64,000 nt of DNA. Source: Ignavibacteriota bacterium. GTDB lineage: Bacteria > Bacteroidota > Ignavibacteria > UBA10030. This document shows, one piece after another, positions 1 to 64,000 of the stretch. The notes beneath the pieces are model-generated. The model ran no database searches, was not told the DNA's origin, and was given only the letters and a program-made list of their open reading frames with translations. Within the stretch, counting starts at the first letter, position 1. Each line of letters begins with the position of its first letter. Location of the stretch: assembly GCA_963727825.1 (NCBI GenBank), contig CAVSHO010000011.1, positions 64,001 to 128,000 of the forward strand. Reading direction: 5' to 3'. A program made the translations under genes and the position numbers.

Positions 1-3000
1 TGTATTGATAGAATGTCGGGAAGGAAGCTCCTAAATTTAAGTAACTGGAAAATTCACCGACTGTAGCCCCCTGAAAAGGAGAGCTGATATATTTGTAGCC
101 AAACACAGAGGGAAGATATCGTTGCATAGTAACATTTCCGGATACCTGCCCGCTGCCGCTGCCATCAATCAAGGCTGTTTGTGTAGACGTGGAAAGAAGC
201 GTCAGATTTCCATTGGTATTAAGCGGTCCATTGCAAAGCAGGATTCCACTTAATGACATCATCTGATTATTCAATGTGAGGCTGTTCGTTCTGTTAATTG
301 TAAAGTTATTAATAAACGGTGGAATAGTAAAAGTACCTACAGGTATCGTAAAGGCGGCGCCTCCAGTATTTCCTGAAGTGCCGAAAACAAGATTCGAACT
401 TGTAGTAGTTGTTATTGTTCCTGATGTTCTGGCAATCGGATTATCCGAAGTTTGGAATGTAAGTGTATTTGCACCGACAGAAAGGGCTCCATTTGTCAAA
501 GTAAGAGTACAAGTAACAGTAATAGGATTTGAGATCGAAAGTCCTGCGCTGTTATTTAGCGCTAAATAGTTAAAAATAATTGGACTGATTGAGGTGATAT
601 TCTGCGGTGTTGTTCCACTAAAGCTTACCGTATCATTAAGCGCCGTTTGCAATGCACCGCTCGTGACAGTCATATTATTCAGAATTGTTTCGTTTCCGAC
701 TAATATCGCGGTGGCGTTAGTATTGTTCACAAGAATATTATAAATATATGGAAAACTATTGATATTCATAGTTTGAGCAACTGGAGTAGAAGGACCGCCG
801 ATTTGCAGTGTTCCACCGGTAACCGTAAAGTTGGTCAATGTATTTAAATAACCCAAATCAGAGGCTCCACTGCCTCCTTCTTGCTGCACAATAATGCTAC
901 CGTTGGACCATGTAAACGTTGATCCAGCGACCGTCAATTCGATTGGCGAAACAGTGGTTGATGTTGAGCCATATGTAGGCACGGTAAGAACTCCACCGGA
1001 CATGTTGAAGTTAACAACTGTTGTTAAATTGGCACGTTCAATTCTTCCGGCAACATTTACAGCGCCTCCTTCAATGGTGATTGTCCCGCCACTATAGACG
1101 AGTCGATTATCAGGAGCATTGCCGATATTTAACGTTCCCGTGGTTATGTGCAATATACCTGCAACAGATAGATCGCCTCCGATGGTACTCACCACTGCTG
1201 ATAAATTATTAATCCACATTCCAGCCAAAGATGGAATTGTTGGCGATCCCGAGAATGGTATAATATTCGCACTCGTTGACAACTTGAAAGTTCCAGTGAT
1301 TAAAGTAAGAAAACCTGCTGATAACGATGAGAAATGGCTCGAAGTAACTTCCAGTATATCGCTCGATGTTGACCCCACATTCACATTCATAGTATAAAAA
1401 TTAGTTGTAGTTCCGTTTCCTGAAATTGTTTGTGTTCCATAAGGTTTGTTCAATGTAATACCGGCAGCGTTCGACGTACTAAGTCCCAGATTCAATATGC
1501 CGTTATTTATAAGATTGCCGCTGAGGGTAACCGCATGACCTGTTTGTGGTAAAGTTGTATTGATATCAAGCGTAGCATTATTATTAATAGTAATATTACC
1601 GGTAACGGTTAGCGTACGTGCCGCACCGTCGTCCCCTCCGATATGCAATGTACCGCTTGAGCCTTGTCCAACTGTGAGTGAATTGAGTGATGCATTCACA
1701 TCCATTTTTACAATAGTCCCATCGGCAATTGTTACATCTGAATTGGTTGTCGGAACTGAATTTTGCACCCACGTCGACGGTGTATTCCAATTCGTTGATG
1801 CCTTAGATGTGAATGATGCTGCAGGAAGTGTCGCTTTATTGCCAGATAATGCGGAACTCAATCCGCCTTCTGTGAATGCATAAACCTTCCAATAATATGT
1901 AGTATTCGCAACCAGCCCAGACTCATTTGAAGATGTGCTTCCCGCTACGAGTTGCCGGATAAAGGAATATGTAACACCACCATCGTCAGAACGATAAATT
2001 GCATAACCAAGTTCGTTATCCGCAACATCATTCCATGTGAGCGTCATAGAATTAGAAGCCACAATTGGGAAATTCAACGATGTCGGAGTTGCCGGTATAT
2101 TCGGTGTAAACGTGTATTTCGTGATGGACTGCGGCATTGTCAAGAGTTGGTACTGCTGGGTATTTGAGAACGAATTTGTTTTTGCCGTCTGCAAGCAAAG
2201 AAGTTGCGCTGCCGTTGGAGGATTGGGTGAAATAGAAGGCCCATTGATTCCCGTAACATATCCAAAATTAGCTTCTAACGCGATCGTGCCAGACATATTT
2301 CCATAGCAAAACTCAATTACTCCAGTGCTTTCGTGTAGTTTTACCTGGAAGTTCAGTATATCTGTAGTTTCCACCCAACACGACATATTGATCCATTCGA
2401 CAGTGAGTATGCGATTTGGTGCGGTACTATCAACCTGATATTTTACGCTATTACCGAGTGGTACAGTTGTTTGCCATGTTGTTAAATCAAAATAGAACGG
2501 TGCAAGAGCCGTTACTGTCCCAACGCCACCTGAAGAAGCGGAACGCGTCGGATCAACAAAGTCTGTGCTATAAGGCCCATAGGGATTATATTGCTGCAAA
2601 GCGCCTGAACCGCCGTTCCAGCTTGACGTATCAAAATCCATAAAGCCGTTCGTGGAAGCACTAAATTGAGTGTATCGTTTGCCATCATACCAAAAATCGA
2701 AACCAATCGGCACGGGATAACTACGATTGTCATCGTAATAACTGTTGTCACTGATATTGGTAGTCCGCCACGACTCGACTGCAATGCCTGTTGTTGCTAT
2801 GGAATTATATTGTACTCCCGTTGTTATGTACTGGACTGCGTAGTTCGCTACTCCTGAGACTTGAATATTGCCAAGTTGGAAATCGCCAAACCCAGCTATT
2901 CCTGTTGCTTGAGTCGTCGTGGAAGTTCGAGTACCAATTGTCGGAGTGCTCCATGTCCCGCTATTGTATCTTGCAACACTAAAGGAAGCAGGAACCGCAC

Positions 3001-6000
3001 TTGGATCAAGGTCGGCAGAAACAAAAGTAAACACCACATTGTATGTTGTAAACACAATACCGCTGTTTGTAAGTGTCCAGTAACGATTAGCCGTCTTCGA
3101 ACTATTCAATCCTGAAGTGAGAATCTGTGGATGATCACCGGTTGTGGTCGATGCCGTAAGAGATCCCGCTGTTGTGACATTAGCGAATGAAACTGTAACC
3201 GGCGTATATGCAGAAGCATCGCCAATATCAAATGTGTTGCTTGTTACGCCGGTTGCAAAATACCGATTGAGATTTCCGATAACATAACCGCTTGTTCGGC
3301 TGACTGTTCCAGTGGAACTGACAGCAAGAGAATACGCATTTGTTGTTATTGTACCGCTTGTGAAAGTCAGAGTGCCTGCCACAGTAGTATTTACGCCGAG
3401 AACAATGCCAGTCGAATTATTGATCGTTAACTTGTTAAAGGACGTTGCTGTCGACCCACCAATTGTCTGCGTTGCCGCACCGTTGAGATTAACCGTTCCA
3501 CCATTTGCTGTAAACGTTCCGCTGTTACTAAAATTGCCCGCCAAGCTCATTGTGCTCGAAGTCGATACCAGAGTACCCGAACTGATTGTGAGTCCATTCA
3601 AAGTAACAGCATTGGCACCAAAACCTAGTACACCGGCGCCTGCTATTGTTAAGTTATAACTTCCGGCTGAGAGTGTACCACCTATCGTGAGTGTATTTCC
3701 ACTGATAGTGATCTGGTGACTGGCATTCATAGTAACAGTGCCACTACCCAGATTAAGGTTATTGGAACCAATAAAAGAAAAATCACTACTCAAAGTAAGT
3801 GGATAGTTGACAGTGGTTATTGCTCCTCCGTTGCTATTATCGATCGTTCCACCAGCAATGACAAAAGTTCCTGCAACAGTGCCAAGAGCAGAAGCATTAT
3901 TAATTCTTAGAGTACCAGAGTTAAGCGTTGTACCTCCGGTAAAAGTGTTTGCCTGATTCAGAGTTAATGTACCCGTGCCACTATATGTGATACCGCCGGA
4001 ACCGTTTCCAAATACACCAGTTTGAATTACATTTCCACTTCCGTTAAACGTCGTCAAGTATGTCGAGTTAGTTACTGCACCTAAACTTAACTGCGTGACA
4101 CCTCCGACTGCTGGATTGTTTACTGTGTATTTCGGTGCTGCTGTATGCGTTATCGCTCCAAAGGTAACCCCCGCTGTTCCACTCGTCACATTACTGCCAC
4201 CGGCTATAGTTAACGTATAAGCACCAATGCTTAATGTGCCAAGTGTATGAATAATTCCTGCACTTGCTGCAGTTGCCTTGTCAGAAGCAATTGTGGCAGA
4301 TCCACCCATTGTTATATTGTATGCGTTTACACTTGCATTAATAGCTAAATCAAGCGTACCTCCACTAAGTGTTAATGCAGTACCTGCTGCACCGAGCGCC
4401 GCCGTGTTTGCTAATACTAAAGTACCTGTAGTGAGTGTTCGTGTACCACTGAAGGTATTAGACCCTGAAAGTACTAATGTACCTCCTCCACTAACTGTTA
4501 GGTTAACAGCAGAAACGGCACCTGATATTGTCGCAGTACCGCTGGTCTTTGTGCAACTCACACTACCCGTTGTCGTGAATCCGGCGATACTCTGCGTTGC
4601 TGTAGTTCCATCAATTGTAACTCCGCCTGTGCCACTTGTTAATGTGCCAGCATTTATAAAATCTCCATCAAAAGTTAAAAGATAAGTTCCAGGAGTTAAT
4701 GTTGCGCTGGAAACAATTTTTAATGGAACACTTGTGTTATTGCCAATCACTTTGGCAACTCCAAGTGTTACTGTTCCACTATTAATTATTACTCCACCTG
4801 TTGCTACAAATGGTGTAATCCATTCTAGGCCGGCAGTTACTGTTTGGTCATATTGCAATGTCGCCGCTGATCCGTACGTTGGAGCTACTGTTGCTGTCGA
4901 AGTTCCCGCCATATCAAGAATATTGGTGACAGTGACACCTGTCATTGTCTTGGCACCACTTCCAGATAGTCCTAAGTTATAAAAGGTTATACCAGTTGCC
5001 ACGGTTTGGGCACCGGCTCCTGTGTAATTAACCGTGTTCCCAACTGCGGCAACATTAAGCGTTGTAATTGTTGCTACGGCTGGTGTGGAGGTGATATTAA
5101 GTACACCTGTTGCTGCGTTGGTAAATGCAGTAACTGTTCCTGTGCTACCCATATTAAACGTGAGATTATTCGTAACTGTGCCAGAGGTCGTTGTTCCCGC
5201 ACCTGAGCTCGTAACAATTCCATTGTTGGTAAGAGTGGCAATTGAGCATGTTCCGCCAAGGGTAAGTGTTCCTGTCGCACCATTTAATAATGTGCCTGTT
5301 CCTGCTAAAGCTGTTGTAGCATTTATTGTTCCATTATTCGTTAAAGTTACTCCTGTTACTGTAAGGAGTGTTGCACACGTCAAGGTTCCACTATTGGTAT
5401 AAGTTCCTGTAAAGGTTGCTGTTGGAATAGAAGTAGTAGTTGCTCCACTTAATATGTTTGCGGCACCGATAAATGTATGTGTTCCGGTGTTTGCAGTAAA
5501 TGTTGTTGCATTGTTCGTAAAGCTACCTCCAATAGAATATGTTGCAACACCTGTCTCACTCCAAACTGCACCAGAATTTAGAGTTACATCTCCAGTGAAT
5601 GTCTTAGCGCCTGTGCCTGCAAGAGTAAATGTTCCTGTAACTGAAGTAGTACTTGTTACTCCAAGCGTAAAGGTAGCTCCGGTTGTTAAACCACTACCAC
5701 TGCCGATAGTAAGAGTACCAGTAATAGCTAAATTGGACCCTGTAGTCATAACTGCTGTACCAGAAATATTAACATTTCCGCCAACGGTAGTGATCACTGT
5801 TGTCGCAGTTGCTGAACCACTCATGCTAAAATTATTTGTAATTGTAGTGACACCCGTCATTGTTTTGGCACCACTTCCAGATAGTCCTAAGTTATAAAAG
5901 GTTATACCAGTTGCCACGGTTTGGGCACCGGCTCCTGTGTAATTAACCGTGTTCCCAACTGCGGCAACATTAAGCGTTGTAATTGTTGCTACGGCTGGTG

Positions 6001-7579
6001 TGGAGGTGATATTAAGTACACCTGTTGCTGCGTTGGTAAATGCAGTAACTGTTCCTGTGCTACCCATATTAAATGTGAGATTATTCGTAACTGTGCCAGA
6101 GGTCGTTGTTCCCGCACCTGAGCTCGTAACAATTCCATTGTTGGTAAGAGTGGCAATTGAGCATGTTCCGCCAAGGGTAAGTGTTCCTGTCGCACCATTT
6201 AATAATGTGCCTGTTCCTCCTGCTAAAGCTGTTGTAGCATTTATTGTTCCATTATTCGTTAAAGTTACTCCTGTTACTGTAAGGAGTGTTGCACACGTCA
6301 AGGTTCCACTATTGGTATAGGTTCCTGTAAAGGTTGCTGTTGGAATAGAAGTAGTAGTTGCTCCACTTAATATGTTTGCGGCACCGATAAATGTATGTGT
6401 TCCGGTGTTTGCAGTAAAAGTTGTTGCATTGTTCGTAAAGCTACCTCCAATAGAATATGCTGCAATACCTGTTTCACTCCAAACTGCACCGGCATTGAGT
6501 GTGACATCACCCGTGAAGGTTTTTCCAGATGTACCACCAAGAGTTAGTGTGCCTGTAACGTTTGTAGCTCCTGTAACTCCAAGTGTTTGGTTCCCAGCTG
6601 TAGTAAGATTAGTGCCACTGCCTACCGTAAGAATTCCTCCAACTACTCTGCCAGCAGCAAGAGTCCATGTTTTTGTTCCCGATCCTGAGGTTGACAAATT
6701 ATAATAAGCAACATCGATTACGATCTGTGCACCGGCACCGCTGTAATTCACCGTGTTTCCAACAGCGACAACATTAAGCGTTGTAATTGTAGGTACGGTT
6801 GCTGCGCTGATATTAAGTACTCCTGTCGCTGTGTTGGTAAAGGCAGTAACTGTTCCTGTGCTACCCATATTAAATGTGAGATTATTCGTAACAGTGGTAG
6901 AGGTCGTTGTTCCCGTACCTGAGCTCGTAACAATTCCATTATTTGTAAGAGTGGCAACAGAGCAAGTTCCACCAAGGGCAAGCGTTCCTGTCGCACTATT
7001 TAATAATATACCTGTGCCGGCTAATGCTGTTCCAATTGTCAATGAATTATTATTAGTAAGTGTTATTGCGGCTCCCGTAACTGTAACACTTGAAATAGTA
7101 AAAGTTCCGGTAAGCGCCTGGCTGTTGGTGTTGAATGTGTGGACGCCCGTACTTGCCGTAAAAGTCCCACTGTTTGTAATACCACCTTGGAAAGTAGGAG
7201 TTGCCGCAGCTGTTTCAGTCCAAGTAGAACCTGCATTAATTGTTACAGCGCCTGTAACAGTAAACGATATCGCAGCTGAAATGGTTAATGTTGCATTTGT
7301 AGCAGTGCCAAGCGTTATAGATGCCAATGCATTTGCAGGCGCAACGCTAAGAGTTGGTTGAGAACCTGTAAATGAAACCACGCCTATTTGAACAATATCA
7401 CCTACTGCTGAACCTGGAATTCCAACAGGGTTCCAGTTGGTGTTAGTCGCCCAAGCAGCACTTGTAGTGCCAGTCCAATTATAAGTCGCTGCTGTTGCAG
7501 TCGCTCCAAGCGCAACAATAAGTGCAAACGTCATCAGCAGAACGATCAATGTACGCGATATATGAGATTTCTGTTTCAA
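1..7579 (-). CDS. Giant secreted adhesin-like protein (>2,500 aa, 3' end outside window) with Gly/Thr/Asn-rich beta-strand repeats, PATR-like repeats and an FN3 domain
   Basis: Codons at 7577-7579 and 2-4 are in the same frame, and no stop-bounded minus-strand piece appears in the ORF track, so the frame appears continuous (not checked codon by codon). TTG start gives signal peptide MKQKSHISRTLIVLLMTFALIVALGATATA then ATYNWTGTTSAAWATNTNWNP. PATR-like SGTGTLTLNQANTFTGGTTLNSGTL near 3910-3985. FN3 near 1870-2100 (TLTWNDVADNELGYAIYRS...TTYYWKVYA). Confidence 0.85.
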   Translation of the reverse strand, partial: MKQKSHISRTLIVLLMTFALIVALGATATAATYNWTGTTSAAWATNTNWNPVGIPGSAVGDIVQIGVVSFTGSQPTLSVAPANALASITLGTATNATLTISAAISFTVTGAVTINAGSTWTETAAATPTFQGGITNSGTFTASTGVHTFNTNSQALTGTFTISSVTVTGAAITLTNNNSLTIGTALAGTGILLNSATGTLALGGTCSVATLTNNGIVTSSGTGTTTSTTVTNNLTFNMGSTGTVTAFTNTATGVLNISAATVPTITTLNVVAVGNTVNYSGAGAQIVIDVAYYNLSTSGSGTKTWTLAAGRVVGGILTVGSGTNLTTAGNQTLGVTGATNVTGTLTLGGTSGKTFTGDVTLNAGAVWSETGIAAYSIGGSFTNNATTFTANTGTHTFIGAANILSGATTTSIPTATFTGTYTNSGTLTCATLLTVTGVTLTNNGTINATTALAGGTGTLLNGATGTLTLGGTCSIATLTNNGIVTSSGAGTTTSGTVTNNLTFNMGSTGTVTAFTNAATGVLNITSTPAVATITTLNVAAVGNTVNYTGAGAQTVATGITFYNLGLSGSGAKTMTGVTTITNNFSMSGSATATTVITTVGGNVNISGTAVMTTGSNLAITGTLTIGSGSGLTTGATFTLGVTSTTSVTGTFTLAGTGAKTFTGDVTLNSGAVWSETGVATYSIGGSFTNNATTFTANTGTHTFIGAANILSGATTTSIPTATFTGTYTNSGTLTCATLLTVTGVTLTNNGTINATTALAGTGTLLNGATGTLTLGGTCSIATLTNNGIVTSSGAGTTTSGTVTNNLTFNMGSTGTVTAFTNAATGVLNITSTPAVATITTLNVAAVGNTVNYTGAGAQTVATGITFYNLGLSGSGAKTMTGVTVTNILDMAGTSTATVAPTYGSAATLQYDQTVTAGLEWITPFVATGGVIINSGTVTLGVAKVIGNNTSVPLKIVSSATLTPGTYLLTFDGDFINAGTLTSGTGGVTIDGTTATQSIAGFTTTGSVSCTKTSGTATISGAVSAVNLTVSGGGTLVLSGSNTFSGTRTLTTGTLVLANTAALGAAGTALTLSGGTLDLAINASVNAYNITMGGSATIASDKATAASAGIIHTLGTLSIGAYTLTIAGGSNVTSGTAGVTFGAITHTAAPKYTVNNPAVGGVTQLSLGAVTNSTYLTTFNGSGNVIQTGVFGNGSGGITYSGTGTLTLNQANTFTGGTTLNSGTLRINNASALGTVAGTFVIAGGTIDNSNGGAITTVNYPLTLSSDFSFIGSNNLNLGSGTVTMNASHQITISGNTLTIGGTLSAGSYNLTIAGAGVLGFGANAVTLNGLTISSGTLVSTSSTMSLAGNFSNSGTFTANGGTVNLNGAATQTIGGSTATSFNKLTINNSTGIVLGVNTTVAGTLTFTSGTITTNAYSLAVSSTGTVSRTSGYVIGNLNRYFATGVTSNTFDIGDASAYTPVTVSFANVTTAGSLTASTTTGDHPQILTSGLNSSKTANRYWTLTNSGIVFTTYNVVFTFVSADLDPSAVPASFSVARYNSGTWSTPTIGTRTSTTTQATGIAGFGDFQLGNIQVSGVANYAVQYITTGVQYNSIATTGIAVESWRTTNISDNSYYDDNRSYPVPIGFDFWYDGKRYTQFSASTNGFMDFDTSSWNGGSGALQQYNPYGPYSTDFVDPTRSASSGGVGTVTALAPFYFDLTTWQTTVPLGNSVKYQVDSTAPNRILTVEWINMSCWVETTDILNFQVKLHESTGVIEFCYGNMSGTIALEANFGYVTGINGPSISPNPPTAAQLLCLQTAKTNSFSNTQQYQLLTMPQSITKYTFTPNIPATPTSLNFPIVASNSMTLTWNDVADNELGYAIYRSDDGGVTYSFIRQLVAGSTSSNESGLVANTTYYWKVYAFTEGGLSSALSGNKATLPAASFTSKASTNWNTPSTWVQNSVPTTNSDVTIADGTIVKMDVNASLNSLTVGQGSSGTLHIGGDDGAARTLTVTGNITINNNATLDINTTLPQTGHAVTLSGNLINNGILNLGLSTSNAAGITLNKPYGTQTISGNGTTTNFYTMNVNVGSTSSDILEVTSSHFSSLSAGFLTLITGTFKLSTSANIIPFSGSPTIPSLAGMWINNLSAVVSTIGGDLSVAGILHITTGTLNIGNAPDNRLVYSGGTITIEGGAVNVAGRIERANLTTVVNFNMSGGVLTVPTYGSTSTTVSPIELTVAGSTFTWSNGSIIVQQEGGSGASDLGYLNTLTNFTVTGGTLQIGGPSTPVAQTMNINSFPYIYNILVNNTNATAILVGNETILNNMTVTSGALQTALNDTVSFSGTTPQNITSISPIIFNYLALNNSAGLSISNPITVTCTLTLTNGALSVGANTLTFQTSDNPIARTSGTITTTTSSNLVFGTSGNTGGAAFTIPVGTFTIPPFINNFTINRTNSLTLNNQMMSLSGILLCNGPLNTNGNLTLLSTSTQTALIDGSGSGQVSGNVTMQRYLPSVFGYKYISSPFQGATVGEFSSYLNLGASFPTFYQY
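4931..6490. repeat. Near-identical ~640-bp internal direct repeat (4931-5572 and 5846-6490), with a diverged partial third copy at ~6743-7016
   Basis: Sequence identity is visible directly at an offset of 915 nt (918 after an in-frame 3-nt insertion). The shadow ORFs 5006/5921, 5034/5949 and 5074/5989 are duplicated. Confidence 0.95.
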
Positions 7580-7670
7580 GCGAAAAATCTAATAGGTGTT
7601 TCTCAATAATGAATTATATTTCATTGCTTTTTTCATTGTTTTATTTTTACGTTGCTATCGCATTTGATTA

Positions 7671-8552
7671 TCAATGCAGGAGCAATTCCGTTTCCGCAAG
7701 TTTTTCAGATTTTGTGTCCGATTGCGCAGTATAGACTATATGCAATTTTCCTTTTCTGTAATCAATTCCCAAAGTTTTGTCAACATCAACCTTTAATCGG
7801 CGAACCGGATTCGGAGTGTAAACGGCCATCCCCTGAATAAAGCTCACCCGCATTACTTCGCCCTGTGGTGAAATATAATCAATTGCAATATCACCATAGA
7901 CCGACATATTGCCCGTACGGTTAAATGCCATTTTAATAATGGGCATCGTGTCGTTTACCATTTCAAATGATACATCCGATATACTTACCTTGGTTGTAGA
8001 TTCACCGATCCGGATGATGACAGGTACTGTAATACCAAAAACTGGAACTAATTTTATAGAAATAGATGTAGTATCTTTGAGAACTTCTTTTTCGCCGAGT
8101 GGCTTTTCAGCCGGTATCGCTCTGAAATATAGATGCGAGCGATATTCACCGGGTGACATCTGATCAGCTTTGAAAAGTTGTATTTTTACTGCTTGTGCAT
8201 CGTTTGGGGCAAGGATAACACTACGTGGGAAAAAACGAATGTATTTGTCGGCAAAATTCTCCCCGGAATCAGGTTGAGCGATTTCTTCAAATGAACCATC
8301 TTCCTTCATCCTATATTGTACAAAAGAAATATTATACCTGGCTGTATCCATCCCGGTATTGGCAAGATTAAGAGTCTGAGATCTTTTTGATCCTTCAAAA
8401 ACCACTCTTCTTGGAAATACCATTAGGTTGCCTTGCGCCATCAGGTTTGTGGAAGAAAATAGCGCTAATAATATCAATCCTGAAAGGAGAATGATAAAAT
8501 ACTTGTCTTGCACAAATGCAAGTTGGTTTTTTAAGAATTTGAGTGTGTGCAT
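7671..8552 (-). CDS. Fimbrial/PapD-like periplasmic chaperone
   Basis: Signal peptide; LMVFPRRVVF..LNLANTG, FPRSVILAPNDAQAVKI, GEYRSHLYF and FNRTGNMSVYGD motifs typical of chaperones encoded next to DUF4402 genes. Confidence 0.8.
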   Translation of the reverse strand: MHTLKFLKNQLAFVQDKYFIILLSGLILLALFSSTNLMAQGNLMVFPRRVVFEGSKRSQTLNLANTGMDTARYNISFVQYRMKEDGSFEEIAQPDSGENFADKYIRFFPRSVILAPNDAQAVKIQLFKADQMSPGEYRSHLYFRAIPAEKPLGEKEVLKDTTSISIKLVPVFGITVPVIIRIGESTTKVSISDVSFEMVNDTMPIIKMAFNRTGNMSVYGDIAIDYISPQGEVMRVSFIQGMAVYTPNPVRRLKVDVDKTLGIDYRKGKLHIVYTAQSDTKSEKLAETELLLH

Positions 8553-8718
8553 GTCTTTTTATTTTAATAAAATGAGTGATAAATACTTTTGATTAAGAGC
8601 AATGCTACATAGTAGCAAACGTTTTCTAAATGCTCATCATATAGTATTATCCTAATATACAAAAACTACGTACATCATACACCGCCTCATTTTATTTTTC
8701 TTTCAATAAATGCATGTC

Positions 8719-9222
8719 CTAATTATAATTGACCGTTACACATAAACCAGAAGTATTTTTGTAAGTGTCGGCTGCTGTAGATGCAGGTATATTCAATGTA
8801 GCGCCAACATTCACTGTCTGAGTGCCTGCACTCAACTTACCTGTCGAAGCAGGATTACTAACAAATGCACCTATTGTCACACCATCAGTAGTACCATTAA
8901 GTACTATAGGTGAACTTGGCAATGATATAGTATACGTATAACTTCCTGAGCCAGTAACAGCAAAAGAAGCGGCTGTAACCGTTCCTGCGGAAGCAGGAAG
9001 TGTTACACCACCATTTGGTGTGCGTGTACCATCAGGACCCAGGATAACTGTGCCTGATGCTGTGGTTGTAGCTATATTACCGAAAACCATATCAACTGCC
9101 TTAGTTATGCCGATCGGTGTTACAATAGTAACCGCTATGCTGGCCGTCGCAATTGCTTGAGCAAGCGTATTTGTCGAGAATCCGATCAGAAAGAGTGCAA
9201 AATATTTAATTATGTTTTTCAT
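8719..9222 (-). CDS. DUF4402 family pilin-like (spore-coat-U-like) protein
   Basis: Signal peptide; IVTPIGIT..DMVFGNI, VGATL and C-terminal VTVNYN. Confidence 0.85.
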   Translation of the reverse strand: MKNIIKYFALFLIGFSTNTLAQAIATASIAVTIVTPIGITKAVDMVFGNIATTTASGTVILGPDGTRTPNGGVTLPASAGTVTAASFAVTGSGSYTYTISLPSSPIVLNGTTDGVTIGAFVSNPASTGKLSAGTQTVNVGATLNIPASTAADTYKNTSGLCVTVNYN

Positions 9223-9260
9223 TTCACGAACCCCTATAGTTTACGTTATATTTTGAAAAA

Positions 9261-9276
9261 TTCAACTAACGTGCCA
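9261..9276 (-). promoter_or_regulatory. Sigma54-type -24/-12 promoter
   Basis: Minus strand TGGCAC-GTTAG-TTGAA about 40 nt upstream of the DUF4402 start (consensus TGGCAC-N5-TTGC). Confidence 0.65.
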
Positions 9277-9410
9277 GTTAATAGTGCTCTGGTTTCTGTG
9301 AATTTGTTCTATATAGGGTTTGGAAATGAGTGTAATTTCGACAAAACGATCTAATTAACTAAGCGTTTTGTCATTTTTTCATATTATTAATCCCTTCATC
9401 CAAAACTTGT

Positions 9411-9442
9411 AAAAAAAACGCTGCCCATTATAGGCAGCGTTT
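9411..9442 (-). terminator. Intrinsic terminator between the DUF4402 genes
   Basis: AAACGCTGCC-N7-GGCAGCGTTT stem followed by a T-run on the minus strand. Confidence 0.75.
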
Positions 9443-9474
9443 CTCTTTATTGATTATTTTAATGAAAGTATATT

Positions 9475-9978
9475 CTAGTTATAGTTGACCGTTACGGTAA
9501 AGGCTGCACTAACATAAGATCCGGCTGCTGTAGATACAGGTAAATTCAGTGTAGCGCCAACAGTTACTGTCTGGGCACCTGCACTTAACGTACCTGTTGC
9601 AGAAGGAGTACTAGTAAATGTACCAGCCGTTACACCTGCAGTAGTGCCAGTAAGCGTAATAGGTGAACCTGGTAAAGTTATAGCATACGTATAGGCTCCT
9701 TAACCTGTAACATTAAAAGAAGCGGCTGTGACCGTTCCTGCAGTAGCAGGAAGTGTTACACCACCGGTTGATGTGCGTGAACTGGCAGGAGTCAGTACAA
9801 CTGTGCCTACTGTGCCGTTTGTGGCTACATTGCCAAAATTCATATCAACTGTTTTACTGATGCCTATTGGTGTTACAATAGTAGCAGTTGCGGTGGCAGT
9901 TGCACTTGCTTGAGCAAACGCATTTGTCGATAATCCGACTACCATCAAGAGGGCGATGAGAAGAATTAATTTTTTCAT
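9475..9978 (-). pseudogene. Second DUF4402 paralog with internal TAA at 9700-9702
   Basis: The frame continues after the stop (VTG*GAYTYAITLPGSP...VTVNYN). Length is 504 nt, the same as the paralog, which has TCA (Ser) at this codon. Confidence 0.85.
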
Positions 9979-10064
9979 TGTAGTATCCTTTGTATTAAAT
10001 GATTTGTTATTGTTTATTTGTTATTATTTTCATTTATCATCAATTTTATCTTCTGCTACCTACT

Positions 10065-10080
10065 ATCAATCTCTGTGCCA
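10065..10080 (-). promoter_or_regulatory. Sigma54-type -24/-12 promoter
   Basis: Minus strand TGGCAC-AGAGA-TTGAT upstream of the first DUF4402 gene. Confidence 0.65.
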
Positions 10081-10318
10081 ATGCAGATTTCCCTTATTTT
10101 TCGATGATTTTGTGATTTTGTGTTGAAGTGAGCGTATCACTATGATAATTATGGCTCACAATGAGAATTTACTTATTATGCCTCAAAGGAGCAAAATAAA
10201 TAGATAATTGGACTATATATAATTGAATTACGCATCATAATGATACATCGTTGTGTTATCGAGGTTTTAGGATGGCGTTTATTCTATAATTAACGGGATT
10301 CTTAACAAAAAATCACGC

Positions 10319-10334
10319 TGGCATATAGATTGTT
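10319..10334 (+). promoter_or_regulatory. Possible sigma54-type promoter for the histidine kinase
   Basis: TGGCAT-ATAGA-TTGTT. It overlaps the ORF-track TTG, so the true start is likely downstream. Confidence 0.45.
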
Positions 10335-10413
10335 TGATATTCATTGTCCTTATTTGATCAATTACAGAAGATTGCCTTTGATTATGAAATCAATGACAGG
10401 GGGTATAAATATT

Positions 10414-11127
10414 ATGTACAGTGAGTCTACTGTTTTTGGAACTCAAAAATTAAAGAGCAAAATTGTCAAGCAGATTTCGCATGAATTTCGTACGCCTCTT
10501 ACTTCCATAATTGGCTTCGCCGAGATGCTCGAGGAAGATATCCAGATTAACGAAAATCAGCGGATAGAATATGCAAGTTATATCCGGAACGAGGGGCTGC
10601 GGCTGACAAAACTTGTTGACGACCTTGTCGGACTTGATTCTCTTGAGCAAGGACAGGTTCACCTTCAATTGGAAGAATCTGAAATTCAGGAAACAGTACG
10701 GTATGCCGCAAAGTTTGTCGTGGAACAAGCACTTAATAAGTGCATCCACCTTTCTATCGAGATGCCAGACGAACCTATCCTTCTAAACATTGACCGTGAA
10801 AGAATCGTTCATGCTTTATATCAGTTACTCCATAATGCCGTTCGATTCACAAAACCTTGTGGCCTTATAAATCTAAAAGTAGAAGCGGCCGACAAGTTTG
10901 CTATAATCTCCATCCATGATGATGGTCCTGGTATTCCGGAAAAAGATATACCATTTCTATTTACAAGATTTGGAAAGCTCTACCGTTCAGGCGAAGAAAC
11001 GCATGGCAGCGGAGTTGGACTCGCAATCGTAAAACATATTATTGATCAGCATAACGGCGATATCGCTGTACAAAGCAAAGTCGGAGAAGGTTCAACCTTC
11101 ACAATACAAATTCCGATTACTTTATGA
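10414..11127 (+). CDS. Cytoplasmic histidine kinase (HisKA + HATPase only)
   Basis: H-box SHEFRTPLTSIIGF, N-box LLHNAVRF, DDGPGI and GSGVGLAIVK. No sensor domain. Start placed at ATG after AGGGGG (10384 is an alternative). Confidence 0.85.
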   Translation: MYSESTVFGTQKLKSKIVKQISHEFRTPLTSIIGFAEMLEEDIQINENQRIEYASYIRNEGLRLTKLVDDLVGLDSLEQGQVHLQLEESEIQETVRYAAKFVVEQALNKCIHLSIEMPDEPILLNIDRERIVHALYQLLHNAVRFTKPCGLINLKVEAADKFAIISIHDDGPGIPEKDIPFLFTRFGKLYRSGEETHGSGVGLAIVKHIIDQHNGDIAVQSKVGEGSTFTIQIPITL

Positions 11128-11277
11128 TGATCTGTAAATAATGACGAAATGCGACCGCTTCATTATCATTAATACTTAATGCAAATGAAATATTGAAGCA
11201 GATTAAAGCTATGATCAATAAAAGAATATTTAGCGTTCCCATCTTTATAATGTCTTCCCTCGATTATTGAATTTACT

Positions 11278-11405
11278 GCCTAACGAATTGTACTAAGCTG
11301 CCACAGTACAAATTTTCGACATGCAATATCCGAAACAAACTCATCTGCGAAGATGCCGTTTATTATTTTCTTCTCTTTGAGGACTCTATTTGCTCAGCTA
11401 CTATT
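11278..11405 (-). mobile_element. Degenerate attC site (R' and L' side recognisable)
   Basis: + strand GCCTAAC-GAATTGT-ACTAAGCTGCC matches the R'/L' ends of the other attC sites. The R'' side is degraded. Confidence 0.55.
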
Positions 11406-11593
11406 AAAATAGGAACTTACAGAGTGACTATTTTGTCATAACATTGATAGAAGTATTTATTGCTAACAGATATAAGAAGATTCAATGACTACCAAATCAC
11501 ATTCCTCCACTTGAATTTAGAGTTTGAAACAGGTAAAATGCTTTAACAAAAAAACTTTCTATTGAAATCAAACTCTGATTTAAGGGATTCCTG

Positions 11594-14224
11594 ATGAACA
11601 TTTCTCCATCTAATATTCTTCCAAAACTCTTTCCGACTGTATTGAAACAACAGACAGTAAAGATTCAAGTTTCTCCACTTCTCATAGAATCTTCAGCAAG
11701 TAGTGTAGAACCTCTCCTCGCTCGTTTTAGTACTTCACTTTCAGGTATTTCTAGTGAACGAGCTGCACAACTGCTTGAACAGCATGGGCCAAATGTTATT
11801 GCCGGTGAACAATCGCATAGCTGGCTGAGACTTTTGAGAAATGCGGTCCTGAACCCGCTTGTGATTCTTCTTGCAGTCATTGGAGTTGTAGCATTTCTGA
11901 CCCAGGATTACGATACAGCGGTGATAATTTCACTGATGGTTGTGTTAGGGCTGGTCCTGCGGTTCGTTCAGGAATATCGAGCAGATATCGCTGCCGCCAA
12001 ACTTAGGGCGATGATACATGTAACAACAACATTAGTACGCGATGGTGTTGAACAAGAAGTTCCCATCTCACGCGTCGTACCAGGCGATATCGTCAAACTT
12101 GCGGCAGGAGACATTATCCCTGCCGATATTCGCCTTCTGTCGTGCAAGGATCTTTTTATTATGCAGAGCAGTTTGACGGGCGAATCGCTGCCAGTCGAAA
12201 AGTTTGATGCTCCAGTAAATGGCGCCGATCACTCGCCGTTGGAACTTCACAATCTCTGTTTCCTTGGCACGAGTGTTGAGAGCGGCTCTGCAACTGCTGT
12301 CGTAATAACGACAGGGTTCAACACCTATCTCGGCAGCATGGCCAAATCAATTACTGAACAGCAACCGCCAACTAGTTTCGATAAAGGCATCCAGAGCTTT
12401 ACGTGGCTTATGATCCGCTTCATGTTCGTGATGGTACCTCTTGTATTTCTGATCAACGGACTCACGAAAGGGAACTGGCACGAAGCTTTCTTCTTTGCCC
12501 TCGCTGTTGCGGTCGGACTCACACCAGAGATGCTTCCGATGATTGTCACAGTCTGTCTTTCCAAAGGCGCAATTGCAATGTCGAAGAAGAAGGTGATCAT
12601 CAAAAGATTGCACTCCATCCAAAACTTAGGCGCTATGGACATTCTATGTACGGACAAGACCGGAACATTGACTATCGATCATGTGCTTCTTGAGCAGTAT
12701 TGTGATGTGGTTCGCAAGAAAGATGAAGAAATTCTAATGATGGCATATCTCAACAGTCACTTTCAGACCGGACTACGCAATGTATTGGATCGAGCTATCC
12801 TTCAGCATAATGAAATAGTTGAGCGAGTGCATATTCAAGAATATCGGAAAATAGATGAAATTCCTTTCGACTTCTCGCGAAAAGTTATGTCGGTTGTTGT
12901 GGAAATGCCTGATGGTGTGTATCGTATGATCACCAAAGGTGCTCCTGAAGAAATTTTCAAACGCTGCACACATTTTGAGCTTGACGGCGACGTTGATCCG
13001 ATCGAGCCAATTCTAATTCAGGATTTGAAAGAAGAATACGAGCGCTTAAGCGCAGATGGATTTCGGGTGTTAGCCCTTGCGTACAAAGATCTTGATAAGA
13101 AATCAGCTTATGCGAAAGATGATGAGAGCAATATGATTCTCCATGGCTATCTCGCTTTCCTTGATCCGCCAAAAGAAACTGCCGCACCAGCCATTAAAGC
13201 ATTGCAGGCACATGGTGTTACGGTTAAAGTTCTGACTGGAGATAACGAACTCGTCACGCATAAAATATGCCAGGTCGTTGGACTGAATGCCGAACATATG
13301 ATGCTCGGAAGCGAAGTGGAACATCTGAGCGATGATGAACTGGCTATCAAGGCGGAACAAACGACGATCTTCGCTCGGCTATCTCCTGCACACAAACAGC
13401 GCGTTGTGCGAGCACTTCGGAACAATGGCCATACCGTCGGATATATGGGAGACGGCATCAACGATGCACCGGCGCTTCGCGCTGCGGATATCGGCATCTC
13501 GGTAGATTCGGCGGTCGATATTGCAAAAGAGTCAGCCGATGCGATCCTCCTTGAAAAAAGCTTGATGGTTTTAGAAGAAGGCGTGCTGGAAGGACGTAAG
13601 GTCTTTGCAAACATTCTTAAGTATATTCGAATGGGAGCAAGCTCAAATTTTGGAAATATGTTCAGCGTCCTAGGCGCAAGCATTTTTCTTCCGTATTTGC
13701 CTATGTTACCGGTTCAGATCCTTACCAACAATTTGCTTTATGATTTCTCGCAGACACCGATTCCGACTGACGAGGTCGACGCCGATCAGGTCGCAAAGCC
13801 TCGTCCGTGGGCAATCGGCAACCTTACCAGATTTATTCTCTTTGTCGGGCCTATCAGTTCGATCTTCGATTATACGACGTTTTTCATCATGCTTTATGTA
13901 TTCAATTGTTGGAACCCCGCACATGCATCATTGTTTCAAACTGGTTGGTTTGTCGAGTCGCTCCTTACACAGACGCTCATTATTCATATCATCCGAACCA
14001 ATAAAATTCCGTTTTTACAAAGTCGTGCAAGCTGGCCGTTATTGGCAATGACAGCTGTTGTGATGATGATCGGAATGTGGCTTCCATTCGCACCATTTGC
14101 AGGCGCACTAAACCTTACGCCCCTGCCTCCGCTATATTGGCCGTTAATCGCTCTTACATTGGTCAGCTACATTTTCCTAACACAATTCGTCAAGCAATGG
14201 CTTTTAAAGATGACCTGGATATGA
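11594..14224 (+). CDS. mgtA: Magnesium-translocating P-type ATPase
   Basis: LTGES, VGLTPEMLPMI, DKTGTLT, GDGINDAP and ASSNFGNMFS motifs. Confidence 0.93.
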   Translation: MNISPSNILPKLFPTVLKQQTVKIQVSPLLIESSASSVEPLLARFSTSLSGISSERAAQLLEQHGPNVIAGEQSHSWLRLLRNAVLNPLVILLAVIGVVAFLTQDYDTAVIISLMVVLGLVLRFVQEYRADIAAAKLRAMIHVTTTLVRDGVEQEVPISRVVPGDIVKLAAGDIIPADIRLLSCKDLFIMQSSLTGESLPVEKFDAPVNGADHSPLELHNLCFLGTSVESGSATAVVITTGFNTYLGSMAKSITEQQPPTSFDKGIQSFTWLMIRFMFVMVPLVFLINGLTKGNWHEAFFFALAVAVGLTPEMLPMIVTVCLSKGAIAMSKKKVIIKRLHSIQNLGAMDILCTDKTGTLTIDHVLLEQYCDVVRKKDEEILMMAYLNSHFQTGLRNVLDRAILQHNEIVERVHIQEYRKIDEIPFDFSRKVMSVVVEMPDGVYRMITKGAPEEIFKRCTHFELDGDVDPIEPILIQDLKEEYERLSADGFRVLALAYKDLDKKSAYAKDDESNMILHGYLAFLDPPKETAAPAIKALQAHGVTVKVLTGDNELVTHKICQVVGLNAEHMMLGSEVEHLSDDELAIKAEQTTIFARLSPAHKQRVVRALRNNGHTVGYMGDGINDAPALRAADIGISVDSAVDIAKESADAILLEKSLMVLEEGVLEGRKVFANILKYIRMGASSNFGNMFSVLGASIFLPYLPMLPVQILTNNLLYDFSQTPIPTDEVDADQVAKPRPWAIGNLTRFILFVGPISSIFDYTTFFIMLYVFNCWNPAHASLFQTGWFVESLLTQTLIIHIIRTNKIPFLQSRASWPLLAMTAVVMMIGMWLPFAPFAGALNLTPLPPLYWPLIALTLVSYIFLTQFVKQWLLKMTWI

Positions 14225-14514
14225 AATAGGTTTGCAACATCAATACATATTTCATTATTATTCAATAGGAAGGAAATGAAGAGGCGTTTTTAGCGGGCTA
14301 CATATAACAAAAAGATGGACTACACTCCATCATTGGCAAATGATAGAAATGTTAATACCTTTCTCGCAAATAGGGAAGGAATTTAACTCCTGGCAAATGA
14401 ACATAGGATCCACTCCCCTGCTCACAAATCCCAGCGAGCATAGCGGTAAAAAAAGGCTTAAGAATATTTGTAGATAGGATTGCATACAATAGAGGGGCAA
14501 CAAAAAAGGCATCT

Positions 14515-14536
14515 GGTTCAAGTCCCGCCCCCGCTA
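14515..14536 (+). other. Isolated tRNA 3'-end fragment (tRNA-Met-like), probable att scar
   Basis: GGTTCAAGTCCCGCCCCCGCTA is a T-loop plus acceptor 3' half with no tRNA 5' half upstream. A terminator-like hairpin follows. Confidence 0.6.
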
Positions 14537-14551
14537 ATTAGTCCCAAGAAG

Positions 14552-14586
14552 AATCCTCATTAAATTAATTTGGTGAGGATTTTTTT
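14552..14586 (+). terminator. Intrinsic terminator-like hairpin after the tRNA fragment
   Basis: AATCCTCA...TGAGGATT followed by a T-run. Confidence 0.6.
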
Positions 14587-14639
14587 GTCTATGGGCAAAA
14601 CTTTGATGTGTTTTTATTGTTTTTGATACCGGTGCTCAT

Positions 14640-14691
14640 CCGGTAATCTTGCCTACCTGCCGTCTTTTGGACGGGAGCGCCTCAGTTAAGT
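14640..14691 (-). mobile_element. Half attC (R''/L'') downstream of the beta-lactamase cassette, with a palindrome inside L''
   Basis: Minus strand ACTTAAC-TGAGGC-GCTC[CCGTCCAAAAGACGGCAGGTAGGC]AAGATTACC. Confidence 0.6.
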
Positions 14692-14733
14692 GTTTTTGGT
14701 AATAATCTTTTGCAAGTATCGTTGTCTTGTATT

Positions 14734-15579
14734 TTATCGGGTGTTATGTTCTTTGTTCCAGTCATTTAGAACCTTAATCATATGAGGAAGCAATTCTATT
14801 CCTCCTTCTTTACCGTGACCAGGAATTACAATGCGACAATCTTGAAATCTATTCATTACTTTTTCAACAGAAACTGGCCATTCAGCCATATTCGCATATC
14901 CGATAAAACCGGGGTTATTATGCTCCAACCCTTTTATCATACAGCCTCCAAACAGAATCTTTCGCTTATGAAAATAAACAACCGTGTTATCTATTGTGTG
15001 AGATTCTCCCGGAAAGTATACTTCAAAAACCTCGTCTCCAAATTTCAATTCTAAGCCTTCTTTGATAGGAAAAGTTTTATTTGGCGGCATCAAATTTAGC
15101 TCCTTGTAAGAATTGAAGTAACGCTTATTCTCACTAGAAGAAACTGAATTCAAAATGACCTTTTTTAATTCTACACCCTTTTCTTTTATAAGTTTCACTG
15201 TTAAATCAGGACCATATACCGGGATGTTCTTGGAAAACAAAACTTCATCGCCTCCAAGGTTATCCTGATGAAAACCAGTAACAATTGCCATTAATTTAAG
15301 CGACCCAAAACTCTTTTCAATCCAGTGCAGTAACGAGTCAGTACCGGTTCTTTCGCAAGGTGTGTTAATAAGTAATCCTTGCGAGTCAGGCAAAAGAATA
15401 AACATTCCATTAGAACCCCAGGGAAAATAATGAGTAAATATATAGACACTATCTTGAATTTTAGTATAATACAAATCCTCACTTATCTTGATTTGATTCT
15501 TTTTGGGGTCAGATTGGCAATAACTATTTACTCCATACAGCAATACGATAAGGAGAATAAGAATTTTATTCTTTCGCAA
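14734..15579 (-). CDS. Subclass B1 metallo-beta-lactamase with an atypical G116-x-H118-x-D120 motif (cassette)
   Basis: Signal peptide; VTGFHQDNLGG, PGESHTIDNTVVY, LFGGCMIK and VIPGHG motifs. Confidence 0.85.
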   Translation of the reverse strand: MRKNKILILLIVLLYGVNSYCQSDPKKNQIKISEDLYYTKIQDSVYIFTHYFPWGSNGMFILLPDSQGLLINTPCERTGTDSLLHWIEKSFGSLKLMAIVTGFHQDNLGGDEVLFSKNIPVYGPDLTVKLIKEKGVELKKVILNSVSSSENKRYFNSYKELNLMPPNKTFPIKEGLELKFGDEVFEVYFPGESHTIDNTVVYFHKRKILFGGCMIKGLEHNNPGFIGYANMAEWPVSVEKVMNRFQDCRIVIPGHGKEGGIELLPHMIKVLNDWNKEHNTR

Positions 15580-15645
15580 GTTGAGTCCTTTTATAATTTA
15601 TACCTGTTTGTCATATTTATAATAATTGCTAACCCTAGTAAAAAC

Positions 15646-15879
15646 GCCTAACGAATCGGCGCTAAGTCCCGATTCGACAGATTTGATGTTTTCTAATCAA
15701 ATCGTGGTCGAATCGCGGATCCCGCTTTGCGGGATCTAAAATTTTTACCACGTTGAAAACTTTCAAATTATTGAAAACGAAATAAGTTCCACGTAGAAAG
15801 TTTTATTATTTGTACCAGACCTTTACTCGCAATGAATTTTGCGCTAAGCTATTGTGTCAGATAGAGCGACTAGTTAGGT
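15646..15879 (-). mobile_element. attC site with palindromic insertions
   Basis: + strand GCCTAAC..GCTAAG at the left end and GTCAGATAGAGC..GTTAGGT at the right end. Confidence 0.8.
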
Positions 15880-15897
15880 TACGGGGTGATATCTGTT

Positions 15898-16473
15898 TTA
15901 AAAAATAAACGGTATTAATGCCGAAACACGCCGTGAATATGTTGCATACGTTTCCCCGAATTGTGCTCGCATCAATTTTTCCTCAAGCCTCAATTTGTAG
16001 AATAGCACAGCGAATACTAATACGACAGCAACTAATCCACGCCACTTACCGATTGCGACTGCTGTACCAAATAATGCAAATAAAAGTCCTGTATAAATCG
16101 GATGACGTACAAAAGCATACGGTCCACTTGTCACCAACTGATGATCTTGCTTAATTGTAACAGCCTGGCTCCAATTAGTTCCTAAATGATTTCGTGCCCA
16201 GATAGAAAATAATAGACCGTTCGCTGTAAAAATCACACCAATCCAAAAGCTAGTAAAACCCGAAGGGACAAAGCGCTCATCAAGAATATCAAATGGAATA
16301 TTTTGTAAGACGAGCAATACTATTGCAGAAATCATCGCAATGAGCCGTACGATACGTGATTGCGCAGATTCGCGTACCTGTTCCGTTTGCTTGACATTAT
16401 TTGCCTTTATCCACCAATAGATTTGATAAGCTAACCAGAGTATTACAATTAGAGAATAGTAAATTATCTTCAT
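15898..16473 (-). CDS. Isoprenylcysteine carboxylmethyltransferase (ICMT/Ste14) family membrane protein (cassette)
   Basis: HQLVTSGPYAFVRHPIYTG and EEKLMRAQFGETYATY motifs. Start moved to 16473 because the ORF-track start lies within the attC. Confidence 0.9.
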   Translation of the reverse strand: MKIIYYSLIVILWLAYQIYWWIKANNVKQTEQVRESAQSRIVRLIAMISAIVLLVLQNIPFDILDERFVPSGFTSFWIGVIFTANGLLFSIWARNHLGTNWSQAVTIKQDHQLVTSGPYAFVRHPIYTGLLFALFGTAVAIGKWRGLVAVVLVFAVLFYKLRLEEKLMRAQFGETYATYSRRVSALIPFIF

Positions 16474-16487
16474 TGCTTTTTCCCGAG

Positions 16488-16650
16488 CCCTAACGGTTGG
16501 CAACTAAGCTGCCGCGTTGATAACTTTCAAATTGTATTAAACGAACCAAGTTCATTCACTTCACTAAACCTTTGAATGTAATGCAAAATGCACCCACGCC
16601 TGCCTGCCGGCAGGCAGGCTCGTTTGGTCAGGTTGAGCCGATGGTTAGGC
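16488..16650 (-). mobile_element. attC site (cleanest copy)
   Basis: Minus strand GCCTAAC-CATCG-GCTCAACC-TGACC...GGCA-GCTTAGT-TGCCAACC-GTTAGGG gives R''-L''...L'-R'. Confidence 0.9.
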
Positions 16651-16660
16651 AATATTAATT

Positions 16661-17506
16661 TTACAATAATACTCCAAACCCGACGGAAAGCGTTGTGTAC
16701 GTGACATTAATATTGATGTTATTGCCGCTAGCTGAACCGCCAAATGACTTATATAACCACTCAATGAATATTTTATTGATTTCTAATCTTAGACCACCGG
16801 CGATATATAAACCACCGCTCAAATTGTATGGACCGCTATAAAATGAATCTCCATTGAATATTACATCATAACCAACATTTGCGATAATAATCGGGATGAC
16901 TTTTTCTTCTTGACTTGTTAGTTTAATTTTTACGACCTCATAAAGAGGAACATAATTGAATTTACCGCCTCCTCTTACATCTAGTCCTCGAGGATTGAGA
17001 TACATAATACCAAAAGCATAATTAAACACATTATCATTTATTTCCCCATACTCAAGCGCGAAAGATATTCCAGTCATTACATCTATAGAGCCGGATTGGC
17101 CCATAGCACTCGCTTTGTTACTTCCCGCTAAGTCAGCGCATACCTTTAGGGATACTCTTGCTGCAGATGTTTCCTTGGTTTTTGATGGAGATATATTATT
17201 AATCGGTTGAACAGAATAAATCATTGATTTATTTATTGTTATAAATCCAAGATTAGATTGATATGTCGCAGTAGAATCATTTGCTGAAATAAATTCTCCT
17301 TCAAAAGAATTTCCATTTAAAAGCTTAACTAGAATCATTTGCTTTGCTTGAAGAGAATCCTTTTTTTGTATAGATATAGTTTCTGAAGAATCTTTCTTTG
17401 ACATATCACTATAGTGTAAATAGTTATTAGCGGTATCAATTTGAGCAGAAGTTAATTGACAAACCATCAATAACAATCCTACAAACAACGTAATTCCTTT
17501 CATCAT
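16661..17506 (-). CDS. Hypothetical exported protein, probable C-terminal outer-membrane beta-barrel (cassette)
   Basis: Signal peptide; alternating beta-strand pattern ending in TTLSVGFGVLL. Confidence 0.65.
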   Translation of the reverse strand: MMKGITLFVGLLLMVCQLTSAQIDTANNYLHYSDMSKKDSSETISIQKKDSLQAKQMILVKLLNGNSFEGEFISANDSTATYQSNLGFITINKSMIYSVQPINNISPSKTKETSAARVSLKVCADLAGSNKASAMGQSGSIDVMTGISFALEYGEINDNVFNYAFGIMYLNPRGLDVRGGGKFNYVPLYEVVKIKLTSQEEKVIPIIIANVGYDVIFNGDSFYSGPYNLSGGLYIAGGLRLEINKIFIEWLYKSFGGSASGNNININVTYTTLSVGFGVLL

Positions 17507-17536
17507 CTCCTCCAATGAATTGATTTAATTAATGTT

Positions 17537-17734
17537 GCCTAACGAATGGCAACTAAGCTGCCGCGTTGAATAGTTTCGTGATGCACCCAAGGAAACAAGT
17601 TCACGCTACCGATAGAATTATTAAACATCAAACCTCTAAACGCAATGTTGATTGCTCCCACGCCTGCCTGCCGGCAGGCAGGCTCATTCGGTCAGCTTGT
17701 CCGAGGGACTCCTTCTGAGAGCCGCAGGTTAGAA
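17537..17734 (-). mobile_element. attC site, L'' interrupted by a palindrome
   Basis: GCCTAAC..ACTAAGCTGCCGCG ... GGTCAGCTTG[TCCGAGGGACTCCTTCTGAG]AGCCGCAG-GTTAGAA. Confidence 0.88.
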
Positions 17735-17759
17735 CACACGCTGTAGGTCTATTATTATT

Positions 17760-18596
17760 TTAATCAATGCTATAATCTCCAGGTTGAGGCAATTTATTAC
17801 GTAGCTTCCAGAATATAACCGCAATTACTATTGAGAAAACACATAATCCAAGACCCATTTCCGTGAGGAAATAACTTTTGCCTCCTTTTTCGATTAGGAA
17901 TTGATCAAATACATTTTGAATAAAGAAATTATGACTCGCATGATAAAATAATCCTACCCACAAACTTCCTGATTTTATCCTCAACCAAGTCAACATAAAG
18001 CTAATTGAAACCAATGATATTGTACTAATTACTATTTTAAAAATAGAAAAACCACCTCCATAATTGGTCATTATCATTAAGGGAATATGCCATATTATCC
18101 AAATAGCACCAATTACAAATGATGTTGTTGTCATATTGGTTAGTTTATATAATCTTGGGGTAAGGAAACCTCGCCATCCAACTTCTTCTCCAAAAGAACC
18201 AATAGCTCTTAATAAAAGTCCAATAATGCAGAAAAGAAGAAAATCCACGCTTATAGGTAAGTTAGAACCTAATCCAATTTTGAAATGCTCTTTGACACTC
18301 CCGATTTTGGTTATCCATGCAAAACCATATATAACAATACCATAAATAATTGGTATTAAAAGAGAAAGAAACAAATACTTACCTTTTCCCAATTTCCATC
18401 CTAACTTGTTTATTTTCCGATCAGATATTAGCCTTGTGATTAAAGCGGCTAAGAAAGGGCTATAAACCAGGAGCAATGTAACTGCACTGTCTTCAACGTT
18501 TGGTCCAGTACTTTGAGAAATTAGGATATAACTTAATCCACTAAAGATTATTAATAAAGTTAAAAAAATAAATATTTCCTTTTTCGTTTTTTCCAT
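17760..18596 (-). CDS. CPBP family intramembrane glutamic endopeptidase (CAAX/Abi, cassette)
   Basis: GEEVGWRGFL, WIIWHIP and FYHASHN motifs. Confidence 0.92.
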   Translation of the reverse strand: MEKTKKEIFIFLTLLIIFSGLSYILISQSTGPNVEDSAVTLLLVYSPFLAALITRLISDRKINKLGWKLGKGKYLFLSLLIPIIYGIVIYGFAWITKIGSVKEHFKIGLGSNLPISVDFLLFCIIGLLLRAIGSFGEEVGWRGFLTPRLYKLTNMTTTSFVIGAIWIIWHIPLMIMTNYGGGFSIFKIVISTISLVSISFMLTWLRIKSGSLWVGLFYHASHNFFIQNVFDQFLIEKGGKSYFLTEMGLGLCVFSIVIAVIFWKLRNKLPQPGDYSID

Positions 18597-18688
18597 TATT
18601 TCTCCATAAGACGATTTGGATGTCCTAAGTACAAGATACTTTTCATCTTACAAATAACTTTGTAATGGCACCAAAATTTATTCGTCTG

Positions 18689-18864
18689 TTCTAACGAACG
18701 GGCACTAAGCTGACGCATTGATAACTTTCAAATTATACTAAACGAAACAAGATCATTGAACATTGAACACTCGCACCCCGATAAATCGGGGCGCTTCGGG
18801 AAAGTATTATTTACTTGTCCGAAGGACCCCTACGGGGACTCTTTCCTTTTTAAAATGGTTAGCT
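18689..18864 (-). mobile_element. attC site (variant subfamily with an A-rich R''-proximal segment)
   Basis: TTCTAAC..ACTAAGCTGACGC ... GTTAGCT, with two palindromic insertions. Confidence 0.8.
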
Positions 18865-18923
18865 TGCAAACAGATGACGTATTTTGTGATTTAATTATTA
18901 ACTTATCTTTGTAAAGCTAGTGT

Positions 18924-19521
18924 TTATGAAACCTTTTGTGTTAAAAAGAACCTGAAAAAGCCACCATACCATTGTCTTCTCGCCAGTATTTTAAGTCCAG
19001 CTTGTTGAATTCCCATCTCGAACTCTGCCCACTCAAACATTTTGTGCGGCTCTTCTATGAGCATGACTCCATCAGAAACAAGTACCTGGTACAGCCTCTT
19101 CCAAAGTCTTTCGCCAAAGAGGAATATGATGTAGAACACCGAAATCAAAAACTGCATTGCAACTAGAATCTGGTGCATTCATAGCGTTTGCATCACCTAC
19201 CATAAAATCAACATTAAGTCCACATCTTTTTGCAAGTTCAATTTGTTCTGGCATAATATCAAATGCAATGACTTGCGATGGTTTCAATTCCTTAATAATT
19301 AACTCAGTGCCAAATCCAGAGCCGCAGCCCATGTCCATTATAACTTTTCCGGACAAATTAATTTTATGCATTTGAAGCATTTTAAAAAATAACGGAAATT
19401 CCTGATGTTTCCATCGCCATCGTCTAAGAGGGTTATTCATTGCTAAGAATTCAAATCTACCTAAACGAATACTTTCTTTTGAATCTTCCATACCATATTT
19501 CCACTTTATATTGTTTTTCAT
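18924..19521 (-). pseudogene. Class I SAM-dependent methyltransferase, frameshifted near 19095 (cassette)
   Basis: MDMGCGSGFG and VFDFGVLHHIP in one frame; the continuation LYQVLVSDGVMLIEEP is in another frame. Confidence 0.8.
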
Positions 19522-19672
19522 TAAAATGGTTCGCTAAAAATTAATGAAGAACAATATAATCGCCCATTATTTATCGGCAAAGCTCGAGATATTGTCGGTA
19601 AATATCGAATTATTTGCAGATTCTTTAAATGGCCACTTTCAAAAATTAAAAGAACAATGGTTTTTACTGTGC

Positions 19673-19853
19673 ACCTAACGGACAGGCGCTCCGCCCAAAA
19701 GATGGCGGACAAGTAAGCTGCTGCGTTGAATAATTTTCAAGTTACACTCAACAAACTGAGTTCATTGAACACTCGCATCTGAAAAACTATATTTACTTGT
19801 TGAGCTTGCGAAATCCCGCTTGCGGGGACTTTTTCCTTTTTAAATGGTTAGGT
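19673..19853 (-). mobile_element. attC site (variant subfamily), L' interrupted by a palindrome
   Basis: ACCTAAC..GCT[CCGCCCAAAAGATGGCGGACAAGT]AAGCTGCTGCG ... GTTAGGT. Confidence 0.82.
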
Positions 19854-19883
19854 AGCACAAATAATTATTCATTTATGTCCGGG

Positions 19884-20681
19884 CTATTTGTATCCATAAA
19901 TCTGAGCTTGCCTTGGAAACGTATAATTCGTGGCGCGCCTGAATTTTGAGTTCTGCAAATTAGTTAACATTCGTTTTGCATCCTGTTTGCTCACTATGCC
20001 AGACTTCATTACAGCAGGTGCAATTTCTGATGCACTCATCATAACGAAGTCTATCGCCTCAGCCATTGAAATGACTGGCTGAACAAAGCAAGCATGAATA
20101 TTGGAATACCCTGCCGATATCAATGTCGAATATAATTTGTCACCAATATTGAAATCGAGACCCTGAAGTTTTCCAAGTTTAACAAATAACTCATTCATCC
20201 TTTCGATGGATTCATTACGAGGTGTCGTCATCAAGGAACTTGCATGAGGTTCTTCGCAAGCAATGACACCACCAGCTCGCAAATATCTTTTTAGGCTGAT
20301 TAGCACTTGCTTCGGATCCTTCAAGTGCATTAATAATAATCTGGAATAGATTAGATTAATAGAATTGTCTGGCAAATCTAACGCCTCTACCGTTGAGAAA
20401 ATGAATTCAATATTTGCAGCCCCCGATTCTTCTGCGGCTTTTCTGGCTAATTCAAGTTGCTTTTCACTGGCGTCGACTGCCATAATGTGACCTTTTATGC
20501 CAACTTGTTTCGAAAGCCACGTTGTCATCGATCCTATGCCACATCCAACCTCCAGAATTTTAATACCCTCTCTTAACCCGGCTCGGATGAGAAAATTTCT
20601 ACTGTGCTCACCAAATACTTCATTTATAAATTTGAGTCGGTTAAATCCTTTTTTCCCGACCTCCAAGATATATTCACCCAT
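19884..20681 (-). CDS. Class I SAM-dependent methyltransferase (cassette)
   Basis: ILEVGCGIG, AVDASEKQL and YSRLLLMHL motifs. Confidence 0.9.
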   Translation of the reverse strand: MGEYILEVGKKGFNRLKFINEVFGEHSRNFLIRAGLREGIKILEVGCGIGSMTTWLSKQVGIKGHIMAVDASEKQLELARKAAEESGAANIEFIFSTVEALDLPDNSINLIYSRLLLMHLKDPKQVLISLKRYLRAGGVIACEEPHASSLMTTPRNESIERMNELFVKLGKLQGLDFNIGDKLYSTLISAGYSNIHACFVQPVISMAEAIDFVMMSASEIAPAVMKSGIVSKQDAKRMLTNLQNSKFRRATNYTFPRQAQIYGYK

Positions 20682-20692
20682 TATGTTCTCTT

Positions 20693-21226
20693 TTATTTTG
20701 TGCTACCTAACGATTGGCGGCTAAGCTGCTGCATGGCAATAGCTTTAACACGATCGCAATTTCGTCGAACGAACCAATCAGCAAGTAATGGACGGTATTC
20801 ATGTTGCAAATCTTCGGGCAGAAGAAAGAAGTCGCCAGAAACTTCTTTGCGACACCGTTTTGATCCACAATTACATAGCCAAGATGTACCGCCCGTGATA
20901 TTGATATTGTAATCAATTGTGATCTCTTCTCCCGCAGAGATGGCTCGACGAGCAACAAGATATGATTTTTTTCCTTTGAATAATTGATAGGAGTTCGGAT
21001 CGCAACAGTGGTTGACATGTCGATCTGGGAATCCTAACAGTAACACTTTACCATCGGGATAGTCACAGTGGTCAATTCGCTCGCCAAGCTCCTCTCGAAG
21101 AGGGGAATCAGACGTAATTTCTCGAATAACATTGACACAGCTGATGCGCTCACCGATATAAAACGAACGCACCGCGAATATTCCCAAACCTTCAATTGAA
21201 GAAGTCTTAACTTCAATATTGTTCAT
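20693..21226 (-). CDS. SET domain protein-lysine methyltransferase family (cassette)
   Basis: SSIEGLGIFA, HVNHCCDPN, GEEITIDY and post-SET CNCGSKRCR motifs. Confidence 0.9.
   Translation of the reverse strand: MNNIEVKTSSIEGLGIFAVRSFYIGERISCVNVIREITSDSPLREELGERIDHCDYPDGKVLLLGFPDRHVNHCCDPNSYQLFKGKKSYLVARRAISAGEEITIDYNINITGGTSWLCNCGSKRCRKEVSGDFFLLPEDLQHEYRPLLADWFVRRNCDRVKAIAMQQLSRQSLGSTK
20705..20730 (-). mobile_element. Half attC (L'/R' only) fused to the 3' end of the SET gene
   Basis: ACCTAAC-GATTGGCG-GCTAAGCTGC. The R''/L'' half is absent. Confidence 0.75.
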
Positions 21227-21261
21227 ACTAAAATGTAATTAGCTAAATGCAATTGGGCACG

Positions 21262-21330
21262 GCCTATCCGATCGGAACTAAGTGAAACATGGCGCTTTGC
21301 GACACTGCGGCGCTGATAATTTTCCAATTT
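21262..21330 (-). mobile_element. Strongly degenerate attC remnant
   Basis: GCCTATC-CGATCGGA-ACTAAG ... CTGCGGCGCTGATAATTTT resembles the shared R'/L' and adjacent sequence. Confidence 0.4.
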
Positions 21331-21483
21331 TACAGCTGTCGCGCGTGACATCTAACCTAAATTCATAGGCTAAACTTTCTTTGCACGGTTAATTGCACCC
21401 GCGTTTTTCCCGTTTGCTTGAATACTTCGATATTACCAAAAAGGAACCAATCCATAATTACTTTCCTTAAAGTTTTATCATCT

Positions 21484-24400
21484 TCATTTGTAATCCACCG
21501 CTTTATTTGGATACAAAGGGGGAAGAGGCACTTGAATAGGATGGTCTTTGATTTCTTGACTTAAATAATTTATTGCCGCCTCAAGCTGAGCATCTTGTCC
21601 GTTAAATGTTTGATGGGGAGTGTCATCAACTACGATATCCGGATCAACACCATGGCCTTCTATGAGCCATTTACCTTCTGGACCATAAACTCCATATTCT
21701 GCGGCTGAAGCGATTCCATTGTCTCGCAGCCAATTGTCAAATGACAACCAAATCTCACCGCCCCACGTTCTCATACCAATTACTTTGCCAAGACCGAGGC
21801 GCCTAAAGCCTTCGGTGAATGCCTCTCCATCCGATGCTGTATTCTGATCACATAGTACAACTAGATGACCACAAAAAGCATATTGCATATTCCAAGTAGG
21901 CACACCGGCACGGTCTTGCCAATACATCCAAGCTTTTCGAAGAAGTTTTTCAAGTATCCAACTATCGATGTTGCCGCCGTTATTATGGCGCACATCGATT
22001 ATCAATCCATGACGATTAAAAACAGGATAAAATTCTTTTACCCATTCAGTATAATTTCCACCTCCCATAGCGCGAAGATGAATATATCCAATCTGATTGT
22101 CGCTTTCCTTTTCAACCTTGAGTCTTCTTGTGTATTCCCATTCGCTGTACCGTAGGCTAAATGCGGCTTGCTGTGAAATTGGAATGACTACGGCATCAAA
22201 CTCTTTTCCAATTGAACCGGATTTTAAATGCAAAAGCACTTGCTGACCAACCTGATTCTCAAGGAGGACATTCGGCGAAGCGACTGAATCAGTTGAAACT
22301 CCGTTGATTGAGAGAATGATGTCTCCTTCATTGATATTGGATCCTGCTTTTGCGAGTGGAGAAATGTCTTCGAGATAATCGGGATCAGATTTGTAAATGT
22401 GATTGATTTTATAACCGCCGTTTTTATCATCTTGGATAATTTCTGCACCAAGTGAGCCAACCGATACTTGAGGTTCCGGCCTCCTGACATCGCCACCCAT
22501 GACGAAAATATGCAACGCTGAAAGTTCCCCCACAATTTGACCGATGAGATCATTCAACTCATCTCTATCTCTTACTCTGTTAACTAACGGTAAAAATCTT
22601 TCGAGAGTTTTTTCATAATCAACACCTTGCATTCCTGGGTCGTAGAAATAGTCGCGCTCAAGCCGCCATGCTTCGATAAACATTTGCCGCCATTCTTCAA
22701 GCGGATCAAATGAAAATGTCCATTTGCCCAGATCGACAGCATTTTTCGAGAAGTCAGTTATCGGAGATGAGGATGCATCAACGACGTTAAAACCGTCTCC
22801 CTTCCTCACCATTATCTTCTTCCCATCTGCAGTAAGTTCATAACTTTTGATATCTTCTACGATCGATTTTACAGAGACATCTTTGTTCACAATCTCGATT
22901 GCATCGAGTTTTGTTTTCCGTTCTGCCGCAAGAGGAGTTTCTGAAACGAAAAGCATCTTATCGTTCAAAGCGAGATTTGAATAATTTCCTGCTGCAACTG
23001 GAACCTGGTATATTCTTGTTTGTATTCCATCAAGGTCAATTTTCACTTCCACATTTTTTGATTTGTCCTTTGATTCAGAATCTTTTCCCTTAGCATCTTC
23101 AGATTTTCCCTTTGATTCATCGGAAGTTTTGGATGAGGGATGTAACTCATCGGAAGGGCTAAACGGAAACCTGATATCTTTCAGAAGCGCGATCGCAAAA
23201 ATCTTTGTTGTATTGGAAAAAAAAGGCTCAGGCTCCCGATGTCCCCATGGACTTCCAACTGTAGATTGGAAATTTCTGTCCGATAAGAAATATATCCATT
23301 TCCCATCTGGACTCCATGCGGGGCTGTAACTATCAGTTCGATCGTCGGTCAATGTCGTTATCTTTTTATCGGCGATATTGTAAATAACAATACGGTTATA
23401 TGTGTTGGCGGCTTGCGAAATGTAAGACAGCCACTTACTATCCGGTGACCAGCATAAATTTTCAAAACTAGCATATTGCGAAGTCTCAACAATTTTCGTC
23501 TTCTTTGAGACAGAATCATATAAAAGAAGCCGGTTATCTTTATCAGTGTAAGCAATCATTTTTCCGTCAGGAGAAGGAATCCCGTCCATCCTAAAACCTT
23601 TTCCATCATTTGTAAGCTGCTCACCTTTTCCGATGCCGTTAGCTGGATATTTCCAAAACTCAACTTCACCCGTTTGTTCAGATTGTAATATGATGGATTT
23701 TCCGTCATGAGAAAATTTTGCATTTCGATATCTCACTCCTGATTCCCGTGTCAATTCCACAAACCGGCCATCACTGACTGGTGCAACAAAAACCTGTCCG
23801 CGCGTTGTGAGAACAATTCTATCGCCATCAGGAGAAATATGAGCTGATGTAAGATAGTCCATCGGTTTCTTGACCCATTGTATCCTTGCTTGATCGAAAT
23901 CCGATGAAAGGAAAATCTGAACTATGTTGTCTGAGTTCGATGTAATATCATATAAATAGATATCAGCGCCGCATTGATAGACAACTTTGCCAGCATCGAG
24001 AGATGCCGATGCAGCATCGAATCCCTTATGAAATGTTTCTTGACTTAAATTTTTCCCGTCTTCATTCATCGACCAGATATTCATTGTGCCATCTCGGTCG
24101 CTAAGAAAATAAACCCGTCCGTTCCATAGCATAGGATTCTTACTTGTGCCAGCATAATCACTTGTTAGAGAGACCGCCTCCTGATCTCCTTTGACATACC
24201 GCCAAATATTCTGTGCGGTTCCGCCTTGATATCTCTTCGTGTGACTGCCCTGGAATTGAAGGCGTGTGAAAAAAAGCGTATCTCCACTTGCATCAAATAT
24301 TCCATCGCTCGCTTGGGACAAAGGAACAAAATTCTTCTCTCTGTTTTTTGGGTCAATGATCATCAATTGAACATTCGGCAGGGTAGAATAATTATTTGTG

Positions 24401-24765
24401 GCGTAAATTATTTTTCCATCTGCTGTCCATCCGATCGCTGTTGTATTTTGGCCTTCGTATGTCAATCGCTTGGGAACGCCGCCATCGATTGGCATTGTGT
24501 AAACTTCCGTTGGCCCTTCATATTGCGCTGAGAATGCAATCTGAGATCCATCAGGTGAAATTACTGCATGCGCTTCGGTCCCCTGATTCGTTGTAATTCT
24601 CGCTGCTGTGCCACCATGAGTGCTGACCATCCAAAGATCACCTTCAGCTGTAAAAACTATTTTGTCCCCATGAATGGCTGGATATCTATAGTATCCCTGC
24701 TTCATACTTGCAAACGATAGATGGGAAACAAAGACTAATGAGAAGAAAAAAATTAAGCGATTCAT
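21484..24765 (-). CDS. Tricorn-like S41 protease (PD40 propellers, PDZ domain)
   Basis: YYRYPAIHGDKIVFTAEGDLW, LIIDVRHNNGGN, ASDGE and GMRTWGG motifs. Confidence 0.93.
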   Translation of the reverse strand: MNRLIFFFSLVFVSHLSFASMKQGYYRYPAIHGDKIVFTAEGDLWMVSTHGGTAARITTNQGTEAHAVISPDGSQIAFSAQYEGPTEVYTMPIDGGVPKRLTYEGQNTTAIGWTADGKIIYATNNYSTLPNVQLMIIDPKNREKNFVPLSQASDGIFDASGDTLFFTRLQFQGSHTKRYQGGTAQNIWRYVKGDQEAVSLTSDYAGTSKNPMLWNGRVYFLSDRDGTMNIWSMNEDGKNLSQETFHKGFDAASASLDAGKVVYQCGADIYLYDITSNSDNIVQIFLSSDFDQARIQWVKKPMDYLTSAHISPDGDRIVLTTRGQVFVAPVSDGRFVELTRESGVRYRNAKFSHDGKSIILQSEQTGEVEFWKYPANGIGKGEQLTNDGKGFRMDGIPSPDGKMIAYTDKDNRLLLYDSVSKKTKIVETSQYASFENLCWSPDSKWLSYISQAANTYNRIVIYNIADKKITTLTDDRTDSYSPAWSPDGKWIYFLSDRNFQSTVGSPWGHREPEPFFSNTTKIFAIALLKDIRFPFSPSDELHPSSKTSDESKGKSEDAKGKDSESKDKSKNVEVKIDLDGIQTRIYQVPVAAGNYSNLALNDKMLFVSETPLAAERKTKLDAIEIVNKDVSVKSIVEDIKSYELTADGKKIMVRKGDGFNVVDASSSPITDFSKNAVDLGKWTFSFDPLEEWRQMFIEAWRLERDYFYDPGMQGVDYEKTLERFLPLVNRVRDRDELNDLIGQIVGELSALHIFVMGGDVRRPEPQVSVGSLGAEIIQDDKNGGYKINHIYKSDPDYLEDISPLAKAGSNINEGDIILSINGVSTDSVASPNVLLENQVGQQVLLHLKSGSIGKEFDAVVIPISQQAAFSLRYSEWEYTRRLKVEKESDNQIGYIHLRAMGGGNYTEWVKEFYPVFNRHGLIIDVRHNNGGNIDSWILEKLLRKAWMYWQDRAGVPTWNMQYAFCGHLVVLCDQNTASDGEAFTEGFRRLGLGKVIGMRTWGGEIWLSFDNWLRDNGIASAAEYGVYGPEGKWLIEGHGVDPDIVVDDTPHQTFNGQDAQLEAAINYLSQEIKDHPIQVPLPPLYPNKAVDYK

Positions 24766-24857
24766 TTCTACCTCCGTAGGTTAAATAAGAAGATATTGAT
24801 GACTCCAAAGAATGATACTCTAACTGTATATAATAACTTCCATCATAATTGCAAGTG

Positions 24858-25029
24858 CTCTAACAGAATGCGGATAAGCCACAGGTTAGGCATTTCGAAA
24901 AATATATTCTTGTTAGATGTGACTACTGCAATTTTTAATCAATATATCTGCTTTTATAAATATGTCTACCAACGCACTATTTCCGTCAGCTAGCTCGCCA
25001 TCTTATTAGGCAGGAGGGCCTCGTTAGGC
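24858..25029 (-). mobile_element. attC site, L'' interrupted by a palindrome
   Basis: Minus strand GCCTAAC-GAGGC-CCTC[CTGCCTAATAAGATGGCGAGC]TAGCTGACGG ... GGCTTATCCGCATTCT-GTTAGAG. Confidence 0.78.
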
Positions 25030-25034
25030 GCGCT

Positions 25035-25628
25035 TTAATTTAATAGGTAACGTCTAACAACATCTTGAACTATAGACAACCATTGTTGCCGTTGCTCTAT
25101 TGTACTCGTAACTATAACGTTGAACATCTCTCGATGGAATATTCTTACACCACAAAGATCAAAGATACAATTATTCCAGAGAGTTTCTAATGGATCACCA
25201 AAGTTTTTGATTTCACGTTCTGTTGGTGTATTTGATGTATTGAAAATTAGAGCAACCTTTGCTTTCAAAAGACCAATTGGAACTCCTTCGCCATTATCAC
25301 CATCCATAAATTTGTATGCAGTTCCTGGACGAAGTACTCTATCTATCCATCCTTTTAAGATAGCTGGAGGTTGGCCCCACCAATTTGGGTGAATCACAAT
25401 AATGCCATCTGCAGTGGAGATTTCTCTACAATGTAATTCTAGTATCTGTGGAAGAACAGCATCTTTAGATATTTCATCAGTGATGAGAATAGGATCAAAT
25501 CGTTCAGCATATAAATCATGGAATGCCACTTGATGACCATTCTGATGCAGTTCAGCGATAACTGTTTCTGCGATTGCATGGTTGAAGCTTTGTGGATTGG
25601 GATTAGCAAGTATTACAGAAATCTGCAT
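25035..25628 (-). CDS. NAD(P)H-dependent oxidoreductase, flavodoxin-like fold (KefF/MdaB type, cassette)
   Basis: ANPNPQSFNHA, DLYAERFDP and HPNWWGQPPAILKGWIDRV motifs. Confidence 0.92.
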   Translation of the reverse strand: MQISVILANPNPQSFNHAIAETVIAELHQNGHQVAFHDLYAERFDPILITDEISKDAVLPQILELHCREISTADGIIVIHPNWWGQPPAILKGWIDRVLRPGTAYKFMDGDNGEGVPIGLLKAKVALIFNTSNTPTEREIKNFGDPLETLWNNCIFDLCGVRIFHREMFNVIVTSTIEQRQQWLSIVQDVVRRYLLN

Positions 25629-25677
25629 TGTTGAGGAAAGCCTATTTATTAATACATATGCGATTTAAGAAAGCGCG

Positions 25678-25775
25678 CCCTAACGAATCGGCGCTAAGTC
25701 CCGATTCGAAAGATTTGATGTTTTCCAATCAAATCGCGGATCCCGCTTTGCGGGATCTAATATTTTTCGACACTG
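25678..25775 (-). mobile_element. Half attC (R'/L'), near-identical to 15646-15750
   Basis: CCCTAACGAATCGGCGCTAAGTCCCGATTCGA...GATCCCGCTTTGCGGGATCTAA is shared with the 15646 site. Confidence 0.8.
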
Positions 25776-26287
25776 CAGCCCTGATAAGGTTCAATCAACA
25801 TAGAAATAACCAATAGCCATACTCTCATATGGATTCCTTTTAAGGACTTGGGGAATGGTTCAATGTATATAAATGTGGTATTATCTACAATAAAAAAGTC
25901 CCTGATACACTACCAAATGCCAAGCGCTTAGGGAGGCTAACTGTGCCCACCGGGAAAGTGAGCACTTGAAACATATAAATCATTTATGATTTAGCCAACT
26001 TGCCGATAGTAACCTTTTTCAAAAACAAAATATAATTTATAGAAATCGATTTACCCTATAGGAACAAAAACATTTTCCAGAAAAAATTCTGGCGGAATCA
26101 CTTTGCCTTTCGGTTTAGATTGATTCCTCTGGTATATCAAAGTGGAAGCAACCATATCGATCCCTCCGGAGTCGCCGGGTTGAGGTTCGTTTGGGTCCCA
26201 TATTTGATATTTCGCCAATGGCAAGATGGCAACATTGATATCGCCATCAATCCTTTAGGTGCTGGCGAAATGGTTAAAACTCCGTCG

Positions 26288-26590
26288 TTACTTGAGTATC
26301 ACCATTTTCCTTAGAAAGATGTGGTGATTGTTTTGATCATCCATGGCAATGAGCCGGTAGATGTACATTCCGCTCGCTAATCGTCCTGCGTTGAGAGTCT
26401 TTTGATAGTAACCGGCAGGCTGAGCTTCATCGGCAAGCGTCATCACTTCACGACCAAGAATATCATAGATCTTCAAACTTACACAGCTATCTTTAGCTAA
26501 CTCGTAACTGATAATGGCAGTGGGATTGAACGGATTAGGATAATTCTGATAGAGTGCATATGCTGTCGGTATCTCTGGATTGGTTGACAC
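26288..26590 (-). pseudogene. Orphan T9SS type A C-terminal sorting domain (gene fragment)
   Basis: YALYQNYPNPFNP, KIYDILGREV and LASGMYIYRL motifs. No signal peptide or cargo domain. Confidence 0.75.
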
Positions 26591-27002
26591 CTATGTTACA
26601 TTATTCCATTGAAATTTAAATGCCCTTTAGCTGAAGATGCTGTCCGGGAATTGGATTTTATATACAGTGCTTCCATCTGGCCGGACTTCAATAACTGCCA
26701 ATTCGGCTGCACCTCATCCGATAAATGTGTTTCCATTCGACAATCGTTCAACCGAACCCATCGCTACTATGAAGACGCATTGATACAAATATCACAGAAA
26801 ACGGAACTATATCGATAAACATCTCGTTTGGGCTATGAAAAGGAATAAAAGAAGCCAAATATGTCCTGGATTATTACATGTCTTTATTCGGATTGCAGTA
26901 TTGTAGATAAATAACAATAATCGAAATATCCTTTTTAATGCGATTTAACTTGATAAATCTTGATGTATTTGGTAGAATTCATTAAATCAAAGAGTTTAAT
27001 AA

Positions 27003-27746
27003 ATGTATAGAAATATTATTATACAAAGCACCAATAATGATTTATTTCACAATCTTGCATTTGAAGAATATGCAATGGAAAACCTGGCTGGAGAATATAA
27101 AATTCTTTTTTTATGGCAGTCTGCCGGGTCAATTGTAATTGGAAAGAATCAGAATCCTTTTAAGGAATGCAATGTTGACAATGTGCTGGAACATAAAATG
27201 CAACTTGGAAGGCGGGTTTCGGGAGGAGGAACTGTATATCAAGATCTTGGAAATATGAACTTTTCGTTTATCTCAGGAAAAGAGTTATTCAATACAGATG
27301 AAAATTTTTCCTTAATTATCGGGACTTTGAAGAAATGGAATATAGACCCGTATATTTCTTCTAATAACGATATTATGGTATTTGATAAAAAAATTTCTGG
27401 AAATGCATTCTGTCATAAAAAAAACAGTTCTATGCACCACGGAACTCTTCTTGTTGAATGCGACCTTATCAAGCTCGAGTATTTCTTAAAAAAACCTGAG
27501 TATAATATTATTGGTAATTCGGTATCATCAAAAAGAAGCTGTACTGCAAATATAAAATCCTTCAATAGAAATATAAATATTTATAATATAAAAAAAGAAA
27601 TAATAAAGGAATATGATAATAACTGCAGAGCATTTAATGATTATGATCTAATTGATGAAAATGTTTTTCCAATATATTATAGAAAAATGGAAAGCATCAA
27701 GTGGATATTTGGTTTTACTGAAAATATTGCTGTAATAAAAACCTGA
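27003..27746 (+). CDS. lplA: Lipoate-protein ligase A (catalytic domain)
   Basis: NLAFEEY, VIGKNQNP, RRVSGGGTVYQDLGN, KISGNA and HHGTLL motifs. Confidence 0.9.
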   Translation: MYRNIIIQSTNNDLFHNLAFEEYAMENLAGEYKILFLWQSAGSIVIGKNQNPFKECNVDNVLEHKMQLGRRVSGGGTVYQDLGNMNFSFISGKELFNTDENFSLIIGTLKKWNIDPYISSNNDIMVFDKKISGNAFCHKKNSSMHHGTLLVECDLIKLEYFLKKPEYNIIGNSVSSKRSCTANIKSFNRNINIYNIKKEIIKEYDNNCRAFNDYDLIDENVFPIYYRKMESIKWIFGFTENIAVIKT

Positions 27747-27905
27747 AAAAAATTCCATATAGGCTCGTTTAAATTAAATGCATAATACAGTGTAAAGTTA
27801 ATAGCGAGAAAACTCACCCTGCCCTTTTATAATAAGGAGTTAAGTGAGGTGAGTATTTTAGAGGAGCTCTTAAAAATTCGAATTATTTTTTATCTGGAGT
27901 AAAAT

Positions 27906-28352
27906 ATGACAAAAGAAAAAATCATGATGAAAATTGATGAATTATTGGATAATTCAAAATGCGCAGTATTGTCAACAGTCTCTTCCGATGGAAAGCCACG
28001 CTTAAGGTGGATGTGTCCCACAATATTTCCCGATATGGGGCAAATGATCTATGCGGTATCTTCCGCCGATTTTCATAAAATCGAGGATTTAAAAATAAAT
28101 CCCTCTGCATCATGGATGTTCCAGACAAAGGAACTTAATGAAATAATAAATGTTTCAGGCAAGATATATATAATAGACAACCCCTCAATGAAATCAATGA
28201 TAATCGAAAAAATTGGAAATAGGCTTCATGCATTCTGGAAATTGAAGAAGGATTCATCCGACTTTATCGCGTTGGAAACAGTCATCGAAGACGCTGTTTA
28301 CTTCAATCCGATGAAGGGGGAAAAAGAGATTATAAAATTTCTTGAAAAATGA
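27906..28352 (+). CDS. Pyridoxamine 5'-phosphate oxidase-like FMN-binding split-barrel protein
   Basis: AVLSTVSSDGKPRLRWM and KIEDLKINP motifs. Confidence 0.8.
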   Translation: MTKEKIMMKIDELLDNSKCAVLSTVSSDGKPRLRWMCPTIFPDMGQMIYAVSSADFHKIEDLKINPSASWMFQTKELNEIINVSGKIYIIDNPSMKSMIIEKIGNRLHAFWKLKKDSSDFIALETVIEDAVYFNPMKGEKEIIKFLEK

Positions 28353-29347
28353 TCATGGAAAATCACATTAAAAAATATGATGTAAAAAAAATTGATAGAA
28401 ATTTTTTAATTGAACTCCTGGAAAAAATGTGCTTGATAAGGAGATTCGAAGAGACATCTGCAAAAATGTACGGTTTAAGAAAGATCGGGGGATTCCTTCA
28501 CTTATATATTGGTCAGGAAGCGGTTGCGGTAGGCGCTGTAAGTGCAATTGATCTAAAAAAAGACGCTGTTTTCACTGCCTACCGCGATCACGGTTATGCC
28601 ATAGCATGCGGTTCAAACATAAATGCCCTGATGGCAGAACTCTTCGGCAAGGCATCAGGAATTTCAAAGGGTAAGGGCGGATCAATGCATTTTTTTGACA
28701 TTAAAAACCATATGTATGGTGGGAACGGCATTGTTGGGGCACATATTCCTTTAGCAGCAGGTTATGCACTTAAAATTTCATATATGAATGAAGACGGAGT
28801 TGTTTTATGCATTTTCGGAGACGGAGCTATTCACCAGGGTACATTCCATGAAACCCTTAATATGGCGCGGCTCTGGGATCTTCCTGTTATTTTCATATGT
28901 GAAAACAATCAGTACGGCATGGGAACATTTTATAAAAGGATCTCAAGCATCGATGATTTCACAATTATGGCAAAATCATATAATATGATAGGATTATCTA
29001 TTGATGGTATGAATGTTCTTACTGTTTATTCTGAATTAATTGATATTATACAAAAAGTGAGAAAAGAAAAAAATCCTGTTTTTCTGGAAATAAAAACATA
29101 TAGATATAAAGGCCATTCCATAAGCGATCCAGGGCAGTACAGAACCAAAAAGGAGCTGGAAGCATATAAGGAGCTTGATCCAATTCTGATCCTTAAAAAT
29201 GATCTTATGAAAAATAATATTATAGACGAAGCTGGATACGAGGAAATTGACAAAAAATGCAGAGAAAGGGTTGATGAATCCGTCAAGTTTGCCGAGAATG
29301 CTGATGAACCAGATCTGGGTGCTATCTATGAAGATATTCTTGCTTAG
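28349..29347 (+). CDS. pdhA: Pyruvate dehydrogenase E1 alpha
   Basis: KIGGFLHLYIGQEA, YRDHG, GKGGSMH, FGDGA and TYRYKGHS motifs. Confidence 0.95.
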   Translation: MIMENHIKKYDVKKIDRNFLIELLEKMCLIRRFEETSAKMYGLRKIGGFLHLYIGQEAVAVGAVSAIDLKKDAVFTAYRDHGYAIACGSNINALMAELFGKASGISKGKGGSMHFFDIKNHMYGGNGIVGAHIPLAAGYALKISYMNEDGVVLCIFGDGAIHQGTFHETLNMARLWDLPVIFICENNQYGMGTFYKRISSIDDFTIMAKSYNMIGLSIDGMNVLTVYSELIDIIQKVRKEKNPVFLEIKTYRYKGHSISDPGQYRTKKELEAYKELDPILILKNDLMKNNIIDEAGYEEIDKKCRERVDESVKFAENADEPDLGAIYEDILA

Positions 29348-29359
29348 AAGGAGGGCTGA

Positions 29360-30340
29360 GTGGCTATAATAACAATGAGAGAAGCAATAAGGCAGGCAAT
29401 CGATGAAGAAATGGCGTTTGATCAAAATGTGATTTTAATAGGCGAGGAAGTTGCCTTATATCAGGGTGCATATAAGGTTTCAAAAGGGCTTTATGAGAAG
29501 TATGGCGGAAAAAGAGTCATAGACACGCCCATCACTGAAGAAGGATTTGCAGGTATAGGAATCGGAGCTGCAATCGCTGGATTAAGACCAATCGTGGAAT
29601 TCATGACCTTCAATTTTTCTATTCAGGCACTTGATCAGATCATAAACAATGCTTCAAAAATGTTTCATATGTCGGGCGGTCAAATAAATGTTCCGATCGT
29701 GTTCAGAGGACCGAATGGTCCTGCAGAATATCTTGCGAGCCAGCATTCTCAAGCGCTGCAGACGCTCTTTGCTCATATTCCGGGATTAAAAGTAGTAAGC
29801 CCGTCAACTCCATACGACGCAAAGGGACTTTTAAAAAGTTCCATCAGGGACAATAATCCTGTTATTTTTTTGGAAAGCGAGCTCATGTATGCGTGGGAAG
29901 GCGAAGTACCCGGCAACGAATATTTAATTGAAATTGGAAAAGCCGAAATAAAAAAAGAAGGCAAAGATGTATCAATTATAACTTACGGAAGACCAATTAA
30001 GCTGGTGAATCAGGCATCTGAAATATTAACTAAAGAAGGAATTGATGTCGAAATAATCGATGTCCGCACAATAAGGCCTCTTGATGAAAAAAAGATTTAT
30101 AAATCAATTGCAAAAACTAATAGGTGCGTAATAGTCGACGAATCATGGCCTTTCTGCAGTGTGGCTTCATATATCGGATATCTTGTAAGTAGAAATTCAT
30201 TCGATTATCTGGACTGCCCTGTTGAGATTGTCACCTCGGAAGATGTGCCCATGCCTTACAGTCATAAACTTGAACTTGCTGTTCAGCCTTCAGTAGAAAA
30301 AATTGTTTACGCTGTAAAAAATGTTCTCTATAAATCGTAG
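29360..30340 (+). CDS. pdhB: Pyruvate dehydrogenase E1 beta
   Basis: GEEVALYQGAYKVSKGL, DTPITEEGF and QHSQ motifs. Confidence 0.95.
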   Translation: MAIITMREAIRQAIDEEMAFDQNVILIGEEVALYQGAYKVSKGLYEKYGGKRVIDTPITEEGFAGIGIGAAIAGLRPIVEFMTFNFSIQALDQIINNASKMFHMSGGQINVPIVFRGPNGPAEYLASQHSQALQTLFAHIPGLKVVSPSTPYDAKGLLKSSIRDNNPVIFLESELMYAWEGEVPGNEYLIEIGKAEIKKEGKDVSIITYGRPIKLVNQASEILTKEGIDVEIIDVRTIRPLDEKKIYKSIAKTNRCVIVDESWPFCSVASYIGYLVSRNSFDYLDCPVEIVTSEDVPMPYSHKLELAVQPSVEKIVYAVKNVLYKS

Positions 30341-30350
30341 GAGGAATGAA

Positions 30351-31568
30351 GTGGCTGATTTTATAAGAATGATCGCTTTATCCCCGACAATGGAAGAAGG
30401 AACGATAATCAAATGGAATGCCATTGTCGGCGAGAAGATTACGGCCGGCAGAGTAATCTGCGAAGTCGAGACCGATAAAGCTTCTATGGAATACGAAGCT
30501 ACCGATGATGGATTTCTACTTGAGATACTTGTAAAGGAAGGGGAAATTGCAAAAATTGGAGATTCGATTGCAATTATCGGCGAAAAGGATGACGACATAA
30601 CAGAATTCAGGAAAAAAGCTTCGATCAGTTTATCTGAAGAAAAGGAAATCAAGGTTGAAGAGAAGAAAGCTGAAAAGAAGCAAGATGAGAAAGAGCCAGT
30701 TTTAGTAAACAGAATAAAAATATCACCGCTTGCAAAAAGTCTGGCTTCAAAAAACAATATAAACATAAATAGTATTTCAGGTTCTGGAACGGGTGGACGG
30801 ATAATAAAGGAAGATGTTGAAAAATTATTGTCCGGCAAAACGGGAACAATCGCGGCCAAATATGAAAAAGGAATAGTCAGGCCTGAGAATAAAGAAATAG
30901 AAATTACCAATAAGAAAAGAGTGATAGCAGAAAAGCTTTCAAAATCAAAATTCAGTGCACCCCATTTCTATGTAAAAATGAAAGTCATATGTGAAAACTT
31001 GCTAAGGACAAGGGAAAAGCTCAACCTTGAGGAGAAAATAAATAAGCTTTCATTAAACGCATTTCTCATAAAATTAGCAGCGGAATCGATTAAAAAACAT
31101 CCAATTATTAACTCCTCATGGATGGGTGAAAAAATTCTCCAGCACGGTTCGATTGATATAGGCATTGCAGTGGCTCTAGAAGACGGTCTTATTGTTCCAA
31201 TAGTCAAAGACTGCGGAAATAAGGGAATAAGTCAGATCGATTCTGAATTGAAGATATTGGTTGATAAGGCAAGAAATAATACGATAACACTTGATGAAAT
31301 CACAGGTGCAACTTTTACTATCAGCAATCTCGGTTCTTATGATGTTGATGAATTCACGGCGATAATAAATCCGCCGGGTTCTGCAATATTAGCTGTCGGC
31401 AGAGCATCGAGGGAAGTTATTGTAAACGAAAATTCCCAAATGGAAATTAAAAGGGTAATTAATTTTACATTGTCATGTGATCACAGGATAATAGACGGAG
31501 CAAGAGCTGCAATGTTCTTGAAGACATTCAAGGAGAATATAGAATTTCCTATAAATAGTCTTTTATGA
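30351..31568 (+). CDS. pdhC: Dihydrolipoamide acetyltransferase E2
   Basis: Lipoyl motif EVETDKA, E3-binding GSGTGGRI and catalytic CDHRIIDGA. GTG start after GAGGA. Confidence 0.93.
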   Translation: MADFIRMIALSPTMEEGTIIKWNAIVGEKITAGRVICEVETDKASMEYEATDDGFLLEILVKEGEIAKIGDSIAIIGEKDDDITEFRKKASISLSEEKEIKVEEKKAEKKQDEKEPVLVNRIKISPLAKSLASKNNININSISGSGTGGRIIKEDVEKLLSGKTGTIAAKYEKGIVRPENKEIEITNKKRVIAEKLSKSKFSAPHFYVKMKVICENLLRTREKLNLEEKINKLSLNAFLIKLAAESIKKHPIINSSWMGEKILQHGSIDIGIAVALEDGLIVPIVKDCGNKGISQIDSELKILVDKARNNTITLDEITGATFTISNLGSYDVDEFTAIINPPGSAILAVGRASREVIVNENSQMEIKRVINFTLSCDHRIIDGARAAMFLKTFKENIEFPINSLL

Positions 31569-31613
31569 ACTATAACCTTTAATGAATATCAAGTGCTTAT
31601 TATAGGAATTCCT

Positions 31614-31991
31614 ATGGTTTATCAATATGATGTAGCGGTAATTGGATCGGGTCCGGGCGGGTATGTCGCTGCTATAAGGGCAGTTGGGGTTAAAAATGAT
31701 AGTGAATGAAAAAGGGGAAGTCGGCGGTGTTTGTTTAAACTGGGGGTGCATTCCGTCCAAAGCAATAATTAATCGGGCAAAAATATTTTCATCGATACCC
31801 GACCTTGAAAATATTGGAATAAAAGTAAACCGGCTACTTTCAATTATGAAGCGGTACATGACAAATCGAGAATTGCTGCAGATCGACTTTCAAAAGGCGT
31901 TTCTTTTTTACTAAAAAAAAATAAAGTCGATCTTGTTTCAGGAAATGCAAAAATAATTGAACATAAGCTAAGAGACAATTTGAGATGTTAA
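31614..31991 (+). pseudogene. lpdA: Dihydrolipoamide dehydrogenase E3, frameshifted twice and truncated
   Basis: YDVAVIGSGPGGYVAAIRA, GGVCLNWGCIPSK and LSKGVSFLLKKNKV are separated by frameshifts. The gene ends after about 120 codons. Confidence 0.88.
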
Positions 31992-32158
31992 TTGCGAAAA
32001 ATTGTATCGTTTTCGTGCTTTCAACGTTTGTTTTTTGAGTCGTTCCCTATATGTAATAATCTCACAATGCCTTCTATAATATACATCGGCTGGGGTGATA
32101 CTCCAAACCTCTGATCGCATTATTTAACGCAGTAGAATATTTAATTACCAAATACAAA

Positions 32159-33070
32159 TTAATGGGTTGACGTATCACAAACTTCATTTTCTCTCTCAGT
32201 TTCAAGTGTACTGTGGTGAATATTTTTATGCTCAAATTCGTGTCTCAGTTTGTATTTTATTTGCTGTTCCTGATCCACTGTTGTCTCTTGTGCCAACACT
32301 AAATGAGCTGTTAAAGCATTTTCTGTTGTACTCATTGCCCATATGTGAATATGGTGCAAATCTTTCACCCCAGTAACTTTCATTGCGGTCGTTTTAATGT
32401 CGTCGAGGCGGATGCTTCTTGGAACTCCATCAAGTGATAAACGCAGGCTATCTTTAAGTAGTCGCCAAGTGCTGAAAAGGACAACAACCGACATTATAAT
32501 ACTCAAAACGCTGTCAATCCGAAACCAATTTGTGAAGAAAATCACGATGCCACCGATAACAAGCCCAAGGGAAATAATGGCATCGTTCACTAAGTGAAGG
32601 TATGCGCTCTTGATATTGATGTCTTTGTCCTTATCACGAAGGAAGATAAATGCTGTTCCCGAGTTAATGATAATACCTATTCCTGCTACTATCGCAATCG
32701 TTACTCCCGGGAGTGGTTCGGGATTTAAGAAACGGTGTACTGCTTCAGAAACAATTACACCGATTGAAACTAATAACAGCATTGCGTTAAAAAATGCAAC
32801 AAGGATGGATGTTTTGCCATAACCGTAAGTGAACTCACTACTTGATTTTCTTTTCAAGAGTCGAAAGGCCAGTAACGATAGCCCCAATGCTCCCACATCT
32901 GCAAGATTGTGTCCTGCATCCGAAAGCAATGAAAGTGAATGAATGAAAAGCCCGACGATGGCTTCGATTACTACAAACAATAAATTCAGGGAAATGCCAA
33001 TAATAAAAGCAGTGTTCACGTTTGTGAAGATGTTGGAAAGGCTATGTTGATATATGTGATTATGTTCCAT
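32159..33070 (-). CDS. czcD: Cation diffusion facilitator (Zn/Co/Cd) transporter
   Basis: SLLSDAGHNLAD, NIKSAYLHLVND and DLHHIHIW motifs. Confidence 0.88.
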   Translation of the reverse strand: MEHNHIYQHSLSNIFTNVNTAFIIGISLNLLFVVIEAIVGLFIHSLSLLSDAGHNLADVGALGLSLLAFRLLKRKSSSEFTYGYGKTSILVAFFNAMLLLVSIGVIVSEAVHRFLNPEPLPGVTIAIVAGIGIIINSGTAFIFLRDKDKDINIKSAYLHLVNDAIISLGLVIGGIVIFFTNWFRIDSVLSIIMSVVVLFSTWRLLKDSLRLSLDGVPRSIRLDDIKTTAMKVTGVKDLHHIHIWAMSTTENALTAHLVLAQETTVDQEQQIKYKLRHEFEHKNIHHSTLETERENEVCDTSTH

Positions 33071-33135
33071 CTTTTAATGTTGTGTTGTTGAAAAAATAAT
33101 TACTTAATTAATATGCATCATTAGCATTTCGTGTG

Positions 33136-33382
33136 TTCAAACAAACCGCGCTCCGCCCAATGATAAAAAAAAGCGGATAAAAAGCTGCGGCGTTGAAAAG
33201 TTCCGTAATGTACCCAAAGAAACATGTTCACGCTACCAGCCAAATTATTAAGCACCAGACCTCTACGCTCAATGTTGGTTACACTCACGCTTGCCTGCCG
33301 ACAGGCAGGCTCATTCCGTCAGCTTGTCCGAAGGACTCCTTCGGCAAAGCCATCCCTTCGGGAGGAGAGCCGCTGATTAGAC
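33136..33382 (-). mobile_element. Degenerate attC with palindromes in both L boxes
   Basis: TTCAAAC..GCT[CCGCCC..GCGGATAAA]AAGCTGCGGCG ... GTCAGCTTG[..]AGAGCCGCTG-ATTAGAC. Both R cores are mutated. Confidence 0.75.
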
Positions 33383-33404
33383 AGCAATCCATTGGGATCA
33401 GCCA

Positions 33405-33794
33405 TTACGCTACCAGCGTTGCAATCCACCATGTGTTGCCAGCAGGATCCTTGACGCCTCCTCGGCGATTGGGTTCCTCTTCTCTACGCTCCGGGGCCTG
33501 GACCGAGACTCCACCAGCCTCAAGTGCTCGTCGATAACAATCGTCGACATTCTCGACGTAGACATGCAAGTGTGCTGGAACAGGCGACCAATTCGTTCCC
33601 GCCTCGCCAATCATCACGACAGTATCGCCAATCTGCACTTCAGCGTGTGCGATAGAACCGTTTGGCATATCGAAGTGTTGCAATTCGCGAGCTCCAAAAG
33701 TCTTTTTAAGGAAGTCGATAATTTGCTGTGCGCCTGTCACGATCAAGTACGGCGAGACAGTGTTGTACCCTTTGGGTTTGAACGAAGCTTCCAT
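33405..33794 (-). CDS. VOC/glyoxalase (PhnB-like) protein (cassette)
   Basis: VSPYLIV, HAEVQIGDTVVM and VKDPAGNTWWIAT motifs. Confidence 0.9.
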   Translation of the reverse strand: MEASFKPKGYNTVSPYLIVTGAQQIIDFLKKTFGARELQHFDMPNGSIAHAEVQIGDTVVMIGEAGTNWSPVPAHLHVYVENVDDCYRRALEAGGVSVQAPERREEEPNRRGGVKDPAGNTWWIATLVA

Positions 33795-33825
33795 ACACGT
33801 CTCCAAGAATAATTAAATTGTTGTA

Positions 33826-33963
33826 GCCTAACGGGACCTCGCTAAGCTGCGGTACTAATAATTTTCAATATACACAAAACGAGACAAGTTCATTGAACAA
33901 TTGCTTCCCGATAAATCGGGAGTATTTTATTTACTGACTCTTTCCTTTTTAAACTGGTTATGT
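33826..33963 (-). mobile_element. attC site (variant subfamily)
   Basis: GCCTAAC..GCTAAGCTGCGG ... GTTATGT. Confidence 0.82.
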
Positions 33964-33973
33964 TGCAATTGCT

Positions 33974-36160
33974 TTATCTTAGTAACACAAGTTTCTTCGT
34001 CTCATTAAATGAGCCAGCTTGCAGGCGATAAAAATAAACTCCGCTGGACATTGTTGTTGCATTCAATTGACGCGAATAATTTCCTGCCGACATTTCTTCT
34101 GAGACAATTGTTGTCACTTCTCTTCCCAACATATCAAATACTTTTAGTGATACAAACGATTTAGATGGAAGACTAAAGGAAATAGTTGTTGATGGGTTGA
34201 ACGGATTGGGATAATTTTGTGAAAGAACAAATTGTCTAGGTACTTCATTTTTCTCCTGTGGCACTGATACTTCATTATCTGAAAGAGGCCGTTTCCATAC
34301 ACCGCCAGCAACTGTGCCTACATAAATATTACTACCACTTATAACAAGTGTGTTTATACTGTCATTCATTAAACCGTTATTGAATTGAGTCCACGTAGTA
34401 CCATCGTTTATTGAACTAAACACACCGCCATCATAAGTACCTGCAAAGAGAGTGTCGTTCCTAACTGCAAAGGATGAGATAGTTTTATATGTTAAACCAT
34501 TATTGATAGCAGTCCAATTTGTTCCATCATTTGACGAAAGGAATACACCGGCATTACTAGTCCCCGCAAATAGATATGAGTTGTTTACTGCAAGACACCA
34601 TATACTTGTGCTGATTAATCCGCTGTCTATTTTCGCCCAGTTAGTTCCATTATTTATTGAAAAATATACCCCATACTTATTGTTGGATGCATAAATCTTA
34701 TTGTCCTTTACCACAATAGAATAAAATGTAGAAGTTGTATCTAAACCATTGTTGACTGTATTCCAACTGTCACCGTTGTCTGTGGATAGTTTTATCCCAT
34801 CATAAGAGCCTCCACCAGCAAAAATATTTGAGCCACCTGTCCCATTAGAGTTATTAGCAAGAGATAAGACGGATGAGCTCATGCTCATCGTATTCCAAAG
34901 TGGTTTCCAACTAGTACCATTATCTGTTGAACAAAATCCTCCACCTCCATCAGTCCCGATAAATATTTTGTTATCATTAGTAATAGAGATAGCTGTTATA
35001 GGGAAAAGAAAAGAATTGTCATTTATTTGCGTCCAATTCGTACCGCTATTAGTAGAAAGGAATAACCCACCATTTCCTGCACCTGCATAAAGATTCGTTC
35101 CATTTGCTGCCAAAACATTAATATATTGATGAGTTAATCCCGTATTTCTTTGGGCCCAGTTCGTACCATTATTCGTAGAAATAAATACGCCTCCCTCAGT
35201 TCCAGCGAATATGTTTGAGTTGCCAACTCCATTTGAACTTACGAACAAAGCATTAACCTCTAAATTCAGTAAGCCCGTATTTTTTTGTGACCAACTTTTT
35301 CCGCTATCGGCTGAAAAATAAATACCCGTCTGATTAGGATAAAGATTACTAGTACCAACAATCAGATTAATTCCTCCTGAACCATTTGGAGAAAAAGCAG
35401 CTGAATTAGATTGTGTGTTACCATTGGGAGTAATATTTTCCCAACTTATTCCACCATCACTTGAATAAATCACACCATCACCTTCAAAAGCAAGTATATT
35501 GTTTCCACTGACACTTAATTTGATGAAGTCTGAACCGCTCCAATCATAGCCGCCCGTAGGCGAATTAAGAATTTGCCAGCTTACACCCTTGTCAGTTGAA
35601 ATATATATTCCGCCCCCATTATATGTTGCGGCATAAATATTTGTATCGCTAACAGTTAGATATCTAATCCTCTTAGTGTTTAAACCGTTATTGACATTTG
35701 TCCAAGTTGCACCATTATTAGCAGAAAGAAACACACCCCTTTGATCTGTCCCCGCAAAAAGGTTTGTTCCCATAGTGACAAGTGTCATTATATGGTTACT
35801 TTCAAAATTATTGTCAACTCGTGTCCAGTTTGCTCCGTTATCGGTTGAAGAAAATATTAGGGCATAATTTCCATCATAATAATATCCTAATACAAAAAGA
35901 TTAGAGCCACTGACAGCAATTGAAAAAATATCATTAAAAGAGCCTATTCCGTTGTTAATCGCCTTCCATGTTGTACCATTATTAGTTGACAAAAAAACAC
36001 CGTCTTGATATGTCCCTGCGTATAGATTTGAACCGCTTTGAGCAAAACATTTTATATTGCTACTGGTAGGACCGGTAGTTTGTATCCATTGTGCAAAAGA
36101 TGGGATAGTGTTTGTGAAAATACATCCAATAAGAAGCAAAAACTGAGGTAACTTTTTCAT
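33974..36160 (-). CDS. T9SS-secreted BNR/Asp-box beta-propeller protein (cassette)
   Basis: Signal peptide, many STxNGxxW repeats and a C-terminal LSQNYPNPFNP...GVYFYRL domain. Confidence 0.9.
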   Translation of the reverse strand: MKKLPQFLLLIGCIFTNTIPSFAQWIQTTGPTSSNIKCFAQSGSNLYAGTYQDGVFLSTNNGTTWKAINNGIGSFNDIFSIAVSGSNLFVLGYYYDGNYALIFSSTDNGANWTRVDNNFESNHIMTLVTMGTNLFAGTDQRGVFLSANNGATWTNVNNGLNTKRIRYLTVSDTNIYAATYNGGGIYISTDKGVSWQILNSPTGGYDWSGSDFIKLSVSGNNILAFEGDGVIYSSDGGISWENITPNGNTQSNSAAFSPNGSGGINLIVGTSNLYPNQTGIYFSADSGKSWSQKNTGLLNLEVNALFVSSNGVGNSNIFAGTEGGVFISTNNGTNWAQRNTGLTHQYINVLAANGTNLYAGAGNGGLFLSTNSGTNWTQINDNSFLFPITAISITNDNKIFIGTDGGGGFCSTDNGTSWKPLWNTMSMSSSVLSLANNSNGTGGSNIFAGGGSYDGIKLSTDNGDSWNTVNNGLDTTSTFYSIVVKDNKIYASNNKYGVYFSINNGTNWAKIDSGLISTSIWCLAVNNSYLFAGTSNAGVFLSSNDGTNWTAINNGLTYKTISSFAVRNDTLFAGTYDGGVFSSINDGTTWTQFNNGLMNDSINTLVISGSNIYVGTVAGGVWKRPLSDNEVSVPQEKNEVPRQFVLSQNYPNPFNPSTTISFSLPSKSFVSLKVFDMLGREVTTIVSEEMSAGNYSRQLNATTMSSGVYFYRLQAGSFNETKKLVLLR

Positions 36161-36199
36161 GTAAACAAATCCTTATATAAGTTGTGGAGAGCAATTACA

Positions 36200-36418
36200 A
36201 CATAACGATGGCGCTAAGTTGCGGCGTTGATAAATTACGTGTTTTGCATCCAACAAGACAAGTTCCACGTAGATTCTTTCCAATTTCACCAAACTTCTGT
36301 TCGCCAAGTAATTTAGCACTCACGCCTGCCTGCCAGTAGGCAGGCTCATTCCGTTAGCCTGTGCGAAGGACCCCTTCTGGCAAAGCCATCCCTTCGGGAG
36401 GAGAGCCGCAGGTTAGGT
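36200..36418 (-). mobile_element. attC site (first of the array), L'' interrupted by nested palindromes
   Basis: ACATAAC..GCTAAGTTGCGGCG ... AGAGCCGCAG-GTTAGGT. Confidence 0.85.
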
Positions 36419-36645
36419 GGCGGCGAAATTATCTTTTGGGCTTGCCAAATATTTTTTATCAATAGAATATTTGGGTCCCATATTCGACATTTGCCATCCC
36501 ATCACAACCCTAAAGACATCTGGCTGGATATCGTATGGGTTTAATATTTAATTGCTCTGACATCTTCTTACCAAACGAATGTTCGTCGCGGTCTCACACC
36601 TGTTCGCTGAAGCCGCGGGACAGCTTGAAAGTTATTGCGGTTCAG

Positions 36646-36921
36646 TCACGCTCCACCAGTTGTAGGATCAATGATCGATTTAATTTCTGATACTACATTA
36701 GCCGGAAAACCTCCCTGCTGAGCATGCTCACGCACCATCTGCTCGTCGGGGGCAATGTAGACACAGTAAATTTTATCCCCAGCGACATAACTTTGGACCC
36801 ACTGTATTTGTGGGCCCATCTTGTTGAGCACACTGCAAGACTTCTGCGAGATGGATTGAAGTTCTTGTTGGGACAGCTTGCTCGCTCCCGGAATATTGCG
36901 TTCAATGAGATATTTTGGCAT
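36646..36921 (-). CDS. DUF4242 domain protein
   Basis: MPKYLIERNIPGA, QWVQSYV, KIYCVYIAPDE and HAQQGGFPAN motifs. Confidence 0.88.
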   Translation of the reverse strand: MPKYLIERNIPGASKLSQQELQSISQKSCSVLNKMGPQIQWVQSYVAGDKIYCVYIAPDEQMVREHAQQGGFPANVVSEIKSIIDPTTGGA

Positions 36922-37187
36922 AGAAAATCTCCTTTTGAGTGGATTATTAGATTAGTCTACTTGTTTTATCAACAGCGAATAAAAAACATTAGTTCCAAGC
37001 ATCCCATTCTATCATCATCACCCTCTTATACAATTTGACAAGATGACAATATGGTATAAGATAATGGTCATGCGATCATCACGTTTAGTGATACTCCTTT
37101 TCTTGAAGGCTTTTGGGGACTTAAAAAGGAACAAGCCTCAAATCTTTCTCAACCAATCAATTAACCAAAATCAAAGGAGTACTCTTC

Positions 37188-37397
37188 ATGAAGATCAAAG
37201 TATTGAAACTCGGTGAAGTTGCAACAGAAGTTGATACTGCTTCATGTGCAACAGTAGCAGATGTTATCAAGCAAACTAGCTATGGCGAGCACGGTTACAC
37301 GCGCACGCTGAATGGCCAGATCGTGTTTGATTCAACTCAGGTAAAAAACGGGGATGTGGTTACACTGGCTCCTAAGGTTGAGGGCGGAAACAATTGA
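37188..37397 (+). CDS. Ubiquitin-like (MoaD/ThiS beta-grasp) protein ending GG-NN
   Basis: ATVADVI, LNG, VKNGDVVTLAPKVEGG motifs. Strong AAGGAG RBS and an upstream TTGACA..TAAGAT promoter-like sequence. Confidence 0.8.
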   Translation: MKIKVLKLGEVATEVDTASCATVADVIKQTSYGEHGYTRTLNGQIVFDSTQVKNGDVVTLAPKVEGGNN

Positions 37398-37452
37398 ATT
37401 CAGAAAGGTGGACTCTCTCGGTTTCGCTTTTTTCATTTCAAGGAGCATACCT

Positions 37453-37794
37453 ATGGAACAACTTATCTGGAATATTCTGAATAAATGCTGGCCGAAAGAT
37501 GATTTCAATGTTGTGCCTGCAGAATATGGACAGTTAAAATCATTTCCTGATGATGAAGTCAGCGTTGTGTAGCCAATTCTTTCAAAGGATTTTCATTTCG
37601 AGATGATAGCGGGTGTTCGTACAAAGCACAGCTCTGAGATCTTCAAGAGCGATAAAGCTTATAATCATGAACACGAAGGATTGATACTAGCAAGGCTCAT
37701 CGGATCGACTATCTACATCCTCTTCTCGGCAAATGATGTACCTTTTCAGAATAACGACGTAAGAGCGATTTGTTCGAGTCTGTTCATTTCTTGA
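37453..37794 (+). pseudogene. Hypothetical gene downstream of the Ubl with an in-frame TAG at 37570-37572, probably truncated
   Basis: AAGGAG RBS before ATG 37453. The two ORF-track pieces are in the same frame. Confidence 0.6.
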
Positions 37795-37812
37795 ACTAGA
37801 TAAAAAGATCAG

Positions 37813-37841
37813 AAAGCGGCGGCAATGGTTGCCGCTTTTTT
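37813..37841 (+). terminator. Intrinsic terminator
   Basis: AAAGCGGC-GGCAATGGTT-GCCGCTTTTTT. Confidence 0.7.
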
Positions 37842-37916
37842 ATCGCTTGAAATTCAAATAAATAAAGTGTAGTGTTCCGACATCCAATATATGAGTTAGC
37901 GGACAAAAGGATATCT

Positions 37917-38348
37917 ATGGATAGAACATCGGTATTTGTATTTATCTTAGTGTGTAGTTTTGGTAGTATAAGTGGATTTATATGGTCTCTAAGAAATCTT
38001 TGGCTAGGTATACGAAGTCAGTATTGGGATCGAGTTGACTGTGAGATTATTGAGTCTCGATTAAGCCTGTCTATTAAGCCTTATCCGGTCATTTCCTATC
38101 AATACAAAATTGATGGCATACCTTGCAAAGGGAAGAGGATAAAATATGGTGGCGTACGTCAAGGTTATTTCAGAGCAGGTGCTTATTGCGATCAATATGT
38201 CAAAGGTGAAACATATCAGGTAAGTGTTGATCCAAATAATTTTAAAAGAAGTGTGTTAGAACCCGGCCCTTCTTCGCAAATCTATGTGTCGATTTTCCTT
38301 TGTATACTTCTCGGATTAATAGGTTTAAATGGGTTACTAACATTCTGA
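37917..38348 (+). CDS. DUF3592 family membrane protein
   Basis: TM - W..V.CEIIES..YPVISYQYKIDG..VSVDPNN..SVLEPG - TM architecture. Confidence 0.75.
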   Translation: MDRTSVFVFILVCSFGSISGFIWSLRNLWLGIRSQYWDRVDCEIIESRLSLSIKPYPVISYQYKIDGIPCKGKRIKYGGVRQGYFRAGAYCDQYVKGETYQVSVDPNNFKRSVLEPGPSSQIYVSIFLCILLGLIGLNGLLTF

Positions 38349-38433
38349 TGAACTCTTAAAACCTCTGCCTTCTGATTATTTGACTTTTCAACGTAAATAG
38401 AGTGTCTTTATAGCTTAGGAAACTGGGCTATTT

Positions 38434-38877
38434 TTATATATATCTATACGCGGATACATTTTCTGAATATTTCGGTAATTTGGTTGCTGATAGTTTATCC
38501 AGTCTCGGATAATTTTTTTGAATATATTGTTGATGTTGTGTATTGATGGCGGAACGCAGGTTCGGATACTTTTTTATTTCATATTGGCTGAAGCGATTTG
38601 CGGTCGGTGAAGCTGAAATCCGCCATTTCGACAACATCCCTATATTGTGTGACGAGATGGCAAAGTCCATATTTCTAGAGGGAATCGAACTAATTATAGG
38701 AACGCAAAGAATTTTTTCAGAATTACCCAAGCGCTGACTATTGCCGCGAATCCAGTTTGGCAACTGTTCCATCCCCCAGTGACTATTCATCATATCATAC
38801 ATAGTCACTAAAATCCATGATTCTGATTCAAATTCAAACAAATGACTATATTGACCATAATGTCCATACTTTTTCAA
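38434..38877 (-). CDS. Hypothetical protein or remnant of a mobile-element replication gene
   Basis: 147-aa ORF overlapping ATAGTCA repeats. No recognisable motif. Confidence 0.3.
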   Translation of the reverse strand: MKKYGHYGQYSHLFEFESESWILVTMYDMMNSHWGMEQLPNWIRGNSQRLGNSEKILCVPIISSIPSRNMDFAISSHNIGMLSKWRISASPTANRFSQYEIKKYPNLRSAINTQHQQYIQKNYPRLDKLSATKLPKYSENVSAYRYI

Positions 38878-39039
38878 ACTTTCTCTTATATATGTATATG
38901 TGTATATATCATTACTCTATCATAAATATTATAACTAACTAATAAAAAGTATAGTCAACATAGTCATTCCTTCAGATTCAGGCCATATTTGATTGCTTTT
39001 TGCTGACCATCTGTAAAGTGCAAATTTACAGTATAGTCA
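38780..39039. repeat. Cluster of ATAGTCA/TGACTAT heptamers around an AT-rich core (iteron-like)
   Basis: Exact copies at 38780, 38801, 38843, 38951, 38960 and 39033; TGACCAT variants at 38852 and 39004. Confidence 0.55.
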
Positions 39040-39198
39040 TTTCATATACACGTAACCATTACCTATAGGGTGTATGGTTTTGTGTTTTGTTTAGATATAG
39101 AATCCATTTTTTCTCAAGATTAACTTGCGGAAATTATTATATGGTATTACCTTCTAATCAATAACTAACTAAAACTTTTGACAAAATTGCGTACAAAT

Positions 39199-39230
39199 AA
39201 AAAAGGTGTCCGAAATTATCAGACACCTTA
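39199..39230 (-). terminator. Terminator after tRNA-Phe
   Basis: AAGGTGTC..GACACCTT stem with a T-run on the minus strand. Confidence 0.7.
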
Positions 39231-39234
39231 CTTG

Positions 39235-39307
39235 TGGACAGGGAGGGAATTGAACCCCCGACACATGGATTTTCAGTCCATTGCTCTACCAACTGAGCTA
39301 CCTGTCC
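39235..39307 (-). tRNA. tRNA-Phe(GAA)
   Basis: GGACAGGTAGCTCAGTTGGTAGAGC-AATGGA-CTGAAAA-TCCAT..GGTTCAATTCC-CTCCCTGTCCA. Confidence 0.97.
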
Positions 39308-39489
39308 GAAAATTCTGTGACTTAACGAGTAAAGCGAAGTTAAGTCTCTGAAATTTTCAGTATCCCGATGTTATATATCGGAACCTAATCCATCCATTTA
39401 TTTCTCAATAAAAATCCCGCCGGACCTCAGCGGGACCAAATATTTAATTAAAATTACCAGACTTTTTGTTGAAAGTCAAGATTTGATTC

Positions 39490-40632
39490 TTAGACCTTTC
39501 CGTTCTTCTTGATGACATCACGCGCTATCACAAGTCTTTGCACTTCACTCGTACCTTCAAATATCGGATTGATGCGAGCATCTCGGTAATAACGTTCGAT
39601 GGGAAGTTCTCGCGAATATCCCATTCCGCCATGTATCTGAACTGCCATATCAGCTACTTTAACGAGATTTTCTGATGCATACAGCTTTACGTATGCAGCT
39701 TGCCGGGAGACAGATTTTTTTTCATCATAATCTTGAGCTGTACGGTAGACCATCGATTCCAAAGCATAGATTGTCAATGCTATATCTGCAAGCATAAATT
39801 GAATCGCCTGAAATTGCGCGAGCGGTTCATTAAATTGTTTTCGTTCTTTTGCATATTTTGTACTAAGTTCTAAGAGTTCTTTCATAGCGCCAAGGCATGC
39901 CGCACCTAAACCAAGACGTCCGGCATCCAATGTTTTCATTGCTAGGAGAAATCCACGCCCGTCATCACCAATAATGTTGCCTTTTGGGACTCGAACATTA
40001 TCAAACGTCAACGCATTCGTCATACTCCCTCGAATACCCATTTTCTTTTCTTTCGGTCCGGCAGAAAATCCTGGTGTTTTTGTCTCGACTACGAATCCGC
40101 TAATGCCCCGTTCTGTCCGAGCAAAAACCGAAAGGACATCCGCCAAACCACCATTTGTGATCCACAATTTCTCGCCGTTAATAACCCATTCGTTACCATC
40201 AAGGTGTGCTTTCGTGCGTAAATTAAATGAATCTGAACCGGCAGTGGCTTCCGTCAAGGCAAAGCCCCCAATATATTTACCCTCGGCAAGCGGAACGAGA
40301 TATTTTTTCTTAAGCTCTTCCGATCCGCCAAGGTAAATTGCATTTGCACCTATCGATTGATGCGCTCCGATGAATGTGGATACCGATAAATCTCCACGAG
40401 CCATTTCTTCCTGCATCACACAATAACCAACTTCGCCAAATCCACCACCGCCATATTCTTGTGGGAATGAAGCACCCAGAAGACCCAGATCGGCAATTTT
40501 GCGAATTAATTCCGGTGGAATGCATTCTTCTTCATCTATTTTATGTGAAAGAGGCTTGATTTCCGTATTTACAAAATCGCGCACCATGCTGCGCAGCATT
40601 TTTTGTTCTTCCGTAAATTCAAACTCAAACAT
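39490..40632 (-). CDS. Acyl-CoA dehydrogenase
   Basis: FALTEATAGSD, NGEKLWITNG, QIHGGMGY and IFEGTSEVQ motifs. Confidence 0.95.
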   Translation of the reverse strand: MFEFEFTEEQKMLRSMVRDFVNTEIKPLSHKIDEEECIPPELIRKIADLGLLGASFPQEYGGGGFGEVGYCVMQEEMARGDLSVSTFIGAHQSIGANAIYLGGSEELKKKYLVPLAEGKYIGGFALTEATAGSDSFNLRTKAHLDGNEWVINGEKLWITNGGLADVLSVFARTERGISGFVVETKTPGFSAGPKEKKMGIRGSMTNALTFDNVRVPKGNIIGDDGRGFLLAMKTLDAGRLGLGAACLGAMKELLELSTKYAKERKQFNEPLAQFQAIQFMLADIALTIYALESMVYRTAQDYDEKKSVSRQAAYVKLYASENLVKVADMAVQIHGGMGYSRELPIERYYRDARINPIFEGTSEVQRLVIARDVIKKNGKV

Positions 40633-40665
40633 ATCAATATCCTTTTTTTCTAATTGATGTTGCGA

Positions 40666-41511
40666 TTATTTATTATCGTAATGATTCCGAATGTTGGCAA
40701 GTGCGGAAATATCTTCTCCTCCATCAACACCCAGAACATTGCCAGATATCCAATGTGCTTCATCTGAAGAAAGAAGAACAATTGCCTTAGCAATATCTTC
40801 TGGTGTTGTGAGTCGCCCGCCTGGATTCTTTCCACGCGCCACTTCAAGCATTCCAACATTTCCGGGAATTTTACGCAACGCAGGTGTATCTGTTACTCCA
40901 GCCATAATAGCATTTGCCGTTATGCCCATAGGCCCAAGCTCCATTGCAAGTTGCCGAATATGCGCTTCTAAACTGGCTTTTGCCGCTGATACAGCACCAT
41001 AATATGACATCGCCGTATGTCCGCCCGAACTTGTCATTCCAAAAATACGTCCGCCCCTTTTCATGAGATTTCGCGAGATCAATCCTTGCACCCAATATAC
41101 AAGACTATGGGCCATCACATTGACAGTCATTTCCATCTGTGCGGGAGTTATAGCATCTTCCGATTTCTTAGCGATGAATTGTTTTAACGTTCCAAATGCG
41201 AGTGAATGCAGGAGCACTCTTACTGTGTTCGAAGAATCGATAGCAAATTGTTCCTGAATATCATCGAGTGTTTCATCTTGTTTAATTTTGTCTGCTGCAT
41301 TGATATTATAGAACACCGTTTTGACGCCAGTGTGTTTGATTTCTCTGATGAGGTTCTGAACATTTGGCATCGTTGCTTGCCGATCAAGATGCACACCAAA
41401 AATATTCATCCCGTTCTCTGCCAATCTAATAGCAGTAGCCGCACCAAATCCACTGGAAGCGCCAAGTATCAATGCCCACTCATGCGATTTGAATTTCAAT
41501 TCTTGCTTCAT
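40666..41511 (-). CDS. SDR enoyl-ACP reductase (FabI/FabL-like)
   Basis: LILGASSGFG, YGAVSAAKASLE and GVTDTPALRKIP motifs. Confidence 0.85.
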   Translation of the reverse strand: MKQELKFKSHEWALILGASSGFGAATAIRLAENGMNIFGVHLDRQATMPNVQNLIREIKHTGVKTVFYNINAADKIKQDETLDDIQEQFAIDSSNTVRVLLHSLAFGTLKQFIAKKSEDAITPAQMEMTVNVMAHSLVYWVQGLISRNLMKRGGRIFGMTSSGGHTAMSYYGAVSAAKASLEAHIRQLAMELGPMGITANAIMAGVTDTPALRKIPGNVGMLEVARGKNPGGRLTTPEDIAKAIVLLSSDEAHWISGNVLGVDGGEDISALANIRNHYDNK

Positions 41512-41578
41512 ACCTTAATACACTTTCCTTTGATAAACTGATATTAAAGATATAAGGAATTATCAGAAAAACAATTCT

Positions 41579-43417
41579 TCATTCTACTGTAACGCTCTTT
41601 GCAAGATTTCGTGGTTGGTCCACATTGCAGCCTCGCAATACAGCAATGTAATACGCCAGTAATTGCAGCGGGATAACGGAGAGTATCGGTGAGAACAAAT
41701 CAAGTGTTTGCGGAACGCAGATCAAATAATCAGCTAACTGGCTAATATTTTTCTCCTCTTCATTGACAATCGCTATCACTATTCCGCGCCGGGCTTTTAC
41801 TTCTTGAATATTGCTCATAATCTTTTCGTATGTTCTGTCGTGCGGAGCGATAAACACAACCGGCATTTTCTCGTCAATTAAAGCAATGGGTCCGTGTTTC
41901 ATTTCTGCAGCTGGGTACCCTTCTGCGTGAATATAAGAGATCTCCTTTAATTTTAGCGCGCCCTCGAGTGCAACGGGGAAATTATATCCTCTGCCAAGAT
42001 AAAGAAAGTTTTTCATTTCATTAAATTCACCTGCGATATATTCAATCTGCTTTGTATTGGAAAGGATTGTTAGCACTTTTCCCGGCAACAATTTCAATTC
42101 ATGAACGAGTGCTGCGCCTTCTTCCCGCGACATTCCTCTGCTTCGAGCTATCAAAATTGTCAAAAGCGCTAACACTGTCAATTGGGATGTGAATGCTTTT
42201 GTTGATGCAACACCTATTTCTGGCCCGGCATGAATATAAACGCCGCCATCGCTTTCTCGTGCAATAGAACTTCCTACAACATTGCATATTCCAAGAACAG
42301 TCGCCCCCTGTGCTTTCGCTTCTCGTAAAGCTGCCAGTGTATCTGCTGTTTCGCCACTTTGACTAATAAGAATCACGATATCATCTTTTGTCAGAATGGG
42401 ATTTCGATAACGGAACTCGGAAGCGTATTCCACTTCAACAGAAATATGCGCGTACTGCTCAAGCATATATTCTCCAATTAAAGCGGCATTCCACGATGTG
42501 CCACAAGCAGCAAGAATTAAACGCGGTGCACGCCCTATCTTCTCAAATACCCCCTCAAGCCCTCCAAGCTTTACATTGCCTTCCTCCTCCAGCACTCTGC
42601 CGCGCATTGCATTCTGAATCGACTCGGACTGCTCATGAATTTCTTTCAGCATGAAATGAGTGAATCCACCCTTTTCGATTTGCTCTAAATCGAATGTGAG
42701 TTCTTGAACCTCTTTCGTAATCTCAACATCGCTAAGTGTCTTTGTAACCACACTATTGGCTGTTAATTCGGCAACCTCGCCATCTCCCAGATATACAACT
42801 TGGCGAGTATGCTCTATAATTGCAGCCGCGTCAGCTGCAACAATATTTTCACCATCGCCAATCCCGAGAATAAGCGGACTTCCCATTCGAGCTGCGACTA
42901 TTCTATCCGGTTCACGAGTCGATAGAACAACGAGTCCATACGTTCCTGTTACCTCTTTCATCGCAAGGCGAACTGCATTAAAAAGATTAGGTGTCGATTT
43001 ATAGATTTCCTCGATTAAGTGCGCAATAACCTCAGTATCCGTGTCACTTACAAAGCGGTGCCCTCCTCGCAATAATTTTGTTTTAATAGCGACATAGTTT
43101 TCGATTATACCATTGTGGATTACGGCTATTTCATTCAGGCAGTCTGCATGTGGATGGGCATTAATATTATTAGGTTCACCATGTGTAGCCCAGCGAGTAT
43201 GTCCCATGCCAATATGTGCTTCTGGTTGACTGTTACCGTTATTAATCTTCTTTACAAGATCATCTACTTTCCCTGCCTGCTTTTGAATATACAAAGTTCC
43301 GTTACTACTAAGTGCTATTCCTGCTGAATCATATCCTCGGTATTCCATGCGCCTCAATCCTTCCAACAATATTGGAAGCGCATTATTTTTACCAATATAC
43401 CCAACAATACCACACAT
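41579..43417 (-). CDS. glmS: Glutamine-fructose-6-phosphate transaminase
   Basis: MCGIVG, GHTRWATHG and PRNLAKSVTVE motifs. Confidence 0.98.
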   Translation of the reverse strand: MCGIVGYIGKNNALPILLEGLRRMEYRGYDSAGIALSSNGTLYIQKQAGKVDDLVKKINNGNSQPEAHIGMGHTRWATHGEPNNINAHPHADCLNEIAVIHNGIIENYVAIKTKLLRGGHRFVSDTDTEVIAHLIEEIYKSTPNLFNAVRLAMKEVTGTYGLVVLSTREPDRIVAARMGSPLILGIGDGENIVAADAAAIIEHTRQVVYLGDGEVAELTANSVVTKTLSDVEITKEVQELTFDLEQIEKGGFTHFMLKEIHEQSESIQNAMRGRVLEEEGNVKLGGLEGVFEKIGRAPRLILAACGTSWNAALIGEYMLEQYAHISVEVEYASEFRYRNPILTKDDIVILISQSGETADTLAALREAKAQGATVLGICNVVGSSIARESDGGVYIHAGPEIGVASTKAFTSQLTVLALLTILIARSRGMSREEGAALVHELKLLPGKVLTILSNTKQIEYIAGEFNEMKNFLYLGRGYNFPVALEGALKLKEISYIHAEGYPAAEMKHGPIALIDEKMPVVFIAPHDRTYEKIMSNIQEVKARRGIVIAIVNEEEKNISQLADYLICVPQTLDLFSPILSVIPLQLLAYYIAVLRGCNVDQPRNLAKSVTVE

Positions 43418-43431
43418 AATTCATTCTCCAA

Positions 43432-44199
43432 TTACGGGTTCAAACAAATGACAGCCATCATCCTGCCTGCACTTTTTCCATCCCGCCTATAGGAATGGAA
43501 TAAATGTTTCTCACAAATTGTGCAGTGCGTGCTGATTTCTATGTTCTCTGCGACTACTCCCAGCTGTGTTAGTTGGGATGCATTTTCTTTCTTTAGATCG
43601 ATAAATATCTTTGTAGTATTACAAGGTACGATTTTATTCTCGAACTTGACAGCGACTTCTTCATTCACTTCGTAACAACATACTCCAGCTGATGGACCTA
43701 TAAAGGCAAGCAAATTTTGGGTATCTGTTTTGAATTCCTCTTGCATCTTATATACCGCTCGCTTGACGATTTCATTTGCGGTGCCTCTCCATCCTGCATG
43801 TGCTATTCCTATCACATTTTGAATTGGATCAAAGAGCATAATCGGAACACAATCAGCAATAGTTATAAGCAATGCCACTTCACTTACGTTTGTAACAAGA
43901 GCATCGCAATTCTTATATTCACCAGGTGCATCAACCTTGCAAACATTGTTTGAATGAGATTGCAGTGGAATTGCAAGCTTACTACCGGATATCCCGAGCT
44001 GAGATAAGAACCATTTCCGATTCATTTCAACGCTTGCCGGATCGTCTCCAATGCCATAACCGAGATTCATCTCGAATCCATTGCGGCTTTTATTCCCGAG
44101 CTTAGTGCTCATTCCTGAATGCAACTTCGGATAATTAGAAAATATATCAGGGATTATTACAATCTTTTCTTGGATGTTAGATTGGAAGTCGGATTTCAA
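43432..44199 (-). CDS. pgeF: Peptidoglycan editing factor / YfiH family
   Basis: ADCVPI, AHAGWRG, GPSAGVCCYEV and HSYRRD motifs. Confidence 0.92.
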   Translation of the reverse strand: MKSDFQSNIQEKIVIIPDIFSNYPKLHSGMSTKLGNKSRNGFEMNLGYGIGDDPASVEMNRKWFLSQLGISGSKLAIPLQSHSNNVCKVDAPGEYKNCDALVTNVSEVALLITIADCVPIMLFDPIQNVIGIAHAGWRGTANEIVKRAVYKMQEEFKTDTQNLLAFIGPSAGVCCYEVNEEVAVKFENKIVPCNTTKIFIDLKKENASQLTQLGVVAENIEISTHCTICEKHLFHSYRRDGKSAGRMMAVICLNP

Positions 44200-47100
44200 A
44201 TGTCGTCCCTTTTCCGTGTTCGCTTTTACAGGTTATTTTCCCTCCATGATCTTCAATGACTCTTCTTGCTATTGCTAATCCAATTCCCATCCCTTCCGAC
44301 TTTGTTGAAAAGTTTGGTTCAAATATCTTTGAACGTATCTCTTCTGGAATTCCTAAACCTGTGTCAGAGATAGTAATAAGGCACAATCGCCCTTCTTGAG
44401 AAGTTCTAATAGTAATTGTTCCTGTTTTTTCGATTGCTTGAATAGCGTTTCTTATAATATTGATAAAGACTCCACGAAGTTGATCGCTATCTGCAATCAC
44501 TTTAACAGTCGGTGACGCAAGTTGATCGATAAAGCGGACTCCCTGAACCTCCCTGAATAAATTGATTATTTCCTTCAATAAATCATCAATGCTGACTCGT
44601 TCGAATCTTCTCTCCGGCATTTTAGCAAAGTGCGAGAATTCCGTTGCAATGCGTGATAGAGCTTCTATTTGATCGATCACAGTTTGTGTTACACGCTGGA
44701 GAATTTCTTCCCGTTCCGGTGCTTGATCTTTGAATGCCTGCCGCAAATGTTGAATGGAAAGTTTCATTGGCGTAAGTGGATTTCTGATTTCATGGGCGAC
44801 TTGCTTCGCCATTTCTTTCCAAGCATTCTCGCGTTCATGTTTGGCAAGTTCATCTCTGCTCGTGCGCAACTTTGAGATCATATCGTTGAATGATTGGGCA
44901 AGTGTTCCAATTTCATCACGTGATTTCACTGAAACATTTATATCGAGATTTCCGTCGGCAACGCTTTTTACGGCACCGGTCAGTTTATGCAGTGGACGTG
45001 CGAAACGTAAAGCAAGTATTCCACCGCCGGCTAATGCAAATCCAAATATAATAGCGTAAACTCCAAAGACATATACATTTTGCTGCGACAGTTCGGCTTC
45101 GATTTCTCTTTGTCTATTTAAGGTCGGTATAGCAAGCACCCCAACAACGCGTCCATTGATCGTAAGCGCAGAATAACCAACAACGTATTCAACAGAGCCA
45201 ATTTTTTCTTTTGCCAAAATGTACTTTTTTCCATCAAGTATTGTTGAAGCATATACTTTGCCATTAAGCCTTCCATCTAAAAGAGATGCTCTATAAAGTT
45301 CCGATCGGCTGCTTGCCTGAATTGTAGCGCCTCGATAAATCGAAAAATCAATTCCATATTCAGCGGCAAGCGCTTCACAGAAATCATCATCGACCCCTTT
45401 TATGAAATCCTCCTCATCAGTAACATAAGCGCTGATTCGATCCTGTAATTTAGCTAACTCACTGTAGAGTTCTATCTCACCTTGTTTTTGCACTCGTTCT
45501 GCAACGAGCTGTCTATTGTAGTAACTTAGAATCACAAGCGGTATAAGTGTTATGCATGCAAATCCGAATACGAGTTTACCTTTAAATCCAAATGCAGGCA
45601 TATTGTTCTGCTTAATTTTCCTAATGCATAAACATATACCGATTACAGCCATAATGGTAAGACAGATGAAGAATTCTTTCAGGTAACCAAACATATCCCA
45701 ACGAAAATCTAATTCTTCCAAACTGATTGCTGCAATTCTCTCAAACGAAGCAGGATCTCTCATAAACACTGTGTGCGTTTTATATCCATTAATCAGAATA
45801 TTTTTCCACAGAATATTATTTGCTGTCTTTTGAAGTTCACTATCTATCGCTGTAGTCAAAAAGTTCTCTGGATACAATTTTCTACCTGTTGAAAGTACCA
45901 GCGAATCATTTACAAATTCATGAACAGCAATTTCACGCACTGCATTATTTTCTAACCTATCCCCAAATTGCCGAAGCGGTTCTGTGTCTTCTTCATGAAA
46001 TATGGTTTTTTGATGTTCTGATAGAAGCAATGCAACACTGCCAAGTAATTGGCCGCTTGAATCTCTTATAGTAGTCCAAGCTCCATATAGTTTGCCTAAT
46101 ATTTTTGATTCTGTTCGATCAATGACGTGAACAGCATCTTCTTCACCTGCAAAGACTTTTGTGAGAATATTTTGTTGTTCTGGTTTATTCATGCCTACTA
46201 CAAACCGATCAACTTCGCTTCCTTGTTGATTATATAGAATAAGAGCAGAGTTGTATCCTTCTTTGCCGATAAGTGATTTTGTCCATAGAACAAAGGCCAA
46301 GTTATTTTCTTTTGCTGCTGAAATAGAATATGAGTTCAAATTATCTTCATAACTTTCGACAGTTGTTCGGAGCCCATCCTGCACAATATAAGTCAACCAA
46401 CTGTCTGATGGGCGCAAGAATTCGCTCTCTATCGATTCCACTTCTTTGCGCTCTCTTTGCTGAAGTTCCAGATGTAATAAAGGTGCTCCAATAACAAATG
46501 AACTCAAAGTTATCCACACTGCAAGCCTCCATTGCCGTGGCGTTAAACTAAGTCCTACGGTTTTCCAATAGACAATTAACTCATTGAAGGCAACACAAAT
46601 CGTAATGAAGAGAATTGAAAAAAGGAGTAAAATTATTTGAGTCCTATCTATGAGCGTAAATATTGGAATGCCGATAATTATAGAACTGATAAGGACAATT
46701 TGCAATATAGTCTTAGATTCAGAATAATGAGCAGACAGTAATTTTCTTACGCTATAGAGTAATACTATTGAGATACATATCAAAGAGATACCGAGCATGA
46801 GAATATTGGAATACATAAGCGCTGCAGCGTTGTCCGGCAATATCTCCGACGGATTGCTATATCTAATTGTTGAATCAAAAACAAAACTCCGCACTGCTTC
46901 ACCAAACCCCCGAAAGAGCCATAGGATCAGCATTGAAATAACAATAACGAATACTATAGAACCTATTCGTCCGACACGTAAACTAAGTCTCGTGGTTATT
47001 CCATTTTCTTTATACTTAAGGGTGATATAAGAAAACAAGAACCAAGATGAAACCACTGCTGTTAATCCCGTTAAAATAAGTTCGCCGAGTGAAGAACTAA

Positions 47101-48080
47101 ATCCAAAAATAAATGGGGATGCATATAAATTCGGATTGAAGAGCCATCCGCTAAAGATAGTAGCGGGAAAATTTAGTTCTCGCCATACCAGTCGAACAAA
47201 CCACAAAGAAAAAACGAATGTCGTGGATGTCATCCAACTGTTACTTTTTTTTGCGATCCATATTAAAAAGATACTTGTAAGGAACAGACAACTACATGCT
47301 AAACAAATGGAGATCAACATCATGCACGCGTCTATATCTGACGAAATCTTACCATTAAGAGTCATTTCTGTGACAAAGAATTCAGCCATCGTCTTATTTG
47401 CTTGATCGACCACTGGAATACTATACTCTCCCTGATGCGCTATATACGTGTGCGGTAGTTTGAAGGTAACTTGTGTCCCTAGTGCCTGCGAAAGTTCTGC
47501 GCATAAACTTACTTTCTGAACAAAGCGATTTGATATCGGAGAGTTTACTTCAAGCGGTTCACTTACCAATAAAGTCAATTTATCCGAAGATAATTTCTTT
47601 CCTACAGTTAAATAGGTGCGCAATCCGTTTTGTGTAATATAGATAAATGGTTCGCGGGAATTATTATCGTTCACCTGCTTGTATAATAAGTGCAATGCTG
47701 GGCCCATTCCATGCAAGGATATTTTCTTGAAAATCAATGAGGTCGATTGTTTGATCATCATTTAATCTATGCGAATTAATAGATTGAAATGCTTTAATCG
47801 CGGCAGGGATATCGTTTAGGCTTGAACTCGTGCATAGTGATGTATCACTGGAAGTAACATCGACAATTTTAGTCAGCTTTTCAATTCTGGTTTGAAATGC
47901 TTTACGAATTTCTAGTTCGGCTCGCGTGCGTTGCGCGGTGCGTTCGGCATCCCAACGATAATTTACAAATGATGGAATGGCAAGCCGTACTACCATTAGC
48001 ACTGCCGTTATGGCAATACAAATAAAAAAGCCCCACAGCGCGGGGCGGGCATACTTTATGTAATAATTTGTTATGCCCAT
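44177..48080 (-). CDS. Large multi-TM NtrY-like sensor histidine kinase, split by a frameshift near 47690
   Basis: HAMP domain and AWKEMAKQVAHEIRNPLTPMKLSIQ. The ORF 47664-48080 supplies the N-terminus in another frame. Confidence 0.8.
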
Positions 48081-48087
48081 TGCTTCA

Positions 48088-48555
48088 TTAATAGATATTG
48101 AATTGATTGATGACCCACCGAGAATCCTGCCGTGTCAGCGACACGTATACTTGCACTGATTCTTGATTCCCTTTTTTAACATAAACAAGACGGCCTGTCG
48201 CGTAAGGGGCGTTACCTTTTTCATGAATACGAGAAAACTCAAAGGAGATTGATTTGCGTCCTGAAAAATACCCAGATAACACCGAAGCTGCTTGATTCAT
48301 TGAGAAATATCCACGCTCACTTGAGCCTATGGCGATAGAAACTATAGCACCAAGGTCTCTTTGAAATCCTTCCACTGTACACATCCGTATACCGTACTCA
48401 ATGTTATGAAATATAGATAATACTTTGGAGTACTGCTGAATTAAGATAGTAGATTCTGTGCCGGATGCCTCTTTTATGAGATGCAACTCAGATTTTTGTT
48501 TCACCTGTGCTTGGGAAGAAAAAGAGAAAAGTAATATGACTAACAGCCATCTCAT
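48088..48555 (-). CDS. DUF4783-like exported protein
   Basis: Signal peptide; YFSMNQAASVLSGYF and YATGRL motifs. Confidence 0.6.
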   Translation of the reverse strand: MRWLLVILLFSFSSQAQVKQKSELHLIKEASGTESTILIQQYSKVLSIFHNIEYGIRMCTVEGFQRDLGAIVSIAIGSSERGYFSMNQAASVLSGYFSGRKSISFEFSRIHEKGNAPYATGRLVYVKKGNQESVQVYVSLTRQDSRWVINQFNIY

Positions 48556-48703
48556 AGTTCGCGATCAAATTATCAGAAAACGTGGAGAAAGTCAATTAAT
48601 GCAAATGAATCAGCTTTACTTTTCAAAATATACATTAAAACTTCTATCAATATATCTGTGTCACCAAAATAAAATAACCAATAGATGTCCGCATATATAT
48701 ATC

Positions 48704-49990
48704 TTATTTTACGAAATACATCTTTCCATTATTTATAATACCGATTGCCTTTCCTTTCAATGCCCGTCCGTGAAATGGAGAGTTTTTAGATTTTGATTTG
48801 AATGATTGAATGTCCACTATCCATTCGATTGCCGGATCCAGCAATGTCAAATTCGCTATTTCGCCTTCCTGAATATTAATCGCCGGTAACGAAAGAATGT
48901 GACGCGGATTTACTGAAAGCTTTTCGACTAATTGAATAAGGGTGAGATATTTATGATTAACAAGTTCCGTGATAGACAATCCAATGGCAGTTTCTAAGCC
49001 AACAATGCCAAACGGTGCTTGTGCAAATTCAACTTCCTTTTCATCAATAGTATGTGGTGCGTGATCCGATGCAATGGCATCGATGATCCCATCGCGCAAC
49101 GCTTCTTTTATCGCTTGAACATCTTCTTTCGTTCGCAGGGGAGGATTCATTTTCATATTCGTATCAAAGCTTGCAACTGCTTCATCCGAAAGTGTAAAGT
49201 GATGTGGCGCAGCTTCGCAGGTTATATTTAACTTTTCTATTTTCGCTCGGCGTACGCAATCGATAGATCCGATTGTGCTTATGTGCGCAACGTGATATTT
49301 CGCCCGAGGGACATAACGCAAGAGAACAATATCCCGTGCAATCATCAACTCTTCGGCAATCGGCGGAATACCGGGCATGCCAAGCCGAGTAGATTCAAAT
49401 CCTTCATTCATCAATCCATTCCTTGTCATCGTGTGTTCTTCTGCATGTTGAATAATAGGCAAATTATACATAGATGAATATTCAAAAATTCGCCGCATTA
49501 ACTCTGCATTTGAAATCGGCGAGCCGTCATCTGAAAAAGCAACCGCACCGGCTTTTGCTAATTCAGCCATCGGTGATAATTCTTCACCTTTACGCCCTTT
49601 CGATGCAGCGGCAATCGGGTACACATCCACAAGTCCTCCGGTGGCGCGTCTTCCTTCTTCCTGAACATAGCGCGCAACAGATTCTTCATCAATTGCCGGA
49701 TTCGTATTAGGCATGCAACATACGGCTGTAAATCCTCCAGCGGCGGCAGAAGCACATCCTGTTTCAATAGTTTCTTTGTGTTCAAATCCCGGTTCACGTA
49801 GATGCACATGCATATCGATAAATCCAGGAGCAATGACTTTATTTTTCAAATCAATTACCTTATACGATTTATCGCTGGAAAGCGATGCGCCGATTCGTTC
49901 AATCTTTCCATCTACAATCAACATATCCATAATCGCATCTTTCCCTTTAATGGGATCAATTAAATGACCAGATTTCAGATGTAGTTTCAT
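48704..49990 (-). CDS. pyrC: Dihydroorotase
   Basis: PGFIDMHVHLREPG, KMNPPLR and ASDHAPH motifs. Confidence 0.96.
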   Translation of the reverse strand: MKLHLKSGHLIDPIKGKDAIMDMLIVDGKIERIGASLSSDKSYKVIDLKNKVIAPGFIDMHVHLREPGFEHKETIETGCASAAAGGFTAVCCMPNTNPAIDEESVARYVQEEGRRATGGLVDVYPIAAASKGRKGEELSPMAELAKAGAVAFSDDGSPISNAELMRRIFEYSSMYNLPIIQHAEEHTMTRNGLMNEGFESTRLGMPGIPPIAEELMIARDIVLLRYVPRAKYHVAHISTIGSIDCVRRAKIEKLNITCEAAPHHFTLSDEAVASFDTNMKMNPPLRTKEDVQAIKEALRDGIIDAIASDHAPHTIDEKEVEFAQAPFGIVGLETAIGLSITELVNHKYLTLIQLVEKLSVNPRHILSLPAINIQEGEIANLTLLDPAIEWIVDIQSFKSKSKNSPFHGRALKGKAIGIINNGKMYFVK

Positions 49991-50001
49991 GTTTAATTCC
50001 C

Positions 50002-50922
50002 TCAATTAGAAGTTCCAAGTAAGTAGAGTACCGCCATTCTGATGGCTTCACCGTTGGTTACTTGTTCGAGAATGACAGAATGAGGCCCATCTGCGAGATC
50101 AGCAGAAAGTTCAACATCACGATTAATTGGACCAGGATGCATTATGGTAATTGGTTTCAACGCACGATCAACTTTTTCTTTCGTCACACCGAAGTAACGA
50201 TGGTATTCACGAAGTGATGGGAAGAGCCCGCTTTTTTGCCGCTCCAGTTGAATACGAAGAACATTCAATACATCGACTTGAGGAATCACATCTTCTAATC
50301 TATGATATACATGCACGCCAAGATTTTCAATGTTCCGCGGGATAAGTGTTGCCGGGCCGCATACGGATATTTCTGCCCCCATAGTTCTTAATCCATAAAT
50401 ATTTGAAAGTGCAACACGGCTGTGTACAATATCGCCCACGATGCAAATACGCAATCCTTCGAGTGAGCCATGTTTCTCCCTCAGTGTCATCATATCGAGC
50501 AATGCTTGCGTAGGATGCTCATGCGCTCCATCGCCTGCGTTAATCACATTTGCCTTAACTACACGTGTCAGAAAGTACGGTGCGCCTGATGCTGAATGTC
50601 TAATTACAACCATATCGATTTTCATCGCTTCGATGTTGCGAGCTGTATCCTTCAAGGTTTCTCCTTTACTAACACTACTACCGGATGCGGCAAAGTTTAC
50701 TACATCTGCCGAGAGACGCCGCTCTGCAAGCTCAAATGAAATTCTTGTTCGAGTAGAACTCTCAAAGAATAAATTCACAATTGTTTTTCCTTGCAGCGGC
50801 GGAACCTTTTTAATCGGCCGTTCTAAAATCTCTTTGAATGATGCTGCTGTATCTAGTATAAGCGTGATATCTTCCTTGCTCATTCCTTCTAGTCCAAGTA
50901 AGTGACGGCTTTGCAATTTCAT
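50002..50922 (-). CDS. pyrB: Aspartate carbamoyltransferase catalytic subunit
   Basis: FFESSTRT, HEHPTQALLD and MHPGP motifs. Confidence 0.97.
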   Translation of the reverse strand: MKLQSRHLLGLEGMSKEDITLILDTAASFKEILERPIKKVPPLQGKTIVNLFFESSTRTRISFELAERRLSADVVNFAASGSSVSKGETLKDTARNIEAMKIDMVVIRHSASGAPYFLTRVVKANVINAGDGAHEHPTQALLDMMTLREKHGSLEGLRICIVGDIVHSRVALSNIYGLRTMGAEISVCGPATLIPRNIENLGVHVYHRLEDVIPQVDVLNVLRIQLERQKSGLFPSLREYHRYFGVTKEKVDRALKPITIMHPGPINRDVELSADLADGPHSVILEQVTNGEAIRMAVLYLLGTSN

Positions 50923-51476
50923 TGCCCATCCTCCTTTTCATCATTATCTATGAGATAGACTGCGTCTTCTTCATCTGTTTCTGTCATAGCCACTTGTACT
51001 TTTTGCCCATGCGCAGTTGGTATATTCTTGCCGACAAAATCTGCTTTGATCGGTAGCTCACGATGCCCGCGGTCTATCAATACCAATAACTGAATCTCAG
51101 AAGGGCGCCCAATATCCATTAAAGCATTTAGCGCTGAACGAATTGTCCGTCCAGTAAAAAGCACATCATCAATTAAAACGATAACTTTGCCGCGAACATT
51201 AAAAAGAATTTCCGTGCTTTTCAATTCAGGTTGATCAAGACGCCCTCGCAGATCGTCACGATAGAGAGTAATATCTAATGTGCCAACTTGCACATCCATG
51301 TTTTCGATTTCTGCTATTTTCTTTGCAACGCGATGGGCAAGAAATTCACCGCGTGTTCTAATCCCAACAAGCACCACATCCTTCACGCCTTTATTTTTCT
51401 CTACTACTTCATGGGAGAGACGGTTGACAGTCCGCCGAAGACCATCGGCATCTAAAACTTTTGTTTTCATCATCAT
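50919..51476 (-). CDS. pyrR: Pyrimidine regulatory protein / UPRTase
   Basis: LDITLYRDD, LIDDVLFTGRT and DRGHRELPI motifs. Start moved to the ATG run at 51470-51476. Confidence 0.95.
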   Translation of the reverse strand: MMMKTKVLDADGLRRTVNRLSHEVVEKNKGVKDVVLVGIRTRGEFLAHRVAKKIAEIENMDVQVGTLDITLYRDDLRGRLDQPELKSTEILFNVRGKVIVLIDDVLFTGRTIRSALNALMDIGRPSEIQLLVLIDRGHRELPIKADFVGKNIPTAHGQKVQVAMTETDEEDAVYLIDNDEKEDGQ

Positions 51477-51489
51477 CCACCTTTCTTTA

Positions 51490-51640
51490 TATGAAAAAAC
51501 CCCCAGTTCCAGTAAATTAGGAAAAGGGGGGCAATTTTCAATCAGTAATGATGAGCGGTCATTCAACGTTTTTCATTCTTCATAGATCGCTAATCATTGA
51601 TCATCCCTTTCCTACCTCGCTGGATAGGAATTAAAGGAAC
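51490..51640 (-). promoter_or_regulatory. PyrR-binding attenuator leader with terminator
   Basis: Minus strand CCTTTAA-TTCCT-ATCCAGCGAGGT-AGGAAAGG (consensus UCCNGNGAGGY), followed by a CCCC..GGGGTTTTTT terminator just before pyrR. Confidence 0.8.
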
Positions 51641-51665
51641 ATCTTCAAAGAACATCTTATATTTG

Positions 51666-51740
51666 TGGGCGCTGCGGGGATCGAACCTGCGACCTTACGC
51701 GTGTGAGGCGTACGCTCTGAACCAGCTGAGCTAAGCGCCC
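51666..51740 (-). tRNA. tRNA-Val(CAC)
   Basis: GGGCGCTTAGCTCAGCTGG..TACGC-CTCACAC-GCGTA..GGTTCGATCC..AGCGCCCA. Confidence 0.96.
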
Positions 51741-52080
51741 GCAATTTATTACCCTATTTGCATAATTACATTATAAGATAGAAAAAAATATGTTTTGGTT
51801 CAACCTGTATCTCTACCTAAATAAAAAACGCATACTGTCTCTTACCTTATTCAAATCAGAATCCGGCTTATAGCAACACACTAATAAACAGGCAATATAT
51901 GCATATCCTGTCAACATATATATTTACATTGTTGAATATTTGGATTGCATTATTCGAATGCATTAATTAACTTTGACGTTGTAATTAAATCGATATTCTA
52001 ACCATTCATATCTAAAAAACACTCAGAGAATAAAGACAGCCCATATAAAGCGAGCAATTCACAATTCAAAGGAGAAAAGC

Positions 52081-52318
52081 ATGGCAAAAAACGCAGACAG
52101 GTACTAATGCCGCTAATAATGCGACAGACAGTGTCACGTGTCCGCGATGTAATGGGACCGGTTTATCAGGCGAACATATGAAATGTAAGAATTGCAGAGG
52201 CTTTGGCTTCATCTCTCCTCGAACAATATCATGTCAATATTGCGGCGGTACCGGTTTCAAAAAAGCCCATGTAACTTGTGACCACTGTGGCGGCTTTGGG
52301 AACTTACCACAGAAGTGA
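52081..52318 (+). pseudogene. Stand-alone DnaJ-type zinc-finger protein (4 x CxxCxGxG), frameshifted in an A6 run
   Basis: AAGGAG RBS. CPRCNGTG, CKNCRGFG, CQYCGGTG and CDHCGGFG lie in the +1 frame relative to ATG 52081. Confidence 0.8.
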
Positions 52319-52671
52319 GTTGCTAAAATATGTGAATTATTTTTTTTCAGGTTAGCATTGCCGACGCGTCATTTGACTCTGTCTAATTCAATTCATAATT
52401 GATTCTATTTTGTAGTAATCTGATTTTTTTAAATAAATATTTCTAATATAGTTTGTCTATTCCTTTCTTAGAACCTAAGCGTTATCTTTAGCTATACTAC
52501 TTTTAATGTTTTCCAGAGCGGTTGAGGCCGAGCGATTCATAAATTGATTTGCAATCTGAAAATCCACGCAAGCTTCCTTGCGTTTCTTTAGTCCAATTTT
52601 TGTCATTCCTCAAAGAATTGGAACCTCTAATGTAGTCGTAAGATTTCAGTTGTTAGATGTAAACCGTTTAT

Positions 52672-53013
52672 TTATTGTTTTTGTTTATAACCGATGTTAT
52701 GAGCGAGGCAAATTGGACATTCACATAGATTTCTTAATATTTCCCACGTATATATACCAGTAGTATGTCCATCGCCCCACGATATCTGAATAGCATAATG
52801 ACCAACCTGTTGGATATCAGTTAACTTATATCTTCCAAGAAGATACTGCTGCGGTTCCGGCTTGTAAGTCTTGAGCAAAACTGTTTCACCTTGGCATCCT
52901 GCACACGGACAATTATCACGCAATGTACGAAGAGAGATGACACTTACATGCTCATCATCCCATTTTATGGAAATTTCGTCCGGTGAAGATAGTTTGATTA
53001 GTGTTGCAATCAT
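52672..53013 (-). CDS. DUF971 / gamma-butyrobetaine hydroxylase-like protein
   Basis: LRDNCPCAGC and VGHYAIQISWGDGHTTGIYTW motifs. Confidence 0.9.
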   Translation of the reverse strand: MIATLIKLSSPDEISIKWDDEHVSVISLRTLRDNCPCAGCQGETVLLKTYKPEPQQYLLGRYKLTDIQQVGHYAIQISWGDGHTTGIYTWEILRNLCECPICLAHNIGYKQKQ

Positions 53014-53070
53014 TTTCTTTCCTTCTTAATAATAATGAAAAAGGACAATCATTGTTGATTGTCCTTTCCG

Positions 53071-53144
53071 TGGACCGTACCGGGCTCGAACCGGTGACCT
53101 CCACAATGCCATTGTGGCGCTCTCCCATGCTGAGCTAACGGCCC
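53071..53144 (-). tRNA. tRNA-Ala(GGC)
   Basis: G3:U70 pair, anticodon arm CCACA-ATGGCAT-TGTGG, downstream terminator at 53037-53068. Confidence 0.96.
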
Positions 53145-53299
53145 ATTACTGAATAAAATATACCCAAGGATCAAAGCAAAGTCAATTATAAAGACATTGC
53201 AGTATAAGGAAGTTTTTTATATTTTATTCTTGTAATTAATTACAAATAAGAACGGATGTAAATACGAAAACTCCAAAAAAATATCCGCTTGCATTATCT

Positions 53300-53695
53300 A
53301 TGCATATAATTGTTTTTTCTATTATATGCGCTTTTACTTTATTTTCATGTAAAGACCAAACGAATCAAAATCCTGCTTCCAATATCGTCTTTCCTGCTAG
53401 TGGAGTTAGTTTTAGTAAACAGGTTCAACCTCTCTTTCAACAAACATGTATTGCAGCAGGATGTCATGGCGGCAGTCAACCCGCAGCTAATTTAAATCTT
53501 GAAATTGACGTATGGCATTCTCTTATTGATTTTTTACCACAAATCGTTATTCCAAATCATGGAAGTACAAGCCCTCTTGTAATGTACCTTAACGGTGGAC
53601 TTGCTCCGCAAATGCCGCTCCGCCAGCCGCCGCTGACAACGAATCAGATTAATGGCGTCAAAACTTGGATTGATGAAGGTGCAAAGAACAACTAA
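53300..53695 (+). CDS. Lipoprotein with a planctomycete-type cytochrome c domain (CxxxxCH)
   Basis: Lipobox LFSC; VSFSKQVQPLF..CIAAGCHG; QMP; WIDEGA. Confidence 0.75.
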   Translation: MHIIVFSIICAFTLFSCKDQTNQNPASNIVFPASGVSFSKQVQPLFQQTCIAAGCHGGSQPAANLNLEIDVWHSLIDFLPQIVIPNHGSTSPLVMYLNGGLAPQMPLRQPPLTTNQINGVKTWIDEGAKNN

Positions 53696-53706
53696 GCTTC
53701 AATGCT

Positions 53707-54588
53707 TTAAGAATTTCGCGCATCCTTTCCCCAATTAAGCTTTCTCCTTAGTACATCGTAATAACTTCTATTCTTTCGCTTTACAAGCTTAGTCGTAAGC
53801 GGTGATCGCTCAATAGTGATATCCACGGGTACCTGCAAGAATGACTGTTGTTGGCCATCAGCTGCAAGATGAATTTTTCCGGTTGCTGTTTCAACTTTGA
53901 GAGTGATAATTGACCCTTCCGGTACTACAACTGTTCTTGCTGTTAATGTATGCGGACAAATAGGGCTTATAAGAATCAATTGATTTGTAGGTGTCACAAT
54001 TGGGCCGCCATTTGAAAGAGCGTATGCCGTCGATCCTGTAGGCGTAGCAATAATAATGCCATCACCAATGAATTTAGATAGAAACTCACCGTTCACAAAT
54101 GTTTTTACGCTGAACATCCGCGACGAACCGGTCTGATGAAGAACGATATCATTTAATGCTTGTTCATTATTTTTTGATTTGCCAATTCGTGCTTGCAGCA
54201 TCATTCGATCTTCAATTATATAATCGTTGTTCATTATCTCGGTAAGACATTCGTCAAGTTCTTCGAGTGAAACTTCCGCAAGAAATCCTAATTTACCAAG
54301 ATTAATACCTAATATTGGAGTAGTCATACCGCTAACAAGCCTTGCCATACGAAGGATCGTTCCATCACCACCAAGTGAAATAAGAATATCACACGATGCC
54401 GGCAGCTTTTGTTCTGAAATAACAGGCGATTCACTAAGAAGTTGCTTATCTATCTTTCCACGCAATCCTTTTGCCATCGCCGCATGAAGAACGTACGGCA
54501 CTTCTTCCTTTTTAAACCTTGTGATTAGCCGTCCAACTACTTCAGGCAATTCTGTTTTATCTAAATTTCCTGCAATTCCGAATCTCAT
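53707..54588 (-). CDS. nadK: NAD+ kinase
   Basis: LGGDGT, GKLGFL and TPTGSTAYALS motifs. Confidence 0.96.
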   Translation of the reverse strand: MRFGIAGNLDKTELPEVVGRLITRFKKEEVPYVLHAAMAKGLRGKIDKQLLSESPVISEQKLPASCDILISLGGDGTILRMARLVSGMTTPILGINLGKLGFLAEVSLEELDECLTEIMNNDYIIEDRMMLQARIGKSKNNEQALNDIVLHQTGSSRMFSVKTFVNGEFLSKFIGDGIIIATPTGSTAYALSNGGPIVTPTNQLILISPICPHTLTARTVVVPEGSIITLKVETATGKIHLAADGQQQSFLQVPVDITIERSPLTTKLVKRKNRSYYDVLRRKLNWGKDARNS

Positions 54589-54596
54589 AGTGCACT

Positions 54597-54884
54597 CTAC
54601 TTTTTTTCCGTTGATGGCTTTTCTTTTGATATCTCGTCAACATAATTCAACTTCAATTCCTGCAGGATACCTTTTAGTAATTTAGTTTCATCTTCAGATA
54701 AATTTCCACGCGTTTTTTCTTCCAGCATATCGAGAATATCGATAGATAATTGTGCTTGCTGAAGATCTCGCTCAATCTTATCTGAAATAGGATTCTTTAA
54801 TTTTCCCATCTGTTGCATTGCCGCCGCCTGAAAAGTCATCACTAAACTAAAAAAAAGAGAAATATTCTTTTCTGTTGAAACCAT
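54597..54884 (-). CDS. DUF1844 domain protein
   Basis: IDILDMLEEKTRGNLSEDE motif. Confidence 0.85.
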   Translation of the reverse strand: MVSTEKNISLFFSLVMTFQAAAMQQMGKLKNPISDKIERDLQQAQLSIDILDMLEEKTRGNLSEDETKLLKGILQELKLNYVDEISKEKPSTEKK

Positions 54885-54886
54885 AA

Positions 54887-55651
54887 TTATCTCCTTTCAT
54901 TTTTCCATAGTTCATGCAATTTTGCATATTTTAAAAATACTGCATGCGATGAAATCATACACACAACAAACCCATAATACCCATCTAAGAAACCGCATTT
55001 CAAAACATAATCACGAATGAACCTAAATCCGGGAGAAACGATTAATCGCACCACTGATGCCTTTTTCCCTTGTTCAAACAAAACATGCGCAGATATCTCT
55101 GTAAAATAATCTACCTGCTTGATATGATCAGAAATTGAATAATAACTGTAGTGCAGAATGTCTCCGTGCAAATATCCGACAATTGCATTAGATTCATTTA
55201 ATGCATATCTGTCATGCGGATTGACTCCAGTCCATTTCCCTTTTCGCCTATCGAATAAGCGTATCTTCCGATCCGGATACCAGCCACAGTGCTGAATCCA
55301 TGCGCCACAGTAATTCGTCAATCGGTTCATTTTATATCCATCATATTTCCATTCGGATTTTACCGAAGCGATGGATTTTCGCAATTCCTCTGAGAGAACC
55401 TCATCCGCATCTAGTGATAATGCGAAAGAGAATGAAGTCTTCTCTAAGGCATAATTTTTTTGTTGGATATGTCCTTCAAATTTGTGCTGAAATACTTTTG
55501 CGCCATGGGAATTGCATATTTCTACAGTCTTATCGGTAGAATATGAATCCACAACCACAATCTCATCCGCAATTTCTTTGATGGAATCGAGGCAGCGAGC
55601 GATGTTGCGTTCTTCATTATAAGTAATGATAACAACCGAAAGCTGAATCAC
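54887..55651 (-). CDS. Glycosyltransferase family 2
   Basis: ITYNEERNI, VVDSYSTD, LDADE and WYPD motifs. Confidence 0.93.
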   Translation of the reverse strand: MIQLSVVIITYNEERNIARCLDSIKEIADEIVVVDSYSTDKTVEICNSHGAKVFQHKFEGHIQQKNYALEKTSFSFALSLDADEVLSEELRKSIASVKSEWKYDGYKMNRLTNYCGAWIQHCGWYPDRKIRLFDRRKGKWTGVNPHDRYALNESNAIVGYLHGDILHYSYYSISDHIKQVDYFTEISAHVLFEQGKKASVVRLIVSPGFRFIRDYVLKCGFLDGYYGFVVCMISSHAVFLKYAKLHELWKNERR

Positions 55652-55665
55652 TAATGAATCCCCGC

Positions 55666-58248
55666 CTAATTTCCAATTACGATATTAACCAGTTTATTCG
55701 GAATAATAATTATTTTAACAACGCGCTTACCATCAGTATAACGTTTGATATTTGAATCTTCAAAAGCCAATCGTTCTAGTTCCGCTTTAGAAGTATCCAT
55801 CGCTACCGCAATTTTCGAGCGCACTTTTCCATTGATCTGCAACACAACCTCTACTGTCGATTCAGCACATTTGGCTTCATCATAAATTGGCCATGGTTCG
55901 TATGCTGTTGATTTCGTGTGCCCGATTATTTCCCAAATTTCTTCAGCAATGTGCGGGGCAAATGGCGCGAGGAGCAGAACAAAATTCTCCATCAGCTTAC
56001 GCGGCCTGGTTTCTAACTTCATTGCCTCGTTCAGGAATATCATCATTTGCGAAATGGCGGTATTGAAACGCAAATTATCAATGTCATCGCCAACTTTTTT
56101 TATAGTCTGATGGTAAAGCCGTTCAAAGTCTATGGTTGGCTCAGCATCTTTTATGGCTATATCCAACATCCCATCTTCATTTACAAACAGGCGCCAGAAC
56201 CGATTGAGGAATCGAAATACACCTTCTACACCGCGTGTGCTCCACGGTTTCATTTCCTCCAATGGTCCCATAAACATTTCGAACAACCGCATTGCATCGG
56301 CGCCGTATTCTTTCACTACATCATCCGGATTGACAACATTACCGCGCGATTTAGACATCTTGCGGGAATCTTCACCAAGAATAATTCCCTGATGCCGCAG
56401 TTTTAGAAACGGCTCTTTTGTACTGACATAACCAAGATCGTTCAACACTTTGTGCCAGAAACGTGAATACATCAAATGTAAAACTGCATGCTCCGAACCG
56501 CCTACGTATAAATCGATAGGCATCCAATATTTTTCTTTCTCTATGCCGCAAAAGGTTTTTTCATTTTTTGGATCGATGAAGCGGAGATAATACCAGCACG
56601 AACCTGCCCATTGCGGCATTGTGTTCGTCTCGCGGCGCCCCTTCAGGCCTGTTTCTTTATCGATAATGTTCACCCAGTCAGTTGCAAGAGCGAGCGGAGA
56701 TTCTGTTGTTCCACTCGGCTGGAATTTTTCCAAATTCGGCAATTCCAACGGTAATTCATTTTCATCAATTGCTTTTAGGGTTCCATCTTCAAGATATACA
56801 ATTGGAATTGGTTCGCCCCAATACCGTTGGCGCGAGAAAAGCCAATCGCGCAATTTATATGTTATTGCCAATTTGCCAATTTTTTTCTTTTCTAACCAAG
56901 CGACGATGGTCTCCTTTGCTTCAGGTGTCGACAATCCATCCAGGGAAACCTCGTTATTTGCAGAGTTGATTGCGATGCCGTCATCAATAAAACACTCAAC
57001 ATCACCCTGTCCGCCGTCGACAACTTTTATTATCTCTAAACCGAATTTCTTCGCAAACTCCATATCGCGATCATCGTGACCCGGCACTGCCATGATAGCT
57101 CCAGTGCCATATCCCATCAGCACATAATCTGCAATCCATATAGGAATTTCTTTTCCTGTTGTCGGATTGATGGCATAGCCGCCAGTGAAGACACCGGTTT
57201 TTTCTTTCTCTGTTCCACGCTCGAGTTCGCTCTTTGATGCTGTTTCTTTTCTATATAGTTGAATCTGTTGTCTTTGTTGCGATGATACAACAACATCTAC
57301 CAGTGGATGCTCTGGCGCAAGTACCATATACGTCGCACCGAATAGTGTGTCCGGACGTGTCGTGAAAACACGAATATTTTCCGGTTTACCTTTGACTGCA
57401 AAAACGACATCTGCGCCTTCAGAACGTCCAATCCAATTTCGCTGCTGTTCAAGTGTTGAGATTGGCCAATCCAATTCCTTTGCATCTTCCAACAAACGTT
57501 CTGAGTATGCCGTAATGCGCATCATCCATTGGCGCATCGGTCGTCGCTCGACAGAGTAACCTTTCTCTGTCCATTCAGCAACTTCTTCATTTGCCAACAC
57601 AGTCCCTAATCCTTCGCACCAGTTTACCGGTATTTCAGCAACATAAGCAAGTCGGAATTGCGCAATGAAATCGTGCTTTTCTTTTTTTGTCTTCCGCTTC
57701 CATTCATCTGCATTGAACGAATGTTCAACTTTCAAATTCTCTGTTCCGTATGCAGTAAGTTCCTGTTCTAATGTTTCAATCGGGCGAGCTTTACGTTTGC
57801 GAGGATCAAACCACGAATTATAAATCTTCAAAAATATCCATTGAGTCCATTTATAATATTTCGGGTCTGTTGTATTGACTTCTCGTTCCCAATCGTAACT
57901 CAACCCAAGCATCTTGATTTGTCGCCTAAAGGTATCAATGTTGCGTTCCGTCGTCTCTTTAGGATGAATATTCGTCTGCATTGCATAGCGCTCGGCAGGC
58001 AGACCGAATGCATCCCAGCCCATCGGATGCAAAACAGCAAAACCTTTCATTCGCCGATAGCGGCAGAGAATATCAGTGGCTGTGTATCCTTCCGGATGCC
58101 CGACATGCAATCCAGCTCCAGATGGATATGGAAACATGTCCAGCACATACGATTTGGGTTTTTGTTGACTATCTAAAACACGAAAAGTTTTCTCGCACTC
58201 CCAATATTCCTGCCATTTTTTTTCGATACTGAGAAAATCATACTTCAT
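55666..58248 (-). CDS. leuS: Leucine-tRNA ligase
   Basis: [14 protein letters not shown] and KMSKS motifs. Confidence 0.98.
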
Positions 58249-58381
58249 TCTATATAAATCCTTTTATCATCATAGGAAACAATATGCATTGCTTTAATGC
58301 AGTCAGATAGAATTTACACAAAGTGTGCCCTATTATCAACGTGCGTAGAAAAGATTAAGAAAGGCATACAGAATTATCAGG

Positions 58382-58609
58382 ATGGTAGTTCCTATATGGC
58401 TAATTGGACCCAGTCCTAGTGATCCACCATCTCCTCCTATTATTCACCCAATGCCAATTGCGGGACATGCACCAATTGTAACTCAACCAAATCCTTCATC
58501 TCCAACTCGAAATACAGGGTATCAACGCTCGGAGTAGTCAGAACCCACACAACCAACAAGCCCAGTTCCTGACAAACGGACAAGCGGTTTGATACGATGT
58601 GGACGATAA
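58382..58609 (+). pseudogene. Proline-rich gene remnant with in-frame TAG at 58535-58537
   Basis: MVVPIWLIGPSPSDPPSPPIIHPMP...QRSE*SEPTQPTSPVP; the composition continues across the stop. Confidence 0.4.
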
Positions 58610-58673
58610 GAATCGAATAGGACTGTCAATGTTCTTAAATGCAGAATTTCAATGGGAAATATAATAGCGATTA

Positions 58674-60356
58674 TTACAACGTTTTGAGAACCAACAAAGT
58701 AATATCGTCGGATTGCGGTGTGGCTTGGGTATGAATCTCTAACTCTTTTTGAATTTGCCGAATAATTTCTTTAGCAGAGAGATTTGTAGATTCCTTAAGA
58801 ATATTTTCTAGGCGCTCTTCAGTAAACTGCTCATTGTTTTGATTCATTGCCTCACTTACACCGTCCGTGTACATTACCAACACGTCTCCCGATAAAAGAG
58901 TAACCGAAGCATCCGTATATGGTGTTGTTGTTTTGAAGATGCCAAGAATCAGACCACCCTCTTCTAACTTTTCTATCGTTCCATTTTTTCTCAACAAGTA
59001 TGGCGGATTATGCCCGGCATTTGTGTAACAGAATTTACGTGTCTGCGCATCGAGTATGCCCCAAAAGAACGTGATAAATTTGCTTCCTCCACGAGTGTTT
59101 GCGCAAGTGAGATCATTAATTTGCCCAGTCGTTTCAGAGACCGACGTACATAAAGGGACAAGTGCACGTAAAGCTGCTTGTACATTTGCCATCAGCAGAG
59201 CTGCTGGTGTTCCTTTACCTGAGACATCGCCGATTGCCAGCACATATTCATTCTTCTTGCGAGTTATTACATCATAATAATCGCCACCGACTTCTTTTGA
59301 TGAAATCGTGAGTGCAGCGATATCGAACTGCGGGATCGCCGGAAGTTTTTCTGGCAGAAGCCCCTGCTGAATTTCCCTTGCAATATTTAATTCATCTTCC
59401 ATCCTCTGTTTTTCGATAGCGGTCTTAAAGAGCCGTGCGTTTTCGATGGAGATGATAGCAAGATTACCGAGTGAGTATAGAAATTCGAGATCGGCTCGCA
59501 AATATATACCGCCGCGCAATTTTTCTCCAAGTAAAATCATTCCATTTGTTTTTTGTTGGATGTGCATCGGTACAACCGCGGTAATTCCCATTTTAATGAG
59601 TCTTGCCGCGGCAATGCGATATGCTTTCTGCTTTAACAAATCCTGTGTGGTAGCAGATTTTGTGAGATCGCATAGGTTAGGAAGAATTTCTTGCAGAGTT
59701 TCGCTTCCCTCCATCCGTGAAGCGATAATATTTAGTTCATCTTTATTCCGTATACAAATTGCATAACTCTTTACTCCAATTTGTCCGAGAAGTGCAAACG
59801 TGACGAGGCGAACTACTTTTTTTTCATCAAGCCCTATATTGAACTCTTTGCTTAAATCAAAGAGGGTGTTAAGCTCCTGAATTTTTCGATCGAGACTTCG
59901 ATTTGCATCCTTCACCTGATCAATGATAAGTGCCTTCTCTATTGCTGCACCAGATAGATTGACCAATGATTGAATGATTTTTTTATCCAATTCTGAGAAT
60001 GGAGATTTTGTCAACCTCTCGCTAAGTGTGATATATCCGACGATGCGTCTTTGAGAAAATATTGGAATTACAAGTGATTGCTGATGGTGATTAAGAAATT
60101 CTAACCATCGAGAACTTCCGTGAACCAGTTTTTTTGTCAGTTGAATAGAACGCATCGGTTGTTCGATTTCGATACTCTGTCCGACAGTGGAATTATCTAC
60201 TCCCTTTGCAGCAATTACTTTAAATATTTTTCCCGTATGCTTAAGAAGAATTATGCCGCGCGTAACGAGCATCTTACCCATTAGCGTTCTTAGAACTGTA
60301 CTGAGAATGAAATCAAGTTCGAGCGAGGAATTTATGATAGTGCTAAACTCGAACAA
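58674..60356 (-). CDS. GAF-GAF-SpoIIE (RsbU-like) phosphatase
   Basis: VGGDYYD, GDVSGKG, YTDGV and DDIT motifs. Confidence 0.92.
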   Translation of the reverse strand: MFEFSTIINSSLELDFILSTVLRTLMGKMLVTRGIILLKHTGKIFKVIAAKGVDNSTVGQSIEIEQPMRSIQLTKKLVHGSSRWLEFLNHHQQSLVIPIFSQRRIVGYITLSERLTKSPFSELDKKIIQSLVNLSGAAIEKALIIDQVKDANRSLDRKIQELNTLFDLSKEFNIGLDEKKVVRLVTFALLGQIGVKSYAICIRNKDELNIIASRMEGSETLQEILPNLCDLTKSATTQDLLKQKAYRIAAARLIKMGITAVVPMHIQQKTNGMILLGEKLRGGIYLRADLEFLYSLGNLAIISIENARLFKTAIEKQRMEDELNIAREIQQGLLPEKLPAIPQFDIAALTISSKEVGGDYYDVITRKKNEYVLAIGDVSGKGTPAALLMANVQAALRALVPLCTSVSETTGQINDLTCANTRGGSKFITFFWGILDAQTRKFCYTNAGHNPPYLLRKNGTIEKLEEGGLILGIFKTTTPYTDASVTLLSGDVLVMYTDGVSEAMNQNNEQFTEERLENILKESTNLSAKEIIRQIQKELEIHTQATPQSDDITLLVLKTL

Positions 60357-60421
60357 TGGAATTAGATCTGAAGTTTGTTTTCGATCAACCGATTTTATTT
60401 GTAAGTTAGAGCGTTTCGTTG

Positions 60422-60874
60422 CTACCTCTCTGTAACCATGGATGCATCCGACAAATACTTGATAAGCCGTACTTCGTTCCGTTTTCCCTTATGAAAATTG
60501 TATTCCACCTTGTCCATCAATTTTTTCATCATATATACGCCAAGTCCACCCCGTTTGCGATGACCAATATGTTCTTTCAAATCCGGTTGACGAATTGTAG
60601 AAGGATTAAATGATTTGCCGCTATCATATATCCGGATTTCAAAGGAACGTTTTTGTGGAATAATTGAAACTTCAATTTCTTTATCTGTTGCATATTGATA
60701 TGCATGCTTAATAATATTTGTGCACGCCTCATCTACCGCTAACACAATATTAGCAGTGTCTTCTTCAGAAAAACCAAACGCACGTGCTGCTTCACCGACA
60801 AACTCTCTCACTTCATAAAGATAGTCTGTCTGACTTAGAATTCTTTTCGAACTATGTGATACCTGCGTTTTCAT
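60422..60874 (-). CDS. rsbW: Anti-sigma factor Ser/Thr kinase (RsbW-like)
   Basis: LAVDEACTNIIKHAY and GGLGVYMM motifs. Confidence 0.88.
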   Translation of the reverse strand: MKTQVSHSSKRILSQTDYLYEVREFVGEAARAFGFSEEDTANIVLAVDEACTNIIKHAYQYATDKEIEVSIIPQKRSFEIRIYDSGKSFNPSTIRQPDLKEHIGHRKRGGLGVYMMKKLMDKVEYNFHKGKRNEVRLIKYLSDASMVTER

Positions 60875-60913
60875 TGGTTCTAGTTTTTACAAAACTGGAT
60901 TAGTTTCCAATTA

Positions 60914-61270
60914 TTATTTTTTTGTTTCATGAAATCGAACAACCGCCTCTTGTTCATCCTTAAATATTTCGTATAAGATTGGAAAGCCCAGCAAGTCAAA
61001 TACATTGTATACCTTCGGCGTCATATTAGTCAACTTGATGTCTCCTTTATTCTTACGCACGTCCTCGACATACGCCATAAATACTCCTAAACCTGCGCTG
61101 CTGATGTACGAAAGATCACGGCAGTTCACTACGATATTAAATTTGTTTTCTGTCATCAGTTTTTGGAAAGCATTTTCGAGATCAGGCGCAGTGTGAGCAT
61201 CAAGGTACCCCTTGAGTTCGATCACGCTAACATCCTCATTATCCCGTTGGTGGATTTTAAAATCAATCAT
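60914..61270 (-). CDS. rsbV: STAS anti-anti-sigma factor (RsbV-like)
   Basis: LKGYLDAHTA and YISSAGLG motifs. Start at ATG after GGAG. Confidence 0.9.
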   Translation of the reverse strand: MIDFKIHQRDNEDVSVIELKGYLDAHTAPDLENAFQKLMTENKFNIVVNCRDLSYISSAGLGVFMAYVEDVRKNKGDIKLTNMTPKVYNVFDLLGFPILYEIFKDEQEAVVRFHETKK

Positions 61271-61330
61271 GGTGGTCTCCTTCTTGTCCTTCTCTCCTTG
61301 CAATCGATTGAATATGCATTATAACTATCC

Positions 61331-63427
61331 TTAAATATTTCCTAACCACTTCATTACAATGAGTGTTACATCATCATTATACGTTCCTTGACCGATAAAA
61401 GTTCGAACGCTGCTTAAAATCTGTTCTTTCATTTCGTTTGCTGAACAATCAGTGCATTTACCTGCTATTTGCATCAATCGCTCGTATCCGTATTCTTCCA
61501 TTTCTGCATTGCGCGATTCGGTGATGCCATCGGTATAGAAAATGCAAATGTCACCATGTTGAAGTACAATAGCGCGTTCCTCAATCGCTTGATCAAACTG
61601 AGACTTATCTGTCAATCCCAGCCCAATACCTGTTGGTCGTATTAATTCAACAGAATTGCACGAAGCATAAATCATTGGACAATGCCCCGCACGAGCAATG
61701 GTGAGTGTTGCGTTCCGAACATCAAGCACACCGTATATTGCACTAATAAACATATTCTTTTCTAAAGTTTCCATTAGTGCATCATTTGTCCGTGAAAGTA
61801 ACTCCTGCGGTGTCGTACAAATTTTACTTAACGACATTATGATTCCTTTTAACTCTGCCATATAAAATGCGGCAGAGACGCCTTTTCCCGACACATCGCC
61901 AATGACAATTCCAATACGCTCACCAGGAAGAGCAATGACATCGTAATAATCTCCGCCGACTTCCAACGAAGACTCAGACACCGCCGCAAATTCAGCTGAT
62001 GATAATTGTGGCAAAGATTGAGGGAGCAAACGTTTTTGCATCCGTTGTGCCACCATCATTTCTTGATGCAGTCGCTCTCTCTCGATTGATTTGGAAATCA
62101 AGCGTGAATTTTCTATTGCGATACTAACATGGTCTGCAAACGTTGTCATCACATCAATATCATCTTGATCAAATGCATTCTGAAAGTCTTTCGTAGCATG
62201 CAAAACGCCGATAAGTTTTCCATGGGATAGAAGCGGAATAGTGAGCAAAGAACCGCGTGCAAATCCCTTTTCTTTAAGATGTTTCGTCCTCCGATCCGAC
62301 CAAATATCTTCAATGAGCAATGCTTTGTGCGAATCAATAAGATAACGCATTAATTGTGTCCCATCATCCGCAGCTACAAGATCAATCTCATGTTGACTAA
62401 TGTTGCGCTTGGCTACTAATTCAACTGATATCTCGCCCGTGTTATCGTCTATAGAAAAAAGTTCCAACCAGACACTGCGTGCGCCGCATACTTCTGATGT
62501 CATCTGTGTAACAGTGTTTAACAAGTCATTGAAATCGAACACCTGGGTCACTAAACGGCTCAAGTTATGCAGCGACAACAACTCAGACTGTTTCCGTTCG
62601 AAGACTTCCGCTGTCGGTAAGTGAAATAATGTACTTATAAATGTAACACTAAAATAAATTGTACCGAATATTACATTTAACTGGATAAATGTATGCAGTG
62701 GCCCGCTGTATGCAACCAGATTTTCACCACCTCCCGATCTTTGAGCAAGATATACATCCAATATAACGAGAGTGATAAAAAGTAACATTGAATATATGAT
62801 TGAATATTTTTTTTCACGTTTCGAGAGATATACAATCCAATTTTGCTTAAACGAATTTATAATAATCAACACAACTGTCAATGAAAAGAATATCGAAGCT
62901 AATATATTACCCTCCGGTAGAAGAAAGGGAATATCAGCGGCGCATGCCGCAAAGAGAAGCAGAAGATAAGCAAAATAATATCGCCAGGTTGTTTTACGGC
63001 GTTTGAAAAGCACTAAGTCGTGGATAATAATCAGCAAATACAAAGACAGCACTCCAAGAACTAAAGCAATAAGAGTTGAAGCAAGTAGTACCAATGCTGA
63101 TTTGTGAATGTGGAAAGATTCATCTCCAAAGATATAATGAGGTTGGATAAATGAACAAATTGCTATAACAATCAAGGAAAGAACAACTGCAAAAAATACC
63201 CGTCCAATTTCTCTCGGAGCGTTGCGCTGTGACATTTTTCGTCGTTTTTCAAGGAACAACCCGATGAGTGTGAATGAGCCGAGAACGAAGAGTTCACGTA
63301 GGATAGTGACACTTGCGTTGTCAAACTCAACTGCAGCGCCTATAACGTCGTATATAAATACAAGTGGTAAAAGAATTGCCGGTATAACCAGTAACGCTAA
63401 TCTTTTTGTCGCAGATATATTAACCAT
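61331..63427 (-). CDS. Membrane-bound GAF-SpoIIE phosphatase
   Basis: About 8 TM segments, a GAF domain, and VGGDYYD, GDVSGKG, YTDGI, DDVT motifs. Confidence 0.9.
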   Translation of the reverse strand: MVNISATKRLALLVIPAILLPLVFIYDVIGAAVEFDNASVTILRELFVLGSFTLIGLFLEKRRKMSQRNAPREIGRVFFAVVLSLIVIAICSFIQPHYIFGDESFHIHKSALVLLASTLIALVLGVLSLYLLIIIHDLVLFKRRKTTWRYYFAYLLLLFAACAADIPFLLPEGNILASIFFSLTVVLIIINSFKQNWIVYLSKREKKYSIIYSMLLFITLVILDVYLAQRSGGGENLVAYSGPLHTFIQLNVIFGTIYFSVTFISTLFHLPTAEVFERKQSELLSLHNLSRLVTQVFDFNDLLNTVTQMTSEVCGARSVWLELFSIDDNTGEISVELVAKRNISQHEIDLVAADDGTQLMRYLIDSHKALLIEDIWSDRRTKHLKEKGFARGSLLTIPLLSHGKLIGVLHATKDFQNAFDQDDIDVMTTFADHVSIAIENSRLISKSIERERLHQEMMVAQRMQKRLLPQSLPQLSSAEFAAVSESSLEVGGDYYDVIALPGERIGIVIGDVSGKGVSAAFYMAELKGIIMSLSKICTTPQELLSRTNDALMETLEKNMFISAIYGVLDVRNATLTIARAGHCPMIYASCNSVELIRPTGIGLGLTDKSQFDQAIEERAIVLQHGDICIFYTDGITESRNAEMEEYGYERLMQIAGKCTDCSANEMKEQILSSVRTFIGQGTYNDDVTLIVMKWLGNI

Positions 63428-63748
63428 TACTCGCTATCCATAATATATCTCAACATATTTTCAGAATAGACCAATGATTATGTTCTTCTGATGCACTATT
63501 AGATTGACAATGAGTTTGCAGCACTACTTGTTCTTCGTAATAATTGACTAAAAGTTGCGGAAAAGCAGCAATATTTTAAATGTGAATAATAGAATAATAA
63601 CAGGCATGACTGACATCCGATAACTTCATCATGGCATTCCTGGATTCACTCGCAACTTACAATTTACAGCGAATAAAAAACCGCAAATAGTTTCTATTTT
63701 ATATATATCATAGAAACACATTTACGGCCTTCTCGTTTGATAGAAAAT

Positions 63749-64000
63749 CTATATGCTATATTCTGCGATGAAACGATCAACATCGCGGGCATATGAGGAA
63801 GAGGGAAATTCTTTTTTTAGCGTCTGAAGAAGTTCTATAGCTTTTTCTTTCTTCCCAGCCGCCGCAAAGTTTACTGCCGATTTCTGTAAGTTTTCCGGCG
63901 TTTGTATCGTCGTCATATTTTTCGATGCCGCTTTTTCAAAATAGGAAGCCGCATGGCTGAAATCGCCTTTCGCTTCATAACAAGACGCCATTCCTGCATA
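63749..64000 (-). CDS. Tetratricopeptide repeat protein (3' part)
   Basis: TPR-like helices ending KEFPSSSYARD. The frame is open to the window edge. Confidence 0.75.
   Translation of the reverse strand, partial: YAGMASCYEAKGDFSHAASYFEKAASKNMTTIQTPENLQKSAVNFAAAGKKEKAIELLQTLKKEFPSSSYARDVDRFIAEYSI

Follow-up and report, generated by a model that had tools for sequence, protein, structure and literature searches.

The SDR repeats of Nostoc and its relatives, attributed to Elhai et al. 2008, are reportedly ~21–27 nt long and thought to be mobile, and they are said to have hairpin potential and to nest. REP/BIME sequences and REPINs are mobilised by RAYT (Y1 HUH) transposases, as covered by Bertels & Rainey 2011 (PMC3116915) and, for the 'tagged' REPs, by Di Nocera et al. 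(2013; PMC3733652), who report some REP families 'inserted within small palindromes'. Mitochondrial hairpin elements include the Allomyces double-hairpin elements, the yeast GC clusters, and the sponge RHEs (PMC2800124 and PMC4478555). HUH transposons have a tetranucleotide beside a subterminal palindrome, use ssDNA, and make no target duplication; IS91 uses 5'-CTTG (10.1101/2025.01.24.634351). A literature search, supplements excluded, returned no account of hairpins inserted into the L boxes of attC. The inserts that we describe here, in a 64,000-nt stretch of DNA (the window), are short DNA hairpins of about 20 to 40 bases (42 nt in the longest case) at the flipped-out base of attC. These modules are dispersed, nested, oriented, position-exact, distributed genus-wide, and inherited apart from the attC backbone. 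We consider it probable that they are REP/SDR-like miniature nesting hairpin modules and that the L boxes of attC are a new target which they prefer.

On the + strand, the canonical attCs of this genome read CCTAAC-GGAyc-GGCGCTAAGCTG ... CAGCTT-G-AGCGCC-T-GGTTAGG, with RYYYAAC on the 5' arm and two unpaired bases (G, then T 6 nt on) in the other arm. The + strand of the window is the attC bottom strand, with the T-N6-G extrahelical bases as defined in PMC5027507 and PMC3053210. The L'' inserts lie exactly where the extrahelical G meets AGCGCC (CAGCTT-G^AGCGCC-T-GGTTAGG), and the L' inserts occupy its mirror point in the opposite orientation. The stem/VTS junction is a third hot spot in attC, and its fill frequency is at least that of L. 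All seven L-box inserts named in the initial annotation were found, 1–3 bases from where it had placed them (Table 1). They are insertions, as it had claimed: paralogous empty and filled sites both exist, its empty comparison site (16631–16638) is correct, and one exact position is occupied, at the extrahelical G in L'' and at the mirror point in L'. The hairpin nature that it had ascribed to all seven holds for some of them. When the DNA folding of each insert region was tested against 200 shuffles, three or four decayed copies folded at shuffle level, and these are therefore recognizable as hairpins only via homology to intact copies such as C12:73028 and 33327.

Table 1. Module inserts, palindromes, and attC sites in the window (z, folding score of the given region)
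Feature	Position	Strand	Sequence context	Fold or match
L'' case 1	CTTG 14648–14651, insert 14652–14675, AGCGCC 14676–14681	+	CCTA/CCTG-tagged hairpin CCGTC-TTTTG-GACGG	14647–14677: −6.6 kcal/mol, z −3.95, 0/200 shuffles as good
Right-end attC remnant	14648–14690	+	CTTG ... AGCGCC TCAGTTAAG	By-eye alignment to canonical right end
attC with long composite L' module	15646–15878	+	Module ~15667–15747 between CTAAG and inner stem
attC, L'' empty	16489–16650	+	CAGGTT-G-AGCCGA; palindrome 16599–16618 at stem/VTS junction	nhmmer E 1.1e-24; z −2.64
20-nt perfect palindrome	16599–16618, 17663–17682	+	CCTGCCTGCCGGCAGGCAGG	0 mismatches at 16599–16618
attC with palindrome and L'' insert	17537–17735	+	Palindrome 17663–17682 plus 20-nt L'' insert	nhmmer E 1.8e-30
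L'' case 2	CAGCTTG 17693–17699, insert 17700–17719 (20 nt), AGCCGC 17720–17725	+	Decayed mini-hairpin doublet TCCGAGGGAC TCCTTCTGAG; 2 mismatches vs intact copy	17696–17722: z +0.41
Variant attC	18691–18855	+	Left half canonical, right half ends ACTCTTTCC TTTTTAAAATGGTTAG
Doublet-like module	18818–18838	+	3' of TTTACTTG, in variant attC 18691–18855
L' case 1	GGCGC, insert 19690–19713 (24 nt), then TAAGCTG	−	Tagged hairpin, top strand CTTG-TCCGCC-ATCTTTTG-GGCGGA, 3' of CAGCTTA	19686–19718: z −1.95
Module in variant attC holding L' case 1	about 19808–19838	+	TTGAGCTTGCGAAATCCCGCTTGCGGGG, 3' of TTTACTTG
22-nt L' insert	21283–21304	+	TGAAACATGGCGCTTTGCGACA between CTAAG and CTGCGGCG	z −0.16
L'' case 3	CAGCTAG 24987–24993, insert 24994–25014, AGGGCC 25015–25020	+	Decayed tagged-type hairpin CTCGCC-ATCTTATTA-GGCAGG; homologue at C1:185328	24988–25016: z +0.57
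attC left half	25678–25770	+	Long L' module (about 25698–25768) like 15667–15747
L' case 2	CGCGC, insert 33152–33181 (30 nt), then AAGCTG	−	Decayed, A-expanded tagged-hairpin copy	33148–33184: z −1.24
Palindrome with 2 mismatches	33290–33309, 36325–36344	+	CCTGCCTGCCGGCAGGCAGG, stem/VTS junction
L'' case 4	CAGCTTG 33320–33326, insert 33327–33367 (41 nt, nested), AGCCGC 33368–33373	+	Doublet TCCGAAGGAC TCCTTCGG, second doublet-like piece (..GGCAAAGCCA TCCCTTCGGGA..) nested inside	33323–33368: z −2.87
Variant attC without module	33826–33965	+	TATTTACTG^ACTCTTTCC, empty counterpart of 18691–18855
L'' case 5	TAGCCTG 36355–36361, insert 36362–36403 (42 nt, nested), AGCCGC 36404–36409	+	Homologous to 33327–33367; doublet TGGCAAAGCCA TCCCTTCGGGA at 36378–36399	36358–36404: z −0.56

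Additional modules, overlooked in the initial annotation, are present in the window (Table 1). The attC at 15646–15878 has an empty but degenerate L'' (GTCAGATAGAGCGAC), and relatives carry its long module type between TAAG and CTGCGGC. The 22-nt insert at 21283–21304 lies in an attC-like site (21262–21421, nhmmer E 0.0011) and has a near-identical copy at the start of contig C1; from its folding score, it forms no hairpin by itself. The module at 19808–19838 is related to the 38-nt inserts that relatives carry in L'', as judged by eye against those of G006 and G010. The insert at 19690–19713 matches the tagged-family motif with 0 mismatches, its architecture is that of all L' hits of the genus (9/9), and it is also found in contigs of runs X1 and X2.

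The strict filled-L'' pattern (CAGCTTG-N18-45-AGCSSCNGGTTAG), which the 17700–17719 insert fits, was searched in 16 genomes of the genus. Strict patterns gave 50 filled and 376 empty L''; the filled sites occur in 12 of the 16 genomes, and the reversed control gave 0. In all 50, the insert lies between CAGCTTG and AGCSSC. By manual tally, they comprise 17 tagged hairpins, 23 mini-hairpin doublets, 7 inserts of the 38-nt type, and 3 others. The tag is on the bottom-strand 5' side in 17/17 tagged L'' inserts, and the L' inserts of the genus have the opposite orientation in 9/9 cases. Manual reading of flanks in the fetched clusters added 7 L' inserts; the automatic classifier assigned only 6 copies there to L'' and 1 to the stem/VTS junction.

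The initial annotation counted at least two unrelated hairpin types, and there are at least four families, nesting in each other; they include tagged hairpins, 22-nt mini-hairpin doublets, and the 20-nt perfect palindrome. Members of the tagged family carry their own 4-nt tag (CTTG, TTTA, or CCTG; YTTR/CCTG), a 6–7 bp GC stem, and a T-rich loop, and have a single orientation, mostly 3' of (C/G)TTR. The tagged pattern gave 16 hits vs 1 control hit in this genome and was found in 15/15 other genus genomes and in 30 of the 41 genomes searched, this one included. A generic scan for a tag with any GC hairpin gave 70 hits vs 69 with reversed tags, so the tag is specific only for defined stem families. 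The mini-hairpin stems vary with pairing kept (CCC/GGG, CAC/GTG, GCC/GGC, GGC/GCC). Each genome holds few copies (tens), many of them decayed. One tagged element sits in the loop of another, 3' of its CTTG (L035:6181), and doublets lie within doublets and within tagged loops.

The attC specificity implied by the initial annotation did not hold, because 23 of 25 perfect tagged cores (YCCGCC-N6-10-GGCGGR) and 5 of 6 doublet loci of the genome lie outside attC. TTTA or CTTG stands on the T-rich-loop side of 16 of the 25 cores, and no recurrent 4-mer was found on their other side. The 2 cores inside attC represent an enrichment, attC being 0.49% of the genome (binomial p 0.0066). The 5 doublet loci outside attC are nested in the loops of other hairpins. 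The non-attC hosts are REP loops near RAYT genes, tRNA-fragment loops near small GIY-YIG genes, and terminator-like hairpins. The repeat GGAGAGGGTTA^GGGTGAGG is filled at C7:121743, has a 49-nt form at C1:239536 and C9:93886, and has ~6 empty copies; the repeat CGGTCAGGAsTTA^CGTCCTGACCG is filled at C9:281039 and empty in 5 copies. The modules are thus genome-wide families that nest in other DNA hairpins and are not integron-specific. No orthologous locus differing by the presence or absence of a single module was found; in the sole resolved orthologue comparison (C9:161.9 kb vs G005, G006, and G011), a 173-nt composite repeat with a module inside differs.

The modules might instead be lineage-specific attC variants of rare mutational origin, propagated by nothing but the duplication of attCs and short-patch gene conversion, without transposition, which we judge unlikely. 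The identical junction of the 50/50 filled L'' sites would be expected from such descent, and the flanks CCGTCAGCTTG and AGCGCCTGGTTAGG are near-invariant across hundreds of attCs, a conservation that would let gene conversion account for much of the attC-to-attC spread. Module type also goes by genome (doublets in G009 and G013, tagged hairpins in G005 and G015, the 38-nt type in G006), and module-type changes on the tree are fewer than in shuffles (38 vs 46.1 ± 1.6, minimum 40), which indicates some descent signal. Shared ancestry is apparent in 3 of the 10 filled L'' of the genome, the window sites at 17537, 33135, and 36199, which have the palindrome and the doublet in common. Descent of all filled sites from one or two ancestors, the possibility weighed against insertion in the initial annotation, is nevertheless contradicted by backbones and cassettes, because the filled attCs have no common backbone and flank unrelated cassettes. 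On a short, poorly resolved tree of 119 attC backbones, with loci picked around filled sites, filled/empty changes numbered 33 vs 38.3 ± 2.7 in 300 shuffles (minimum 31). Backbone identity among attCs with the same module equals that to empty ones (G009 doublets: 0.66 within, 0.653 to empties, 0.647 among empties), and the inter-attC segments are unrelated, with 0 non-self blastn hits for 7 segments in locus L040 and 7 in L028. Against spread within attCs alone, the same families stand in non-attC hairpins with unrelated flanks (REP, tRNA-fragment loops, terminator-like), and at least four unrelated families occupy one phosphodiester bond. The tagged family peaks in G012 (24 copies), a genome without a canonical attC match, and across the genus its copy number does not track the number of attCs (rho −0.09).

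Here, we propose how the miniature modules may come to lie in attC. They would land where DNA that already folds as a hairpin is left unpaired, at loops, bulges, or helix breaks. Since attC folds single-stranded with a bulged G in CAGCTT-G-AGCGCC, the preferred landing would be at G^A on the bottom strand; the mirror point would be CAGCTTA^GCGCC on the top strand, with further landing points at the stem/VTS junction and, within L', at AG^CT. Movement probably occurs in trans on ssDNA by a structure-specific nuclease or transposase, for which small GIY-YIG nucleases and Y1/HUH RAYT-like proteins are candidates. Further spread among attCs may come from short-patch gene conversion acting between the conserved flanks of the L boxes. 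The location of all modules inside DNA already forming hairpins would also suit replication errors (template switching, quasi-palindrome correction, or flap ligation) that make or lengthen palindromes locally, as would the perfect or near-perfect palindromes among them (20-nt CCTGCCTGCCGGCAGGCAGG and 22-nt doublets). This origin is highly improbable: the same sequences turn up again in different genomes and at loci unrelated to one another, local copying would not produce their unpaired tag and conserved loop, and at the sites read the inserted sequence is no copy of its neighbourhood and cannot be derived from the flanks.

None of the 26 intI-proximal attCs of this genome has a filled L'', vs 10 of 17 elsewhere. 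A hairpin at the extrahelical G may hinder the integrase, so that L-filled cassettes would accumulate outside the active array. The pattern fits hindered recombination and fits relaxed selection in decaying clusters equally. It is the opposite of what a recombination helper would show, and it bears on the proposal that the inserts are functional accessory structures under selection, as sites for host or integron proteins or as modulators of folding or strand choice (domestication), their positions reflecting the tolerance or use of extra DNA by the integrase and not enzymatic insertion. The covarying stems, the T-rich loops, and the tags conserved across genus and family are consistent with selection; the inserts occur only where the integrase needs no pairing (extrahelical base, VTS), and many unrelated cassettes are bordered by filled attCs whose R boxes are intact. 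The decayed, shuffle-level copies among the seven of the window and the modules in unrelated contexts, such as pseudo-tRNA loops, make this proposal quite unlikely.

No inserting enzyme could be tied to the miniature modules; Y1/RAYT, IS91-type, and GIY-YIG proteins were considered. The initial annotation had proposed a search for HUH/RAYT, GIY-YIG, or IS110-family genes flanked by the same hairpins. The genome has 9 Y1_Tnp matches, at least 5 of them RAYT-like and each with its own flanking REPs. None of the RAYT genes has the modules as its own REPs; two have modules nested in the REP loops (C7:141844 and C8:59099). Y1 count does not track module count in the genus (rho 0.32, p 0.22); in G015, assembled as one contig, 11 tagged copies and 4 filled L'' coexist with no more than a marginal match to Y1 (E 7.9e-4). 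IS91-type Y2 genes were found in 0/16 genus genomes. Among 14 GIY-YIG matches, 11 are small genes by a manual count that leaves out two long frames (634 and 300 aa) and one 82-aa frame, whose locus (C1:4299) is still used below; the single gene tested scored 64 bits with Pfam. By manual reading, a duplicated tRNA fragment bearing a module in the T-, anticodon-, or D-loop adjoins about 10 of the 11 (for example C1:4502, C13:67464, C9:166633, C10:75117). GIY-YIG occurs in 41/41 genomes and so does not discriminate between them. GIY-YIG as the enzyme is a lead only, and the association may be indirect, with spare tRNA arms being created in which inserts are harmless. All 5 IS110-family genes of the genome are in the array, and none is inserted in L: of four interrupted attC right ends, three are split within R'' (TGG^ATATTAC...), whereas the one at C11:4483 has another junction.

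Like IS1111-attC elements and group IIC-attC introns, the modules target folded attC in a fixed orientation, whereas those elements are kilobase-sized and encode their own enzyme. The inserts are far smaller than the IS1111-attC elements, as had been noted initially; such elements are themselves present in the array of this genome, whose IS110-family insertions are in no L box. SDR are likewise very small, repeated, and reportedly mobile, and the modules are similarly hairpin-forming and nested; SDR belong to another phylum, have other sequences, and are not known to be linked with integrons or with one particular bulge. Mitochondrial hairpin elements are also short and GC-rich, made of one or two hairpins, and set in DNA richer in AT; they are mobile although they encode no enzyme, are inserted in tolerant parts of structured genes, and have conserved stems with variable loops. 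They are organellar, have no bacterial attC context, and yeast GC42 is reported to duplicate a target dinucleotide. IS200/IS605 and IS91 share the tetranucleotide beside a subterminal hairpin, ssDNA substrates, and oriented insertion 3' of a 4-nt target without target duplication, and the IS91 target CTTG equals a module tag; each module has a single hairpin and lacks a gene, and its tag repeats the target instead of complementing it. The known REPs carry the tag GTAG or CGTC and occur in hundreds as inverted doublets with no report of attC L-box insertion, whereas the modules carry YTTR or CCTG and occur in tens, mostly as single units. Both are GC-rich hairpins of 20–40 nt in which one end carries an unpaired tetranucleotide, both lie scattered outside genes in several families per genome, and RAYT-like genes with flanking REPs exist in this genome.

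The genome (3.12 Mb in 14 contigs, 41% GC) carries an integron integrase gene, intI (TIGR02249, 447.9 bits), with 22 near-identical attC sites on its left and four further ones on contig C12; positions are collected in the table. The plus-strand sequence of a canonical site is CCTAAC GGAyc GGCGCTAAGCTG ... CAGCTT-G-AGCGCC-T-GGTTAGG, with RYYYAAC on the 5' arm and an unpaired G and T, 6 nt apart, on the opposite arm, and the bulged G is visible in its predicted fold. With its extrahelical bases in the usual T-N6-G arrangement, the plus strand is the attC bottom strand, as defined in the available text of PMC5027507 and PMC3053210. RYYYAAC...GTTRRRY inverted cores, paired L boxes, T-N6-G opposite AAC, and an array beside intI, which together characterize integron attC sites, were all found. 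A profile trained on the 22 canonical sites and run over the genome matched 51 sites or fragments at E<0.01 (61 at E<=10). The window (C11:64001-128000) lies to the right of intI, and its attCs form a row of decayed sites whose cassettes are on the minus strand; other small clusters occur on C1, C9, and C11. A block of plus-strand ORFs (148-415 aa) without attC lies between two groups of decayed sites, and the inserts described below therefore span at least two attC clusters, not a single array. Three attC-like sites of the window combine a canonical R'-L' half with a right half ending ACTCTTTCC-TTTTTAAA(A)TGGTTAG, without the complement of L'; a similar right half is found isolated on C9. In the complete genome of a relative (G015, one contig), attC clusters are scattered at about 10 places round the chromosome. 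Their bottom strand is the minus strand for all sites below ~2.5 Mb except 1405446 (+) and the plus strand above ~2.8 Mb, which suggests that attC orientation is tied to the replication arms.

The initial annotation proposed a trans-acting insertion of ~20-nt hairpins into seven attC L boxes. All seven inserts are present, and those in L'' do lie at one exact point, with the extrahelical G on one side and AGCGCC on the other. In L', they are located between GGCGC and TAAGCTG, which on the top strand is CAGCTTA^GCGCC and mirrors the L'' point; relative to the local strand, the hairpins of both boxes have an identical orientation. Three inserts form good DNA hairpins compared with shuffled sequences. 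Those that fold only at the shuffle level or weakly are decayed copies, identified through their homology to intact ones. Full-length minimum free energy folds of filled attCs (those with an insert in the L box) were too noisy, and a clean three-way junction was not seen in them. At gathering thresholds, Rfam matched only three tRNAs in the window, and no known RNA family covers the modules. The insert at 19690 was present in two public sequencing runs (X1 and X2), and no empty allele was found in four public runs, whose short Logan contigs gave no usable joints and are uninformative on polymorphism; the best run contained 0.21 of the sampled words.

Positions of inserts, attC sites, and associated genes (bare numbers, window positions; C1-C13, contigs of the genome)
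Feature	Position	Remark
Insert	14652-14675	good hairpin, z -3.95
Insert	33327-33367	good hairpin, z -2.87
Insert	19690-19713	good hairpin, z -1.95
Insert	17700-17719	shuffle level
Insert	24994-25014	shuffle level
Insert	36362-36403	shuffle level
Insert	33152-33181	weak fold
L' TAAG^CTG insertion	21283-21304	
L' TAAG^CTG insertion	15667	
L' TAAG^CTG insertion	25698	
attC-free ORF block	27003-31568	plus strand
Variant attC-like site	18691-18855	
Variant attC-like site	19674-19860	
Variant attC-like site	33826-33965	
Isolated right half	C9:462353	
intI	C11:29893-30834	plus strand
Main array	C11:1-27255	22 attCs
Further canonical attCs	C12:73704-75781	4 attCs
Decayed attC string	C11:75-100 kb	in the window
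Small attC cluster	C11:149-152 kb	
IS110-family genes	C11:4483-24345	5 genes
R''-interrupted attCs	C11:8272, 19620, 23654	identical IS110-family copies
Fourth interrupted attC	C11:4483	different junction
RAYT-like Y1 genes	C9:119964, C7:111489, C11:297461, C10:250348, C7:141971, C8:57993, C9:377932	
Modules in tRNA-fragment T-loop	C1:4502, C10:75117, C8:~159650, C11:~154200, C13	
Modules in tRNA-fragment anticodon loop	C7:94857, C13:67464	
Modules in tRNA-fragment D-arm	C9:166633, C9:166979, C7:94194	
Tandem GIY-YIG units (locus L078)	C9:166600-167390	
Composite repeat (locus L043)	C9:161909-162082	positions 410-582 of locus
74%-identical copy of composite repeat	C12:48423-48556	

The two hairpin types claimed are both real, but they are incomplete as a list, since further families exist. 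Family (a), the tagged hairpin, consists of a tag (CTTG, TTTA, or CCTG), a 6-7 bp stem such as TCCGCC/GGCGGA, and a T-rich loop of 8-9 nt. Family (b), the doublet, joins two mini-hairpins within 20-22 nt, first T-NNS-RAA-SNN-A and then T-NNS-TTY-SNN-A (e.g. TCC-GAA-GGA C TCC-TTC-GGA), family (c) is a perfect palindrome, CCTGCCTGCCGGCAGGCAGG, and family (d) comprises longer composite modules. They occupy four points of attC: L'' G^A, L' GGCGC^TAAG, L' TAAG^CTG, and the junction of the stem with the variable terminal structure (VTS), CACG^CTCATT. The palindrome occupies this junction at four sites of the window, and a GCCCGCCG...CGGCGGGC hairpin does so at five main-array sites. In 17 of 17 tagged L'' cases, the element comes after the attC's own CTTG (CAGCTTG-CTTG-CCCGCC... 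or CAGCTTG-TTTA-CCCGCC...), indicating that the tag belongs to the element, and doublets abut CTTG directly. Among the 25 perfect tagged cores of the genome (YCCGCC-N6-10-GGCGGR), the tag was TTTA in 10, CTTG in six, and CCTG in one; TTTA or CTTG stood on the side defined by the T-rich loop in 16 cores, and the opposite side had no recurrent 4-mer. The 5' flank of tagged insertions is mostly (C/G)TTR (CAGCTTG, CAGCTTA, GGTTA, AGTTA, and GTCTTG), with exceptions including AACA (REP loop) and CAAA (a loop). A generic tag beside any GC hairpin was rejected as the family definition, giving 70 matches in the genome versus 69 with reversed tags. The tag is therefore informative within defined stem families alone, and the counts were based on defined cores.

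The tagged pattern was found in all 15 other genomes of the genus and in 30 of the 41 genomes searched, the present one included, with 0-2 matches of the reversed controls per genome. Strict empty L'' boxes (CAGCTTGAGCSSCNGGTTAG) numbered 376 in 13 of the 16 genus genomes, and strict filled ones (N18-45) numbered 50 in 12 of the 16, corresponding to 11.7%, with no control matches. Chance was rejected as the source of L-box fills because the pattern controls were all 0. By manual tally, the 50 filled boxes contain 17 tagged hairpins, 23 doublets, seven modules of a 38-nt type, and three others, and some of the doublets hold further nested doublets, reaching up to 64 nt. Tagged hairpins fill L' nine times in five of the 16 genomes, always in reverse orientation. 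Manual reading of flanks in the fetched clusters added seven L' copies and a tagged element nested after the CTTG of another's loop; the automatic classifier placed only six copies in L'' and one at the stem/VTS junction of these clusters. In the genus, module abundance was unrelated to attC number (rho -0.09), and one relative (G012) has no strict attC match yet the most tagged copies (24).

The idea that the hairpins are attC-specific was not borne out, as 23 of the 25 perfect tagged cores lie outside attC intervals. The remaining two, in intervals covering 0.49% of the genome, amount to a 16-fold enrichment (binomial p 0.0066). The non-attC cores sit asymmetrically inside other hairpins, against the 3' arm. 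The repeat GGAGAGGG-TTA-GGGTGAGG is empty in about six copies, is filled by a 24-nt element at C7:121743, and is filled by a 49-nt version, with an extra hairpin nested in the element's loop, at C1:239536 and C9:93886. Similarly, CGGTCAGGAC-GTAAG-TCCTGACCG has an empty loop in five copies and a filled one at C9:281039, and tagged elements are nested in the loops of REPs flanking two RAYT-like genes (C7:141844 and C8:59099). Doublets occur at six loci, five of them outside attC and every one of these in the loop of another hairpin, and the palindrome is found at five positions outside attC, one of them in the D-arm of a duplicated 5' fragment of tRNA-Leu. Orthologous-locus comparison at L042 gave matches that were mostly repeats. 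At L043, three otherwise collinear relatives (G005, G006, and G011) lack a composite repeat of 173 nt that includes a tagged hairpin, and this indel is the composite, not a single module; a diverged copy is present on C12.

For the question of descent, 20 regions from eight relatives were picked around filled sites, a sample biased towards filled ones. They gave 132 attC matches, and the 119 with both anchors, those of the present genome included, comprised 70 empty, 21 doublet, 15 tagged, nine 38-nt type, and four other sites. A tree was built from the backbones lying between the L boxes. Along it, sites switched between filled and empty 33 times versus 38.3 +/- 2.7 in 300 shuffles (minimum 31), and module type switched 38 times versus 46.1 +/- 1.6 (minimum 40). 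Within genomes, the backbones of attCs with the same module are no closer to one another than to empty ones; for the doublets of G009, identity was 0.66 within, 0.653 to empties, and 0.647 among empties. At two relatives' loci, L040 (seven of eight attCs filled at L'') and L028, no non-self matches were found among seven inter-attC segments each, and L023 had only two short shared pieces among nine. Many different pairings of L' module, L'' module, and VTS type were observed. The tree carries a weak descent signal, but separate acquisitions are many, and the filled sites do not all descend from one or two ancestral attCs. Short-patch gene conversion through the nearly invariant L-box flanks would give an identical pattern of spread among attCs, but it cannot account for a single bond being used by four or more unrelated families, or for the copies outside attC.

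The filled sites are unevenly placed relative to intI. Filled L'' boxes number 0 of the 26 intI-proximal attCs and 10 of 17 readable sites elsewhere in the genome (Fisher p 1e-5), where three of the 10 share ancestry and the distal array end (C12:69-73 kb) is among them; the stem/VTS junction is filled in six of the 26 proximal sites. In G006, all 14 strict sites beside intI (C7:248-17974; intI C7:21893) are empty and the filled ones are on C8 and C9. In G015 (53 empty and four filled strict L''), the five strict sites nearest intI (3551836-3564793; intI 3566721) are empty, and filled ones lie 27 kb off and in distant clusters. This distribution is consistent with cassette immobilization by the L-box hairpin, and it is equally consistent with a build-up of inserts in attCs no longer kept functional by selection. 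The available text of PMC3053210 describes a contact in trans between the attacking integrase subunit and the extrahelical G, and that of PMC5027507 reports that deleting a single extrahelical base has little effect in some attCs and that the VTS is unbound.

Several enzymes were considered as the inserting activity. The integrase was rejected by reasoning, since it cuts the R box and modules abound in G012 without a canonical attC match. The five IS110-family genes of the genome are all located in the main integron array. Identical copies are inserted in the R'' of three attCs at TGG^ATATTACAAAAAAGG, in the IS1111-attC style, a fourth attC is interrupted at a different junction, and none of the four interruptions is in L. 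Nine Y1_Tnp matches include at least five RAYT-like genes, each with its own flanking REP family, and the suggestion that such genes might be flanked by the modules as their own REPs did not hold at the nine loci. Separate REP systems are unusually numerous in this genome, with at least five to seven RAYT-like Y1 genes flanked by distinct hairpin families (e.g. ACCTTCCGAAGGT and AACCTTGTCAAGGTT). Y1 and module counts were not significantly correlated in the genus (rho 0.32, p 0.22) and gave a rho of 0.47 over 41 related genomes, the latter confounded by kinship, and G015 has modules with only a marginal Y1 match. The IS91-type Y2 transposase (PF04986) was found in none of the 16 genus genomes; the search was able to detect such genes, as two of the 41 relatives were positive.

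Small GIY-YIG genes, a gene type named in the initial annotation, provided a new lead. The genome has 14 GIY-YIG matches; two in long open frames (634 and 300 aa) were excluded, and one in an 82-aa frame was left uncounted, its locus (C1:4299) still being used. Manual counting gave 11 small genes of about 83-130 aa (64.3 bits on PF01541 for the one tested), and by manual reading about 10 of the 11 adjoin a tRNA gene and a duplicated tRNA fragment carrying a module in its T-loop, anticodon loop, or D-arm. Intact tRNA copies beside them have no module. At L078, two tandem 346-nt units, each with a tRNA-Leu 5' fragment and an 83-aa GIY-YIG ORF, precede an intact tRNA-Leu, and each fragment has the 20-nt palindrome in its D-arm; longer GIY-YIG arrays occur in relatives (14 matches with a period of about 299 nt in G002, eight in G019). 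The physical association of these small GIY-YIG genes with modules appears strong. Most modules, including all in the window, have no GIY-YIG gene nearby, and co-occurrence is uninformative because the gene is present in 41 of 41 genomes. The association may be indirect, the genes creating spare tRNA arms where an insert is harmless.

The original sequence observation is confirmed and proves wider than reported, with more families, more insertion points, and non-attC copies. The best interpretation is that the hairpins are miniature modules of the REP/SDR type, which nest in folded DNA where bases are unpaired, and that the attC L boxes are a preferred target for them, with the insertion point known to the exact nucleotide (CAGCTTG^AGCGCC). 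Here, we propose a speculative and rather unlikely mechanism: a structure-specific activity, possibly of the small GIY-YIG nucleases beside module-bearing tRNA fragments, would cut folded ssDNA at unpaired bases and plant 20-26 nt hairpins. In integrons, it would hit the extrahelical G read by the integrase and fix mobile cassettes, leading to the many integrase-less attC clusters of the genus. A literature search, with supplementary attC catalogues outside its scope, found no prior description of hairpin inserts in attC L boxes. Strand choice by the integrase depends on the extrahelical bases, and here a natural attC class has a whole hairpin at such a base in about 12% of strict L'' sites of the genus, concentrated outside integrase-proximal arrays. 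Filled attCs offer a ready means of testing the integrase's tolerance for added structure, and a possible route to immobile cassettes and integrase-less attC clusters. More generally, several very small hairpin families without a known enzyme nest at fixed position and orientation in loops or bulges of REPs, pseudo-tRNA arms, and attC of a non-cyanobacterial lineage. The movement of REP-like or SDR-like micro-elements becomes testable with the target CAGCTTG^AGCGCC and two candidate protein families.

Compared with known systems, the modules resemble REP/REPIN-RAYT elements as short, imperfect, dispersed, and extragenic palindromes, at only about 16-25 copies per genome. However, the REP tag is GTAG or CGTC and that of the modules is TTTA, CTTG, or CCTG; no cognate RAYT gene is flanked by modules, which are merely nested in the loops of REPs flanking two such genes; and the replicating unit of REPINs is an inverted doublet, whereas the modules are mostly single, with one tandem pair seen. 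Elements of the IS1111-attC group contain an IS110-family DEDD transposase gene and are inserted in attC, and the present inserts are 20-42 nt without an ORF. The tetranucleotide-plus-hairpin design of the tagged modules is similar to that of HUH transposons. According to the available text of 10.1101/2025.01.24.634351, IS91 has 5'-CTTG beside oriIS palindromes and makes no target duplication; of the features of the IS91 family, a Y2 HUH transposase and an oriIS palindrome beside a CTTG/GTTC target, the modules share only the CTTG-plus-hairpin resemblance, the transposase having been found in none of the 16 genus genomes. The IS200/IS605-derived MITE PATE has two distinct subterminal hairpins and a guide tetranucleotide complementary to its cleavage site, whereas the modules have a single hairpin and a tag equal to the target motif. 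Cyanobacterial SDRs are hairpin families of 21-27 nt with nested insertion and hundreds of copies in some genomes. At a lower copy number, the modules appear to match them in size, hairpin structure, and nesting.
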